Source of the DNA: an uncultured delta proteobacterium
GTDB lineage: Bacteria; Desulfobacterota; RBG-13-43-22
Direction: 5' to 3'
Length of the DNA stretch: 64,000 nucleotides
Assembly (NCBI GenBank): GCA_963711835.1
Contig: CAVQFQ010000005.1
Location: 160,001-224,000, forward strand
The notes under the pieces were generated by a model that searched no databases, was not told the origin of the DNA, and saw only the letters and a program-made list of their open reading frames with translations. Shown here one piece after another: positions 1-64,000 of the stretch (the first letter of the stretch is position 1; each line of letters begins with the position of its first letter). The position numbers and the translations under genes are program-made.

Positions 1-1343
1 AAACTGAGCAGTTTACAGCGGGTTCGAGTGATTTTATTAATGGTGTTGAAGGTGGCGTCGATCGGACCCACACCGAAACCGGCCTTCTGAATGAGTTCCC
101 CGTTTACCTCGATCTGGACCGTGGCCGTGGGGACGGCCACATTGCCGCTGATGACATTCAAATAAATCAACTTATAGGTGTCGGGGACCATCAGCAATTC
201 GTCGGCGATCAGGGCCTCGATATCGTCATTGACGATATCCTTCTTTTTATCGGCCAGTTCTTTGAAGCGTTCGAAGATCTTTTGAAAATCTTCCCGGCTT
301 AAGGCATACCCCAAATCCCGGAGCCGCTCCTGAAAGGCATGGCGGCCGGAATGCTTTCCCAAGACCAGGACACTCTGGTCCAGGCCGACATCCTGGGGAG
401 TCATGATCTCATAGGTGGTTCGTTTCTTCAGGACCCCATCCTGGTGGATTCCCGATTCATGGGCAAAGGCATTGGCGCCTACGATGGCCTTGTTGGCCGG
501 CACCAGCAGGCCGGTGATACGGCTGACCAGGCGGCTGCTGGGATAAATTTGACGCGGATCAATCTGGGAATAATGGGGGATCAGATCCTTGCGGGTCCGC
601 AGGGCCATGACCAGTTCTTCCAGAGAAGTATTTCCGGCCCGTTCCCCAATGCCGTTGACCGTGACCTCAACCTGCCGGGCGCCCTTCTTAATAGCCGCTA
701 ATGAGTTGGCCAAGGCCAGGCCCAAGTCATTGTGACAGTGGCAACTCCAGATGACCCGCTCCGGATCTCCGGTTTGTTCTCGGAGGAGTTGAAATCGATC
801 GCCGAATTCCTCAGGCAGGGCATAGCCGACCGTATCGGGTATATTGATGGTAGTGGCCCCGGCTTGAATAGCCGTCTGGACCGCCTGGACCAGAAAAGGA
901 AACTCGGTGCGGGAAGCGTCCTCGGCCGAAAACTCAATATTGCTGAGATATTTCCTGGCATAGGTAATCGATTTTTTTATCATGTCCAGGACTTCCCGGC
1001 GGCTTAGCCGCAACTTAAACTTCAAATGGATATCGGAGGTGGCCACGAAGAGATGCAGCCGGGGGCTGGCTGCTTTTTGGATGGCCTCCCAGGCCCGATC
1101 AATATCCTCTTTCTGGGTTCGAGCCAGGGCTGCCACGGTTAATCCCTGAACATCCCGGGCGATCTGTGAAACGGCCTCGAAATCCCCCTGGGAGGCCACC
1201 GGAAAACCGGCCTCAATGACATCCACTTTTAATTTTTCCAACTGCCGGGCCAAGCGGAGCTTTTCAGCCTTGTTCATGCTGGCCCCGGGGGATTGCTCCC
1301 CGTCCCTTAAGGTAGTATCAAATATGATTATTTTTTCAGTCAT
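1..1343 (-). CDS. leuA: 2-isopropylmalate synthase (3' end runs off the window)
   Basis: Absent from the ORF track. Manual translation from ATG 1343 gives [20 protein letters not shown]...HCHNDLGLA...GERAGN...GIHQDG, in frame to the window edge. Confidence 0.96.
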
Positions 1344-1409
1344 CTAATCGAACTTCCTCATCCGCCCGTAATGAGCTGCGGCGGACGGGGCACCTCTTTT
1401 CTTGCTGGC

Positions 1410-2192
1410 TTATCCGGCATTTTGCTTGGCCGGCCTTTCCACACCCTCCGGAGACGTTTTCTTCTTGAGATTAACCACAGCCAGCAGCGGCCCGGAAAGG
1501 ACATAACCCAGAATACCGACCGACAACATCAGAAAGGGTTCCAGGGCAACCAGGACGAAGACCAGCACTACCGCCACCAAAAAATTAAAGGATCGCCTCT
1601 CGGCCAATTTTAACCCTTTAAAGCTGGGGTAATGAATGTTGCTGACCATGAGAAAAGACAAGACATAGATCATGATCAAAACCGCCAGGTAGCCGGTGGC
1701 CCCAGTGCCGCCTATCTGGAAGACAAATAAAATGGTGGTGGCGACAATGGTGGCCGCAGCCGGGATCGGCAGGCCGACGAAATAATTGTTGCCCACCTGT
1801 CCCACCTGGACGTTGAAGCGGGCCAGTCGCAGGGCCCCGCAGACGGCATAAAGAAAAGCCGCCATCCAGCCAAAACGATTAAAGGGCTTTAAGGCCCAGA
1901 GAAAGACCAGGATCGCCGGGGCCAGCCCAAAGGCAATCAGGTCCGAAAGGGAGTCGTACTGAATGCCGAAGGCGCTGGTGGTCCGGGTGATGCGGGCAAT
2001 CCGGCCGTCCAGGCCGTCCAGGACCGCGGCAATCAAAATCGAAAGAGCGGCCTGGTAGAAGTTTCCCTGGATGGCTGCAATGATGGCATAAAACCCGCAG
2101 AAAAGACTGGCCGTCGTTACCAGATTGGGCAATAAATAAATACCCCTTCGTTTTTCTTTTCTTTTTTTTCCTCTGGGGTTTGCAATGTTCAT
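1410..2192 (-). CDS. pssA: CDP-diacylglycerol--serine O-phosphatidyltransferase
   Basis: LPNLVT; DGLDGRIAR...FGIQYDSLSD CDP-alcohol phosphotransferase motif; LRLARFN. Confidence 0.95.
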   Translation of the reverse strand: MNIANPRGKKRKEKRRGIYLLPNLVTTASLFCGFYAIIAAIQGNFYQAALSILIAAVLDGLDGRIARITRTTSAFGIQYDSLSDLIAFGLAPAILVFLWALKPFNRFGWMAAFLYAVCGALRLARFNVQVGQVGNNYFVGLPIPAAATIVATTILFVFQIGGTGATGYLAVLIMIYVLSFLMVSNIHYPSFKGLKLAERRSFNFLVAVVLVFVLVALEPFLMLSVGILGYVLSGPLLAVVNLKKKTSPEGVERPAKQNAG

Positions 2193-2824
2193 GGCATTTC
2201 TCCTAATTGGCTTAAACCGGCCTTGACCTTAGCTCCCCGTTTGACGGTTACCTTTGAGGTTGGCGGCAGATAAAGGTCTACCCGGGAACCAAACCGAATC
2301 AACCCCAAACGCTCTCCCCGGTGCACGCGGTCACCGGGCCGGACCCAGCAGACTATCCGCCGGGCGATTAAGCCGGCTATCTGGACCAGGACGACGGCTT
2401 CCCCTTTTTCCGTTATCAGGAGCAAGGCATTTTGTTCGTTTTGTTTGGAAGCCCGTTCCTGATGAGCGGCAAAAAATTTCCCGGTCCGATAACGGATTTT
2501 TTCAATCCGGCCGCCGAGGGAAAATCGGTTGACATGACAATTAAAGACCGACATAAAGATGCTGATTTTAAGGGCCGGTCCGCCGGAGAAAAGGGCTTCT
2601 TCGCTTTCCTCCACCAGCAAGACCTTTCCGTCGGCCGGGGCCAGAACGGTTCTTTCCCCCGGAGGTGAACGCCGTTCCGGATCCCTGAAAAAAGAAATAA
2701 TAAAAAGGGTCAGGACCCCGGAGACGGCCCAGGCGATGGGAAGATCCAGCCATAAGAACAAAGCCGTCAGCCCGATCCCGGCCAGGATGAACGGATAGCC
2801 CTGCCGCGCTACCGGAATACGCAT
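2189..2824 (-). CDS. psd: phosphatidylserine decarboxylase proenzyme
   Basis: FFRDPER, SIFMSVFNCH, IRFGSRVD autocleavage motif; adjacent to pssA. Confidence 0.95.
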   Translation of the reverse strand: MRIPVARQGYPFILAGIGLTALFLWLDLPIAWAVSGVLTLFIISFFRDPERRSPPGERTVLAPADGKVLLVEESEEALFSGGPALKISIFMSVFNCHVNRFSLGGRIEKIRYRTGKFFAAHQERASKQNEQNALLLITEKGEAVVLVQIAGLIARRIVCWVRPGDRVHRGERLGLIRFGSRVDLYLPPTSKVTVKRGAKVKAGLSQLGEMP

Positions 2825-2831
2825 GCCGGGA

Positions 2832-3821
2832 TTATCTCTTCAACCAGCCCATCATCTGGCGCAGTTTTTTGCCGACCTCTTCAATAGGATGGTCCATTTC
2901 AATCCGGCGCAAGGCATTAAAGACCGGGCGATGGGCCTGGTTTTCCAGGATCCATTCCCGGGCGAACTCTCCGCTTTGGACTTCCATCAGGATCTGGCGC
3001 ATTTCTTCCCTGGTCTCTTCACTAATGATGCGTTTCCCCCGGGTCAGGTCCCCGTATTCGGCGGTATCACTGACCGAAAAGCGCATATTGGCCAGGCCCC
3101 CTTCATACATCAGATCAACAATGAGCTTCAACTCATGCATACATTCAAAATAGGCGATTTCCGGTTGATAGCCCGCTTCCACCAGGGTATCAAAACCGGC
3201 CTTGACCAGTTCGGTCACACCGCCGCAGAGAACGGCCTGTTCCCCGAAAAGGTCGGTTTCGGTCTCTTCCTTAAAGGTAGTTAAAATAACGCCGGCCCGG
3301 GTGGCTCCGATCCCTTTGGCATAGGCCAGACCGGTCTTTAAGGCCTGGCCGCTGGGATTCTGATAGATGGCCACCAGGGAGGGAACCCCGGCCCCTTTTT
3401 CAAATTCCCGTCTGACCAGATGGCCCGGGCCCTTGGGAGCGATCATGATGACGTCCACGTCGGCCGGCGGCTCAATTTGTCCGAAATGGATGTTAAATCC
3501 ATGGGAAAAAACCAGGGTTTTACTGGAATCCAGGTGGGGCTTGACCTCTTTTTCAAATAAAAAGGCCTGGACATGATCCTGGGCCAGGATCTGGATGACC
3601 CGGCTCTGGGCCGAGGCTTCCGCAGCCGAAACCGGTGAAAAGCCGTGTTCCCGGGCCAGTTCAAAGTTCAGGGTGCCGGCCAGTTCCGCCACCACCACCT
3701 CAACCCCGGAATCCCTGAGATTCAAGGCCTGGGCATGTCCCTGACTTCCATAGCCGATAATAGCTACTTTTTTATTCTTCAGTACATTGAGATCCGCATC
3801 CTGGTCGTAAAAAATCTCCAT
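2832..3821 (-). CDS. ilvC: ketol-acid reductoisomerase
   Basis: [34 protein letters not shown]. Start corrected to ATG 3821 ([10 protein letters not shown]), which follows a GAGGGAGG RBS. Confidence 0.97.
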
Positions 3822-3849
3822 TTTCTTTTTCCTCCCTCGCGTAGTTGGC

Positions 3850-4374
3850 TTATCCTTTTTCTCTTTTGAGCGGCGCTTCTTTTTTACTTCTGGCCATGGC
3901 GATGGCACCGGTTCGGGCAATCTCCTTGATGCCCAGATGATTCAACAGGTCTAAAATCGCCCCGAGTTTGCTTTCATTTCCGGTGACTTCAATGGTGTAG
4001 TATTGGGGACTGACATCCACCACCTGGCAACGAAAAATATCTACAATCCTGAGCACTTCCGCCCGGGTGCTGGCCTCGGCCCGGACTTTAATCAAGGCCA
4101 TTTCCCTTTCCACAAATTCGGTATTCGTGAAATCCCAGACCTTGATAACATTGACCAATTTATTGAGTTGCTTGGTTATCTGTTCGACGATCTGGTCGTT
4201 ACCGCGGGTAACCAGGGTGATCCGGGAAACCTTTGCATCCATGGTCTCGGCCACACAGAGGCTTTCGATGTTAAAGCCCCGGCCGCTGAACAAACCGGTT
4301 ACCCGGGATAGAACGCCCGGTTCGTTATCCACTAAAACCGAAATGGTATGTTTCTGACCCTGATTATTTTCCAT
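3850..4374 (-). CDS. ilvN: acetolactate synthase small subunit
   Basis: [31 protein letters not shown] domain. Confidence 0.96.
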
Positions 4375-4422
4375 GGTTTCTTTTGTTTTTTTCTTCCACT
4401 ACTAAAGGTTTTTAGGGCTTTC

Positions 4423-4470
4423 CCTATGAGCTGAGTTGCTAAGAGCTATAAACTAATTTGCTATGAGCTA
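4423..4470. repeat. degenerate heptamer repeat tract (CTATGAG / TAGCTCA type)
   Basis: ctatgagctgagttgctaagagctataaactaatttgctatgagcta; reverse complement of the tract at 8516-8598. Confidence 0.6.
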
Positions 4471-4478
4471 TTTTACTA

Positions 4479-6167
4479 TCAGACTAACAACATTTCGGTC
4501 ATGGCCTTGCCGGCCGGGACCATCGGTAAAACGCATTCCTCCGGAGAAACCACAAAATCCATGATGACCGGTCCGTTGATCTTCAAGGCTTTTTCAATCA
4601 CCGGCATTACCTCTTCGGGTTTGACGGCCCTGAACCCGGCCGCCCCATAAGCCTCGGCCAGTTTTACAAAATCAGGGTTGCCCTTCAGAAAGGTTTGGGC
4701 ATACCGTCTCTTATAAAAGAGTTCCTGCCATTGACGGACCATGCCCAGGTAGCCGTTGTTCAAGATGGCTATTTTTACCGGGATCTGGTTGGCCACGGCT
4801 GTGGCCATTTCCTGAATATTCATTTGGATGCTTCCATCGCCGGCAATGTCAAAAACCATCCGGTCCGGGCAGGCTACCTGGGCACCGATGGCCGCCGGAA
4901 ATCCGTATCCCATGACCCCCAATCCCCCGGAGGTAATGAAGGAATTGGGCTGATCAAAGAGGTAAAATTGAGCGGCCCACATCTGATTCTGCCCCACCTC
5001 GGTGGTAATAATAGCCTTCCCCTGGGTCGCTTCGTATATCTTTTCCACCACAAATTGGGGTTTGATCTCCTCCTCGGTTTGCTCATAGGCCAGGGGATGG
5101 CTTTTTTTCCAATCGGTGATTTGCTCCAACCAGGGCCGGCGAATCTTTTTCCAGTCCTGTTTGACGGATTTTTGAACCAGATGATTCAGCTGGGTCAGGG
5201 CATCCCGGCAATCCCCGACGATCGGTATCTCCACTTGAACATTTTTCCGAATCGAGGTCGGATCAATATCAATGTGAATGATACGGGCTTCCGGGGCAAA
5301 CTGGTCGACTTTACCGGTAACCCGGTCATCAAAACGGGCCCCGATGGCGATCAGGACATCACACTGGGCCACCGACATGTTGGCCCAATAGGTTCCGTGC
5401 ATGCCCAACATCCCTAAAGACAAGGCGTGGCTTCCGGGAAATCCGCCCAGACCCATTAAGGTCGTGGTGACCGGGATGTCCAGTTTTTCGGCCAGGTCCC
5501 GAAGCTCGGCTGAGGCATTGGCGGAAATGACGCCCCCCCCGGCATAGATGACCGGTTTCTTGGCCTTCAGCAGTAAGGCGGAGGCCTTTTCCATTTGCCT
5601 GGGATGGGCGCCGTAGGTGGGATGGTAACTCCTCATCTCGATTTTTTTGGGATACTTAAATTCGGTTTTGTCCTTAAGAATGTCTTTGGGCAGATCCACC
5701 AGCACCGGTCCGGGTCGGCCTGAACGGGCCAAATAAAAGGCCTCTTTAATAATACCGGCCAAGTCCCCGACCTGTTTAACCAGGTAATTATGCTTGGTAC
5801 AGGGACGGGTGATCCCGACAATGTCCACCTCCTGGAAGGCGTCGTTCCCGATCATCATGGTTGGAACCTGGCCGGTCAAGACCACGACCGGGATGGAGTC
5901 CATAAAGGCTGAGGCAATCCCCGTAACGGTATTGGTCGCCCCCGGCCCGGAAGTCACCAGGCAGACCCCGACACTTCCGGAAGCCCGGGCATAGCCGTCG
6001 GCCATATGAACCGCCCCCTGTTCGTGGCGAACCAGGTAATGGCGCAGGGGCCGTTTTTCCAGATAATCATAGATGTCGGTGGTGGCGCCGCCCGGGTATC
6101 CGAACAGGGTGGTTATCCCTTCCTGAATCAGGCTCTCAACAACGATTTCAGCTCCGCTCAGTTTCAA
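4479..6167 (-). CDS. ilvB: acetolactate synthase large subunit
   Basis: [28 protein letters not shown]...NN TPP-binding motif. Confidence 0.97.
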
Positions 6168-6400
6168 GCGACCCTTCCTTTGTCCCGGTGAGCCCGTAAA
6201 ATCTCTTCGATCCGGTCTCGACCCGCCAACTTCAACTTTTGGATCCGTTTCTTCTCCAGGTTCTCTTCATCGCTGAGATAGATCCTTTTACGGAGATCTT
6301 CCAGCTTAAGTTCAAATTTCCGGTGTTCGGTCATCAAAAGCCGCAATTCCTCATTATCAGCGAGGAGTTGGTCGATCAACTCTTCATCTTTTTTTTCCAT
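6164..6400 (-). CDS. DUF465/YdcH-like small coiled-coil protein
   Basis: MEKKDEELI...EHRKFE...[15 protein letters not shown]; usual position upstream of ilvB. Confidence 0.75.
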
Positions 6401-6418
6401 AACCTTCTCCGTTGAAAT

Positions 6419-6502
6419 TGACTCGTAAAAAGTAATCAAGCCGACGGCACAGCAAAAAGCCTTCCGCCATGCCGGACAGATGAACTTTTTGCGAAGCCGT
6501 CA
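6419..6502. repeat. short MITE-like inverted-repeat element
   Basis: Arms gactcgtaaaaagt and gacggcacagcaaaaag pair with actttttgcgaagccgtc. Confidence 0.55.
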
Positions 6503-6612
6503 TGATTGTGCTATGAATATCTTAAAAGATCAGGCCCTTTTTGTCAAACACAAAGACGGAAGCCTTTTTTTTCTAACTGCTAAGGAATATTTGGAAATCA
6601 GCTCCCGGAATT

Positions 6613-7602
6613 ATGACCAGATCAAGAATGATCCTTTTGGCCGGCATCGTAGGAGTTCCGCTTTTTCTCTTAACCGCCGTTTCTCCCGACAGCACCGCCT
6701 TTCAGGGCCCACTGGAAATAAGAAATCAATTCCCTCTTTTTATCCATCTCAACTCCCCTTGCCTGGAATCAGCCTCCCAACAGGACCGCTTCTCGCTTGT
6801 TTTTTCCTATTCCAGCCTCTTCCTGCTGAAGCGTTCAAACGATTGGTCCGTCCAGATGGACCTGGAAACCCTTGAATTTGCCTTGCGGGTCAAAAAAAAC
6901 ATCCCTCAGGTCATGGAAATAGGGCTGGAAATCCCTTTATTGTCCTTTAACAGTGGCGTTCTGGACGATCCCTTACAATGGTATCATCAAACCTTCGGCT
7001 TTCCCGATTACGGCAGAAGCACCCGGCCAAGAAATGACTATTTGTACCGGGTGGGAAAAGGTGGGAAAGTGGTCCTCGAAGGAGAATTGGGCAAATTAGG
7101 GTTGGGGGACATCCGGATCACCGGAAAAAAGGAATTATTCAGGATGGATGGCCACCCCTTTTTAAGCCTGAAATTGGACATCGAGCTGCCCACTGGAGAC
7201 CCCCAAAAGGGGTACGGCAACGGCAGCCTGGATATCGGTCTGGGCCTGCTCCTGGAAAAGGAAATTACCCGGTCCCTGCTGGCTGTCGCCAACGCAGGTC
7301 TGGTCGTACCCGGCCCCTGGAAGGCCAAAGAAACGATTGCCCTCAGGGAGTATTATTACGGAGGCATTGGAATGGAATGGGCCTTTTCGAAGCATCTTTC
7401 TTTCCTGAGCCAGGTCTGGGCCCAGACTTCTCCTTTTCCGGAGACAGGGATCGATTCGATAGATCGCCCGGCCGTGCTCTTCTCCCTGGGCGGCAGGTAT
7501 TCTCCGGGCCAGAACAGTCTGGAACTCTCCCTGACCGAGGATGTAACTACTTCCGGGGCCCCAGATTTTACCCTGAACCTGGCCTTTAAAAGAAGATTTT
7601 AA
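6613..7602 (+). CDS. DUF3187-like outer-membrane beta-barrel protein
   Basis: Signal peptide, GPLEIRNQFP, LD..LQWYHQTFGFP, LPTGD, C-terminal Phe. Confidence 0.7.
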   Translation: MTRSRMILLAGIVGVPLFLLTAVSPDSTAFQGPLEIRNQFPLFIHLNSPCLESASQQDRFSLVFSYSSLFLLKRSNDWSVQMDLETLEFALRVKKNIPQVMEIGLEIPLLSFNSGVLDDPLQWYHQTFGFPDYGRSTRPRNDYLYRVGKGGKVVLEGELGKLGLGDIRITGKKELFRMDGHPFLSLKLDIELPTGDPQKGYGNGSLDIGLGLLLEKEITRSLLAVANAGLVVPGPWKAKETIALREYYYGGIGMEWAFSKHLSFLSQVWAQTSPFPETGIDSIDRPAVLFSLGGRYSPGQNSLELSLTEDVTTSGAPDFTLNLAFKRRF

Positions 7603-7757
7603 AACACCATCCTAACATAATGACTCCTATGGAAATGGATTAGGTTTGACACAGAAAAGGAAGGTAGGCTATGATTTTTATACCCTTTCTTCCTATCCTT
7701 CGGACCGGCGGAAGATCAGGGGGTTAGGCTAGCCAAGGCAGCCTGAGGAGGACCATC

Positions 7758-8513
7758 ATGAAATGGATTGAGGCTGAAACGGATGACGGGGTTACGATTC
7801 TAAAATTAAATCACGGTATCACCAATGCCTTAAACGGCGAACTGGTCAAGGAACTCAGAGAGTGTCTCCGGCACCTTCAGGGTCAATCCGAGGTCAAGGC
7901 CCTGGTTCTGACCAGCGCCAATGAAAAATTCTTTTCCAACGGCTTTGATCTCCCGGAACTATTTTCCATGACGCCAGGTGATTTCGAGGAGTTCTTCACC
8001 GGGTATAATCATCTTTGTCTGGAACTCTATACCCTCCCCCGACCTACTGTGGCCGCCTTAACCGGGCATGCCATTGCCGGAGGCTTTATCCTGGCCTCCT
8101 GTTGCGACTACCGCTTTTTTATGGACGGGAAAAAATACTGTGCCTTGAATGAAGTCAACCTCGGGGTCCCGGTCCCTTTTCTGGCCGACCTTGTTTTACG
8201 GCAACTGGTCGGAGACCGTCAGGCCACCGAGATCATGTATACCGGCCGGCTGATCACGGCTGAAGAGGCCCTGCGAATGGGGTTTGTGGATGCCCTTTTC
8301 CCCCTCGATCAACTCCGGAGCCAGGCCCTGAACAAGGCCCGTTTTCTGGGCAATTTGCCGGCCGAGGCCCTCAGGCGGATCAAAGAAAACCGGACAGCCG
8401 GAATAGCCAGAGAAATTCGAGGCCGCCTGGAGGAAGACATAAAGACCTTCCTTAAATTCTGGTACCTGGCCGAGGCCCGGGAACGATTAAAAGAGGCCAT
8501 CAAGAAATTCTAA
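7758..8513 (+). CDS. enoyl-CoA hydratase/isomerase family protein
   Basis: FFSNGFDL, GHAIAGG, NEVNLG crotonase motifs. Confidence 0.92.
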   Translation: MKWIEAETDDGVTILKLNHGITNALNGELVKELRECLRHLQGQSEVKALVLTSANEKFFSNGFDLPELFSMTPGDFEEFFTGYNHLCLELYTLPRPTVAALTGHAIAGGFILASCCDYRFFMDGKKYCALNEVNLGVPVPFLADLVLRQLVGDRQATEIMYTGRLITAEEALRMGFVDALFPLDQLRSQALNKARFLGNLPAEALRRIKENRTAGIAREIRGRLEEDIKTFLKFWYLAEARERLKEAIKKF

Positions 8514-8515
8514 TC

Positions 8516-8598
8516 AGCTCATAGCTCATAGCAAAGACCAAATAGCTCAGGGCTGAGAGCTCACGGCAAATAGCTCATAGCAATTTAGCTGATAGCTG
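8516..8598. repeat. heptamer repeat tract (TAGCTCA/TAGCTGA)
   Basis: cagctcatagctcatagc...tagctcagggctgagagctcacggc...tagctcatagc...tagctgatagctg. Confidence 0.7.
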
Positions 8599-8624
8599 GT
8601 AATCAGCGGGAGGAAAGACTATCC

Positions 8625-9161
8625 ATGGATTTTAAGCTGGGGCAGACAACCTTTTTTTTAGAAGGAGGGGATATCACCCGACAGGAAACCGAGGCCATTG
8701 TCAATGCCGCCAATTCACGCCTGGCGGGCGGAGGGGGCGTGGATGGGGCCATTCACAGCGCCGGCGGTCCGTCCATTATGGAAGAATGCCGCCGGATCGG
8801 AAGCTGCCCCACGGGCCAGGCGGTGATCACTACCGGGGGGAATTTGCGGGCCAAATACGTCATCCATACCGTAGGGCCCATTTACCAGGGAGGAACCAAG
8901 GGAGAAGCCCGGCTTCTGGCCAGTGCCTATCGGGAAAGCCTCAAGCTGGCCCAGGAAAAGGGCCTTCGATCGCTGGCCTTTCCCTCCCTGAGCACCGGGG
9001 CCTATGGCTATCCCTTAGAAGAAGCGGCTCGGATTGCCGTTGAAACCGTAATTCGTTATCTGCAGGAGAATCCGGTTTTTGATAGGGTCGGCTTTGTCCT
9101 GTTTGGAAGTCAATCCTATCAGGCCTATCTTCAGGCCGCCGGGGAAACCTTGAAAGGGTGA
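8625..9161 (+). CDS. macro domain O-acetyl-ADP-ribose deacetylase (YmdB-like)
   Basis: GDIT, AIVNAAN..L.GGGGVDGAIH, VIHTVGP, STGAYGYP. Confidence 0.93.
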   Translation: MDFKLGQTTFFLEGGDITRQETEAIVNAANSRLAGGGGVDGAIHSAGGPSIMEECRRIGSCPTGQAVITTGGNLRAKYVIHTVGPIYQGGTKGEARLLASAYRESLKLAQEKGLRSLAFPSLSTGAYGYPLEEAARIAVETVIRYLQENPVFDRVGFVLFGSQSYQAYLQAAGETLKG

Positions 9162-10223
9162 TTATCGAATTTTGCGGATCCGGCCATTCGGATCGATCTG
9201 AAGTTCGAGGTTGTTTTTTAATCCGCTGGTCCCTCTTTTGATGATTTGAATCCCCTCCCCTTCCGGATCAACTTCCGGCAGACCCCCCTTAACCAATATT
9301 AAAGGGACCAATTGCCCCTCCAGGAAGTCTCCGTTCTCCAGGGCCAATTCAGCCTTCAGGATGGTGCTTATTCCCATGGGCCCCTTGAGATTGAACATTC
9401 CGTAGGTCAAAAAATTCCCCAGGCTGTAGGCAATCAATTTGTCCCGGTAAATCTCCATGGGACGGAGGACGTGCGGCCCGTGCCCGAGTACTAGATCCGC
9501 TCCGGCATCAACGACCGATCGGGAAAAATGGACCACATTGCCTCGGTTCTCTCCCATAAAAATTTCGTTTCCTTGGGCAAGGCGGAGAGCGTCTTTTCCT
9601 TCCGCGCCTCCATGGAAAGAGACAATCACCAGGTCATAGGCTTCCTTCAGACGACCGACGATCTCCCGCGCCCGGGGAATATCCAAAAGAGAAAAACTGG
9701 TTGGGGAAGGGGTAAAGGAAAAACCGACCAGGGCTACGCTCCGCTCCTTAATCTCAAAGACTGCGATTTGGCTGCCCCCCAGGCCTTTTATCCCCAGGGC
9801 CTTCAGGGTCTCCAGTGTACTTTGGATCCCTTCCCATCCGAAATCGAAGCTGTGATTATTGGCCAGATTCAAGGCATTAAAACCGGCCTGCTTCAGATAG
9901 GTCCCGTATCGGGTGGGACTTTTGAATTCAAAACACCAGCGGCTTTTTTCATCTTTACATTTGGCCTGCTCTCCCTCATCCAATAACGGACCTTCCAGGT
10001 TGCCGAAAACAATATCTCCGCCCTTTAAATAGTCTCCGACCTCTTTAAAGATCTCCTTCCCGTCGTTGGGCGGCAGATTCCCCCGGGATCCGGTAGAACC
10101 CATCATAATGTCCCCAACGGCCACCACAGTCAGGGTCTTGCCGGCCCCGGCTTGTAAGATCCCAAAGGCCGCCAACACGCATAACCAACAGAGGCCGAAG
10201 ATAAAAACCGTTTTAATCCTCAC
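9162..10223 (-). CDS. CapA family (poly-gamma-glutamate synthesis-like) metallophosphatase
   Basis: AVGDIMMG, GNLEG, ANNHSFDFG, SFHGGAEG, GHGPHV, YSLGNF. Probable GTG start at 10223; the ORF is open to 10283. Confidence 0.9.
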   Translation of the reverse strand: MRIKTVFIFGLCWLCVLAAFGILQAGAGKTLTVVAVGDIMMGSTGSRGNLPPNDGKEIFKEVGDYLKGGDIVFGNLEGPLLDEGEQAKCKDEKSRWCFEFKSPTRYGTYLKQAGFNALNLANNHSFDFGWEGIQSTLETLKALGIKGLGGSQIAVFEIKERSVALVGFSFTPSPTSFSLLDIPRAREIVGRLKEAYDLVIVSFHGGAEGKDALRLAQGNEIFMGENRGNVVHFSRSVVDAGADLVLGHGPHVLRPMEIYRDKLIAYSLGNFLTYGMFNLKGPMGISTILKAELALENGDFLEGQLVPLILVKGGLPEVDPEGEGIQIIKRGTSGLKNNLELQIDPNGRIRKIR

Positions 10224-10296
10224 CAAACGATCCTTTTTGGTTTGACTAAAGGCTAACCAAAGATAATTGAAATATTTCTCCACCGTTGATCATTTG

Positions 10297-10511
10297 GGTG
10301 GTTGGGTATCTTGTTTTTGAGTTTTCCAAAAGGGGACTCGGCGCCATAATTCCGGCCCGAATCAGTTAAGTCGATTAGGAGAAGGGCATTCACCCAACCT
10401 CTTTTGGCGCTTTGGTTTGGGCCTGCACCGAAAACAATTTTGAAATTTGGCCCGGGAACGAAGCTCCTGGCGTTTAGATGGAAAACTCAAAAAACAAGAT
10501 ACCCAACCACC
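10297..10511. mobile_element. free-standing ~215-bp IR-bounded hairpin element (core unit D)
   Basis: ~32-bp TIR ggtggttgggtatcttgtttttgagttttcca / tggaaaactcaaaaaacaagatacccaaccacc; flanks tcatttg/ttatttg; interior homologous to the cores of elements A and B. Confidence 0.8.
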
Positions 10512-10749
10512 TTATTTGGGAAGTCAGAGATAAATTCTCAAAATAGGCTGACTAAGCAACTAATGAGACCTTTATACTATAAAAAGGGAACCCTTGACAA
10601 CGGGCTAATAAAATTATAAAAATTAGAGGACCGGCCGGTGTTGGAAAAGCGAACCTATTTCAGGCCGGCCAATGGCTGTCAGGCAATAATTAAACGAACA
10701 TCGACAAGGAATTTAAAAGAATCCTTTCTATTTTGAAGAGACTCGCATA

Positions 10750-11229
10750 GTGAGCACCCGAAGACCGGCCGCACTTACCGGGCTTATTAAATTTTTAGCC
10801 TCGGGGACCTATCTCGGGTATAGTCCCCTGGCTTCCGGCACCTTCGGGTCCCTCTGGGGGATTCCGGCGGCTTTTTGGCTTTCTTCTCAAAGGCCGTTAA
10901 CCCAGGGGGTGATCCTGATTTTTTCGATCCTCTTTTCCGTTTTCCTATCGGGGGAGGCAGCCGGGATTTGGGGGGAGAAAGATCCGTCAAAAGTCGTCGT
11001 GGACGAAATTGTCGGCTATATGACCGCCATGGTTTTTCTCCCTTTTTCCTGGGCCACGGCCTGGACCGGGTTTGTTGTTTTCAGGGTCATGGATGTCTGG
11101 AAACCGTTTCCCATCCGGAATATTGATCGGGATCTCCCCGGAGGCTGGGGGATCGTTTTGGATGATGTTCTGGCCGGGGTTTACACCCAGGTCCTGCTGC
11201 GGTTCTTATTGGCTTATCGGGTCCTATAA
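10750..11229 (+). CDS. pgpA: phosphatidylglycerophosphatase A
   Basis: ASGTFGSL, DPSKVVVDEIVG, KPFPI, GIVLDDVLAG. Confidence 0.95.
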   Translation: MSTRRPAALTGLIKFLASGTYLGYSPLASGTFGSLWGIPAAFWLSSQRPLTQGVILIFSILFSVFLSGEAAGIWGEKDPSKVVVDEIVGYMTAMVFLPFSWATAWTGFVVFRVMDVWKPFPIRNIDRDLPGGWGIVLDDVLAGVYTQVLLRFLLAYRVL

Positions 11230-11231
11230 TC

Positions 11232-12494
11232 ATGGAACTACGGGTTGAAATCATAGGCATCGGCAACGAATTGATCACCGGGCGGATCTTCGACCGGAAT
11301 GCCGGTTATGCTGCCGGGCGGCTGCATTCCAATGGATTTAAAGTAACCCGCATCCTATTTGTCGGCGATTACCCCCAAGCCATACGAACCGCCTTAAAGG
11401 AGGCCCAAAAGCGCGCCGATGCGGTTTTAGTAACCGGAGGACTGGGGGGGACCCTGGATGACATTACGGTTGAAGTGGTCAGTCGCGTTTTCAACCGTCC
11501 TCTGGTCCTTCATCCGGACCTTGAAAGTCAACTAAAACGCTATCTCAAAAAGAGCTCTATTCCCTGGGATCCCCTCTTCGAAAAAATGGCCTGGTTGCCG
11601 GAAGGCGTGGAATTGTTCCATCCCCGGCCGAAGGCCTGCGGTTTCTTCCTGGAAGAAAAAGGGAAACCTTTCTTTTTTCTCCCCGGGGTCCCGGCGGAAA
11701 TGCGCCGCCTCTTAGACCGTTGCATCATCCCTTATTTGCTGCACCGGCACCCCGGGCAAGGGGTCCTGAAGCAACGGATTTATAAGATCTTCGGCTTGTT
11801 GGAACCTGAAATCGACCATCGGCTGAAAGACCTTGAAAGCGGGGATAAAACCGTTCAGTTGGGATTCTATCCCAATTTTCCTGAAAATCACTTAACGGTA
11901 TTGGTCCGGGCGGAAAAAGCCCTTTCGGCGGAACGGAAGCTGGATAAACTGGAAAGGGTAATTGAAAAACGTCTTGGCCCCTATATCATCTCAAAAAACG
12001 ATCAAACCCTGGAACAGGTGGTCGGGGAATTGCTGCTGCAAAAAAAATGGACCCTCTCCATCGCCGAATCCTGCACCGGAGGGTTGATCGGCCATCGCCT
12101 GACCAGTTGCCCGGGCAGCTCGGCCTATTTTGATCGGGGGATGATTACTTACAGTAATCGGGCTAAAACGGAAATGTTGGGCGTACCCAAAAAGGTCCTG
12201 GTACGGTCCGGGGCCGTGAGCCGGGAAACGGCCCTTTTAATGGCCCGGGGCATTCGCGAAATCAGCAAGTCCAATCTGGGTCTGGCCGTCACTGGAATCG
12301 CGGGGCCGGGAGGGGGATCTCCCGAAAAACCGGTCGGAACGGTCTGGATCGCCCTCTCGTCTCCCAAGGGAGAAAAGGCCGTCCACTATCTCTTTGGCGG
12401 ACGCCGGGAGCAGGTCAAGATCCTTAGCGCCTATACGGCCTTGAACTGGGTCCGGAGGGTATTGATAGATGATTCGTGCCTTTTTAGCCCTTGA
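11232..12494 (+). CDS. cinA: competence/damage-inducible protein CinA (NMN deamidase fusion)
   Basis: GNEL, TGGLG..DDIT, PGVPAEM; AESCTGG, TGIAGPGGG. Confidence 0.93.
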   Translation: MELRVEIIGIGNELITGRIFDRNAGYAAGRLHSNGFKVTRILFVGDYPQAIRTALKEAQKRADAVLVTGGLGGTLDDITVEVVSRVFNRPLVLHPDLESQLKRYLKKSSIPWDPLFEKMAWLPEGVELFHPRPKACGFFLEEKGKPFFFLPGVPAEMRRLLDRCIIPYLLHRHPGQGVLKQRIYKIFGLLEPEIDHRLKDLESGDKTVQLGFYPNFPENHLTVLVRAEKALSAERKLDKLERVIEKRLGPYIISKNDQTLEQVVGELLLQKKWTLSIAESCTGGLIGHRLTSCPGSSAYFDRGMITYSNRAKTEMLGVPKKVLVRSGAVSRETALLMARGIREISKSNLGLAVTGIAGPGGGSPEKPVGTVWIALSSPKGEKAVHYLFGGRREQVKILSAYTALNWVRRVLIDDSCLFSP

Positions 12495-13035
12495 ATTTCC
12501 GGCTTCCATCAGGGAGAAGATAACCGGGTATATTAAAAGTCTTCAGAACGTTTCTCCCAAAACCAGATGGGTTAACCCCCGGCAGGTCCACTTGACTTTA
12601 AAATTTTTCGGCTCCCTGGAACAGGAGACCCTGGATCGGATCGCAACCGCTCTTGCTTCTCTCTTGACCAGCTTCGCCCCGTTCAGCCTCACCTTAAACG
12701 GTGCCGGAGGGTTTCCCAAGCTATTCCGCCCCAGGGTAATCTGGGTGGACTTAGGGGGTGAAAAGGAGTACCTGAAGGGACTGCAGCAGGCGCTGGAAGA
12801 AACCCTCTCCCCCTTGGGAATAGCGAGGGAAGACCGGCCCTTTCAGCCTCATTTGACCTTGGGCAGGAATAAAATCCCTGAGGTAAACGAGCCCTTGTAT
12901 CACCTTCTGAGAAATTGGGTCGAGCCCGAATCGGAGCCCTTCCGGGTCGACGAAGTTATTTTATTCCAAAGTGATTTGAAGCCCGGGGGACCCGTTTATA
13001 CCAAATTGAAAGTCTTCCCTTTGGGAGAAAAATAA
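12469..13035 (+). CDS. thpR: RNA 2',3'-cyclic phosphodiesterase (2H family)
   Basis: Two HxT motifs (HLTLKFFG, PHLTLGR). Confidence 0.93.
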   Translation: MIRAFLALEFPASIREKITGYIKSLQNVSPKTRWVNPRQVHLTLKFFGSLEQETLDRIATALASLLTSFAPFSLTLNGAGGFPKLFRPRVIWVDLGGEKEYLKGLQQALEETLSPLGIAREDRPFQPHLTLGRNKIPEVNEPLYHLLRNWVEPESEPFRVDEVILFQSDLKPGGPVYTKLKVFPLGEK

Positions 13036-13084
13036 AAGAAATAAGGACTAACCTTTTTAAAAAAAATTAAATTCAGGGGGAACT

Positions 13085-14095
13085 ATGAAACAAGACGGTG
13101 ATAAAAACAAGGCGGTTGAAATGGCTATGACCCAAATTGAAAAACAGTTCGGCAAGGGATCGATCATGCGCCTTGGGTCCGAAGCCTTAAACGTTGATAT
13201 CCCGGTCATTCCCACAGGCGCCTTATCGCTGGACATTGCCACCGGCATCGGAGGGATACCCCGGGGGCGAGTCATCGAAATCTTCGGACCCGAATCCTCG
13301 GGAAAAACCACCCTGGCCCTGCATACCATTGCCGAGGCCCAAAAACGGGGCGGGATGGCCGCTTTTATTGATGCCGAACATGCCCTGGATGTGAATTATG
13401 CCAGCAAGCTGGGAGTAAACTGCGATGACCTACTGGTATCCCAGCCCGATAACGGCGAACAGGCCCTTGAAATCGCCGAAATTTTGGTCCGCAGCGGTGC
13501 CATGGATATTGTCGTTGTGGATTCTGTGGCCGCCCTGGTCCCCCGGGCTGAGATCGAGGGCGAGATGGGTGACGCTCATATGGGTCTGCAGGCCCGGCTC
13601 ATGTCCCAGGCCTTGCGGAAGTTGACCGGTACGATCAGTAAGACCCATACCTCTCTGATCTTTATCAACCAGATCCGTCATAAAATCGGAGTCATGTTCG
13701 GAAACCCTGAGACCACTACCGGAGGCAATGCCTTAAAATTTTACGCCTCCCTCCGGCTGGATATACGCAAAATCGGGGCCCTCAAAGACGGCCAGGAAAT
13801 CATCGGCAACCGGACCCGAGTCAAGGTAGTCAAGAATAAGATTGCCCCCCCTTTCAAGGAAGCGGAATTCGATATCCTCTTCGGAGAAGGGATTTCGGTG
13901 GAGGGGGATGTTTTGGACTTGGGGGTGGCCCATGATATCGTCGAAAAAAGCGGGACCTGGTATTCCTATAAAGGAAACCGGATCGGTCAGGGCCGGGAAA
14001 ATGCCAGGATTTATCTCCGGGAACACCCCGAGATGCTGCAGGAAGTGGAAACCCAAATCAAAGAGGCCTACGGTCTGATCAGGGAAAAACCGTAA
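13085..14095 (+). CDS. recA: recombinase RecA
   Basis: [30 protein letters not shown]. Confidence 0.99.
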
Positions 14096-14152
14096 CCTAC
14101 TAAGCGTTCGGCGTTCGGCTCTTAGCGAATACCCAAAAAAATTCGAGCAAAA

Positions 14153-14252
14153 GAGTTTGTCCCAAGGTTACGTGATTTTTAAGCACTTCATTCGTCGAGT
14201 GCTTCAGGGGTCTTCATTTCAAGGATTGTCCGCCAAAACGCCGGTAGCCTGA
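14153..14252. mobile_element. truncated copy of MITE family A (A3)
   Basis: gagtttgtcccaaggttacgtgatttttaa...cttcaggggtcttcatttcaaggattgtccgccaaaacgccggtagcctga matches element 18350-18681. Confidence 0.85.
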
Positions 14253-14276
14253 GCGCTTTTATAGAAAGGATTTAAT

Positions 14277-16925
14277 TTGAAGACCGGGAAAGAGATTCGC
14301 CAGGAATTCCTGGACTATTTCAAACAACAGGGCCATGACATCGTTCGGAGCGCCTCCCTGATCCCCAGGGATGACCCGAGCCTGCTCTTTACCAATGCCG
14401 GTATGGTGCCCTTTAAACGGGTCTTTTTAGGGGAAGAACACCGGGATTATGTGCGAGCCGCTTCCAGCCAAAAATGTGTCCGGGCCGGGGGGAAACACAA
14501 CGATCTGGAAAATGTGGGCCGGACCGCCCGCCATCACACTTTTTTTGAAATGCTGGGTAATTTCTCCTTCGGCGATTATTTTAAGACCGAGGCCATTCGC
14601 CTGGCCTGGAATCTCTTAACCCAGGTTTATGGACTGCCCCCCCAACCCCTATACGCCTCGGTCTACAGGGAAGACGAGGAGGCCTATCGGATCTGGCACG
14701 ACGAGATAGGCCTGCCCCAAGAACGCATTGTACGTCTGGGGGAAAAGGATAATTTCTGGTCCATGGGCGATACCGGGCCCTGCGGCCCCTGTTCGGAGAT
14801 CCTGGTCGATCTGGGACCCGAAGCAGGCTGCCGACGGCCGGAATGCGCTCCGGGTTGTGATTGCGACCGTTACCTGGAAATATGGAACCTGGTCTTTATG
14901 CAATATAACCGGGATCAGGAGGGCCGGCTGACCCCCCTGCCCAAACCCAGTATCGACACCGGGATGGGCTTGGAACGGATCACAGCTGTGCTTCAGGGAG
15001 TGGCCAATAATTTTCAGACCGATCTCTTCCGGGAAATTATCCGGCGGATCGAAAAAATTTCCGGCGTCTCGATAGGCCAACAGGATTCCACCGATGTATC
15101 CATCAAAGTCATCGCCGACCATAGCCGGGCCTTGGCCTTCCTGCTGGCCGATGGCGCCATACCCTCCAATGAAGGCCGGGGCTACGTGGTGCGTCGTATT
15201 TTGCGGCGGGCCTCCCGGCACGGCAAGGTCCTGGGTATTGAAAACCCTTTTCTCTTCGGCCTCTGTGAGGTCGTGGCGGAGACCATGTCCGATGCCTATC
15301 CGGAAGTCAGGGAACAGATCCCCTTTACCGCCCAAATCGTCCGCAGGGAAGAAGAACGTTTTCTGGAAACCCTGGACCATGGCCTGAAGCTCCTGTCCGA
15401 GGAAATAGACCGCCTGCATCAAAGCGACGGCCGGGTTTTACCGGGGGCCCTGATCTTCAAGTTATACGATACCTATGGATTTCCCTTGGATATTATTCAG
15501 GATGTCGTCCGGGAGCATAACCTGGAGCTCGATCAGGAAGGCTTCCAGGCTCATATGAAAAAGCAGCGGGAGATGTCCCGCCAGGCCTGGAAGGGAAGCG
15601 GGGAGCGGGAAATTAAAGAGGTCTACAAGACCCTGATGGGCAAAAGGCTGACCAATACCTTTGTCGGGTATGAAACTCTGGAAAAGGAATCCGAGATCCT
15701 GGCCCTGATTCAGGAAGGACAGGAAATGACCCGGATCGAACACCCCGGGGAGGTGGAGGTCGTGGTGGCGGAAACCCCCTTCTATGCCGAATCGGGCGGA
15801 CAGATCGGGGATCAGGGATCCTTGACGGCCGAACAAGGCCTGCTTTCCATTGAAGAAACCTATGCCCTTCCCAGCGGGCTGATCCTGCATCGGGGCCGGA
15901 TGCAGGCCGGATCCCTGGCTGTTGGGGATAAAGTAATCTTATCGGTTTCCAAGGATTGGCGGGCCCCGACGGCTCTTAACCATACCGCCACCCACCTGCT
16001 GCATGGGTCTTTGCGCCTTATTTTTGGAGAACAGGTCAAGCAGGCCGGCTCTCTGGTCACCCCTCAGCGCCTGCGCTTTGATTTTACCCATTTTTCGGCT
16101 TTGACCTTTGAGGAACTCCAGGGTGTGGAGGAAATGGTCACTACCCAGATCCTTCAAAACTGGCCGATCGAGACCCGGATTCTGGATTATGAATCAGCCC
16201 GGGCCACCGGGGCCATCGCCCTTTTTGAAGAACGCTACGGAGACCGGGTTCGCCTGGTCCGGATGGGAGATTTTAGTCAGGAATTATGCGGCGGAACGCA
16301 TACCCGGCGGACCGGGGACATCGGACCCTTTAAGATTATTTCCGAGGCCAGTGTGGCCGCCGGGGTCCGGCGAATCGAAGCCGTTACCGGGAAAGAGGCC
16401 CTGAAATTCATCCACCAGGAGGAAGCCCGGCTCCAGGCCCTGGGAGAACTCTTAAAAGTCCAACCTGATGAATTGCTTCCCCGTCTGGAAAGGCTCCTGG
16501 CCCACCAAAAAGAACTGGAAAAGACCGTTGCCCGCTTAAATAAATCCCTCCTGGGCGGCGGTGGGCTGGAAACCTTCTTATCCCAGGCCAGACTGGTAAA
16601 GGGAGTAAAGGTCCTCTCCATCCCCGTGCCGGTTGAAGAGGCCAAAGAGCTTCGAGACTTGGCCGATTCCCTGCGTGACCGTTTAGGATCAGGGATTATC
16701 ATCCTGGGGGGAGTTAAAGGGGATAAGGTCCTCCTGGTTACCGTGGTATCCAAGGACCTGATATCCAAATTTCAGGCCGGAAAGATTATCAAGACCATTG
16801 CCAGGGCCCTGGGCGGGGACGGGGGCGGCCGGCCCGATATGGCCCAAGCCGGGGGCACGCGACCGGATTTGCTCGAGACTACTCTGGCCCGGGTCTATGA
16901 CTGGATAAACCTCGAAGTTGCATAA
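14277..16925 (+). CDS. alaS: alanine--tRNA ligase
   Basis: FTNAGM, HHTFFEMLGNFSFGDYFK, HTATHLLH, ELCGGTH, GGGRPDMAQAGG. The last codons come from element C1. Confidence 0.99.
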   Translation: MKTGKEIRQEFLDYFKQQGHDIVRSASLIPRDDPSLLFTNAGMVPFKRVFLGEEHRDYVRAASSQKCVRAGGKHNDLENVGRTARHHTFFEMLGNFSFGDYFKTEAIRLAWNLLTQVYGLPPQPLYASVYREDEEAYRIWHDEIGLPQERIVRLGEKDNFWSMGDTGPCGPCSEILVDLGPEAGCRRPECAPGCDCDRYLEIWNLVFMQYNRDQEGRLTPLPKPSIDTGMGLERITAVLQGVANNFQTDLFREIIRRIEKISGVSIGQQDSTDVSIKVIADHSRALAFLLADGAIPSNEGRGYVVRRILRRASRHGKVLGIENPFLFGLCEVVAETMSDAYPEVREQIPFTAQIVRREEERFLETLDHGLKLLSEEIDRLHQSDGRVLPGALIFKLYDTYGFPLDIIQDVVREHNLELDQEGFQAHMKKQREMSRQAWKGSGEREIKEVYKTLMGKRLTNTFVGYETLEKESEILALIQEGQEMTRIEHPGEVEVVVAETPFYAESGGQIGDQGSLTAEQGLLSIEETYALPSGLILHRGRMQAGSLAVGDKVILSVSKDWRAPTALNHTATHLLHGSLRLIFGEQVKQAGSLVTPQRLRFDFTHFSALTFEELQGVEEMVTTQILQNWPIETRILDYESARATGAIALFEERYGDRVRLVRMGDFSQELCGGTHTRRTGDIGPFKIISEASVAAGVRRIEAVTGKEALKFIHQEEARLQALGELLKVQPDELLPRLERLLAHQKELEKTVARLNKSLLGGGGLETFLSQARLVKGVKVLSIPVPVEEAKELRDLADSLRDRLGSGIIILGGVKGDKVLLVTVVSKDLISKFQAGKIIKTIARALGGDGGGRPDMAQAGGTRPDLLETTLARVYDWINLEVA

Positions 16926-17166
16926 AAATTGATCGATAAATGGTCTTTTCTAAATTAAAATGGTGTGTTCTAACGATTTTGGAGTTGAGACCATAATTCA
17001 CTCCAGGTGAGGATTACCATCCTAAAAAGTATCGATCAATTTTTACCCTTTGGGAAAGTCCGGGAAGTCACATCTCCTTTGTTTTCCAGGGCTCGCGGTA
17101 TGCATATACAACTTCGCCCTGGACGCCTCGGATCTGTAACTTCCGAAACTTTTGCAACATCGAGGT
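16909..17166. mobile_element. MITE family C, copy 1
   Basis: TIR acctcgaagttgca / tgcaacatcgaggt; close copy at 48489-48743. Confidence 0.88.
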
Positions 17167-17181
17167 AACCGAGGAAGGTCG

Positions 17182-18261
17182 CTAAGACTTACAGACGCCG
17201 TTTTTCAGATTCTGGTAGATGCGATCCGAGAGATAGCGGATCACGGTGCTCTTTCTCTTCCCCCACCCTTCTCCGGGTTTTTCCTTGTTTTCAATGAAAA
17301 CCGAAAGGACGTAATCGCGGGCACCGGGCTGGTTCTTCTGGTAAACGATCCCGCAATCGGCGTTCAGGCCCCGGACATAACCGGTTTTATCGGCTACGGC
17401 CGCCCCATCCTGTTTGATCTGATAGGTCTCGATCCGGTCATGGACATTTTTCAGCAGGATCTCGTTCATCTTCTGCGAAAAATGGGGACTGACTAATTTT
17501 TGTTCGTAAAGCAGGGAAAAAAATAAGGTGGCGTCGGCCGCCGAGGTTTGGTTAAGGTAGGTCCGGCCGCCGTCGGGAATAAGTTCCTTGACTTTGGTCT
17601 GGTGAAAGCCTAATTTTCGAAGCAAGACGTTGACGGCCACGAATCCTTGCACGGTGTTCCCCTGTCCCAGACGCCGGATGAGCTGGTTGGTGGCCTGGTT
17701 GTCGCTCACGGCGATCATCCGCTCCATTTGGTGCTCCAACTCCGGGGTCTCCTGCAACTCCTGACGGGAAATCTGGTCGTAAACCGTGAGCATGACAAAG
17801 GGCTTTATCAGGCTGGCGGCGTTCCGGGGAACGGTACCATTGATATCCACCAGCATCTTCTTTTCGAAAAGATCATAGATCTGGAGAGAGACCTCATCGC
17901 CGGACTGAAGATGCTTGATGGCGCGCAGATAAAGGATTTCATTCTCCACCAGGTTTTGCAGAGAACCGTTGGCATTCAGGCTGAGGGGTTTAATCGGATA
18001 GCCCGGCGCAGGCCGATTCCGCCGGACCGAGCCAAGGGGCTTGGAAGCGGAGGCTCTCCTTTTCTTTTGTTTGCTGAGGGAGGATTTCCTGAGGGCCTTC
18101 TTTTTTTTTATTTTTTTACTTTTAGTCTTCTTCTCTGAAAGGGTTTGGGATTTGGTTGCAGCCCAAGCTTGGGACGGCACGGCCCCGGAAGCGATTGAAG
18201 CCGCCAGGAATAGCAGGACGGTTAAAAGAGAGAAAAGCGATTTTTTCTTGAACAGGGCCAT
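17182..18261 (-). CDS. secreted serine hydrolase, class A beta-lactamase-like (Beta-lactamase2 fold)
   Basis: Signal peptide, Lys-rich linker, SxxK (ASLIK), SDN and KTG motifs. Confidence 0.85.
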   Translation of the reverse strand: MALFKKKSLFSLLTVLLFLAASIASGAVPSQAWAATKSQTLSEKKTKSKKIKKKKALRKSSLSKQKKRRASASKPLGSVRRNRPAPGYPIKPLSLNANGSLQNLVENEILYLRAIKHLQSGDEVSLQIYDLFEKKMLVDINGTVPRNAASLIKPFVMLTVYDQISRQELQETPELEHQMERMIAVSDNQATNQLIRRLGQGNTVQGFVAVNVLLRKLGFHQTKVKELIPDGGRTYLNQTSAADATLFFSLLYEQKLVSPHFSQKMNEILLKNVHDRIETYQIKQDGAAVADKTGYVRGLNADCGIVYQKNQPGARDYVLSVFIENKEKPGEGWGKRKSTVIRYLSDRIYQNLKNGVCKS

Positions 18262-18349
18262 GTAGACCCATTATAGAAACTTTTTTTTTCTGTCAAGAAT
18301 TATTAAATCGGTTTCCTCCAAGGGCATTAAATAATTTGACTTTTTTTTA

Positions 18350-18681
18350 GGGATAGTCCCAAAGTTACATGATTCTCAAACCGAAGGGGTAGCCTCTTAA
18401 AATATTAAATCACCCCAAAGGGCTTCAGGGGTCTTGATTTCAAGGATTGTCCGCCAAAACGCCAGTAGCCTGAACCCGGGCAGGAAGTTTATAATGGGGT
18501 TTAGAAACAGGCCAACACCAAAGTCCCGCCTCGGCGGGATGAATGCCCGGCTCCCAACCAACTTAGAAATTCGGGCCGGGTTGGGGCTACGGATTACCCT
18601 TTCGGACAACCTTGAAATCAAGACCCCTGAAGCCCTCGACAAATGGTTAGGTTAAAAATCACGTAACGTTGGGACAAACTC
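18350..18681. mobile_element. MITE family A, copy 1 (nested inverted repeats)
   Basis: Outer TIR gggatagtcccaaagttacatgatt / aatcacgtaacgttgggacaaactc; 8-bp TSD TTTTTTTA (18342-49, 18682-89); inner IR-bounded unit 18420-18635. Confidence 0.9.
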
Positions 18682-18697
18682 TTTTTTTACGAGGATC

Positions 18698-19843
18698 ATG
18701 AACAGCGGATTTAAGACATTACCCGGCTCCTGGATTGAAATCAACCTTTCGGCCCTCCGGGAAAATTTCCGGACCATCAGAAACTTGACCCGGCCGGAGG
18801 CCGGGATTTTGGCGGTCGTTAAGGCCGATGCCTATGGTCATGGCTTGATCCCCGTGGCCCGGGAATTGATCCGGATGAAGGTCGGCGCCTTGGGCGTGGG
18901 CACGGTTGAAGAAGGCATATTAATCAGGACCCGGATCAAGGAGGCCGTGCCCATCGTGGTCCTGCTGGGTGCTCAAGCGGAGGAAAGCCCGGCCTGCTTT
19001 CATTACCGTCTGACCCCTATCGTCTATTCCTACCCGGTGGCCGAAAGGCTGCATCAGGAAGGCTTGCGAAGGAAAAGGCCTCTTCCAATCCATCTCAAGG
19101 TGGATACCGGCATGGGCCGCCTGGGGGTGCCCTGGAAAGAATTCGGAGGCTTCCTCCAGCAGCTCCGCCCTCTGAAAGGTATCCTCGTAAAAGGCCTGAC
19201 TTCTCATTTCGGGCGGGCCGACGAAAAAGGACAACGGGATAACCGACTCCAGTGGAATCGCTTTAAAACGGCCCTTGAGCAGGCCCGCCAACTCGGTTTT
19301 TCTCTGTCTGAAAACCACCTGGCCAACAGCGCCGCCCTCCTGAACGACGAAAAAACCCATCTCGACTACGTTCGCCCGGGGATCCTGCTCTACGGTTCCA
19401 ACCCGCTCGGCCCGCTGGCTCTTAAGAAGGGCTTCGACCTTAAGCCGGTCATGACCTTTAAGAGCCGGATCCTTCAGGTAAAAAAAATACCGGCCGGGGT
19501 GGGCGTCAGTTACGGGGGGACCTACCGGACCGCGCGAGCCGAATGGCTGGCCGTCATCGCCGCCGGCTATGCCAACGGCTACCTCAGGCAGCTCTCCAAC
19601 CGGGCCGAGGTTTTAATCCGGGGGCAACGTTTCCCGGTAACCGGCCGGGTCTGCATGAACCTGACCGTGGTTCGCCTGCCGGCCGGGTTGAACTGTACTC
19701 CCGGAGAGGAGGCGGTCCTTTTAGGGGCGCAAGACCGGGAACGGATCACGGCGGAAGAACTGGCCCGGCAGGCCGGCACCATACCGTATGAAATTTTTTG
19801 CCTCTTGGGGCCCTTGAATCCTCGAACCTATCTTAATCATTGA
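18698..19843 (+). CDS. alr: alanine racemase
   Basis: AVVKADAYGHG PLP motif, HLKVDTGMGRLG, VRPGILLYG, GRVCMN. Confidence 0.97.
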   Translation: MNSGFKTLPGSWIEINLSALRENFRTIRNLTRPEAGILAVVKADAYGHGLIPVARELIRMKVGALGVGTVEEGILIRTRIKEAVPIVVLLGAQAEESPACFHYRLTPIVYSYPVAERLHQEGLRRKRPLPIHLKVDTGMGRLGVPWKEFGGFLQQLRPLKGILVKGLTSHFGRADEKGQRDNRLQWNRFKTALEQARQLGFSLSENHLANSAALLNDEKTHLDYVRPGILLYGSNPLGPLALKKGFDLKPVMTFKSRILQVKKIPAGVGVSYGGTYRTARAEWLAVIAAGYANGYLRQLSNRAEVLIRGQRFPVTGRVCMNLTVVRLPAGLNCTPGEEAVLLGAQDRERITAEELARQAGTIPYEIFCLLGPLNPRTYLNH

Positions 19844-19880
19844 CTTAAAAGGCTAAAGGGCTTAATTTATATAATTCGTT

Positions 19881-20200
19881 GGTATCGTTTAAAAGTTGTG
19901 GCATTATATTTCTGAACCACGATAGAAAGGGACCGGGGGTTTTGATTTCAAGGTTGTCCACCCTAAACTCCTCACCATGAAATCCCGCTTTTAGCGGGAC
20001 TGGAAGAGTGACGATAATGCCTTAAGCAGGCCTTCACCAAAGCTCTTTGTCCGGTTGGGTGAATGCCCGGCTCAAAACCACCCTTAGAAATCAGGGCCGG
20101 ATTGGAGGGAAGGATCCCCCTTTGGACAAGCCTTGGAATCAAGACCCCCGGTCCCCAGTTAGGCAATAATGCCCCAATGCCAAAACTTTTGAACCATACT
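19881..20200. mobile_element. MITE family B, copy 1 (nested inverted repeats)
   Basis: Outer TIR ggtatcgtttaaaagtt / aacttttgaaccatact; perfect 8-bp TSD AATTCGTT; inner unit 19929-20155; 320 bp, same length as copy 2. Confidence 0.9.
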
Positions 20201-20236
20201 AATTCGTTAGATCATGTTGCCGGAAAGAATAGACTC

Positions 20237-21898
20237 GTGCGTGAACACCTAATCCAACTTCTTCAGGAAGCCTTGCAACGCTACCAGGCAGCCGGGTCCA
20301 ATCCGATGCCCCTTCAGGCTGCCGTTATATTGACGGTCCCCAAAAATGAAGCCTATGGGGACTATGCCACCAACCTGGCTTTGTCCCTGGCCAAGGACCT
20401 GAAGCAGTCGCCGATGAAAATCGCCGAAGAGCTGGTGGCTTATCTCCCCAGTCCGGTAACCTGGCTGGAAAAGGTGGAAGTCGTTAAACCCGGGTTTATC
20501 AACTTTTTTTTAAGAGATCAGGCTTTTCAGTCCCTGCTTCCCGCCATCATTAAGGCCGCCGGGCGCTATGGAGAGGCCTCCTGGGGCGAGGGAGAGCGAA
20601 TACAGATCGAGTTCGTCAGCGCCAACCCCACCGGCCCCCTGCATGTCGGTCATGGCCGGGGGGCGGCCTTAGGCGGGGCCTTGGCCAATCTGCTGCGAAG
20701 CACCGGCCATACCGTGGAAACTGAATATTATCTGAACGACCTGGGAACCCAGATGGAAACCCTGGGACATTCCATTCAGGCCCGCTTCCGGGAATTGAAA
20801 GGAGAAAACCCACCCTTTCCGGAAAACGGCTATCAGGGCGATTACATCCGGGAGATAGCCGCCGACCTGCAGAAACGGGTTAACCAGGGGTCCCTTTCCA
20901 AGGAGGCCTTGGATCTCTCCTTCTTTTCCCGTTACGGCAGAGAAACCATATTGGCGGGGATCCGGGAAGACCTGCAGAACTTTGGTATCCTTTTCGACCA
21001 CTGGTTCAGCGAAGAAAGCTTGGTGCAGCAAGGCCTGGTCAAGGATCTGATCCAAGAGATGAAAAACAAGGCCCTTTTCTACGATCAGGAAGGCGCCCTT
21101 TGGTTTAAAAGCAGTGCCTTTGGAGATGATAAAGACCGGGTTGTGGTTCGGAGCAATGGGGCACTGACCTACTTTGCTACGGATATCGCTTACCATCATC
21201 AAAAATTCGGACGAGGATTTCAGCGCTTAATCGATATCTGGGGGGCCGATCATCACGGCTATGTCCCGCGTTTAAAAGCCGCCCTGGGCGCCCTGGGCTA
21301 TGAACCCGACCGCCTCAGGGTCGTCCTGGTCCAACTGGTCAACCTCCTGCGCCAGGGGAAGCCGGTGGCCATGTCCACCCGGGCCGGTGAATTTGTTACC
21401 CTGCGGGAGGTGCTGGAGGAAGTGGGAAAGGATGCCGCCCGTTTTATCTTTCTAACCCGCCGGTCGGACAGCCCCTTGGATTTTGATCTGGATCTGGCCA
21501 AAAAACAAAGCAATGAAAACCCGGTTTATTACGTCCAATACGCCCATGCCCGGGTCTGCAGTGTATTAGCCCTGGCCCGTTCCCAGGGGATTGACCCGGC
21601 CGGATTGAAGGGCGGGAGCCTTTCCCGTTTGACCCTGCCTGAGGAAAGACGCCTTTGTAAAACCCTGGCCGAATACCCGGAGGAGGTCACCCAGTCGGCC
21701 GCCAGGCTGGAACCTCACCGTCTTCCCTTCTACTTGGGTGAATTGGCGGCCCAGTTTCATTATTATTATAATCAGCATCGCTTCTTGACCGAAGACCGGG
21801 ATCTGACGGAGGCCCGCCTGATGCTGGTCCAGTCCATAGGCATTGTCATCAATAACGCTTTAACCCTTTTAGGAGTCGAGGCTCCGGAAAAGATGTAG
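20237..21898 (+). CDS. argS: arginine--tRNA ligase
   Basis: EFVSANPTGPLHVGHGR HIGH motif, MSTRAG, YVQYAHAR. Probable GTG start at 20237; the ORF-track extension lies inside MITE B1. Confidence 0.97.
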   Translation: MREHLIQLLQEALQRYQAAGSNPMPLQAAVILTVPKNEAYGDYATNLALSLAKDLKQSPMKIAEELVAYLPSPVTWLEKVEVVKPGFINFFLRDQAFQSLLPAIIKAAGRYGEASWGEGERIQIEFVSANPTGPLHVGHGRGAALGGALANLLRSTGHTVETEYYLNDLGTQMETLGHSIQARFRELKGENPPFPENGYQGDYIREIAADLQKRVNQGSLSKEALDLSFFSRYGRETILAGIREDLQNFGILFDHWFSEESLVQQGLVKDLIQEMKNKALFYDQEGALWFKSSAFGDDKDRVVVRSNGALTYFATDIAYHHQKFGRGFQRLIDIWGADHHGYVPRLKAALGALGYEPDRLRVVLVQLVNLLRQGKPVAMSTRAGEFVTLREVLEEVGKDAARFIFLTRRSDSPLDFDLDLAKKQSNENPVYYVQYAHARVCSVLALARSQGIDPAGLKGGSLSRLTLPEERRLCKTLAEYPEEVTQSAARLEPHRLPFYLGELAAQFHYYYNQHRFLTEDRDLTEARLMLVQSIGIVINNALTLLGVEAPEKM

Positions 21899-21908
21899 AG
21901 GGACAAAC

Positions 21909-22637
21909 ATGCCGCAACCCTACAACCGAATGAAACGCTACTTTATCGAACTCAGCCGGACCCAACTTTTTTTGAGTATTGCCGGAGCGCTTTTTATCCT
22001 GACCTGGGTCTTTATCTTGGGGATCATCGTGGGCCGGGGGATTGTTTCCGATACCATCACCCGGGCCTTTAGGGACCAGATCGCCAAACTCCAGGCTGAA
22101 AAAAAGGAATTAATGGACAAGTATCTGGTTCAGGAGCAACCAGGCCAACCCAGCCAGCAGGAAACCCTGAAACCCCAATTGGATTTCTATGATAAGTTGT
22201 CCAAAAAAGGGGCCGGCGAACCCCTGGTAACAGCGTTGCCGCCGACGGCCCCCCAAGCACCCGCTCAAGCGACTCCGGAACCGGCGGTCCAAAAGCCGGC
22301 CCAGACGGCTGTACCCGAAAAGGCCAAAATAGAAAAGAAAGAACCGCCGGCCGAGGCCAAGGTCAAGCGGGAGCCAAAAATTGGCCTTCCGGAAACCGGC
22401 GCCTTCCTTCTTCAGATAGGCGCCTATCGGGAGGAGGCCACCGCCCAATCCAGCTTTAACCGCTTAAAAGAGAAAGGCTATCCGGCCCAACTCAGACTGA
22501 AAGATATCCCTCAAAAAGGAGGGAAATGGTATCGGGTTCAACTGGGACCCTATAAAACCAGGGCCGAAGCTGAAAAAGTCCTTTCCAAACTGGCTCAGGA
22601 CGGCTTTCAGGCCCTGCTCATTTCAAAAAAAGATTAA
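21909..22637 (+). CDS. SPOR-domain cell division protein (FtsN/DedD-like)
   Basis: Single TM helix, Pro/Ala linker, LQIGAY...WYRVQLGPY SPOR domain; downstream of argS. Confidence 0.88.
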   Translation: MPQPYNRMKRYFIELSRTQLFLSIAGALFILTWVFILGIIVGRGIVSDTITRAFRDQIAKLQAEKKELMDKYLVQEQPGQPSQQETLKPQLDFYDKLSKKGAGEPLVTALPPTAPQAPAQATPEPAVQKPAQTAVPEKAKIEKKEPPAEAKVKREPKIGLPETGAFLLQIGAYREEATAQSSFNRLKEKGYPAQLRLKDIPQKGGKWYRVQLGPYKTRAEAEKVLSKLAQDGFQALLISKKD

Positions 22638-22649
22638 GGCCGGAGGGTC

Positions 22650-23105
22650 ATGATCCGCAAAGCCACCATGAGGGATGTGAAGCCTATTCAGAAACTGCTG
22701 GAGACCTATGCCCAGCAAGGATTGCTGCTCCCCCGGTCTTTGAATGAGCTTTATGGGAACCTCCGGGATTATTATGTTTATGTCCCGGAGGACAAAGAGC
22801 AGGTGGCCGGCACCTGCGCCCTGCACCTTTGCTGGGAAGACCTGTCTGAAATCAAGTCCCTGGCCGTTAAGAAATCTTATTCCGGAAAGGGCATCGGCAC
22901 CCGGTTGGTCGAGGCCTGCATTTCCGAAGCCATTACCCTGGGCTTGTATAAGATCTTTGCCCTGACCTATCGGGCCAGTTTTTTTGAGCGGATCGGTTTC
23001 CGGGTCGTTGATAAAAACCGCTTGCCCCATAAAATATGGGCCGATTGTTTGAATTGCGTAAAATTTCCCGAGTGCGACGAAGTCGCCCTCCTTCTGGAAG
23101 TGTAA
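22650..23105 (+). CDS. GNAT N-acetyltransferase (short N-acetylglutamate synthase, ArgA-like)
   Basis: LLPRSLNELY, EIKSLAV, GKGIG, LPHKIWADC..C.KFP.CDE; arg gene context. Confidence 0.85.
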   Translation: MIRKATMRDVKPIQKLLETYAQQGLLLPRSLNELYGNLRDYYVYVPEDKEQVAGTCALHLCWEDLSEIKSLAVKKSYSGKGIGTRLVEACISEAITLGLYKIFALTYRASFFERIGFRVVDKNRLPHKIWADCLNCVKFPECDEVALLLEV

Positions 23106-23114
23106 ATTTTTTTA

Positions 23115-23204
23115 ACCACAGCCCCGCACAGACAGATTTTTTCTGTCCGGCAAAGGTGGCCGGACAAGAAAACGGGTCTTCTCAGGTCCGTGTCCATCTG
23201 GGGC
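23115..23204. repeat. ~90-nt intergenic hairpin element
   Basis: Outer arms ccacag..gcacagac / gtccgtgtccatctgggg; inner arms tttctgtccggc / gccggacaagaaa. Confidence 0.55.
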
Positions 23205-23223
23205 AAGGAATAAAGGTTTTTTT

Positions 23224-25743
23224 ATGTTAGGAAGTTTGATTAAGAAAGTTATCGGGACCAAGAATGACCGGGAATTGGCCCGGATGTCCCCGCTGGTGGA
23301 CCAGATCAATGAATTCGAGCGGGAGTTTCGCAAGCTGAGCGATGCCCGGCTTCAAGCCAAGACCGGCCAATTCAAAGAAAGAATCGCTCAGGGAATGGCC
23401 CTGGATGAACTGCTCCCGGAGGCCTTTGCCGTGGTCCGAGAAGCCTCGATCCGGGTCTTAGGCCTGCGCCCCTTCGATGTCCAGATGATCGGAGGCCTTG
23501 TCCTCCATGAAGGTAAGATCGCCGAGATGAAGACCGGTGAAGGAAAAACCCTGGCCGCCACCATGCCGATTTACCTGAATGCCTTAAGCGGCGAAGGAAG
23601 CCATGTGGTGACCGTAAACGACTATCTGGCCCGCCGTGACAGCGAATGGATGGGAGGGATCTATAAATTTCTGGGCCTATCCGTGGGAGTGATCGTCCAC
23701 GATCTGGATAAAGAGGCCCGGCGGAAGGCCTATGGAGCGGATGTCACCTACGGAACCAACAACGAATTCGGCTTCGATTACCTCCGGGACAATATGGAAT
23801 TTTCACTGCAGGATTATGTCCAACGGCCCTTTAATTACGCCATCGTGGACGAAGTGGACAGTATTTTGATTGATGAAGCCCGAACCCCCCTGATTATCTC
23901 GGGGCCGGCCGAAAAATCAACCAAGATGTATTATGACATCAATCAGATCATCCCCCGCCTGCACCGGGATCAGGATTACAGCATCGAAGAAAAAACCCGG
24001 ACCGTGGTCCTGACGGAAACCGGCGTGGCCCATGCCGAAAAATTATTGAAGATCGAAAACCTCTACGACCCCAAATATATGCTTATGGTTCATCATATCA
24101 ACCAGGCCCTCAAGGCCCATACTCTTTTTAAAAGGGATGTGGACTATATCGTCAAAGAGGGCGAGGTCATTATCGTCGATGAATTCACCGGCCGCTTGAT
24201 GCCCGGCCGGAGATACAGCGAAGGCCTGCACCAGGCCCTGGAGGCCAAGGAAGGGGTTCGCATCGAAAACGAAAACCAGACCCTGGCCACCATCACCTTC
24301 CAGAACTTCTTCCGCATGTACAAAAAATTATCCGGCATGACCGGAACTGCGGATACGGAAGCCCCGGAATTTAAAAAGATCTACAACCTGGAAGTAGTGG
24401 TCATCCCCACTCACAAGAAAATGATCCGCGACGATTATCCGGACGCCATCTACCGGAATGAAGAGGAAAAATTCAAAGCCATTGTCGAGGAGATCAAACA
24501 TCTGAATAAGAAGGGCCAGCCGGTTCTGGTAGGCACCATTTCCATTGAAAAATCGGAACGTCTTTCCAAAACGCTGGGGCGGGAAGGGATCAAACATTCG
24601 GTCTTAAATGCCAAGAATCACCAGTTGGAAGCCGAAATAGTGGCCCGGGCCGGCCAGAAAGAGGTGGTGACCCTCTCCACCAACATGGCCGGCCGCGGCA
24701 CCGACATTGTGCTGGGTGAGGGGGTGACCGAATTGGGCGGCCTTCATATCCTGGGAACGGAACGCCATGAAGCCCGGCGGATCGACAACCAGCTTCGAGG
24801 CCGCTCCGGACGGCAGGGAGACCAGGGCAGTTCCCGATTTTTCCTTTCCCTGGAGGATGATCTGCTGCGGATATTCGGGTCGGACCGTATCGCCGGGATC
24901 ATGGGCAAGATGGGCATGGACGACGGGGAACCTATCGAGCACTCCCTGATCTCCAAGGCCATCGAAAATGCCCAGCGCCGGGTCGAAGGCCACAACTTTG
25001 AAATCCGGAAGCACCTCCTGGAATTCGACGATGTCATGAACAAGCAGCGGGAGGTCATCTACGGCCAGCGCCGCCGGGTCCTGGAGGGAAAAGACCTCAG
25101 GGAAATGATCCAGGAAATGACCCAGGAAATTCTGGACGGCATCATGGACCTCTTTCTGAATGATAAGCTGCCCCCTGAGGAATGGGACTTTAAAGCCCTG
25201 TCGGACCGGCTCTTTCAGCAATTCTCGGTTAAGGTTTCCTTCCCCAACCCGGATGAAATTCAGGACCTTGAGGAACTGAAGGAAAAAATCCAGGACCAGG
25301 TCTGGGGGACTTATTTACAGAAAGTGGCCACCATCGGTCCGGAGCTGATGGCTTCCCTGGAACAGATGATCATGCTCGAGACCATCGATAACTCCTGGAA
25401 AGATCATCTGCTGAGCATGGACCATTTAAAAGAGGGCATCGGCTTGCGGGGCTACGGCCAGCGGGACCCATTGCGGGAGTACCAGCGCGAAGGGTACGAA
25501 CTGTTCCTGGATATGATAGAACGGGTCAAGGAACAGACCGTAGCCAATCTCTTCCGCATCCAGCTGGCCCGGGAAGCCGATCAGGCGCAACTGGCCGCCC
25601 GGGAAGAACGGCCTGTCTTCTTCAGTCATGGGGGGGATGAAAGCCCGGAGCCGAAAAAACGAGAAGCGAAAAAGGTAGGAAGAAATGAACCCTGTCCCTG
25701 CGGAAGCGGCAAAAAATATAAAAGGTGTTGCGGCCAGAAATAA
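23224..25743 (+). CDS. secA: preprotein translocase subunit SecA
   Basis: [40 protein letters not shown]-terminal [17 protein letters not shown]. Confidence 0.99.
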
Positions 25744-26936
25744 GGCCTTCCAGGTCCGAGGCTTTCTGGGAGCTACGGTCAGGGCCGAAATCAAAAAAGG
25801 GGCCGTCCGTCCCGACCTGGGCCTGATTTTCTCCCGGGTTCCGGCCGCGATGGCCGGGGTGTTTACCCGGAACCTGGTTAAAGCCGCCCCGCTGCTGCTG
25901 GATCAGGAAAGGATTAAGGAAGGCCGCGGCCAGGCCCTCCTGGTTAACAGCGGCAATGCCAATGCCTGCACCGGAAAAGCCGGTCTTAAGGACGCCCGGA
26001 TGTTGGCCGGAAAGGTGGCCGACCTGTTGGCGATTCCGGCCGATTCGGTCTTCCTGGCCTCCACGGGCGTGATCGGACAGCGTCTTCCGGCGGCCCGTAT
26101 GGCCCGGGCCATCCCGGAACTGGTTAAGGCCCTTTCTCCGCTGAAGCTTTCCGGCCTCTCGGAGGCCATCATGACCACCGACACCTTTCCCAAACTCCTC
26201 TCCGGAGAAATTCACTTTGGGAAAAATAAAGCGGCCCTGGTGGCTATGGCTAAAGGTGCGGGAATGATCCACCCGAACATGGCCACCATGCTCTCCTTTG
26301 TCTTGACCGATCTGGCCGTGTCCCCGGCCCTGCTCCAAACCTTTTTGACATAAGGCCGTGGACCGGTCATTCAACCGCATCTCGGTGGATGGGGATACCA
26401 GCACCAATGACCTGGTCCTGGTCATGGCCAACGGCTTGGCCGGGAATCGGACTATCGAAAACAGCGGCGACCCGGGGGCCAGGGAATTCAGCCGGACTTT
26501 GGACCGGCTTCTCCTGGAACTGGCCAAAATGATTGTTCTGGATGGAGAAGGGGCGACCAAATTTATAACCCTGGAGATTACCGGGGCCCGGACCAAAGGA
26601 GAAGCGGATCTTCTGGCCAAAACCGTGGCCACCTCCCCCCTGGTCAAGACCGCTTTCTTCGGCATGGATGCCAACTGGGGCCGGATTCTGGCGGCCCTGG
26701 GGCGTTCCGGAGTTTCCTTTGACCCGGATCAGGTTGACCTCTATTTCAACCGGGTCCAGGTGGTCCGGAAGGGCCTCTCCGCCGGTCTGGAAAAAGAGCG
26801 GCAAGCCGGCAAGATCTTAAAGAACCGCTCTCTGACCGTCCGCATCGACCTCCATCAGGGCCAAGCCAGGACCCTTCTCTATACCTGCGACCTCTCCCTG
26901 GATTACGTCCGGATCAATGCCCACTACAGGACCTAA
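25685..26936 (+). CDS. argJ: bifunctional ornithine acetyltransferase ArgJ (+1 frameshift near 26351)
   Basis: [29 protein letters not shown] | [28 protein letters not shown]; one extra base splits the ORF. Confidence 0.92.
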
Positions 26937-27028
26937 AAACCGTTAGGCGTTAGAGCGTCAGGGGCATTGTCTCCTTTTCTTTGCTCCACAAAATAGCAAG
27001 GAATGGGCCGAATATGAAACTATCTGTG

Positions 27029-27101
27029 GCCGAACGCCCAGCTTGAGAGGTGCGAATGGAGCGTAGCGTAATGAGCATCCTTCTCCAAGCTGATCTTCGG
27101 C
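27029..27101 (-). other. integron attC site 1
   Basis: Minus strand GCCGAAG...GTTCGGC; cagcttg/caagctg stem with an extrahelical base; 4 nt past the ParE stop. Confidence 0.75.
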
Positions 27102-27105
27102 AAAT

Positions 27106-27393
27106 TCATATTCGATCCTTCCAATAATCAGGTTTTCTGTGAAGATTCGCGATTGCCACAACCAGGATTTCTTGTTCCCGTATTTGGTAAAATTCCGTAT
27201 GGAAAACGCCGAGTCTGACATCGCCTGCCCGTTTTGAACAGGGATGCCATGCTACAGGAAATTCACCAATCCTATCCAGAGCATTCAACACCTCGGTCAG
27301 AAATGTATCGCCAAGACCAGAGACCTCGTAATTGTAATACTCGATGGTTTCATCCAACTCGATTTGGGCAATCTCTATAAAATTTATCTTCAT
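27106..27393 (-). CDS. RelE/ParE family toxin (two compensating internal frameshifts)
   Basis: AQIELDETIEYY..LGDTF; a shifted frame restores RRCQTRRFPYGI; VAIANLHRKPDYW. Confidence 0.85.
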   Translation of the reverse strand: MKINFIEIAQIELDETIEYYNYEVSGLGDTFLTEVLNALDRIGEFPVAWHPCSKRAGDVRLGVFHTEFYQIREQEILVVAIANLHRKPDYWKDRI

Positions 27394-27401
27394 TTTTTAC
27401 T

Positions 27402-27614
27402 TTACCTATATTTTTCAAGGACTTTTTCTAAAGATACTGCCTTGAGCTTTCCTTGATCATAGGCATCAATCCTATCTTCAGCCTCTTTAGCCCATAATTC
27501 GTCAATTTCGGTATCGGGTTTATCAAGAGTGGAAATCAGCTTATCGATGAGTTGTGCCTTTTCAGAAGGTCTAAGCGTTAATGCCTCTTTAAAAATATTA
27601 TCTGTGGTAGTCAT
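27402..27614 (-). CDS. putative addiction module antitoxin
   Basis: EALTL.PSEKAQLIDKL..SLD-like, IDELWAKEAEDRIDAY..G; upstream of ParE. Confidence 0.88.
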   Translation of the reverse strand: MTTTDNIFKEALTLRPSEKAQLIDKLISTLDKPDTEIDELWAKEAEDRIDAYDQGKLKAVSLEKVLEKYR

Positions 27615-27668
27615 TTTATCCTCCCTACGGTTTCTTATTATTTTAAATCATTTTCTTATAATCATCAT

Positions 27669-27724
27669 GCCGAACGTACAAATCAGCGACGCCGGTAGGC
27701 GTCCGCTTAATTGCCAGGTTGGGC
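27669..27724 (-). other. integron attC site 2
   Basis: Minus strand GCCCAAC...GTTCGGC; caaatcagcg/cgcttaattg and acgcc/ggcgt stems with an extrahelical base. Confidence 0.85.
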
Positions 27725-27788
27725 GAATCGTGAGCCATTCGCACCACCGGGAGTTGCCTCATAGAACGCAATCAGCCATTGCCAAAAG

Positions 27789-28484
27789 CTATTCACCAGA
27801 ATTTTGGCGTAGATGGTCGAGCGTACGGCGGAACCCGTCGGCCGTATAGTCTCCTCGATACGACCTCAAAGATCTTATGGTCCAACCATGGTCGGCATCT
27901 GGATACTCAACGACTTCCAACATGACTTTGCCTCCGCTCGTCTTTGCAGCACTAGCCAACTTCCGGGCTGTTTCAATTAGGCAGCAGTTCTTGTAGGTAT
28001 CGCGCCCCCCGGCAAACATCAGTGTTGGCACCTTGATCTTTGAGACAAAGGCGTCTGCATCTGTGATGTAGTAGGTTGCCGGATAGGAAACTACAACCGC
28101 TGAAACCAACTCCTGCATCCGTGTCGCATAGGTCAGGGAAGAGGCCCCGCCGAGAGAAAAGCCAATCACCGCGACCTTGCCCGGCAAAGCGTGGGGCGAC
28201 TGTTGTGCGCGAGTAATAACACCCTTCAGGAGAGCCTCGCCACCACCACCCTTGACCCAGAAGTCATTACCGTCGACAAGAACTGCGTAATAGCCTTTCT
28301 CGGCGAGATCCTTTGCATAGTACGCGTAGTTGCCTGGACCCGTTTGTCCGGAGACGACAACGACCACTCTCCCTTTCCCGTTCGGCGGTTCATATTCCTT
28401 CTGGGAAGGCAGAGAGTCTTCCGCGTAAGCCCGACTCAGGCAGACAAAGAGCATTATTGCGATGACACGACAAACTACTCTCAT
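27789..28484 (-). CDS. dienelactone hydrolase family alpha/beta hydrolase (secreted)
   Basis: GFSLGG nucleophile elbow, PTLMFAGGRD, YPDADHGW; start MRVVCRV after a GAGGAGG RBS. Confidence 0.85.
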   Translation of the reverse strand: MRVVCRVIAIMLFVCLSRAYAEDSLPSQKEYEPPNGKGRVVVVVSGQTGPGNYAYYAKDLAEKGYYAVLVDGNDFWVKGGGGEALLKGVITRAQQSPHALPGKVAVIGFSLGGASSLTYATRMQELVSAVVVSYPATYYITDADAFVSKIKVPTLMFAGGRDTYKNCCLIETARKLASAAKTSGGKVMLEVVEYPDADHGWTIRSLRSYRGDYTADGFRRTLDHLRQNSGE

Positions 28485-28527
28485 GACAAATCCTCCTCTG
28501 ATTTTTTGGCATTGGGTCGGACCATCC

Positions 28528-29268
28528 CTATAGCTTCGACTCAATCCCTTCCTTTCTTTTTCCGAAAGTTTGCTCATAAGTTAAATAAGAGCCTAATCTC
28601 ACTATTAAGAATAGAGCGCAAATTATCAGTACGACGTCAACATAGGCCCCTAACCTGAAAATACCGAAAAAGCCAAAATAGAGAGTTATCAGAGCAACCG
28701 CCGCCTCCAATATAGCTGATCTTGGTTTTTGACTCAGACAGAGAAAACCACAAACGGTTACCATTGTAGGGCAGTTTACCGCCCCCAATGGTGAATATAA
28801 GAATGCCTTCAACCAAACAGGGCTTTCGACCCAATGCAAGTACCAAAAACCGAATACCAACCCAAGAATGCCGAAAAATAAATTGACCGGTGCAATATTC
28901 CTAAGATCAAAGGTCAGCTTCTTTGTAAAGTAGGCATGAATAATGAGGACAAAGAACATCGCGAAAATAATGATATTCGGTGCTATCACATACTTTACTG
29001 AAATGATTGTCGCAGAAAGGGAGAGAAAAGCAATGAATGAAAAAAACAGCCTATTTCTAATCTTCTCAAAAAGTAACCCGAGCCCTATAACCACTAAGAA
29101 CAAGATGTGTACGAAAGCTGAATAGGTTTTTACTTCCTTTGAAACATTTTCCAGCATGCTTGTAATTGCTTCAGGTGTTTTCATGAAAGTAAGGACAAAA
29201 ATAGCCAAAAGCAGCAACCCAAGAACAATCCACTTCATTCTATTTTTCATGGATTCCCCTCCATACAA
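28528..29268 (-). CDS. hypothetical multi-pass membrane protein
   Basis: About 8 hydrophobic segments, SPLGAVNCPT motif; AT-rich, cassette-like. Confidence 0.7.
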   Translation of the reverse strand: MYGGESMKNRMKWIVLGLLLLAIFVLTFMKTPEAITSMLENVSKEVKTYSAFVHILFLVVIGLGLLFEKIRNRLFFSFIAFLSLSATIISVKYVIAPNIIIFAMFFVLIIHAYFTKKLTFDLRNIAPVNLFFGILGLVFGFWYLHWVESPVWLKAFLYSPLGAVNCPTMVTVCGFLCLSQKPRSAILEAAVALITLYFGFFGIFRLGAYVDVVLIICALFLIVRLGSYLTYEQTFGKRKEGIESKL

Positions 29269-29323
29269 TGGAATGATTAATCACCAGATATACATTGCTT
29301 TTGAATTTTGTGAAGTCAATTGC

Positions 29324-29382
29324 ACATAACGGGGAGTTGAGCCGCCAAGGTTCGAGGTTGGCTCCAACGTCTTGGGTTGGGC
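29324..29382 (-). other. integron attC site 3
   Basis: Minus strand GCCCAAC...GTTATGT; gttg-agcc / ggct-c-caac stem with an extrahelical base. Confidence 0.8.
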
Positions 29383-29459
29383 AATGCTTTTTCCTCTCGC
29401 CGTTGTCCTCTGTCAGAGGCTGACCCCGCCTCCCGAGATTAACAATCGCCGTATTTTAT

Positions 29460-29849
29460 CTAACCGACAGGTGCCTTGCGCCAGGGATAAAGGGCGAGAA
29501 AAGCCACGACAAAGACAACATCAATGATAGGTACCATTCCCGCCTGGCTGAAGTTAACATTACCTCGAATAATGAAGTATAACGCGGATAATGCGTCAAG
29601 AAGAGACCACGCTATGGCCAATTGTACCCACATAATGTGCTTCAGCGGGTTCCGTGCCGCGATGATAACAAAGACGCCAGCGACGATATAGGATATGCCA
29701 ATGAACGCCAGAAAGTATGGCACGTATGTAGGCGCCTTCTCAAAACCAAACATGGAACATAATTGCTCAGGAGCAAAGACGAACCCAAGACCGAATAAAA
29801 TACCTACCGCCGCCCAAACAATCATCGCTACCGTTAGACCTTTTATCAT
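29460..29849 (-). CDS. hypothetical 4-TM membrane protein
   Basis: Four hydrophobic helices; GGAGGTG RBS. Confidence 0.75.
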   Translation of the reverse strand: MIKGLTVAMIVWAAVGILFGLGFVFAPEQLCSMFGFEKAPTYVPYFLAFIGISYIVAGVFVIIAARNPLKHIMWVQLAIAWSLLDALSALYFIIRGNVNFSQAGMVPIIDVVFVVAFLALYPWRKAPVG

Positions 29850-29940
29850 GGCTCACCTCCATTAGTAAGATTGACGCTATCATACCATGTCGTGTAATCG
29901 CCGCATATGTCATGAACTCGCACTTATCCGGTTGCCTCGT

Positions 29941-30129
29941 TCAGTCCATTACCAGCCTTTGCACTTTTTGATCCAATACGGACAACCCGTATCGCTTCCG
30001 GGCTTCAAAAAGCCATCCCAGCCACCGCTGTCGATCCCTGGCAAATTTTAAAAGGAATTCCCGCTTATGGCATCGATGGGTGATATGCCAAACCTGATTT
30101 GAAACAAAATATCGATTGGCTCGCGGCAT
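29941..30129 (-). pseudogene. truncated Y1/HUH REP-associated-type transposase
   Basis: MPRANRYF...WHITHRCHKREFLLKF.RDR..W N-terminus of the Y1_Tnp family; truncated before the HUH motif. Confidence 0.85.
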
Positions 30130-30235
30130 CGGTGTTCCGCTTAGAAGCCTATTCTCGGGGGTAAAATGGGGACTTTAAGGCTCTTTTTACCCCTTATTTT
30201 TGATATAATTCTCTAAGAATTCAGCTAAAGAGCCA

Positions 30236-31249
30236 CTACACTTTTACGATGAGCTTGCCTTTGTTTGTTCCGTCAAAAAGCTTGTTGATACTCCGAGGTA
30301 CCTGTTCGAGACCCTCGACCACATCAACCCGGTAGCGAAGTTTGCCCTCCCCGTACCATTTCATTAGGTCCGCCATGGCTTCTCCAGCACGGGCAAAGTA
30401 GTCAAGCACAAGGAACCCTTCCATGCGCGCCCGCTTGATGATGAGATTCGCAAGAAAATACGGACCGGGCGCAGGTTCGGTGTTGTTGTACATCGAGATC
30501 ATCCCGCACAGAACAATCCGCGCACGGAGGTTGATAAGCGCAAGGGCAGCGTCCAGCACAGTACCACCGACGTTTTCGTAATGCACGTCGATCCCGTTAG
30601 TGCAGACGTCCTTGAGCCTCTCAAGGACGGGTTCTCTCTTGTAGTTAATGGCGGCATCGAAGCCGAGCTCATCCGTAATCCATGTGCACTTCTCGTCACT
30701 GCCGGCGATCCCCACAACGCGGCACCCCTTGATCTTGCCGATCTGGCCTACCAAAGAGCCAACTGCACCGGCTGCGGCAGAAATCACGAGGGTTTCTCCT
30801 GGCTGGGGCCTGCCGATCTCAAGAAGCCCGAAGTAGGCAGTAAGCCCAACGAGGCCAAAGAGACCGAAGTATGCGGTCAACGGGATGGCGGGGTTTTCCG
30901 GTAGCACCTGCAACCAACTACCGTCTGAAAGGGCGTAATCCTGCCAGCCAAGCATTCCCGATACATAGGCTCCTTCCGGGAACTGGTTATTCCGCGACTG
31001 TTCCACCACCCCAATGGCGCCGCCCCTCATGACTTCTCCAATAGCCACCGGGGGGAGATAGCCCGGAAGGTCCGTTACCCATCCCCGCATCGTGGGATCG
31101 AGGGAAAGGTAGAGGTTGCGGACGAGGACCTGTCCCTCCTTTGGATCTGGTATTGGCTCCTCTCGAAAGGCAAAATCCGACTCCTTGATGAGTCCGACCG
31201 GCCGAGCCGCGAGACACCACTGACGATTCATCGTTCTGCCCGTTGCCAT
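30236..31249 (-). CDS. NADP-dependent oxidoreductase (CurA/PTGR-like MDR family)
   Basis: LAARPVG, YLSLDPTMRGW, SAAAGAVGSLVGQIGK, ENVGG; ATG 31249 lies 30 nt after attC4. Confidence 0.93.
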   Translation of the reverse strand: MATGRTMNRQWCLAARPVGLIKESDFAFREEPIPDPKEGQVLVRNLYLSLDPTMRGWVTDLPGYLPPVAIGEVMRGGAIGVVEQSRNNQFPEGAYVSGMLGWQDYALSDGSWLQVLPENPAIPLTAYFGLFGLVGLTAYFGLLEIGRPQPGETLVISAAAGAVGSLVGQIGKIKGCRVVGIAGSDEKCTWITDELGFDAAINYKREPVLERLKDVCTNGIDVHYENVGGTVLDAALALINLRARIVLCGMISMYNNTEPAPGPYFLANLIIKRARMEGFLVLDYFARAGEAMADLMKWYGEGKLRYRVDVVEGLEQVPRSINKLFDGTNKGKLIVKV

Positions 31250-31279
31250 AGGACACCTCCTTTTTCGTTTTTTTGGCTT

Positions 31280-31343
31280 GCCCAACGGTCGGTTTCACCG
31301 GCGCGGGGCTTTATCAGCGTCCGCGTGGAAACCGTTGTTATGC
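31280..31343 (-). other. integron attC site 4
   Basis: Minus strand GCATAAC...GTTGGGC; cggtttc-ac / gt-g-gaaaccg stem. Confidence 0.87.
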
Positions 31344-31521
31344 GCGTCGCCCTATCCGCTTCTTCAGCTCGTCCAATTGCTGGCTTTACGCGGTGTACCA
31401 TTGCAGGGCAGTTTGGGCACAGGGGCCCCATGTCCTGAATTGGGTCCACCACATATTTAGCTCCGATTTCCGATAGTTCTTTTAACATGGATGAAGCCGT
31501 CACCGAGTTTGCTGTAAACTT
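31344..31521 (-). pseudogene. C-terminal remnant of an HNH endonuclease (McrA-like)
   Basis: EVYSKLGDGFIHV / KELSEIGAKYVVDPIQDMGPLCPNCPAMVHR resembles the motif GFIHVHH..PLSEI...YxVDP..DL.PVCPNCHAMxHR. Confidence 0.7.
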
Positions 31522-31585
31522 CCATAATGCCGCGCCTCACAAGCCGCGAGTTAACGAGCGGTCCTCGTGCAAGCACATGTTAGGC
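31522..31585 (-). other. integron attC site 5 (degenerate R' core)
   Basis: Minus strand GCCTAAC...ATTATGG; cac/gtg-c and ccgc/gcgg stems; overlaps the 3' end of the DUF2442 gene. Confidence 0.7.
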
Positions 31586-31833
31586 GCGAGATTTGGATCA
31601 ACGGGAATCATTTCCGCAACCAGAGTTTCAGGCGCAATGTCTTGTTCATGCGGCCAGGTGACTGCACCGAACAGTATGCCTACTTGATTGAAGTATTGGA
31701 CATCTCGAAGCTCGCGAAATACCCCATGATCAAGATAGGGCTTTAAATCAAAAATTCCCTTGCGCCCATCCTCAATCTCTACATAGATACGATAATCCGG
31801 CAGCGGTTTAACAATCTTTACATCCCAGTACAT
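31537..31833 (-). CDS. DUF2442 family protein (DhiA-like antitoxin)
   Basis: VKPLPDYRIYV..EDGRKG.FDLKPYLD.GVF..L...F..V....GAVTWP.EQDIAPETL. Confidence 0.88.
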   Translation of the reverse strand: MYWDVKIVKPLPDYRIYVEIEDGRKGIFDLKPYLDHGVFRELRDVQYFNQVGILFGAVTWPHEQDIAPETLVAEMIPVDPNLAPNMCLHEDRSLTRGL

Positions 31834-31842
31834 GATGGCACC

Positions 31843-31920
31843 TCACAGGGGATCTATTTTATAGGGAGTTTCTCCACTTACAGCCAGTTCCCAATCAGCT
31901 ACTAACTCATCGTGCCGGAT
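31843..31920 (-). pseudogene. C-terminal fragment of a DUF4160 protein
   Basis: IRHDELVADWELAVSGETPYKIDPL*, directly upstream of DUF2442. Confidence 0.75.
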
Positions 31921-32009
31921 GCAACATCGAAATACTTGGCTGCACGGATGCAACGCTGGCAGGCGACCTCTATAACCCACAGAAGATCGAGCTGGTCTCT
32001 CATCAACAT

Positions 32010-32319
32010 TTATTTGTAGAATCTTCCCTGCTCAGTTGAATACTGATCATCGACCGACCGTTGAAAGTTGACTGACCATGCGAAAACGTTCCGATTTGAA
32101 TCCGGCTTCCTCAAGGAGTCTTGTTGCAAGATCCACTGATTCTGCAGCAACAACAAAATCAACATCTTGAGTGACCATGGCTTCAGCCGCCCAATGATTA
32201 ACGGCTACGCCGCCGATTGCGCACCATACAAGATCCGCTCGCTCGAGACAATCGACCAAACGCATGACATCGTCTGTGCCACCTGCCGTCTGCCAATCAA
32301 AAAATTGTTTTGGTGTCAT
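32010..32319 (-). pseudogene. nucleotidyltransferase-family gene fragment
   Basis: CAIGGVAVNHW...TQDVDF motif; frameshifted continuation WSVNF.GRS.ISIQLS; truncated. Confidence 0.7.
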
Positions 32320-32420
32320 GTTGTGATCCTTGATTAAATTTTTTTGGACACCCCATCGCCAATACCAATGCACGCCTCAGATTCTGCGTACCTCGCCTGG
32401 AGAAATTGGACAGGCTACCC

Positions 32421-32822
32421 TTATTCTCTACTCCAGTTCTCTATCTTCAATCCTTTTATCTTGCCGAAGTGTTTTTCGTTATTCGTTACCAATGTGTAAT
32501 TCATGGTCATAGCAGTGGAAGCAATTAATAAATCCATATCATCGATAGGACTGCCTATTTTTTGGATGGTGACTTTGACGGCACTAAACGTTTCCATTAC
32601 GGCTTTATCTATTCCGATAATAGGAAACAGCTCCTTAATCCTATAAACAACGGCCAGGTTCTTCTCTACATTTCTTGACTTCTTGGCCCCGTAAAGCAAT
32701 TCGCCGTAGGTAATGACCGAAATGGCCTTGGGGATATTCTCGTTCAGCGAAAAGCGATTTTGAACGATGGCATCACCTTTTAAGCTATAAATGATAATAT
32801 CGGTATCAATCAAATAGGACAT
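32421..32822 (-). CDS. vapC: VapC PIN-domain toxin
   Basis: YLIDTDIII, ISVITYGELLYGA, DLLIASTA, LVTNNEKHF. Confidence 0.95.
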   Translation of the reverse strand: MSYLIDTDIIIYSLKGDAIVQNRFSLNENIPKAISVITYGELLYGAKKSRNVEKNLAVVYRIKELFPIIGIDKAVMETFSAVKVTIQKIGSPIDDMDLLIASTAMTMNYTLVTNNEKHFGKIKGLKIENWSRE

Positions 32823-33084
32823 TTTGCGCCTCGAATCGCTTGCTGTTCCTTCTATTCTTCTTGATGTCCTTAACTATTTCATCAGCAGTCCGGTTGTCAG
32901 CCCAGGAACCCGATAAAGAAAGAAACTCCCGAGTGGGGTTGTTCTTAAAACCCACCGGATTCGATAAATATTTTTCTAAAATCGAAATAACCTCCTGACT
33001 TAAAGAACGATTTTCCGATTTAGCCAGATTTTTCAAGGAAGAGTATAATCGATCGTCGATGTCTCGTACCTGCAATATAGCCAT
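32806..33084 (-). CDS. FitA/VapB-like ribbon-helix-helix antitoxin
   Basis: MAILQVRDIDDRLY..LK..A..ENRSLSQEV; overlaps vapC. Confidence 0.88.
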   Translation of the reverse strand: MAILQVRDIDDRLYSSLKNLAKSENRSLSQEVISILEKYLSNPVGFKNNPTREFLSLSGSWADNRTADEIVKDIKKNRRNSKRFEAQNVLFD

Positions 33085-33175
33085 GATATCACCTCCGGAT
33101 AACAATATGAGCTAATCTTCATGAAATGTCAATCAAAATACATGCAAGAGAGGTCATTTTCTATCGCCTTCATGG

Positions 33176-33469
33176 CTATTCGGTGTGCAAGGCATCAAGA
33201 ACAGCACTGGGATTTCTTGATGCGATGCGCAACAATGCCTTCGCCGGGCCTTCTGGTGTTCTTCGGCCTTGCTCCCAATTTTGCAGAGTTCGAACGCTAA
33301 CTCCTATCATAAGGGCGAAATCATTTTGTGAAACATTGAGTTTGTCTCGCACAGTCTTGATTTCCGGCGGTTTGATTTCATACATACGACTTGGCGCTTT
33401 ACGGCCAGCCTTGATCTCGCCAGCTTCTTTAATGCTGGCAGCCAGCCTTTCAAAATGGTCCTTTCTCAT
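33176..33469 (-). CDS. HigA2-like HTH (XRE) antitoxin
   Basis: VRDKLNVSQNDFALMIGVSVRTLQNWEQGRRTPEGPA. Confidence 0.92.
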   Translation of the reverse strand: MRKDHFERLAASIKEAGEIKAGRKAPSRMYEIKPPEIKTVRDKLNVSQNDFALMIGVSVRTLQNWEQGRRTPEGPAKALLRIASRNPSAVLDALHTE

Positions 33470-33780
33470 GATAACGACTCCTTGACCATCCCACGGAGCA
33501 GTTTGAGCTGGTCCGTGGTCAGGTCTTCTTGTTTATTTTTTCGGTATGGGAAAAGCATGAAGATGCTATCTGGAGGACTCCAATAGTAAATGACTCGCAG
33601 TGCCCCTCGTTTCCCAGAATCTGGAAGATTCCAGCGGATTTTCCTCAAGCCCCCACCACCTCGGATTAAAATTCCAGCATCCGGCCGCAGCATCAGGGTG
33701 GTCTGGAGCATCCTGTAGCTCTCATCAGGAAGTAGTAGCTGAATCTCCTTCGTGAAGATTGAGGTTTCGATGAAGATCAT
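33466..33780 (-). CDS. HigB2/RelE family toxin
   Basis: MIFIETSIF...PDAG.LI.GGGGLRKIRW...GKRGALRVIYY...KNKQEDL. Confidence 0.92.
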   Translation of the reverse strand: MIFIETSIFTKEIQLLLPDESYRMLQTTLMLRPDAGILIRGGGGLRKIRWNLPDSGKRGALRVIYYWSPPDSIFMLFPYRKNKQEDLTTDQLKLLRGMVKESLS

Positions 33781-33786
33781 GGTGAC

Positions 33787-33814
33787 ATGATACGCCATTG
33801 GCGTATTTTGTCAA
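33787..33814 (-). promoter_or_regulatory. sigma70 promoter with operator palindrome for higBA
   Basis: TTGACA-16-TATCAT, 6 nt before ATG 33780; palindrome atacgcca-t-tggcgtat (33790-33806) spans the spacer. Confidence 0.7.
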
Positions 33815-34127
33815 GTTTGGTAGTCCCGATCAAGCTGTTTAATGTTTTTCAATTAGCTTGTATATTACAGGGACGATTTTGAAATTTAAAAAAGATTGGG
33901 AGAGAAAGTCAAGGGAAATGTTTGAAAAGGCTTGCAAAACGGGTAATAATGGGCTCTAATAACAAGAAGGCGTTGGACCAATTTAAGCGAATCCGGATTG
34001 CCTTCCGGACCGTTAAATTGAGCTGCGCATTGATCTCGTAAACCCCCAAACCTCGGCCTGACGGCTATTCCGCTGAAGTTCATCGCCAGCCTGGTCGGGG
34101 GCTCTCGGGAACGACAAAGGAGGAAAA

Positions 34128-34658
34128 ATGCAAGCACGGGGACCGCTGATGATAGAACATCGTCTCATTGAACGGATGCTGGCTCTAATCCGGCGTACGC
34201 TGGGGGAAACAGAAAAAACAGGGGCCATCGATCCCTTTTTCGTCGACACCTCCGTTGACTTCATCCGGATCTACGCCGACCGCACTCACCACGGGAAAGA
34301 GGAAGACATCCTTTTCAAAAAACTCGAAAAGAAAGGCCTCGCTGATGAGGATGGTCGGGTCATGAAAGAACTGATCGCTGAGCACCTCTTCGGGCGGGAA
34401 ACAACCAAAGCCTTGTCGGAAGCCAATAACCGTTATCGGAAGGGTGAGGAAAAGGCCCTTGGAGAGGTGATCGCCTGTCTCCGTACTCTCGCGGATTTCT
34501 ATCCCAGGCATATTGAAAAAGAGGACAAAGTATTCTTCCCTGCTTCCCGGGCCTACTTCTCTGACGAGGAAGACCAGGCCATGCTGGCCGACTTCTGGGA
34601 GTTCGATCGGAAGATGATACACGAGAAGTACCAGTCGGTCGTCCAGGGCTTGGAGTAG
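34128..34658 (+). CDS. hemerythrin domain protein
   Basis: EHRLIE, HHGKEED, EH, HIEKED motifs. Confidence 0.92.
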   Translation: MQARGPLMIEHRLIERMLALIRRTLGETEKTGAIDPFFVDTSVDFIRIYADRTHHGKEEDILFKKLEKKGLADEDGRVMKELIAEHLFGRETTKALSEANNRYRKGEEKALGEVIACLRTLADFYPRHIEKEDKVFFPASRAYFSDEEDQAMLADFWEFDRKMIHEKYQSVVQGLE

Positions 34659-34848
34659 GGGTTGAATACGAAAAGGCGTTTTGTGTTCCGTTCGGCGTTC
34701 GGCGAAAAAAGATTTTCATAATTCGTCGTGCCCTCCCGGACATAAGGGTTTAGCGATGATTTGGTATTCTTCTGTAAAATAAGATACCTTTTCACCCTAT
34801 GAGGACTGAAGAAAGTCGCCACCCTTGGGGTACGGATTATTTACAACT

Positions 34849-36572
34849 ATGACCGTCAAGAAATTACAAAAACTGATCAAGGCCGCCCGTGGCGAAATAC
34901 CGGCCGATTTGGTTTTGAAGGGCGGCAGGGTCGTTAATGTCTTTTCCTGTGAGATCATCGAGGCCGATCTGGCCGTCTGCGATGATACCATCGTCGGGCT
35001 GGGTCGTTACGAAGGCAGGGAAATCATCGACTGCCGCCGGCGCGTCCTCTGCCCGGGTTTTATCGAAGGCCACTTCCATATCGAAAGCTCCATGCTGGTC
35101 CCGCACCATTTGGCGCCGGTGCTCCTGCCCCTGGGGACCACCACGCTCATAGCCGATCCTCACGAGATCGCCAATGTCTTCGGCCTGAAGGGCATTCAGT
35201 TCCTGTTGGACGACAGCGCCCGCCTCCCTCTGGAAATTTATCTCCTGGCCCCTTCCTGCGTACCGGCCACCGACCTGGAGACGGCCGGGGCCTCCTTAAG
35301 CGAAGAAGATCTCCGGCCCCTCAAGCGCAATCGCCGTATCCTGGGTCTGGCTGAGGTCATGAACTTCCCCGGGGTGCTTAAAGGCCGGCCGGACGTTATC
35401 AAAAAAATAGAGGCTTTTAAAAAGAAGGTCATAGACGGCCACGCTCCTTTGCTTACGGGAAAGGATTTATGCGCCTATATTGCCGCGGGGATTCGATCCG
35501 ACCATGAAACCACCCGCCTTGATGAGGCCCGTGAAAAACTGTCCCTGGGCATGCGGGTGATGATTCGCGAGGGAAGCCAGGCCAAAAACCTGGCCGATCT
35601 TCGCCGACTGATTACGCCCTGTAATGCCCGCCGCTGCCTGCTGGTATCGGATGACCGGCACCCGGAAGACCTGCAGCAGGAGGGACATCTGAACTTTATA
35701 GTGAAAAAGGCCATAGGCTTGGGAATCGATCCGGTCTCGGCCATCCAGATGGTCACCCTCAACCCGGCCGAGTATTTCGGGCTTCAGCCATCTGGGAGCC
35801 CTGGCCCCCGGCTACCAGGCCGATATCGTCATCCTGAGTTCCCTGTCCGGACTGGCTATTGAAGCGGTTATTAAAAGAGGTCGATTGGTTGCCCGCCGGG
35901 AAAAATTTCTCGCTGAAAACCCGGAACCGCAAAAATGGCCGTTGGGTCGCTCCATGAACCTCAAAGGGTTTACCTGGGAAAGGCTCCGGATTCCTTTGTC
36001 AGGGAAGGCAGGCCCGGGTCATCGGATTGGTTCCCGGCCAGATACTCACCCGACAGGAACAGGTTCCCGTTTCAGGGAAAAAGGGCTTTATTGATCTGGC
36101 CAAGGAGGAGGACGTGATTCAAATTGCCTCCGTCGAACGCCATCGGGCCACCGGGAATATAGGGCTGGGACTGGTCAGGGGATTCGGCCTGCAGCAAGGG
36201 GCCTTGGCCTCTTCCGTAGCCCATGACTCCCACAACATCCTGGTCATCGGCCGGGATCCGAAAGAGATGTTCCTGGCCGTTCAGGCCGTGGTGGAAATGG
36301 GCGGGGGGCAGGCAGCGGTCCTCGGCCATCGGGTTTTGGGGAAATTACCTTTGCCGGTGGCCGGATTGATGTCCGATCAGGGCCTGGACCAGGTGCTCGA
36401 ACAACAGGAGGCCCTGCTTAAGGCGGCTTCCCTGACCGGCTGCACCTTAGCCAATCCCTTCATGGCCCTCTCCTTCCTGGCCTTGCCCGTGATCCCGGAA
36501 CTCAGGATAACCGATAAGGGGCTGGTGGATGTCAACCGCTTTGAATTAGTCCCCTTGTTTTATGATGTCTGA
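34849..36572 (+). CDS. ade: adenine deaminase (frameshifts near 35788 and 36005)
   Basis: PGFIEGHFHIESS, DPHEIANV, DGHAP, DHE, REGS, DDRHP; LGALAPGYQADI in a shifted frame; VAHDSHN; LALPVIPEL. Confidence 0.92.
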
Positions 36573-36646
36573 CGGCCATATCATGAATAGCCCTAAAATA
36601 ATTTCAAACTTTGCGCCCTTTGCGTCTTTGCGGTGACAGTTTTTTT

Positions 36647-38252
36647 ATGAATCCAAAAATAGATTCTCATCAGGAAGCGATTGTCCAAGCCTTTTTGGAC
36701 CCTGCCTTTCATCCCAACCATCCCCGAAAGATCACCCATCTCCAGACCCATATCTCCCACATCTTTCTGACCGGCGGTCTGGTCTATAAAATCAAAAAAC
36801 CGGTCAACTTCCACTTCCTTGATTTTAGCACCCTGTCCAAACGCCGCTATTTCTGCCATCAAGAGGTTGCGCTTAACCGCCGTCTGACCCGGGATCTTTA
36901 TCTGGGTGTGACGAAAATCACCCTGGACAAGGGGAAGCCGGCCTTGAACGGGAAAGGACCGGTTGTGGAGTACGCCGTCGCCATGCGGGAGATGCCCCAG
37001 GAGCGGATGATGGACCGCCTGTTGAAATCCGGAAAGGTGGAACCCAGAGAGATCAAAGCCCTGGTTCGACGGCTGGTTCCTTTTTACGCCACGGCCCGAA
37101 CCGGTCGGGGAGTGAATGCCTACGGGCTCCCGAAAGGGATTGCCAAAAATACCGAAGAAAACTTTGAACAGATCCGTCTCTATGTCGGGAAATTGCTTTC
37201 CTCCCGGATGTACCGCCGAATTCGGACCTATAGCCGAAGCTTTCTGGAGCGGAACAGGGACTTGTTCCAAAAGCGCATCGAGGAAGGGCGTATCCGGGAC
37301 TGTCACGGCGATCTCCATTCAGGCAACATTTGCCTGACCAAGAAGGTTCAGATCTATGATTGCATCGAGTTCAATCCCCGCTTCCGTTACTCCGATACGG
37401 CCTGCGACCTGGCCTTTCTGGCCATGGACCTGGATTTTCACGGCTATAAAAATCTCTCCGACATCCTGGTAAAAAGCTATGTCCGCCAGTCAGGCGATAA
37501 GCAACTGCCTCGTTTGATGGATTTTTACAAATGCTACCGGGCCTGTGTCCGGGCCAAGGTCCATTCCCTGGCCTCCGTTGAGCCGGAAATTTCCTTTAAA
37601 GAAAAAAAGGATCATATCCGGCTGGCCAAGAATTATTATCAACTGGCTCACCGCTATGCCTTAAACGATAAGCCCCTTCATCTTGTCGTTTTCTTCGGCC
37701 TCATGGGCAGCGGAAAAACCTCTCTGGCCCGGGCCTTGGCCAAAGAAACGGGCTGGCCCCTGTTCAGCTCTGATGAGATCAGGAAAAAACTGGCTGGTTT
37801 GAACCCATCGGCCCGCCGCTGGGAGCCCTTTGGTAAAGGTATTTACTCTGGAGGAATGTCGCAAAAGACCTATTTAAAAATGAGGCAGGAAGCGGAACGG
37901 TTATTAAAAGAAGGGACAGTCGGTCATCTTAGACGCCTCGTACAGCCAGGAATCGGAACGACTTCCCCTTATGGATCTGGCCGGCCGAACCGGGGCCCGG
38001 CTTCATTTTATCAAATGCCGGGCACCAATAGCCGTCATCCGCCAACGTCTCAACCGGCGGAGCCGGGAAAAGGCCGCCGTCTCCGACGGCCGCTGGGAAA
38101 TTTTTGATCAACAGCGTGGCTCTTTTGAACCGATTAGCGGCCCGATCAAGGAACACCTGATCACCATTCAGACCACGCAGTCCCCCGAAACCCTTTCCAG
38201 CCGCCTTTTCAAAAAAATAGATCAACTTACCCATTACCACTCAAAGCAATAA
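36647..38252 (+). CDS. APH-like kinase / AAA_33 P-loop fusion protein (frameshift near 37915)
   Basis: THISHIFL, YKIKKPV, CHGDLH, DCIEFN; GLMGSGKT P-loop; C-terminus continues in the 37971-38252 frame. Confidence 0.88.
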
Positions 38253-38259
38253 TGGGTGA

Positions 38260-38421
38260 AATTTCTGGAATATAACCGAACCAATTCATCCACAATACCT
38301 GGTGAGCATCATGGTAGATGAGGACCAACAGGTGGTCGAATTTGATGAGGGGAATAATAGTTGGAACCTGACTATCGGGACCGGTGAGTACAGGCCTTAT
38401 TTGCCTATTATTTTAAAGTAA
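38260..38421 (+). pseudogene. CARDB-like C-terminal fragment ending in YLPIILK
   Basis: W...YLVSIMVDEDQQVVEFDEGNN...YLPIILK*, with an in-frame stop upstream. Confidence 0.55.
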
Positions 38422-38495
38422 CAAGGGAAGTCTGACTGGATCGGATCCATAGGGTCCTAACTCGCATCAGAGATATTTTATCTATCTGCCAATTA

Positions 38496-38762
38496 TTAGG
38501 GCAGACCTTCTTGTTTCAAAAGGTCATGGGTTCCAACCCGACGGAGTTCGAGGACCCGTTCATAAAAACGGAAAGTCAAGCGGTAACTGCGGCTGACTCG
38601 GATTTCGTATTTATCGGTTCCTTTCAGTTTTTTTAGTCGTAATGAAGGATGGGAGGAATTCTTGAGTAAAAGTTCTAATTGCTTGTCAACCCGGGTTTGG
38701 ATTTCCGAAGGCAACCGGCTATAATCCCTTAGGAAGGATTGGAGTCGTCTAATTTTTGCCAT
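38496..38762 (-). CDS. RelE/StbE-like toxin
   Basis: F.RDY..L......VDKQL.LL..N..HPSLRLKKLKG...EIRV...YRLTF...RRVGTHD. Confidence 0.88.
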   Translation of the reverse strand: MAKIRRLQSFLRDYSRLPSEIQTRVDKQLELLLKNSSHPSLRLKKLKGTDKYEIRVSRSYRLTFRFYERVLELRRVGTHDLLKQEGLP

Positions 38763-39024
38763 GCAGGTCTCTCAATAGATCATCCAGACCGTCAAACTCC
38801 TTGAACCTCCCCTTCTCAAGGTCTCTATCTGCTTCTTTTTCCTTCCCCTGCCATTCTTCCGTCCAGAACCAGGCTTGGTCCCTGGGGATTTTAACCGTTT
38901 TAACGGGGACCAGATGGACTTTTCGGTTTTTAATCTCGAATTCCACTTCATCACCCGGCTTCAGAACCAGGGCCTCCATGATTGATTTGGGAATGGAAAT
39001 CTGTCTTTTACTGCTGATCTTCAT
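38749..39024 (-). CDS. AbrB/MazE family antitoxin
   Basis: MKISSKRQISIPK...LKPGDEVEF; DQAWFWTEEWQ..E.EAD.D. Confidence 0.9.
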   Translation of the reverse strand: MKISSKRQISIPKSIMEALVLKPGDEVEFEIKNRKVHLVPVKTVKIPRDQAWFWTEEWQGKEKEADRDLEKGRFKEFDGLDDLLRDLHGKN

Positions 39025-39049
39025 AACCTTCTCTCCCACCTTGTTTTAT

Positions 39050-39081
39050 AGTAAAATAACTTTACCATTTTACTTTGTCAA
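39050..39081 (-). promoter_or_regulatory. promoter/operator of the AbrB-RelE module
   Basis: TTGACA on the minus strand; inverted repeat agtaaaat...attttact over the -35/-10 region. Confidence 0.55.
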
Positions 39082-39212
39082 TCGCAAACTATCCGATCCC
39101 TTAATAGCAAGTCTTAAGCGCTTAACCGGGAAAGCCATTGGGCGGCAGGTATCAGGGAGAGGCCTTTGGCTTGTTCTTCGTGCCGGATTGTGATGACGGA
39201 AATCACCGGCTA

Positions 39213-39689
39213 TCACCTTAGGGCGGCCTGGGTTCTATAATGCCGGTAAAAATCCCGGATGAAGCGTTTAATGTCCTTTCTGCCCTTCAAGGAAAAACCC
39301 AGCGTCTCGATTTTATTAATGACCGCCGTGGCCGGTTCTCCCCCCAAAAATCCGTTGGCCAGCATGATCAGACTGAGACCCAAGGCTTCGTCGTCGGTGT
39401 TGATGATGAACGGGCTGTGGCAGCAGCGGGTAACGAATTTTGAAAAATTGACCACATGCCCGTCATCTATGCGGCAGGCTTCCAGGTCGCATTCTTCAAC
39501 CGGGATGTGGGTGTAACGCATCCCGGCCCGGCGGACCTTGCGGGCCAGCTCCTTATCCAGGAGCGCCGCCGGCATAATGTCCAGGACCATCTTGTAGCCT
39601 TGCTTGGAGAGCTGGAGCAGATCCTCAGGCCTGGGTCTGCCCAACAGGATAGCGTCCTTCTCCAACTTGACCTGTTTAAAAAAATACAC
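39213..39689 (-). CDS. hypothetical protein with a tyrosine/dual-specificity phosphatase-like layout
   Basis: GRP.PEDL..L...GYK.VLDI...GMRYTHIPV; no CX5R loop. Confidence 0.55.
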   Translation of the reverse strand: MYFFKQVKLEKDAILLGRPRPEDLLQLSKQGYKMVLDIMPAALLDKELARKVRRAGMRYTHIPVEECDLEACRIDDGHVVNFSKFVTRCCHSPFIINTDDEALGLSLIMLANGFLGGEPATAVINKIETLGFSLKGRKDIKRFIRDFYRHYRTQAALR

Positions 39690-39800
39690 GGTTAGGACCT
39701 CCTCTTCTCCAGGGATTTCTTTGACTTTCCCTAAAAACCATGATAGCCTATACTATAATAGAAAAATTAAAAACGGTTTGCAACCTTAGATGGAGGGAAC

Positions 39801-42515
39801 ATGGCTGCTCCAAGAAAATCTCTTTTCGCCGTCCTGATCAGCGTCTTCATCCTCTTTATTCTCGGTTCCAGTCTTCTGGGGTTTTACACCGAGTGGCTCT
39901 GGTTCAAATCCCTGGGCTATACCTCGATCTTTCTCCGGATTATCAACTATAAATTTCTCCTGGGGCTAAGCATCGGGGCCATCTCCGCCCTTCTGTTCTA
40001 CCTCAACGGCCGTCTGGTATTCCGTTTGGCCCATAACCCTTCTCCGGTAAACCCGTCCGCTTTACCTTTCAATATCCCCGTCTGGCTGGAAGAGCGGCTG
40101 ATACGCTTCCTGAAACCGGCCGCCATTCTTATCGGGATCTTCCTGGGAATGGGAGCCGCCGGGCAATGGGAAAATGGTCAGCTTTTGCTGAATGCCCGTC
40201 CCCTGGGCAGTTTTGATCCGGTTTTTCAGAGGGATCTGTCTTTTTATTTATTTCAATATCCATTCCTGGAATATCTGAGCGGCTGGTTCGGGGGCCTCTG
40301 GTTCATTACCCTGATTTCAGCCCTGGCCATCATCGTCTTCCGCTTCCAGTTTCAGGTCGGCAACCGCGGAATTTCCCTTGCGCCCTGGGTTAAAAAATAC
40401 CTTTTCTTTTATTTCGGGATTCTCTTTCTCTACCTTTCCGTCTATTTCTATTTGTCCCGTTTCGGCCTGCTCTTTACCTCTCGCGGGCTGGTCTTCGGCC
40501 CCGGTTATGTGGATCAGAACTATCTCCTGCCGGCCCTTTTGGCAATGATGGTTATCTCCCTCCTGACCGGGGTCCTTTTCCTGGTCTATGCCTTTAAGCC
40601 GGAGGGGCGCTGGATTTACGGGGTCCTGGCTGTTTTTATCGCTTCCTATGTAATCGGCATTTATCTCCTGCCCGGTTTTGTCCAGCGCTTTGTGGTTACC
40701 CCGAATGAAATTCAAATGGAAACCCCTTACTTAACCCGCTACATTCAGGGAACGCTCAAAGGCTATGGGCTCAACCGGGTGGAAGAGCGGCAGCTTTCGG
40801 CCCAAACCTCCTTAACCCCGGAACTGATAAATGCCAACAGCCTGACGATTAAGAATATCCGCCTCTGGGACCACCACCCCTTGCTGGAAACTTTCAGCCA
40901 GATCCAGGAAATTCGAACCTATTATAAATTCCAGGCCGTAGATAACGACCGCTATTTCATCAACAATGAATACCGCCAGGTTCTCCTTTCCCCTCGGGAG
41001 CTCTCCTATGCCGATTTGCCCAGCAAGGGCTGGATCAATGAACATCTGATTTATACCCATGGCTATGGCCTGACCCTGGGCGTGGTCAATCAGGTGACTC
41101 CTGAAGGACTGCCGGCCCTCCTGATCCAGGATATTCCCCCGGTCTCCAAAACGAATCTCCAGGTAACCCAGCCTGAGATCTATTTCGGCGAGATTGAAAA
41201 CGATTATATCATCGTCAACAGCCGTCAAAAGGAATTCAATTACCCCTCCGGTGATAAAAATGTTTTTTCCAGTTATCAAGGCCAGGGCGGCATACCCCTC
41301 CGAGGCCTCCTTAACCGAGCCCTCTGGTCCATGCGTTTCGGGACCCTGAAATTTCTGCTTTCCTCGGACATTACGCCTCAAAGCCGGATCCTTTTCAACC
41401 GTTCCGTTGTCACCCGGCTCCAGAAACTGGTCCCTTTCCTTCAGGTGGACCGGGACCCTTATATGGTTATCTCCAACGGCAAGCTCTACTGGATCCTGGA
41501 GGCCTACACCCAGTCTTCAACCTACCCCTATTCGCGTCCCATAAAAAAATTAGGCAATTATGTCCGCAATTCCGTGACGGCGGTGATCGATGCCTATGAA
41601 GGTTCGGTTCAAGTGTATATCAAGGATGACCAGGACCCCCTGGTCCAAATCTACGCCCGGATTTTCCCAAATCTCTTTAAACCCTTAACCGCCCTGAGTC
41701 CGGATTTAAAAAGCCACCTGCGTTACCCCCACTATTTGTTTCAAATTCAGGCCAATATCTACGCCACCTACCACATGAATAACCCTCAAACCTTCTACAA
41801 TCGAGAGGATATCTGGGAGATTCCGGCCAACCTACAATCCGCCAAAACGGATATGGAACCGTATTACACCATCATGCGTCTTCCGGGTGAAAAGAAGGAA
41901 GAATTCATCCTGATGATCCCCTTCACTCCCCAGAAAAAGGATAACCTGGCGGCCTGGATGTCGGTTAAGTGCGACTTTCCCGATTTCGGCAAATTCGTGG
42001 TTTACCGCTTTCCCAAACAGCGCTTAGTTTACGGACCGAAACAGATTGGATCGCGCATCAATCAGGAACCGGAAATTTCACGTCAGCTTTCGCTTTGGGA
42101 TCAGCGGGGTTCCCGGGTCAACTTAGGCACGCTTCTGGTCATCCCCATTGAGGAATCTCTTATCTATGTGCAGCCCGTTTATCTCAAAGCCGAGAGCGGG
42201 CAGATCCCGGAACTGAAGCGGGTTATCGTAGCCTATGAAAATCAGATTGCCATGGAAGAGACGCTGGAGAAATCCCTGGCCAGGGTCTTCGGCCAGGAAA
42301 TAAAAAAAGCCCGGGAGGAAAAACCTCCGGGGATTGCGCCATTGCCTGATAAAGCCGGCAAACCCCAGGCCCTCCACCAGCCTCTGGGCGATCAGGCCTG
42401 GGATCAGTATCAAAAGGCCCGGAAGGCCCTAAAAGAAGAAAATTGGACAGCCTATGGACAGGCTCTCAGGGACATGGAGCAGACGTTAAAACAGATCAAG
42501 GAAGGGAAGAAATAA
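39801..42515 (+). CDS. UPF0182 family membrane protein
   Basis: WLWFKSLGY, DPVF.RDLSFY.F, NIRLWD, YTHGYG, DPY, NYVRNSV, HLRYP. Confidence 0.95.
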   Translation: MAAPRKSLFAVLISVFILFILGSSLLGFYTEWLWFKSLGYTSIFLRIINYKFLLGLSIGAISALLFYLNGRLVFRLAHNPSPVNPSALPFNIPVWLEERLIRFLKPAAILIGIFLGMGAAGQWENGQLLLNARPLGSFDPVFQRDLSFYLFQYPFLEYLSGWFGGLWFITLISALAIIVFRFQFQVGNRGISLAPWVKKYLFFYFGILFLYLSVYFYLSRFGLLFTSRGLVFGPGYVDQNYLLPALLAMMVISLLTGVLFLVYAFKPEGRWIYGVLAVFIASYVIGIYLLPGFVQRFVVTPNEIQMETPYLTRYIQGTLKGYGLNRVEERQLSAQTSLTPELINANSLTIKNIRLWDHHPLLETFSQIQEIRTYYKFQAVDNDRYFINNEYRQVLLSPRELSYADLPSKGWINEHLIYTHGYGLTLGVVNQVTPEGLPALLIQDIPPVSKTNLQVTQPEIYFGEIENDYIIVNSRQKEFNYPSGDKNVFSSYQGQGGIPLRGLLNRALWSMRFGTLKFLLSSDITPQSRILFNRSVVTRLQKLVPFLQVDRDPYMVISNGKLYWILEAYTQSSTYPYSRPIKKLGNYVRNSVTAVIDAYEGSVQVYIKDDQDPLVQIYARIFPNLFKPLTALSPDLKSHLRYPHYLFQIQANIYATYHMNNPQTFYNREDIWEIPANLQSAKTDMEPYYTIMRLPGEKKEEFILMIPFTPQKKDNLAAWMSVKCDFPDFGKFVVYRFPKQRLVYGPKQIGSRINQEPEISRQLSLWDQRGSRVNLGTLLVIPIEESLIYVQPVYLKAESGQIPELKRVIVAYENQIAMEETLEKSLARVFGQEIKKAREEKPPGIAPLPDKAGKPQALHQPLGDQAWDQYQKARKALKEENWTAYGQALRDMEQTLKQIKEGKK

Positions 42516-42516
42516 A

Positions 42517-42610
42517 AATCATCTCCAAAGCAATTGGAGATGATTCAGGGGTCAAGGGGTCGAGGATTCGAGGGTTCAAGGGAAATGCTTAAGAACTAAA
42601 AAGAGTTGAC
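42517..42610 (+). repeat. hairpin + octamer repeats + dead four-helix-bundle gene start (H1)
   Basis: aatcatctccaa..ttggagatgatt; gggtcaag/gggtcgag/gattcgag/ggttcaag; ATG CTT AAG AAC TAA AAA GAG TTG; second copy at 52926. Confidence 0.7.
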
Positions 42611-42623
42611 CGATAAAACCCGT

Positions 42624-42686
42624 TTAGAATTTTAGTATTTGGATTTTGAATTTGTTTCGGATTTCGATATTCGGATTTCGGGTTTC
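42624..42686. repeat. degenerate heptamer tract (ATTTCGG/ATTTCGA)
   Basis: atttggattttgaatttgtttcggatttcgatattcggatttcgggttt. Confidence 0.65.
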
Positions 42687-42708
42687 TAAAAAGCATCCAG
42701 CATCAGCA

Positions 42709-43581
42709 TTAGGTGATCAGCAGCTCTTCCGGTTGCTCCTGCATTTTCTCCACCAGCACCCGGCGGATACGGCGGTTATCCGCATCCTGAATGGTCATCT
42801 CGAGATCCTGGAAATAGATCTTCTCCCCTGTTTTGGGGACCCTCCCCAGGAGATGAATAATGAGGCCCCCGACTGATTCGAAATCCTTTTCTTCAATCTC
42901 CAGGTTGAAATAGGTTTCCAATTCTTCGATTTCCAGGCGGGCATCCACTTCCACCCGCCCCTCCCCCAGGGCCTTCAAACGCGGTTCACGGCGATCGTAT
43001 TCGTCTTCAATCTCACCGATAATCTCTTCAATGATGTCCTCCATCGTCACCAGGCCGGCGGTACCGCCGTATTCATCGAGGACCACGGCCATATGGACTT
43101 TTTCGGCTTTTAATTCTTTGAAGAGCTGAACGATCTTCTTGGTTTCGGGTACGAAGGTAGGAGGACGAATGATCTCAGCCGGGATGGGCTGTTCGGGTGG
43201 CAAATTCCAATAGGGCAATAAATCCTTGACATGGAGAAGCCCGACGATGTTGTCCTGATTCTCCCGGTAAATTGGGAGACGGGAGTGTCCGTGTTCCATC
43301 GTCAAATGGATAACGGCCTGAATGGTCACCTCGTCGCTGACCGAGAGCATCTCGGTTCGGGGGACCATGACTTCCCTGACCACCGTATCCTTGAATTCAA
43401 AAATACTGTGGATCATTTCCCCTTGTTCGGGGGTCAGCAGCCCCTGTTCTTCTCCCTGGTCGATAAGTTCCTGGATGTCTTTCTCCAACAGGGACTCCGG
43501 GGTCGGTTCGGACTTCTTCCGGAACAGGGAACGAACCTGGTCAATAAGGCCGGGAGGATGATCTTCTGAGTTTGTACTCAT
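42709..43581 (-). CDS. HlyC/CorC family CBS-domain transporter-associated protein
   Basis: [45 protein letters not shown]. Confidence 0.93.
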
Positions 43582-43628
43582 AACGTGACGTTTTCATAGC
43601 AGTTTTTTTTGGCTTTGTCAATTTATTT

Positions 43629-43921
43629 GAATTTGTCCCAATGTTACGTGATTTTTAAGCTATTCATTCTTAAAGGGCTTCAGGGGTCTTGATTTCAAGG
43701 TTGTCCGAAAGGGAATCCATAGCCCCAACCCGGCCCCACTTTCTAAGTTGGTTGGGAGCCGGGCATCACCCAAGACAATAAATCGCTTTGGTGTTGGCCT
43801 GTTTCTAAACCCCATTATAAACTTCCTGCCCGGGATCAGGCTGCCGGCATTTTGGCGGACAATCCTTGAAATCAAGACCCCTGAAACCCTTTTGAGAATC
43901 ACCTAACTTTGGGACAATCCC
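43629..43921. mobile_element. MITE family A, copy 2 (opposite orientation to copy 1)
   Basis: TIR gaatttgtcccaatgttacgtgatt / aatcacctaactttgggacaatccc; TSD atttattt/attttttt; inner IR as in A1. Confidence 0.9.
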
Positions 43922-44022
43922 ATTTTTTTGATAAGGGAAGATCGGCTGGAATTGATGTTTTTCCGAAAGCTTGCTATGATGAGAACACATCCGGAAACAA
44001 TCTTTTGCGGAGGTGCTCGGGA

Positions 44023-44412
44023 ATGCTGATCAAAGATAATGCCCAGGCGAACTATTTCATGGCCCTGGATAAAACCCTCCTGTGTGAATTGCTCCATCCG
44101 GAACGGGAACCGGGAAACCTCAAAATGGGCTACAGTCTGGCCCAGGCCGTTCTAAAACCCGGCCGGTCTTCCCTGCCCCACAAACTTAAAACCGCTTCGG
44201 AGGTCTATTATATTCTGGAAGGAGAAGGGCTTCTGGTCATTGGGGAGGAATCCGAAAGGGTCCGGCCCGGACAGGCTATTTATATTCCCCCTGATTCCGT
44301 TCAGTTTCTCCGGAATACCGGGGAGCAGGATCTGAAATTCCTTTGCCTGGTTTTCCCCCCCTGGCGCATTGAAGAAGAAGAATTATGTCAGGGCTGCTCT
44401 GAAGAGCCTTGA
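44023..44412 (+). CDS. cupin domain protein
   Basis: MLIKD...ELLHP...YSLA.A...PG..SLPHKL...EVYYILEGEG; GGAGGTG RBS. Confidence 0.9.
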   Translation: MLIKDNAQANYFMALDKTLLCELLHPEREPGNLKMGYSLAQAVLKPGRSSLPHKLKTASEVYYILEGEGLLVIGEESERVRPGQAIYIPPDSVQFLRNTGEQDLKFLCLVFPPWRIEEEELCQGCSEEP

Positions 44413-44421
44413 AGTCCTTAA

Positions 44422-44570
44422 CAGGTTGCTGAAAAAGGCCCATTAGGGTGTTGCCTTCATACCTCGTCATTGCGACGTACCTCTATGTACGCCTCATTCC
44501 TCGAGATTTCGGGCGCCTTGTATCTGGACCTTTTTGAGCAACCTGTAAAAATGAATTTTTCCGCATCCTG
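44422..44570. mobile_element. MITE family E (IS5-like ends)
   Basis: caggttgctgaaaaa / tttttccgcatcctg flanked by TTAA on both sides; internal second arm tttttgagcaacctg; central gtac..gtac hairpin. Confidence 0.78.
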
Positions 44571-44591
44571 TTAAGAAACCAACCAAACATC

Positions 44592-45149
44592 ATGGCCAAA
44601 GTCGTTTCTCTGGAATCCGTAAAAAAACAAAAGGCGGCCCGACGGGGTTTTCGGGAATGGAGACGCCGCTTTCAACAGCTCCCGACGCTGGATGAGCAGA
44701 CCCGCTGGGCCGATCTTCCCGATGCCTTGATCCTTTTTCTGGCCGAGGACAGTCCCGAAAGCCGGCCCATCGTCCACGACCTGCTGACGGGGGTCATGGG
44801 CCTTGGCAGCGGCTACGAATTCGAGTCCCTGCCCTCGGAAAAATTGCTGCCTCTGATGGATGCCTATTTCGTGGTTATCGACCAAGTCCGCTTTGAATGT
44901 ATGCGGCGTTTAGGATGGATTCAGGAAATTCTTCTGCCAGACCAATCGATTACCGAAACCATACGGAATTATGAGCAGGTTTTGCCGGCGGCCTTGCTCC
45001 AAAGTCCCACCCTGACTCCTCTCCATCCTGCCTATTCCGAATATCCGGATAAAACGGAGCTCGAACAGCGGGTTTTACTTAGAAAATACATTCCCGAAGC
45101 CGTAAAAAAATTCGGCGAGAAGATCAAGGAGGCAGGAAATAAACCCTAA
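44592..45149 (+). CDS. hypothetical protein
   Basis: 185-aa ORF, MAKVVSL start, DQVRFECMRRLGW motif. Confidence 0.75.
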   Translation: MAKVVSLESVKKQKAARRGFREWRRRFQQLPTLDEQTRWADLPDALILFLAEDSPESRPIVHDLLTGVMGLGSGYEFESLPSEKLLPLMDAYFVVIDQVRFECMRRLGWIQEILLPDQSITETIRNYEQVLPAALLQSPTLTPLHPAYSEYPDKTELEQRVLLRKYIPEAVKKFGEKIKEAGNKP

Positions 45150-45287
45150 ATAAATGAAACCGGATTTTTCCTTTACTTTTTTTGAGCATCGGAATATATA
45201 AAAAGATTATCGTTAATTTTCTGGCAAATGGTGTTGATCAGGGTTCTTATCCCTTTTCCCCTATTTGTCAGGGAGAAAGGGATTAGA

Positions 45288-47135
45288 ATGAAACTTGAAA
45301 CCCCCAACCGCCTTCTTTTTATTGAACCCCGTTCCCCGGTAGAACATGTGTTCAGCCGGGCCCGCATCCCCCGCTTAGGCACCATCCTTCTGGGAACCCT
45401 GCTCCGCAACCAAGGGCATGAGGTCCGGGTCATCATTGAAGACATTTCGGGAACCCCCGGGGCGGCCGACTTGGACTGGGCCGATACGGTTTGCATATCG
45501 TCCATCACCAGCACCATTCCCAGGGCCTATCAGTTCGGAGATTCGGCCCGTGAAAAAGGAAAACGGGTCGTTTACGGCGGCCCCCATGTGACTTTCCTGC
45601 CGGAGGAAGCCCTGGCCCACGGTGACTTTGTGGTTCGGGGAGAAGGGGAAGAAACCCTTAGCGAACTTTTGAAAACCTGGCAGCAAGAAGAGGACTTGGA
45701 AAAAATTGCCGGCCTGTCATTTAATCGGGAAGGACAGGCCGTACACAACCAACCCCGGCCTCTGATTCAAGATCTGGATTCTCTACCCCATCCTGATTTT
45801 ACCCTGGTTCGGGGCTGGGATCCCCGCCGGGCCGTCATGCCGCTGGCTACGTCCAGGGGATGTCCTTACTCCTGTAAATTTTGCTCCGTCGTTCCCATGT
45901 TCGGCCGCGGTTATCGCACCCGGTCCATTGATCTGGTTTTGGAGGAAGTGGCGGCCCATGCGGGCGTAGTGGATCACATCTTTATTTGTGATGATAATTT
46001 TGCCGCCAACTTAAAAAGGGCCAAGGATCTTCTGCGGCGCATGAAAAATGAGGACCTCCATCCTCAATGGAGCACCCAGGTCCGGGCTGAGTCGGCCTTC
46101 GATCCTGAATTCCTGGAACTTTTAAAAGAAACCAATTGCTGGGGAGTTTATATCGGCTTCGAGAGTTCGAATCCGGAAGTCCTGAAAGCCTATCGAAAAA
46201 ACCAGGATGAAGCCTCCATGAAACGGGCCATTGAGGCCTTTCACGGCTCCGGTATTCACATCCACGGCATGTTTATAATCGGGGCCGACCAGGATACTCC
46301 GGAAACGATCCGGGAAACCGTTCGCTTTTCCCTGGCCAACCGGGTGGACTCGGCCCAATTTATGATGCTCACGCCTCTACCGGGTACGGAAACTTTCCAG
46401 GAAATGGAGAAAGAAAACCGCCTGCTCACCAAGAACTGGGAGCTTTATGACGGATCCCACGTGGTCTTTCGACCGCATTCCATGACCGAAGAGGAATTGC
46501 AGGGGGCCTGTTATCAGGCTTACCTGACTTTCTATTCCTGGGGATCGATTTTAAAACGCCTGGTGCATTTGGATCTCTATTACAGTTACCTTCGCTTCTA
46601 CGGAAGGCGATTGCTTAAAAGGGCCGGTGATCGGATGAATCGCCATCGCCGTTGGCTGGCGGAGAATTTTCGCAATCAGGTCGAGAGACAACTGGGTTCG
46701 TTCTGGGAATTCCGGGGGATCCGCAAGGTGGCTCTCTTCCAGGGCAATGCCACGGAAGTCTATCAGGAGTTCCTGGCCTGCTTTTTAACCCGGCTGGGCG
46801 TGGAAGTGGTTGCTGAAAAAGATCCCTCGGAATTTTTTAAACACCTGCGACAAAAAGCGGAGGTCGCTGTCGTCCCCTGGCTCCGATATGTCCAGGAAAC
46901 GGAAAAACGTCTTTACCCGGCCTTGGAGAACCTGCTGGCCGGTCTGAAGGAAAAACTCCCGGAGGGACTTCCCCCGATCGAATGGGTGATCGACCTCAAA
47001 AAGGAATCGCTCTATCGCTCCTGTGTCCGCTATGGACTTCTTTTCTCAAACAACCTTAAAAAAATTCGCCGGGCCTATCAGGAGGCTTCCCGACTGATTA
47101 CTCCGCCGCCCTGCCCGGAGCCGGTCCGCCGATAG
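45288..47135 (+). CDS. cobalamin-binding radical SAM protein with a C-terminal extension
   Basis: GGPHVT, GEGE, TSRGCPYSCKFC (CxxxCxxC), DDNF, GFES, TPLPGT. Confidence 0.93.
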   Translation: MKLETPNRLLFIEPRSPVEHVFSRARIPRLGTILLGTLLRNQGHEVRVIIEDISGTPGAADLDWADTVCISSITSTIPRAYQFGDSAREKGKRVVYGGPHVTFLPEEALAHGDFVVRGEGEETLSELLKTWQQEEDLEKIAGLSFNREGQAVHNQPRPLIQDLDSLPHPDFTLVRGWDPRRAVMPLATSRGCPYSCKFCSVVPMFGRGYRTRSIDLVLEEVAAHAGVVDHIFICDDNFAANLKRAKDLLRRMKNEDLHPQWSTQVRAESAFDPEFLELLKETNCWGVYIGFESSNPEVLKAYRKNQDEASMKRAIEAFHGSGIHIHGMFIIGADQDTPETIRETVRFSLANRVDSAQFMMLTPLPGTETFQEMEKENRLLTKNWELYDGSHVVFRPHSMTEEELQGACYQAYLTFYSWGSILKRLVHLDLYYSYLRFYGRRLLKRAGDRMNRHRRWLAENFRNQVERQLGSFWEFRGIRKVALFQGNATEVYQEFLACFLTRLGVEVVAEKDPSEFFKHLRQKAEVAVVPWLRYVQETEKRLYPALENLLAGLKEKLPEGLPPIEWVIDLKKESLYRSCVRYGLLFSNNLKKIRRAYQEASRLITPPPCPEPVRR

Positions 47136-47141
47136 CTTCCC

Positions 47142-47724
47142 TTGCCCTTACCTTTTCTCTCGTTAAGCCATGGGGAAATCCCCTTTGGTTTTTTCAATAT
47201 CGAAAGCGATCTAGTGCTGCTCAGCCGCGTTTTCTTTTTTGCGGCTGATTTTTGCCGGGCCGTAACCGGCCTTTCCAGCCAATCGACTCAACCGGATGGG
47301 GCCGTCGCCCTAACCGGATATCACCTGAATCCGGGAGATATCGGGGATCTGCACGGGGCTATCCAGGGTGTCCGGTTTACGGGTTTCATCGGAGAAGTTT
47401 ATCGGCTCTTTCCCTTTCCGGAAGATCTCAGGACACTTCAAACAAAACCCGGAGGGATACCGGACCAGAGAGAGAGTCGAAAGGATTGTCCAAGGCTATT
47501 CTCCGAAGAGGTCGATCTTTTTTGGCCTGGACCACGGCGGTCAATCCATTCGGATTGGGGATGTTCGGTTCGACCGAGAGGGATTCGAACGGCTTTTAGG
47601 GTATGTTTGGCTGGGTGGATATCCCCGCTGGCGAAATGGGATTAGACCAGCCTATGTGCAGGCCATGAAGGAAGCAGTTGAGCTGTCCGACAATCCTCTG
47701 CTGAAGGGGATGGTCTTTAAATAA
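47142..47724 (+). CDS. hypothetical protein (frameshift near 47435)
   Basis: SHGEIPFGFFNIESD...IGDLHGAI.G | FKQNPEG...YVWLGGYPRW. Confidence 0.65.
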
Positions 47725-47886
47725 CGGAATAAACCCTCCCTGGTAGCGCTAGGGGCGAAATGAGGTATCCAGCACCCCGTTCGGTTTGACAGAACTAAAA
47801 ACAGGTTTTAAAATAAGGATGGATTTGTATAAAGGATATCGGAAAACCTGTCCGGGGTGAACCACCCCAACCCAGGGAGGATGACT

Positions 47887-48489
47887 ATGGATCAAGAAAA
47901 TAGACCCGTTATTCTCATTATTGATGATGAGGAAATTATCCGCCAGGCCTGTCATAAGGTCTTAAGCCAGGAAGGATTCCAAGTCGAACTGGCCTCGGAT
48001 GGGATCGCCGGCATAAAAAAAGCCAGAGAGATACAACCCGACCTGGCTATCATAGATTTAAAAATGCCCGGCCTGCCCGGTCCGGAAGTTCTGGATGAGC
48101 TGACCAGGATCGATCCGTTTATGGCCAAGGCAGTCATTACCGGCTATGCCACCATCGATACGGCTGTTGACTGCATTCAGAGAGGTGCTTCCTATTTTTT
48201 GATGAAACCTTTTCTCCCCGACGAGCTGAAAACCATTACCAAAAAGGCCCTGGAAAAGAGGGAGAAACTGATCAAACAGGAATTCCAGCGGGATGATAAT
48301 AAAACGGGGCAGGTCCCCATTTCCACCATCATTTTCCAGGAAATGGCCTTCCCTTTAAAAGAGATGGAACAATTCTTCTCCCTACTGGAAACACGAGGCA
48401 TTATCGGCGGGGAGATGGTGGGACCTTTTTTGAGAGCCAAGGATCAACTCGATACCCTTAACAAGGTTATCCGGAAGTGGTTGACCTAA
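47887..48489 (+). CDS. response regulator receiver protein
   Basis: ILIIDDE, DLKMPG, ITGY, KPF. Confidence 0.88.
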   Translation: MDQENRPVILIIDDEEIIRQACHKVLSQEGFQVELASDGIAGIKKAREIQPDLAIIDLKMPGLPGPEVLDELTRIDPFMAKAVITGYATIDTAVDCIQRGASYFLMKPFLPDELKTITKKALEKREKLIKQEFQRDDNKTGQVPISTIIFQEMAFPLKEMEQFFSLLETRGIIGGEMVGPFLRAKDQLDTLNKVIRKWLT

Positions 48490-48743
48490 CCTCGAAGTTG
48501 CATAAAAAATGATCAATAGAGGGTTTTTTCTAAATTAAAACGGTGTGTTCTAACGATTTCAGAGTTGGGACCAAAATTCACTCCAGGTGAGGTTTAACAT
48601 CCTAAATGGTTCGATCAATTTTTACCCTTCGGGAAAGTCTGGGAAGCAGTCCCGCCGCGGCGGATTGTCCAGGTCCCGCCCAGGCGGGATTCGCCCTGGA
48701 CGCCTCGGATCTGCAACTTCCGAAACTTTTGCAACATCGAGGA
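48489..48743. mobile_element. MITE family C, copy 2
   Basis: TIR acctcgaagttgca / tgcaacatcgagg; TA flanks; sits on the stop codon of the upstream gene. Confidence 0.88.
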
Positions 48744-48755
48744 TAACCTAAGCGG

Positions 48756-49502
48756 ATGAAAACCCTATTACTGATTTTTGGGTTAGGGATGTTGGTTATC
48801 TTTTCAGCCGCTGACTGCCATGGCGGAAAGGTAATGTCTTTCAAGGATTCAGGTTCGAACTTCAATACCAGACGCAAGGGGATGGTGGAAACCCAGATAA
48901 AGGCCCGCGGAGTTCTGGATTCACGGGTCCTGTCGGCCATGGGAAAAGTGGAAAGGCACCGCTTTGTCCCTCTGCAGCTCCAAGAACTGGCCTATTCCGA
49001 TCAACCCCTGCCGATTGGTGACGGGCAGACCATCTCCCAGCCCTATATGGTAGCCCTGATGACTGAATTATTGGAACTCAAAGGAGGAGAAAAAGTCCTG
49101 GAAATCGGCACCGGTTCGGGATATCAGGCCGCCGTCCTGGCCGAATTGGTCAAGGAGGTTTATACCATTGAGATTATTGAAGCCCTGGCCCGCCAAGCCG
49201 AAAACCGTCTACAGGAATTAAGGTATAAAAATATCCGGGTCCGATCCGGTGACGGCTATCTGGGATGGCCTGAAGCCGCTCCCTTCGATGCCATCATGGT
49301 CACCGCCGCTCCGGATCATATCCCCCAACCGCTCATCGATCAGTTAAATGAAGGAGGCCGTCTGGTGCTGCCTATCGGTAAATACCCCTACCAGGAATTA
49401 AAAAAAGGGATTAAAAAGGGCGGCCAGGTTGAAATCAAAGAGGTCCTGTCGGTGCTCTTTGTCCCCATGACCGGTGAAGGGGTCAGGCAAAGAAAAAAAT
49501 AA
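48756..49502 (+). CDS. pcm: protein-L-isoaspartate O-methyltransferase
   Basis: QTISQPY, VLEIGTGSGYQAA, GDGYLGWPEAAPFDAI. Confidence 0.95.
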   Translation: MKTLLLIFGLGMLVIFSAADCHGGKVMSFKDSGSNFNTRRKGMVETQIKARGVLDSRVLSAMGKVERHRFVPLQLQELAYSDQPLPIGDGQTISQPYMVALMTELLELKGGEKVLEIGTGSGYQAAVLAELVKEVYTIEIIEALARQAENRLQELRYKNIRVRSGDGYLGWPEAAPFDAIMVTAAPDHIPQPLIDQLNEGGRLVLPIGKYPYQELKKGIKKGGQVEIKEVLSVLFVPMTGEGVRQRKK

Positions 49503-49537
49503 CCGGTCCCTTTTTGAGCCCCTTCTTACGCTGACCC

Positions 49538-50634
49538 ATGACCTTCCGCACTCTTCTTTTTATAACCATCGTCCTCCTGATCTATTTTGCTCTCCATCTC
49601 GGTCTTTTCTTCCTGATTCGAAAATTTTTTGGCCTTACCAAGCCCCGAAGTCAAGTCATTCTGGGATTTATCCTCCTTCTGCTGGCGTTCAGTTTTATAT
49701 TTTCTTTTATTTGGACCATTTTTGACAGTCACGGGTTTATCCGGGTCTTCTATTATGGGTCCGCCGTCTGGCTGGGGGTGCTGGTTAATGCCCTGATCCT
49801 CTTCAGCTTGGGACTTGTTTTCTGGAAAGGCGCCCGGACCTTCGGATTAAACCTGGAAGGAAAGATTCTTGGATATTGCTTGATCCTCGTCACCACCCTT
49901 TATTCAGGCTACGGCTTCATCAATGCCGGCAATTTGAGAACCACCACGCTGTCCCTTTCCATTAAAAACCTGCCGGAGGCCTGGCGGGGCAAAAAGATCA
50001 TTCAGATTTCCGATCTGCATTTGGGGATTATCCATGGAGTCGGATTAACGGAAAAGATCGTTTCCCTGATCGAACCGCACCATCCGGATCTGGTCGTCAT
50101 TACCGGAGACCTTTTTGACGGAACCGGGGATGACCTGGAGACCCTCGTCGCCCCCTTTAATCGCCTCCGGTCGCCCATTCTTTTTATTACCGGAAATCAC
50201 GAGACCTACCTGGGGGTGGATAAGGCCCTTAAGGCCATCCGGAAGACCCGGATCAGACTCCTGCTTGATGAACAGATCGAGCTCGATGGCCTCCGGATCA
50301 TCGGCAGTCGCCTTTCCTGAAAGATGGCAGAAAAAAGATCTTGGCCCCCTGCTCAGGGACCTTGACCTTTCCAAACCTAACATCCTCCTGATCCATGCCC
50401 CCACGCAGGTTGAAACGGCCCGAAAGGCCGGGATCGCCCTGCAGCTTTCCGGACATACCCACAACGGCCAGATGCTTCCCCTGAAACTTTTCACCAGCCT
50501 GATTTTTAAAGGCTACGATTATGGTTTGCATCGGCCGGGGATTTTGTATCTATACCAGCAGTGGTGCGGGCACCTGGGGGCCTCCCCTGAGACTGGGAAG
50601 CCGATCGGAAATCGTTGTCTTGACCCTGCAATAA
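49538..50634 (+). CDS. membrane metallophosphoesterase (YkuE-like), two frameshifts
   Basis: SDLHLG, TGD, GNHE | LLIHAP, SGHTHNGQ | GTWGPPLRLG. Confidence 0.88.
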
Positions 50635-50641
50635 AGCAACC

Positions 50642-52924
50642 GTGATCCCTAACCCGACTTACAAGAATCTGGAATCTCTTTTTTTCCCCAAGGCCGTGGC
50701 CGTCATCGGCGCTTCCAACCGCTTCGGCAAGTGGGGGTTCAATCTCTCGGCCACCCTGTTGACCTCCGGCTTTCGCGGTCCGGTTTATTTGATCAACCCC
50801 AAAGAAAAAAGGGTCCTGGGGCGCCGGGCCTTTTCCAATCTGAATGATTTACCCGGTCCGGCAGACTTGGCCGTCCTGGCCGTACCGGCGCTGCAGACCA
50901 TCCCGCTGATCGAAGAATGCGGCCGGATAGGCATTCCCAACGCCCTGGTGGTGGCTTCCAATTTTAAAGAGGTGGGCCGGGAAGGGGCCGAACTGGAACA
51001 ACAACTGGTCCAGGTTGCCCGGGACCACGGCCTTACCCTGGTTGGTCCCAACACCATGGGCATGGTCAGCACTCCGGTGGGCCTGGAAATCCTTTTCATG
51101 CCCTTGGGGGTCAAGGCCGGCCCGGTGGACGTGATCTCTCAATCCGGCAACATCGGTCTTCAGATCATGGAACTGGGGATGAAAGAGGGCCTGGGCTTCT
51201 GCCGCTTTGTAGGTTCAGGCAACGAGGCCCTCCTGGGAGTGGAGGATTATCTGGCCCACTTTGGAAGGGATCAGCACTCCCGGGTGATCGTACTTTATTT
51301 GGAATCGGTCCGCAACGGCGAACGCTTTTTTGAAGTCGCCCGGACCATCACGCCCCACAAACCTATCCTGGCCCTCAAAGCCGGTAAGACCGGCCAGGGG
51401 TCCCAGGCGGCCCGGTCCCACTCCGGTGCCGTGGCCCAATCTCCGAAACTCATTTCCGATCTCTTTAAACAGCTTGGTATTGTTGAAGCCGGCTCCACCG
51501 AAGAACTGATCGACCTGATGAAAACCTTCAGCCTGATCCATCCGCCCCGGGGGGACCGCCTGGCCGTGGTCAGCCTGGGAGGCGGATGGGGAGTGACCAC
51601 TACCGATGCTGCCGCCCTGAAGGGGTTAACCCTTCCCGCCCTCTCCCCGGCCTTGTTGGATCAATTAAATCCCCTATTGCCTCCCTTCTGGAGCCGCCAG
51701 AATCCCCTGGATCTGGCCGGGAGCACCAACCGACAGGCCCATCTCGAGGTGTTAAGGATCCTGACCGAGAGTGAGGAAATAGATGCGGTTGTCGCCCTGG
51801 GGATGCTGGCCGGTCTGAGAAAATCCTTCTCCCAACTAATCCACTGGAAAGGCCTGTTCGCCAAACTGATTCTTAAATCTCTTTTTCTCGGCTTGCTTGG
51901 ATTTCTGAAAAGGCCCCGAAGAAAGAAGACCGATGCCCTGCAAAAAACCGCCGGTCCCTCGAAAAAAGGGGGCTTTCGAATCAGGGATTTTCAGCTTTGG
52001 CGGGACTCCCATTTTATGGACCGGGTTCGAGGGCTTATGAAGACCAGCGGAAAACCCATCCTGTTGGTGACCTTCCTGCCCGGGTTGGCCGTCAGGATGA
52101 CCCGGCGCTTTCATCAACCCATCTTCGGCAATCCGGAACGGGCGGTGGAGGCTATGAGCGGCCTTATGCAGTACGGCCGCTTTTTAAACGATTGGGGCCA
52201 GGGATCGCTTCAACCGGGCTCCCTCGTTTCCCGGAAGGAGACCCTACCTGAATTTTCAGACGACCTTTCTTCTCTGGATGAATTTCAAGGAAAAAAAATT
52301 CTGGCCCACTATGGTATCCCGACGGTCAGGGAGGGAATCGCTGCCCATCGGACCGAAGCCCTCAGGTTGACTGGAGAAATCGGATATCCGGTGGCCCTGA
52401 AAATCCATTCCCCGAATATGCTCCATAAAACCGATCTGGGAGGGGTCATTCTTAACATCAGTCACGAAGAAGGATTAATTCAATCTATCAGTGCCTTGGA
52501 GGCCAAATTTCCTGAATTACATGATCCTACCGGCAGAGCCGGATTCCTGATTCAGGAGATGGTAACTGAAGGGGTAGAGGTTTTGCTGGGCATGACCTCC
52601 GATCCGCAATTCGGACCGCTCCTGGTTTTAGGATTGGGCGGTATTATGGTCGAGGTCCTGAAGGATGTTGTTTTTGCCAAGCCGCCGGTGACCCGACTTC
52701 AGGCCGAACGCCTCTGGACTTCCTTGAAGGGTGCCGCCCTCCTTTCCGGATTCCGTGGACGCCCCCCGGCCGACCTCCAGGCTCTCATTGAAGCGACTAT
52801 TAATTTTTCTTATTTAATTGATGAGTTGCAATATAAATTTAAAGAAATAGATGTGAATCCATTAATGGTTCTAAGCCCAGGGAAAGGGGTCAAAGCCCTT
52901 GATGCCCTATTTATTAAAAAATAA
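50642..52924 (+). CDS. ADP-forming acyl-CoA synthetase (acetate--CoA ligase family)
   Basis: VAVIGAS, VGPNTMG, SQSG, SHSGA, NPLDL, YPVALK..S...HKTD.GGV, DVNPL. Confidence 0.92.
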   Translation: MIPNPTYKNLESLFFPKAVAVIGASNRFGKWGFNLSATLLTSGFRGPVYLINPKEKRVLGRRAFSNLNDLPGPADLAVLAVPALQTIPLIEECGRIGIPNALVVASNFKEVGREGAELEQQLVQVARDHGLTLVGPNTMGMVSTPVGLEILFMPLGVKAGPVDVISQSGNIGLQIMELGMKEGLGFCRFVGSGNEALLGVEDYLAHFGRDQHSRVIVLYLESVRNGERFFEVARTITPHKPILALKAGKTGQGSQAARSHSGAVAQSPKLISDLFKQLGIVEAGSTEELIDLMKTFSLIHPPRGDRLAVVSLGGGWGVTTTDAAALKGLTLPALSPALLDQLNPLLPPFWSRQNPLDLAGSTNRQAHLEVLRILTESEEIDAVVALGMLAGLRKSFSQLIHWKGLFAKLILKSLFLGLLGFLKRPRRKKTDALQKTAGPSKKGGFRIRDFQLWRDSHFMDRVRGLMKTSGKPILLVTFLPGLAVRMTRRFHQPIFGNPERAVEAMSGLMQYGRFLNDWGQGSLQPGSLVSRKETLPEFSDDLSSLDEFQGKKILAHYGIPTVREGIAAHRTEALRLTGEIGYPVALKIHSPNMLHKTDLGGVILNISHEEGLIQSISALEAKFPELHDPTGRAGFLIQEMVTEGVEVLLGMTSDPQFGPLLVLGLGGIMVEVLKDVVFAKPPVTRLQAERLWTSLKGAALLSGFRGRPPADLQALIEATINFSYLIDELQYKFKEIDVNPLMVLSPGKGVKALDALFIKK

Positions 52925-52925
52925 G

Positions 52926-53040
52926 GATCATTTCCAATGTTAGTTAGAGATGATCCCGGGTGCAAGATTCGAAGGTTCAAGGGTAATGCTCAAAAACTAT
53001 AAAGAGTTGAAGATTTAGGAGAGGATTTATCCGCTATGTT
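52926..53040 (+). repeat. hairpin + octamer repeats + dead four-helix-bundle gene start (H2)
   Basis: gatcatttccaa..tagagatgatc; gattcgaaggttcaaggg; MLKNYKELKI*ERIYPLC. Confidence 0.7.
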
Positions 53041-53105
53041 TTTATGTTTAATAAATTACAATATGATTTAAATATAATATATAGTAATAGTAAAGTATAA
53101 CTTTA

Positions 53106-54653
53106 ATGAAAAAACAGCCTAACTGTCTGGTTCTCTCCCTTATCATTGTATTAGTTTTTTTTAATATAACCTGGGCTGGGGAGGAGTTCCAGCTCCGGAT
53201 TCTTTATCTGAATGACTTCCATGGTTTTGCCGAACCCCAGCAAGCCCTGGGAAAGGAGGGATTGGCGGGCGGCATCGCTTCGCTGGCCGGGGAAGTTAAT
53301 CGCCTGCGCCAGGGCCAACCCACCCTCCTGCTGGCCGCCGGCGACATGATCCAGGGGAATCCCTGGGCCAACCTCTTTCAGGGCGAATCGACGATCGATA
53401 TAATGAATGCCATGGGGTTTACGGCCATGACTTTGGGAAACCATGAGTTTGACTTCGGGCAGGAAGTCCTTCAAAAACGGATCTCCCAAGCCCAATTTCC
53501 AATACTAACAGCCAACCTGAGTCCCTTCCCCGGGCTAAAACCTTATATAATAAAAAATATGGCCGGCTTCAAGATTGCCATTATAGGTCTGGTCACTGAA
53601 GATACCCCGGTGGCCACCCATCCCAAGAATGTTGAAGGGCTTCATTTTACCCCGGCCATCGAAACCACCCGGAAAATCCTCCAGGAATTGGGCGACACCC
53701 CGGATTTGATCCTGGTCCTGTCCCACCTCGGGCTGCCGGCGGATCGACGCCTGGCCCAGATGGTCAAGGGGATCCAGGTCATTGTCGGAGGCCATACCCA
53801 CACCCGGATTGAAAAACCTCTGCAGGTCAACGAGACCCTGATCGTCCAGGCCTGGGAACATGCCAAGGTGCTGGGAGTCCTCGATTTAACCCTGAAGGAT
53901 CGTGCCCTGACCCGGGCTCAGGGGAAGCTGATCCCCATTTCTCCCGACCCGGGAAAGACGACCCTCAGGTGACCGCCCTGGTTGATCACTATCGGAAGCA
54001 AGCCTCCCGAGTCCTGGATGAAGTCATCGGCCGGGCCGAGGTGGACCTGCAGGGAAAGGGATCCCGCCGCCGGGAAACCAATCTGGGAAATTTTTTAGCC
54101 GACATCCTGAGAAAAGAAGGCCAGGCGGATGTGGCCCTGATCAATGGCGGGGGAATTCGAGCCGATATCTCCCAAGGGCCGATTCGGATGAAGGACCTCT
54201 ATTCGGTTCTCCCCTTTCGCAATCACCTGGTGGTCATCAACCTTACCGGTAAAGAGCTCCAGGAAGTTTTAGAATATGGGCTTTCCGACTTAAGCGGGGA
54301 GGGCGGGCAATTCCCTCAGCTTTCGGGAATCCGGGTGACCTATGACCCGGCGGAGCCGGTCGGCCGGAGGGTCAAAACGGTTTGGATCAGGGAGCAACCC
54401 CTGGTCCCGGATACCCGCTATCAATTGGCCACCCTTGATTTTTTGCTGGCCGGCGGTGACGGATATTCCGTTTTTACAAAAATGGTCCGGGAGGATTCCG
54501 CTTATCCGGATTCTCAGAGAGTTGACCTCAAGCGCGGCCGTGTGGTCCTCTTCGATTCCGGAAGGGACCTGCGCGATATCGTCATTCAATCGACTTAGAG
54601 GACAGGAAAAGATCGCCCCGGCTCTGGAAGGTCGTCTACAACCTATAAAATAA
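53106..54653 (+). CDS. 5'-nucleotidase / bifunctional metallophosphatase (two frameshifts)
   Basis: NDFHG, AGD, GNHEFD, SHLG, GGHTH | ETNLGN, NGGGIR, PFRN, GGDGY. Confidence 0.9.
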
Positions 54654-54656
54654 ATT

Positions 54657-54976
54657 AGTATCGTTCAAAAGTTGAGGCACTGGTGCATTATGGCCTGACT
54701 GGGGACCGGGGGTCTCGATTTCAAGGCTTGTCCAAAGGGTGATCCTTCCCGCCAATCCGGCCCAGATTTCTAAGGTTGGTTTAGAGCCGGGCATTCATCC
54801 AACCGAACAAACAGCTTCGGTGTAGGCCTACTTAAGGCATTATCGTCAACCTTCCAGTCCCGCTAAAAGCGGGATTTCAAGGTGAGGAGTTTATGGTGGA
54901 CAACCTTGAAATCGAGACCCCCGGTCCCCTTCCATCGGGTATCAGAACTATAATGCCCAAACTTTTGAACGATACC
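54657..54976. mobile_element. MITE family B, copy 2 (opposite orientation to copy 1)
   Basis: TIR agtatcgttcaaaagtt / aacttttgaacgatacc; perfect 8-bp TSD AATAAATT; 320 bp. Confidence 0.9.
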
Positions 54977-55003
54977 AATAAATTTCCGATTTGGAGGTAA
55001 CCC

Positions 55004-55193
55004 ATGCGCGTCTGGATCAATGAGCAGGCGATAGATCTGATCCCCGGCATGACCGTCCGCCAGGCCCTTTTGCAGGCCGGCCTCTGGCAGGAAATTGAAA
55101 AAGGGGCCATAGTGCTGGATGAAATGGGGAACGAGGTTGGAATGGATGGGGCACTGGAAGACCAGATGCGTTTGGCCATCAAGGTATCCCTGA
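55004..55193 (+). CDS. small beta-grasp (ThiS-like) hypothetical protein
   Basis: MRVWINEQ.IDL.PGMTVRQAL...D..GNEVG.DGAL; GGAGGT RBS; true stop uncertain. Confidence 0.5.
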
Positions 55194-55309
55194 GAGGCCT
55201 TACTATAACCGTAAAACCCATAATTTTTTTTGCAGTTGACTTCTTTCCCGCCAGCCCTCAAAATAACCTTCAAAAAGGCAGGATACAATTCCAGAAGGGA
55301 GGAAAGGTT

Positions 55310-55711
55310 ATGAAAAAAGGGATTGTTCTATTTACTTTCATCGCATTTTTGTTCGGTCTGGGCCTTTGTATAAAGGCTGTCAAGGCGGATTCAAAAAAAT
55401 CGCCTCTCAGCGGCATGATGGTGGCTGATAAAAAAGAAAAAAAGGAACTGGAATCAAAGGAAGAGGCCTTGAAAAGTAAGGAAGAACTCCTAAAAAAGTG
55501 GGAAGAGTCTTTGAAGAAGAAGGAAGAGGACCTCAAGGCTTGGGAAGCCCGGTTAAAGAGAAGGGCAGCTCAACGAAGGGCAGCCCCGGGCGGACCCGGT
55601 GCCCCTCAGGGTTTGGCTTCTCCACAAGCACCTGGTGCACCTGGATCTCCCGGCCAGCCGGGTACACCCCCCGGTACCGTTCCCCAAACCGGAACGCCGG
55701 TCAGAAGATAA
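55310..55711 (+). CDS. secreted coiled-coil, Pro-rich hypothetical protein
   Basis: Own RBS, signal peptide MKKGIVLF..., KEE repeats. Confidence 0.7.
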   Translation: MKKGIVLFTFIAFLFGLGLCIKAVKADSKKSPLSGMMVADKKEKKELESKEEALKSKEELLKKWEESLKKKEEDLKAWEARLKRRAAQRRAAPGGPGAPQGLASPQAPGAPGSPGQPGTPPGTVPQTGTPVRR

Positions 55712-55732
55712 CGTCTCTTTTGTAAAAACCTT

Positions 55733-55779
55733 CAGGCCTCGCTTGCCCGCATAATTGGTAAGACGAGGCCTGTTTTTTT
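55733..55779 (+). terminator. intrinsic terminator
   Basis: caggcctcg.cttgcc...ggtaagacgaggcctg followed by T7, between convergent genes. Confidence 0.7.
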
Positions 55780-55790
55780 CCGGATGAACC

Positions 55791-56513
55791 TTATTTAGGA
55801 CCAAAGGAAGGTGTGATTTCCGGTTTCGCAGGAGGAGGCGGCACCTTTTTTGGTGCAGCCTTCTTGACTGGTTTTGAGGTAACCTCCGAATCCGGCGGCG
55901 GTTCATTGTGAATGACCATGAGGGTATTGGGTATTTTCAAAATCTCTCCCCCCTTTAAACGGAAGGCCTGGGATCCCGGATTGTAGCGGGCGATCTCCTG
56001 CCAGCGCGAAGCATCCCCTGAATACCATTGACTTATGGTGGCCAGGCTTTCTCCGGCCTTCACCTGGTGGGTCAAAAAATCAAGCAGCGGCAACGGAATG
56101 GAGGACACTTTGTTAAATTCCTCTTCTAAAACCGGGTCGGGCTGGTAATTTCCAGGAGGGCTGATCAAAGTCAGCGACGCTTCAATGTACCCGGTGGAAA
56201 CCGCTTCCAGTGTAAACGGTGTTCCCCGGGCATAACTGGCCTTGGGGCCTTGGCTGTAGCGGACATAATATTTATAGGTTCCAGCCGGCAGGAGGATCGT
56301 CCTTTCACTCTCTTTTATCAGCTCGACCACCCCGCTCTTGGGGCCGACAATTTTTACCAGGGCCTCTTCTCCTGAATTGTTGACCAGGGTCATCATATTT
56401 TTTTGCGCCCCCCGTCCTGAGTCGGGAAGGGAAAAAAGAAAGAAAACCCCCAGGCACAGAACCGGAATTTTTTTCTCAGTAAAAAGGAGGGCTGTTCTCA
56501 TTATTTCGTTCAT
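55791..56513 (-). CDS. LysM domain protein
   Basis: HQVKAGESLATISQWYSGD..RW.EIA..N......L..G..LKIP. Confidence 0.85.
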   Translation of the reverse strand: MNEIMRTALLFTEKKIPVLCLGVFFLFSLPDSGRGAQKNMMTLVNNSGEEALVKIVGPKSGVVELIKESERTILLPAGTYKYYVRYSQGPKASYARGTPFTLEAVSTGYIEASLTLISPPGNYQPDPVLEEEFNKVSSIPLPLLDFLTHQVKAGESLATISQWYSGDASRWQEIARYNPGSQAFRLKGGEILKIPNTLMVIHNEPPPDSEVTSKPVKKAAPKKVPPPPAKPEITPSFGPK

Positions 56514-56682
56514 CGGAATTTATGCCTCTTGCCTCTGATCAGGATGCTCCGGATTATCTCAAATTCAGGGAAAGAATACAAGAGGGGAATCCTGTTGACG
56601 GATTGCGACCGTTGCGTTTAAAATCATAAAGGGTTTTAGATCCGTGCCCGGTTTTATTAATGATCAGGAAGAAGGAAGAAAC

Positions 56683-58338
56683 ATGATAGAGCCTTTAGAC
56701 GAAAATCCCGAATCGACCATCCAAACCTCCTCCGGCAATCCGGCTGAACCCGCTGCGGAAACAGAGGTGAGCTTTGCCGAATTATTCGAGGCCGCTGCCG
56801 CCCGGCCCGGCGACCAACCCCTTCAACCCGGGGATCGGGTGCAGGGAACCGTTGTGTTAATTAATGCAGATACTGTTTTTATCGACTACGGGGCCAAATC
56901 CGAAGGTTGGGCCGAATTGAAGGAATTCCAGGATAAAACAGGGGCCGTTACGGTCAAGGCCGGAGATACCGTAGAGCTGACCTTTATCGAACCGGGTCCA
57001 TCGGGCGCCCATCTGGGGACCTGCCTGCGGCGGACTTCCAGGGATGCCGGCTTCGACCTTTTACGAACCGCCTTTGAATCCGGCGTTTCCGTTGAGGGCA
57101 GGGTCACGGGCACCAACAAGGGAGGTTTTGAGGTGGCCGTCTCGGGTTTCTCGGCTTTTTGCCCCTTTTCCCAGATGGATACCACCTATTGCGATCACCC
57201 GGAGGAATTTATCGGGAGCAGCTCCAAATTCAAAGTCCTCCGGCTGGAAGAGGACCGGAAAACCGTGATTCTCTCCAGGCGGGCGATCCTGCAGGAGGAA
57301 CAGCGCCTCCTGGCCTCCGAGACCCGTGAACACCTGGCCATAGGCGAGGAATTTCTGGGTCGGGTGACGCGCCTGACCTCTTTCGGGGCCTTTGTGGATA
57401 TCGGAGGCTTGGAAGGTTTGGTCCACATCTCCGAGATTTCCCGCTCTCAGGTAAGCGATCCGGCCCAGGTCCTGACCGTCGGTCAGGAGGTCCGGGTTCG
57501 AGTGGTTCTGTTGGATCCGGGAGAAAAGGGCAAGGAACGTATCGGCCTGTCCATGAAGGCTCTTGAACCCGATCCCTGGGATCAGGGACTGGGGTTTTCC
57601 GAGGGCGACATCGTCACTGGAAAAGTCAGGACCCTGGCCACCTTCGGAGCCTTTGTGGAAATTTGCCCCGGGCTGGAAGGTCTGGTTCATGTCTCCGAGA
57701 TCTCACCGAAACGTATCACCCATCCCAAAGAAAAGCTGGTTGAGGGCCAGTCCGTCGAGGTCAAGGTCCTGGAGATCAATCCCGCACAGCGAAGGATATC
57801 GCTTTCGATTCGGGAGGTGCTCGCTTTATCCGAGGCCGGCCGATTGGAAATGGAAACGATTCGAACCGGAGAGGTGATTCGAAGAAGAATGATAAGCAGT
57901 CCTCTGCCGGATCCTTCCCAAGGAGAAACGGAAGAGGTTCAGCCGGATTCCCGTCCCGGCGAACCGCCTCTGCCGCTGGGAATCGGACGCCCGGCCAAAC
58001 CGATGGTCGGCCTGGTCTCTAAAGGGATTATCCGGTCCGTAAAGCCCTATGGTTTCTTTGTCGATTTGCCCGATCTGGGTTCCCACCAAAGCGGGCTGCT
58101 TCACAAGAGCCAGTTTTCAGCCGCTGAAACAGGTTCGCCCGCCAAAGGGCTCAAGGAAGGGGATGAGATCGAAGTCGAAATCATCGGCATCGACGAACAG
58201 GGGAAAATATCCCTTTCCCGAAAATCGATTTTGATGAACCGGGAAAAGGCTGAACTTCATGATTACCGCGATCAGATCAGGGAAAAGGGCACCCTGGGGA
58301 CCATGGCTGATTTATTTAAGAAATTTAACAAGAAATAA
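56683..58338 (+). CDS. S1 RNA-binding domain protein (ribosomal protein S1-like)
   Basis: Repeated FGAFV....EGLVHISE S1 domains; SFAELFE N-terminus; LGTMADL tail. Confidence 0.9.
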   Translation: MIEPLDENPESTIQTSSGNPAEPAAETEVSFAELFEAAAARPGDQPLQPGDRVQGTVVLINADTVFIDYGAKSEGWAELKEFQDKTGAVTVKAGDTVELTFIEPGPSGAHLGTCLRRTSRDAGFDLLRTAFESGVSVEGRVTGTNKGGFEVAVSGFSAFCPFSQMDTTYCDHPEEFIGSSSKFKVLRLEEDRKTVILSRRAILQEEQRLLASETREHLAIGEEFLGRVTRLTSFGAFVDIGGLEGLVHISEISRSQVSDPAQVLTVGQEVRVRVVLLDPGEKGKERIGLSMKALEPDPWDQGLGFSEGDIVTGKVRTLATFGAFVEICPGLEGLVHVSEISPKRITHPKEKLVEGQSVEVKVLEINPAQRRISLSIREVLALSEAGRLEMETIRTGEVIRRRMISSPLPDPSQGETEEVQPDSRPGEPPLPLGIGRPAKPMVGLVSKGIIRSVKPYGFFVDLPDLGSHQSGLLHKSQFSAAETGSPAKGLKEGDEIEVEIIGIDEQGKISLSRKSILMNREKAELHDYRDQIREKGTLGTMADLFKKFNKK

Positions 58339-58368
58339 TTTTTTGGTATTCGTACAACAGCCGGAGGG

Positions 58369-58692
58369 ATGAGCATGACTTTAATGGAATTTTCTATGAT
58401 TCCCCTCGATAAAGGGGCCAGCTTTAGTGAATACGTAGCTCGGATTTTAAAGATAGTGGACGAAAGCGGTCTGGATTACCAGTTGAATCCTATGGGAACG
58501 GTGGTGGAAGGGAGAATGGGATGATCTGCTGGCCCTTCTCAGCCGCTGTTTCCAGGAACTGAAAAAAGATTCCCAGCGGATCAGCCTGACCGTTAAATTC
58601 GACTACCGCAAAGGCCCGGGGGGTAGAATCAAATCCAAGGTCAAAAGCGTCCAGGAAAAGGCCGGAGCGTCCTAACGATCAAAACTTCTTAA
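58369..58692 (+). CDS. MTH1187/YkoF thiamine-binding family protein (frameshifted)
   Basis: Not in the ORF track: EFSMIPLDKG.S.S.YVA....SGL.Y.L.PMGTVVEG | EWDDLL...RIS...K.DYR....RI.SKV.SV. Confidence 0.85.
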
Positions 58693-58703
58693 GGAGGGTG
58701 AAA

Positions 58704-59185
58704 ATGCAGGTACTGGTGCTCTATTTTTCCAAGGGCGGCAACACCCGAAAACTGGCGGAATATGTGGCCGAAGGGGTCAATTGCGTTTCAGGGGTAAAAG
58801 CCGTCCTGAAAACCACCCAGGAAGTCACCAAGGAGGACTTCGTCAATTCAGCCGGTATCATTGCCGGATCGCCGGTCTATTTCGGGGTCATGGCCTGGGA
58901 ATTGAAAAAAATCATGGATGACTTTGTGGGGATTCGGAAAAAGATGGAAAACAAGGTCGGGGCGGCCTTTGCCACCTCCGGGGATCCTTCCGGGGGCAAA
59001 GAAACGACGATGATGTCCATCATCCAGGCCCTGCTTATCTACGGCATGGTGATTGTAGGCGATCCTATGTCCGCCACCGGCCATTTTGGGGTAGCCTGTG
59101 TGGTGCTCCGGATGAAAGGACCGCCGATCACGCTCGTAAATTGGGGAAACGGGTAGCCCAACTTTGCCTGAAGCTGGGGTCTTAA
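58704..59185 (+). CDS. flavodoxin/WrbA-like NAD(P)H oxidoreductase (frameshift near 59100)
   Basis: YFSKGGNT, GSPVYFG, GAAFATSG...GGKETT; shifted tail GAPDE....LGKRVA. Confidence 0.88.
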
Positions 59186-59230
59186 CCAACAAGCTTTATA
59201 AAACACCCCCCTTCCCCCATATAAAATATT

Positions 59231-59680
59231 CTAATCCACCTCTGCCGGGGTTTGGCATTGCCGGCAGCGTTTGGCGCCGCGAAAGAGGGCATACCCGCAC
59301 TGAGGGCATTGATAGCGCTTTTCTTCGGCTTCGACCCAGGCCTCGGTCCCTAACTCCCTCCAGGCTGGGATGGCCCTGAGTATGACTTTTTTCCCTACCG
59401 GTATGGGGAATTGGTCAATGGCCGCACAGGGAAAATCGGCGCACTGGTGGCAGCCCTCATAGCCCCTCTCGCGGGTACAAGATTTGATGCTGCAGACCCG
59501 GCAAAATTCGAAAGGCCGTTCGGACATACAGCCCTCGCAACTGATTTTTTCAGGTGGCAGATTATAGACTCCGGATAACTTTTCTTTGAACTTCTCGTTG
59601 CCGTCCCGCGTAGCCAAGAGGATCCCGCAAACCCCGCAATAAAGCCCGCAGGGGGCCAGCCATTCCTTTTTGATCTCCAT
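59231..59680 (-). CDS. DUF3795 Cys-rich protein
   Basis: APCGLYCGVC, CEGC, C..C.IKSC, CHQC..FPC, CPQCG, CRQC. Confidence 0.88.
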   Translation of the reverse strand: MEIKKEWLAPCGLYCGVCGILLATRDGNEKFKEKLSGVYNLPPEKISCEGCMSERPFEFCRVCSIKSCTRERGYEGCHQCADFPCAAIDQFPIPVGKKVILRAIPAWRELGTEAWVEAEEKRYQCPQCGYALFRGAKRCRQCQTPAEVD

Positions 59681-59851
59681 TTGTCAACCTCCAGGATCTG
59701 AAGATATTTTCATTTTCAAATACAGATATACTATAAAACTGCCGGTCCCGGTCAAAAAAAATAGCGGCTCCCTCGACCTCAAACATATTTTTGACAGGCT
59801 TTGGTCCTGATGGTATATCAATAACATTCATCAATCATTCAGGAGGCAACC

Positions 59852-61867
59852 ATGTCCCAAGGAACACAACTTCGGAAGCTATTTTCACCGATTCACCTCA
59901 ATAAAACCGAAATAGGCAACCGGATCGTCATGCCGGCCATGCATCTGGGCTATACCCCGGATGGCCTTGTTTCCGAGAGGCTGATCGATTTTTACCTTGA
60001 AAGGGCCCAGGGAGGAGTCGGCCTCATTATCATCGGCGGCTGCACCATTGATGAATACGGAGGTATGGCCGGGATGATCGCCATCCATGATGACCGTTTC
60101 ATGGAGGGCCTGGCCAAGTTGGCCCAAGCCGTTCAATCGGAAGGGACTAAACTCTTTGCCCAGCTTTATCAGGCCGGAAGATACGCCTATTCCTTCCTGA
60201 TCGGCGGCAAGACCCCCCTGGCCCCCTCGGCGGTCCGCAGCAAGCTCACCGGCGAAACGCCCAAGGCTATGGACCGGGATGAAATCGCCATGGTCCAGCA
60301 AAGTTTCGTTCAAGCCGCTTTGCGTTCTCAAAAAGCCGGCCTGGACGGAGTGGAAGTTTTGGGGAGCGCCGGCTATTTGATCAGCCAGTTCCTCTCCCCC
60401 ATCACCAACAAACGCCAGGACGAGTACGGCGGGTCCTGGGAAAATCGGCTGCGTTTCGGCCGAGAGGTGGTGGAAAAAATCCGCCTGGCCGTGGGGCCGG
60501 ATTTTCCTGTCATGGTCCGGATTGCCGGCAACGATTTCATGCCCGGCGGCAATACCAACCAGGAAGCCGCCCTTTTCGGCCGGGCCATGGAAGAGGCCAG
60601 GGCCGATGCCCTGAATGTCACCGGCGGCTGGCATGAAACCCGGGTGCCTCAGTTGACCATGATGCTTCCCCAGGGGGCCTTCACCTATCTGGCCCAGGGA
60701 GTAAAAAATGCCGTGGCCATTCCCGTCATAGCCTGCAACCGCATCAACGACCCCCAATTGGCCGATCAGGTCCTGCGCGACGACCAGGCCGATATGATCG
60801 GGATGGCCCGGGCCCTGATCACCGATCCCCAGATGCCCAAGAAAGCCATGGGCGGAAACCTGCAGGGCATTCAGCACTGTATTGCCTGCAATCAAGGCTG
60901 TTTTGATGAAGTCTTTAAACTCCAGCCGGTTACCTGTCTGGTGAATCCCAGGGCCGGCAAAGAAAAAGAATATCCGATTATCCGGGCCGAGAAAAAGAAA
61001 AAGGTCCTGGTCGTCGGCGGCGGTCCGGCCGGCATGATGGCCGCGGTCACCGCGGCCCGCCGGGGACATGCGGTTACCCTTTATGAACGTGAATCCCTTC
61101 TGGGAGGCCAACTGCCTCTGGCCGCCAGCCCTCCCGGCCGGGAAGAGATGGCCACCCTGATTAAGGACCTGGCCTATCAACTGGAGGTGTCAGCCGTTGA
61201 GGTGCACCTGGATCATGAAGTCACCTCAACCTTGGCGGAAGCCCTTGCTCCGGAAGTCATTATTGTTGCCACCGGGGCCCGGCCCCTGATCCCTCCTATC
61301 CCGGGAGTGAACGGGCCTCAGGTCCATACCGCCTGGGAGGTGCTCTCCGGCCAATTGGACGTCGTCAATCCGGTAGTCATCATCGGCGGAGGCGCCGTCG
61401 GCTGTGAAACCGCCCTCCTTCTGGCCCGAATAGGGACCCTTTCACCCCGGCAGTTATATTTCCTCCTTGAAAACCAGGCCGAAACACCGGAAACCCTTAC
61501 GCAGCTCATTCTTCATGGAAATAAGGAGATAACGATTGTAGAAATGATTTCCAAACTGGGTTCGGATATCGGCGCTTCAACCCGCTGGTCAATCCTTCAG
61601 GACATCCACCGCCGGGGGATCCAAACCCTTCTTGGTTCCCGGGTAATTGAAATTACACCCGAAGGGGTGGTCATCCGGAAAGAGGAATCTCTTAAGACTA
61701 TCCCGGCCCGAACGGTGGTTCTGGCCACCGGGTCGGAACCCCTGAGGGACTTGTATGAAGAACTCAAGGCCCTGGGGCCTGAAGTTTATTTAATCGGCGA
61801 TGCCCAGTCTCCTCGCAAGGCCCTGGAAGCGATTCGGGAGGGGCTGGAGGTAGCGCTGAAAATATAG
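59852..61867 (+). CDS. NADH:flavin oxidoreductase, FadH-like (2,4-dienoyl-CoA reductase family)
   Basis: GYLISQFLSP..NKR.DEYGGS, CIACNQGC..CLVNP Fe-S motif, two GxGxxG motifs. Confidence 0.92.
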   Translation: MSQGTQLRKLFSPIHLNKTEIGNRIVMPAMHLGYTPDGLVSERLIDFYLERAQGGVGLIIIGGCTIDEYGGMAGMIAIHDDRFMEGLAKLAQAVQSEGTKLFAQLYQAGRYAYSFLIGGKTPLAPSAVRSKLTGETPKAMDRDEIAMVQQSFVQAALRSQKAGLDGVEVLGSAGYLISQFLSPITNKRQDEYGGSWENRLRFGREVVEKIRLAVGPDFPVMVRIAGNDFMPGGNTNQEAALFGRAMEEARADALNVTGGWHETRVPQLTMMLPQGAFTYLAQGVKNAVAIPVIACNRINDPQLADQVLRDDQADMIGMARALITDPQMPKKAMGGNLQGIQHCIACNQGCFDEVFKLQPVTCLVNPRAGKEKEYPIIRAEKKKKVLVVGGGPAGMMAAVTAARRGHAVTLYERESLLGGQLPLAASPPGREEMATLIKDLAYQLEVSAVEVHLDHEVTSTLAEALAPEVIIVATGARPLIPPIPGVNGPQVHTAWEVLSGQLDVVNPVVIIGGGAVGCETALLLARIGTLSPRQLYFLLENQAETPETLTQLILHGNKEITIVEMISKLGSDIGASTRWSILQDIHRRGIQTLLGSRVIEITPEGVVIRKEESLKTIPARTVVLATGSEPLRDLYEELKALGPEVYLIGDAQSPRKALEAIREGLEVALKI

Positions 61868-61885
61868 ACCTTTACGGTATCAAAA

Positions 61886-62137
61886 TATTAACGACGTTTC
61901 CCAGGCCGGTGGGGCTGTTTTTTCTGGAGTCATTGGCGAAAGGGTCAGCCGTGGCGGATCTTTTCCGGACTTATCCATGGGGGAAACCGCAGCTCGGCCG
62001 CTGGTGTTTAGCGGGCGAGAATGCGGAGGGGGTAAAGAATCTCCCATGGACAAGTCCGAAGAAAAGACCAGCCCGAAAGCCACAGACGGAAGAAAAAGCG
62101 GCCTCACCGGGACGTTACAACTACGAGGCAGTTAATA
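61886..62137. repeat. ~250-nt nested hairpin element
   Basis: Four concentric arm pairs: tattaac/gttaata; ccggtggggctgttttttct/agaaaaagcggcctcaccgg; cggacttatccatggg/cccatggacaagtccg; ccgca.ctcg.ccgct/agcgggcgagaatgcgg. Confidence 0.75.
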
Positions 62138-62185
62138 AGTTACCCTCTTTTTTTAATCCCCTGATGAGACAGGAAGGAGACGCAA

Positions 62186-63331
62186 ATGATAACCCCCTGG
62201 TTTAAGGAAGAACACGAAATTTTTCGCAAGACCGTACGAAAATTTATGGAGACCGAGTTCGCTCCCCATGCGGATGACTGGGAGGAAAAGAAGGACTTCC
62301 CCAACTGGGTCTTTAAACGGGCGGGCGAGATGGGCTTTATCGGCCTCACCTACCCTGAGGAGGTAGGCGGTTCGGGGTGCGACACCTTCTATAAGGCCGT
62401 TTTTTGCGAAGAACTGCCGCGATCCGAGTCCGGGAGCGTGAACATGGCCTTGCTGGTGCAGAGCGACATGGCCTCACCCCCCATAAACATACTCGGCACC
62501 CCGGAGCAGAAGGAAGAATACCTGGTTCCCATGATCAAGGGGGACAAGATCGGTGCCCTGGGTGTCACCGAACCCAATGCCGGTTCGGATGTAGCCGCCA
62601 TGAGGACCACGGCCCGAAGGGATGGGGACTACTACCGGATCAATGGGACCAAGCTCTTTATCACCAACGGGGCCCGGGCCGATGTCATCACTTTGGCCGC
62701 CAAGACCGACCCGGACCAGGGCTACCACGGCATCAGCCTCTTTCTGGTGGATACCGCCCTGCCAGGCTTCTCAGTCAGCCGCAGACTCGAAAAAATGGGC
62801 ATGCATGCCTCCGATACCACGGAATTGCGCTTTGACGACGTGCGGGTTCACAAGAGCAAACTCCTGGGCCGGGAAAACCAGGGCTTCTATGAGGTGATGA
62901 TCAATTTCCAGGGGGAACGCCTGGTGGCTGCCCTAACGGCGGCCGCCGGTGCCTCCTATGTCCTCGACAAAACGATCACCTATATCAAAGAACGTGAGGT
63001 TTTCGGGAGACCCCTGAGCAAATTTCAAATCACCCGGCACAAAGTTGTGGATATGATCTGTGAGATTGAGGCTGTTCGACAATACCTCTATTATTGCTGC
63101 TGGCTCTTTGATCAGAACAAAAATCCGGCCCGGGAGGTCTCCATCGCCAAGATCATGGCCACCGAGATGTCCCTAAGGGTGATCAATCAGTGCCTCCAGC
63201 TCCACGGCGGTTACGGCTACATGAAGGAGTTCAAGATTGAGCGGGCCTACCGGGATGCCCGGTTGGGGACCATCGGGGGAGGCGCCACCGAGGTCCTGAA
63301 AGAGGTCATCGGCCGGATGGAAGGCCTCTAA
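62186..63331 (+). CDS. acyl-CoA dehydrogenase
   Basis: TEPNAGSD, NGTKLFITNG, KMGMHASDT, QLHGGYGYM, IGGGATEV. Confidence 0.96.
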   Translation: MITPWFKEEHEIFRKTVRKFMETEFAPHADDWEEKKDFPNWVFKRAGEMGFIGLTYPEEVGGSGCDTFYKAVFCEELPRSESGSVNMALLVQSDMASPPINILGTPEQKEEYLVPMIKGDKIGALGVTEPNAGSDVAAMRTTARRDGDYYRINGTKLFITNGARADVITLAAKTDPDQGYHGISLFLVDTALPGFSVSRRLEKMGMHASDTTELRFDDVRVHKSKLLGRENQGFYEVMINFQGERLVAALTAAAGASYVLDKTITYIKEREVFGRPLSKFQITRHKVVDMICEIEAVRQYLYYCCWLFDQNKNPAREVSIAKIMATEMSLRVINQCLQLHGGYGYMKEFKIERAYRDARLGTIGGGATEVLKEVIGRMEGL

Positions 63332-63827
63332 GGGCGTTTTTTCGTAAGGCCTGCGGCCTGACGAGGATAACCAAAGCGCCATGGAATGACGTTTAAATAA
63401 TTTCTTGACAAAGCCCCCTTTTTTGCTTTAGCTTTATGCTGACCTTTTAACGGGCCGGCCGCCTGGTTCTCCTGTGGGTAGTTGACGTGCCTTACCGGTA
63501 ACAGGTTGTCAGGCGTTTTCTTCAATTTTTCATCTCTTCAACAGGTTCTACCAAGAAGCCCTTTGGAACTACCCCAAAGGTTCAAATCCATCGTCTTACG
63601 AAACCCAGGGGATGCCTTGGGATCGGACGGAGGAATTATTTGCAGCTCACCGATCACGGTCCTGATCAAACTTCCATTTATTATTCCAGCTTTTTTGGCC
63701 TGGGGGTTTCCCCGGCACTCCGACATTCCTTGGGAGGAGGTGAAAAAAAGGACCACGGCATAAAAATTAGCAGCTTCACCGGATAACCCGATCGTCTGAC
63801 GCACTTTATCCAGAAGGAGGTAAAGTA

Positions 63828-64000
63828 ATGAAGCCAAGATTTTTTATTTGCTTTTCATGTTTTCTTGCCCTGGTGGTGATGGCCTTTAGCCCTGTTTCAG
63901 CCAAAGAGATCAAGGTCCTCTCCCAGTTTCCCATGAGCGGCCCGGTGGGCTCCCTGCCCGAATTCGGATGGGGTTATATCGACGGGATGAACTGGGTCAA
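63828..64000 (+). CDS. ABC transporter substrate-binding protein (LivJ-like), partial
   Basis: AAGGAGGT RBS; MKPRFF...SAKEIKVLSQFPMSGPVG signal peptide and periplasmic-binding-protein start. Confidence 0.75.
   Translation, partial: MKPRFFICFSCFLALVVMAFSPVSAKEIKVLSQFPMSGPVGSLPEFGWGYIDGMNWV

Follow-up and report, generated by a model that had tools for sequence, protein, structure and literature searches.

MITEs are defined by their ends, with the interior treated as filler, and mobile insertion cassettes are non-autonomous ends carrying gene passengers that differ between copies. The prokaryotic families Correia/NEMIS, ERIC, RUP, Nezha and YPAl are described as gene-less units of 70–330 bp with terminal repeats and duplications, lying in many copies between genes, and Correia elements reportedly invert (PMC10969869, PMC3733652). 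The elements that we describe here resemble these families in size, lack of genes, ends and dispersal. In prokaryotic MITEs as presented in these sources, however, the family is set by the ends, whereas here the common conserved part is the interior, which has an inner repeat of its own and occurs between ends of at least seven kinds, one of them without terminal repeats. It is this interior that has been long-lived, with a geometry common to four genera despite at least seven replacements of the ends. Our preferred reading, which stands about evenly balanced in our judgement, is that several MITE families enclose one module (~215 bp) that flips, swaps shells and probably aids the copying of its carrier.

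The stretch of DNA analysed (64,000 nt; the window) holds five elements with a common core, which a first-pass annotation had located and which we confirmed together with their coordinates, as well as a truncated sixth copy (Table 1). The 8-bp target duplications that it had assigned to the A and B shells were likewise borne out, being exact except in A2, and inner arms were found in all five elements, those of D differing from those of A and B on both arms together. Element D itself had been taken for a bare core but sits in a shell of its own, with TAG at both junctions and neither a terminal inverted repeat nor a target duplication. The motif string CAGGCC..ACCAAAG..TGAATGCCC, said to occur in all five, holds overall, although B2 has TAGGCC/ACCGAAG and A2 is short of one A; in the A1 inner unit the motifs lie at 18476, 18508, 18543 and 18573. 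The two outer shells that had been proposed are both real but an undercount, four being common in the genome and at least seven occurring in the bacterial family. An alanine racemase gene lies downstream of A1, and B1 is located between alr and argS; in B1 and B2 a small hairpin insertion lengthens the inner unit to 227–229 bp.

Table 1. Core-bearing elements in the 64,000-nt window and their parts.
Feature	Position	Strand	Description
Element D in full	10253..10562	-	310 bp, shell D around core
Inner unit of D	10297..10511	-	arms 10297-10327 and 10480-10511, core in the middle
Truncated sixth copy	14151..14255 (end approximate)	+	right end of shell A with one arm and ~20 core bases
Element A1	18350..18681	+	shell A MITE; exact 8-bp duplication TTTTTTTA
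Inner unit of A1	18420..18635	+	arms 18420-18452 and 18604-18635
16-bp mini-hairpin in A1	18524..18539	.	substitutes for the core's central hairpin
Element B1	19881..20200	+	ISH6-type MITE; exact 8-bp duplication AATTCGTT
Inner unit of B1	19929..20155	+	arms 19929-19959 and 20124-20155; mini-hairpin 19982-19999
Element A2	43629..43921	-	shell A MITE, short left end; duplication 7/8
Inner unit of A2	43675..43889	-	arms ~43675-43706 and ~43857-43889
Element B2	54657..54976	-	ISH6-type MITE; exact 8-bp duplication AATAAATT
Inner unit of B2	54701..54929	-	arms 54701-54733 and 54898-54929; mini-hairpin 54858-54875

A profile built from the five interiors (E ≤ 1e-3) detected 126 core loci in the source genome compared to 0 in the reversed genome, a likeness well beyond that of chance controls, and the core did not prove to be the deleted remnant of one known IS with the shells as its subterminal sequence. 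Within the bacterial family the core is present in 20 of 21 genomes, the coreless one being 76% complete, with matches per genome ranging from ~1 to more than 100. Outside the family, a profile search of 145 genomes returned one weak match; viral contigs gave 0 matches to the core pattern, and no published description of such a core was found in a literature search. A genome of another family (G213) has a unit of like build, which the core profile misses and whose homology lies in a related arm motif alone, and this unit suggests that a wider class may exist. The core is gene-less, measures ~215 bp and has arms of 31–33 bp and six sequence motifs whose spacing (~23/30/38/28/30 bp) is kept across four genera, the geometry being constant in 165/183 units and in 21/21 units. 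It is composed of two diverged half-units placed head to head, with a homology that none of 2000 shuffles equalled, and the outer boundary of its arms is sharp, with a fixed GG and a complementarity of 0.95 at position 31 and 0.22 at position 34.

Conservation was pronounced in the left half, which lay outside the search pattern: of its 74 columns, 20 reached a conservation of 90% or more, compared to a mean of 3.75 and a maximum of 11 in 300 uniform-rate simulations. Private mutations in resident copies were rarer at conserved columns (17 in ~2679 sites vs 55 in ~3657, p=0.001), which could reflect selection at the host level. The idea that the core is a functional payload stands in so far as it is conserved beyond drift, and of the three kinds of payload that had been envisaged a protein-binding array would fit best. 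About a fifth of the copies (31/139) have collapsed to stubs, with arm stubs left in all; they showed no clustering by shell sequence in a test of low power (70–90 bases), with a common junction in three pairs. Shells C and D elsewhere occur coreless or with other hairpins and, together with these three collapsed pairs, indicate that the core is not an absolute requirement.

The family has at least seven kinds of core-bearing shell, with duplications of 8 bp, 9 bp, 6 bp, TTAA or none. When end offsets were allowed, shell A had a duplication of at least 7 bp in 18/36 copies and shell B in 22/40, shell C had TTAA in 26/29, shell E at least 6 in 5/8 and shell G 9 in 2/3, while that of shell H is ~9 by eye; 50 copies of shell D, treated likewise, showed no direct repeat longer than 6 bp and no terminal inverted repeat, and the left-end motif of this shell occurs in all 21 family genomes. 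Shells A, B and C have the terminal inverted repeats and target-site duplications of MITEs, both of which shell D lacks, and the further marks of such elements were also found: no coding capacity, many dispersed copies and, for B1 only, a relative in which the site is empty (one contig of run X1). An ISH6 transposase (NF041731, 483 bits) lies between B-type ends in the genome G094 and, judging by these ends, shell B is an ISH6-derived MITE, so that the guess of an IS1/IS1595/IS6-type enzyme was wrong for this shell. Transposase genes flanked by shell ends, for which the first-pass annotation had proposed a search, were found for shell B and for none of A, C and D: A-type ends had no adjoining transposase in 301 genomes, the seven IS256 loci of the family are without A-type ends, and no partner element was found for shell C or for shell D. 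An IS256 element (L415) was rejected as a partner of D, having a short stretch in common with its right end but other termini, as were two IS110 loci without D-type ends (by eye). The source genome, which is 89% complete, yielded no transposase of the ISH6, IS256 or IS6 kind. Movement is shown to be done by the shell, as each has its own end sequences and duplication lengths. Two core-bearing A elements lie within D shells and A-type cores occur in six B shells, and the claim that one core, conserved beyond drift, is carried by different transposase systems is supported.

The core is also invertible and exchanged between shells, a behaviour missed in the earlier annotation. At one orthologous site (L003/L004; one of six same-shell pairs) it is flipped in place, a difference between two species and not within one population; the sequencing runs examined contained no more than a fifth of the words. 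Reversed cores account for 22 of 93 classed copies, and 18 orientation changes, as a raw figure, were counted on a tree of poor resolution (72 of 104 inner branches open). The inner arms are homogenised: rare variants occurred on both inner arms 34 times compared to 5.2 expected, and on both outer ends 8 times compared to 8.0 expected. Contigs of related strains contain an opposite-strand joint that may stem from other copies.

Template switching yields arm homogenisation and spacer inversion in yeast, where the spacers reported in PMC8604942 are 2–5 bp, compared to ~150 bp in the core. Flipping and arm matching could be explained by such switching or by homologous recombination between arms, rather than by a dedicated invertase, and recombination between arms of different copies would swap shells. 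A new shell would be acquired by insertion of a core-bearing element into another element, followed by loss of the old ends as far as the stem. The core motifs may bind a putative protein, either a host architectural factor or one common to many transposases, which would bend or pair the DNA between the two ends in the manner of a miniature Mu central site. Exact IHF consensus sites and strict DnaA boxes were each found in 0/174 cores and were not enriched, and GGCC, CCGG and GGNCC are neither strongly avoided nor favoured in the genome. A putative helper role in transposition likely explains the persistence of the core. More tentatively, and with considerable doubt on our part, the core may be a portable, transposase-agnostic enhancer, that is, a fixed array of putative binding sites adoptable by any ends, DDE or not. 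If this holds true, the core has switched between at least seven carriers, and survived them, within a single bacterial family and is a parasite of parasites, evolving as a replicator in its own right.

A structured RNA, or a bridge-RNA-like guide transcribed from the element, would be expected to fold, and the core does so stably (z of −11.8 for A1 and −8.3 for D), with two-sided changes in 23/35 consensus pairs, a GAAA-type tip loop in many copies and G.T and A.C mismatches in a ratio of 107:77; the repeat was also found in one RNA library, in contigs only, which cannot show transcription. However, the stability comes mainly from the arms and the two-sided changes lie all within them, whereas in 103 cores no interior pair rose above a tree-aware null (best E 0.82) and two interior motif helices had 0 two-sided changes. 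Moreover, an Rfam search of the window gave 0 matches at the gathering level and by E-value just weak unrelated ones, the orientation to transcription is 34:36 without strand bias, the core inverts, and it has no excess complementarity to the shell flanks over permutations (51 lineages, k=5–8), as a guide should. We regard an RNA as highly improbable: with no Rfam match, interior covariation or strand bias, the structured-RNA payload suggested earlier is unsupported and the core is most likely a DNA module. The perfect covariation of its 32-bp stem, which probably arises from DNA-level copying between arms and not from an RNA, serves as a warning case. The sharp arm boundary with its fixed GG, the homologous halves with evenly spaced motifs, and arms that adjoin the shells directly with no trace of older shells are features that a self-mobile core would have, namely one derived as a non-autonomous version from an element whose ends are long and multi-site (or from an HUH 'TIRtron') and moved and targeted into other small elements by its own enzyme, whose binding sites the motifs would be. 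The genome has ~8 full-length Y1 transposases with bounding inverted repeats, and the octamer of the outer arm tends slightly towards the TIRtron consensus GGGGWSAS (PMC3733652; mean 5.73 vs 5.34, 1/2000 shuffles), but full matches are limited to 1 of 40 arm types and the 40 different outer 9-mers are unlike transposon tips. The arm ends have no duplication (4-mers in 7/220 vs 11.7 in the control), no clearly bare copy was seen among 220 units, and none of 302 paired halves is a gene-bearing form, 298 having less than 200 nt between them and the remainder being explained by an IS insertion or by a pair of distinct copies; nor were free core arms found flanking a gene. The inner unit thus lacks the own duplication, free copies and autonomous partner of an independent MITE, a second-level mobile unit is unsupported, and we consider self-mobility unlikely.

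Persistence in 20 of 21 family genomes and the scarcity of private mutations at conserved columns of resident copies could also point to a core retained for the sake of the host, as dispersed binding sites (for nucleoid organisation, supercoiling or replication) merely delivered by MITEs. This seems to us quite improbable in view of sites that are mostly strain-specific, with the empty B1 site and just seven orthologous pairs in 220 units, and of a copy number that varies from ~1 to over 100 and is nil in one of the 21 genomes (76% complete). A phase-variation switch, spread by MITEs and flipped by a dedicated site-specific recombinase, is likewise a highly improbable reading. Both orientations do occur at one site, the genome holds tyrosine recombinase matches, and the core size and arm length are presumably compatible with known invertible switches, but neither a fixed crossover nor a dedicated recombinase was found: the crossover in reversed copies varies, lying inside or outside a 1-bp indel near the inner end, and the sole full-length recombinase match looks by eye like a housekeeping Xer protein. 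In addition, the arm sequence varies widely, A1 is without a sigma-70-type promoter, and position and orientation relative to genes are unbiased. Should the core instead help its carrier, as we prefer to think, and raise transposition, it would offer a small direct test system for the amplification of MITEs to a hundred copies, and possibly a generic part for transposon vectors.

In relation to known systems, the ends of shell B are those of the G094 element, which encodes a 451-aa transposase of the ISH6 family (NF041731), and this shell has the same 8-bp AT-rich duplication; the full ISH6 element is, however, coreless, and the likeness is limited to shell B. With REPINs/RAYTs and TIRtrons/TIRYTs as described in PMC3337134, PMC3733652 and PMC6006769, the core has in common inverted arms that form a hairpin, the absence of a unit-end duplication, long persistence in a lineage and the presence of TIRYT-like genes in the genome, but the REPINs of these accounts have short palindromic arms with a GTAG/CGTC foot and a variable spacer, neither of which the core shows, its spacer being conserved, and unlike both classes the unit was not found free and matches GGGGWSAS merely loosely. 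A classification as a REPIN was rejected, as REP-palindrome arms, the GTAG/CGTC foot, RAYT adjacency and a variable spacer were all missing, and by eye no core arm lies beside the Y1 genes. The central strong gyrase site of phage Mu, as portrayed in PMC10052514, is a central cis site outside the ends that helps these to meet, a function that the core may have in common with it; Mu differs in being 38 kb long with one transposase, and the likeness is one of proposed function, with none claimed in sequence. TIMEs (PMC4133298), finally, are also non-autonomous ends with a passenger, but their passengers are genes that differ by copy, whereas here one non-coding passenger is common to unrelated ends.

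The core, a gene-less module of ~215 bp with inverted arms, and the five elements said by the first-pass annotation to share it (A1 and A2 in shell A, B1 and B2 in shell B, and D) were all recovered at their coordinates, and the sharing of one core across shells is real. Similarity was far above chance, and an iterated profile search seeded from the interiors of the five elements found 126 distinct core loci across the 3.9-Mb genome, against zero once that genome was reversed. Of 190 loci from a separate pattern search, 15 had no profile match and were discarded as chance. The 8-bp target duplications are exact in A1, B1 and B2 but only 7/8 in A2, and D, described as a bare core, is in fact enclosed by a fourth shell lacking a terminal inverted repeat. 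A sequence-model search placed the core in 20 of the 21 genomes of the family (E below 1e-28 in 13 of these). Named records carrying it are Deltaproteobacteria/Thermodesulfobacteriota assemblies; a profile search of 145 genomes outside the family gave one weak match, and viral contigs gave no match to the core pattern.

Features located in the window
Feature	Position	Remark
Element D	10253-10562	extent of shell D
Sixth core copy	near 14151	truncated
ORF	17182-18261	divergent from A1
Element A1	18350-18681	shell A
Tiny hairpin	18524-18539	within a core
Element B1	19881-20200	shell B
Tiny hairpin	19982-19999	within a core
Short tandem repeats	42544-42700	7- and 8-mers
Element A2	43629-43921	shell A
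Small unrelated element	44417-44575	25-bp inverted repeat around ~82 bases
Element B2	54657-54976	shell B
Tiny hairpin	54858-54875	within a core

The ORF beside A1 bears a weak resemblance to a class A beta-lactamase domain, scoring far short of the curated threshold, and an element similar to the small unrelated one occurs at locus L293.

The core consists of two diverged halves arranged head to head (alignment score 42 vs 10.9 +/- 6.5, with 0/2000 shuffles as good). Its arms measure 31-33 bp and their outer boundary is sharp, complementarity falling from 0.95 at position 31 to 0.45 at 33 and 0.22 at 34; the outer arm part takes the form of 40 different 9-mers, the same on both arms and preceded by a fixed GG. 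Between the arms lie 147-152 bp holding four motifs, with spacings of 23/30/38/28/30 in 165/183 units of genera g1/g4 of the family and of 22/30/39/31/29 in 21/21 units of genera g2/g3. In the left half, which lies outside the forced search pattern, 20/74 columns were at least 90% conserved among 43 distant copies, compared to a mean of 3.75 and a maximum of 11 in 300 simulations at uniform rate. The central five bases of each interior motif pair are direct, not inverted (alignment A2, columns 81-85/182-186 and 115-118/152-155), with conserved G.G and C.C mismatches, as if one insertion after another at a hairpin tip had built the core or, alternatively, as if it held asymmetric recombination cores. 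At many loci, recurring positions of the core have been invaded or replaced by tiny hairpins of 14-60 bp, in some cases several within one another; at L014 (G000:C10 ~53700-55850, in the genome of the window) a ~2.2 kb two-ORF IS4-like element, with a 7-bp duplication by eye, lies inside such a mini-hairpin of a B core.

A census covered 220 two-armed units, of which this genome supplied 88 and other genomes and metagenome contigs the remaining 132. Motifs identified both shell ends in 166 units and a single end in 42; of the 12 units without a recognised end, 11 have degenerate ends by eye (the exception, L139, was assigned to no shell). Ends and duplication differ shell by shell: duplications of at least 7 bp in 18/36 for A and 22/40 for B, TTAA in 26/29 for C, at least 6 in 5/8 for E, 9 in 2/3 for G, and none found for D. 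A seventh shell, H, surrounds a diverged core in g2 and g3 with ~9-bp duplications by eye, and one further shell occurs once (C14). An empty B1 site was found on a contig of sequencing run X1, where only 16 letters separate 19865 from 20210, so that exactly B1 and one duplication are absent. The proposal of different transposase systems gained a partner for B, a 451-aa ISH6 transposase flanked by B-type ends in genome G094; searches for a partner of A, C and D came up empty, and no ISH6, IS256 or IS6 transposase was detected in this genome (89%-complete). Shells C and D are carriers independently of the core, as both are also seen lacking it or enclosing other hairpins. The shells are ordinary MITEs, B belonging to the ISH6 family. 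Shell D (including L281-L310) is present in 21/21 family genomes; in g2/g3 a perfect hairpin forms the left end, and the other hairpin payloads of this shell are built of short tandem repeats, of the same kind as those at 42544-42700. One site (G000:C25:101513 and L123) is an insertion hot spot, occupied by a C-shell element in one strain but by a D-shell element in a second. A single 355-bp element with A-like ends (L214, G299:C7) has an inner repeat terminating in a DnaA-box-like 9-mer.

Reversed cores account for 22/93 copies with classed shell and orientation (out of 126 loci), in all four shells, with 18 orientation changes on a poorly resolved tree; in one of six same-shell orthologous pairs (L003/L004, a D insertion shared by two species) the cores are 95% identical but point in opposite directions, while the shell keeps its orientation. 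Rare variants recur on both inner arms (34 vs 5.2 expected) but not beyond expectation on both outer ends (8 vs 8.0). The crossover point differs among reversed copies, a pattern more in keeping with copying driven by homology than with an invertase acting at a fixed site; template switching homogenises arms and inverts spacers in the yeast cases described in the available text of PMC8604942, which concerned 2-5 bp. Six A-type cores sit inside B shells, and two core-bearing A elements are nested within D shells, a possible intermediate of shell exchange. Collapsed copies, each retaining arm stubs, make up 31/139 two-ended elements; three pairs have their junction in common, and no clustering by shell sequence was seen among the 139 (low power).

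The core may itself be mobile, moved by its own enzyme. The genome encodes about eight divergent Y1 transposases (285-335 aa, C-terminal helix-turn-helix; contigs C5, C8, C10, C12, C15 and C17), each between inverted repeats beginning GGGGAC or GGGGTC, as in the TIRYT class of PMC3733652 and PMC6006769, and the arm tips show a slight bias towards the TIRYT consensus. However, the arm ends lack a duplication, and no gene-bearing form was found among 302 paired halves, nor any free arm pair around a gene. A structured RNA or guide, as opposed to a DNA module, is not supported. The core fold is stable and shows a mild G.T excess (107:77), but Rfam holds no matching family, every two-sided change in the consensus fold falls within the arms, and no interior pair exceeded the tree-aware null; across 58 sequences the two interior motif helices had not a single two-sided change and kept a G.G and a C.C mismatch. 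By crude gene calls, the core shows no preferred orientation relative to transcription (34:36) and no enrichment in convergent gaps (15/117 vs 225/1382), and a guide test was negative.

Taken together, the shells move and the core is flipped, homogenised, swapped and lost, yet its motifs and spacing are conserved. From the frequent, irreversible loss and the predominance of strain-specific sites we infer that the core has to benefit the element carrying it, and conserved motifs without pairing point to protein binding on DNA, although no candidate binding factor of the core was identified. We give about even chances to a benefit exerted through predicted protein binding that would bend or pair DNA between the two element ends, the simplest use of such a core. 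Some collapsed copies may have moved, which speaks against a helper role. So does the lower mutation of resident copies at conserved columns, which selection at the host level would explain equally.

In mainly open-access literature we found no description of a conserved invertible core common to unrelated ends, and none appears in the available text of a MITE review (PMC10969869), a MITE survey (PMC11602168), a REPIN paper (PMC3337134) or a RAYT survey (PMC5581495). A unit of like build exists in genome G213 of another family (L227, L261-L280; 31-bp arms, 141-bp core, 44 matches), often in tandem, within ISH6-type and other ends; a nested 23-bp inverted repeat in its core resembles the arm of the window core, and an arm motif is common to both. 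Akin to the proposed bending or pairing between element ends, the Mu central site, in the available text of PMC10052514, serves the same kind of use over 38 kb.
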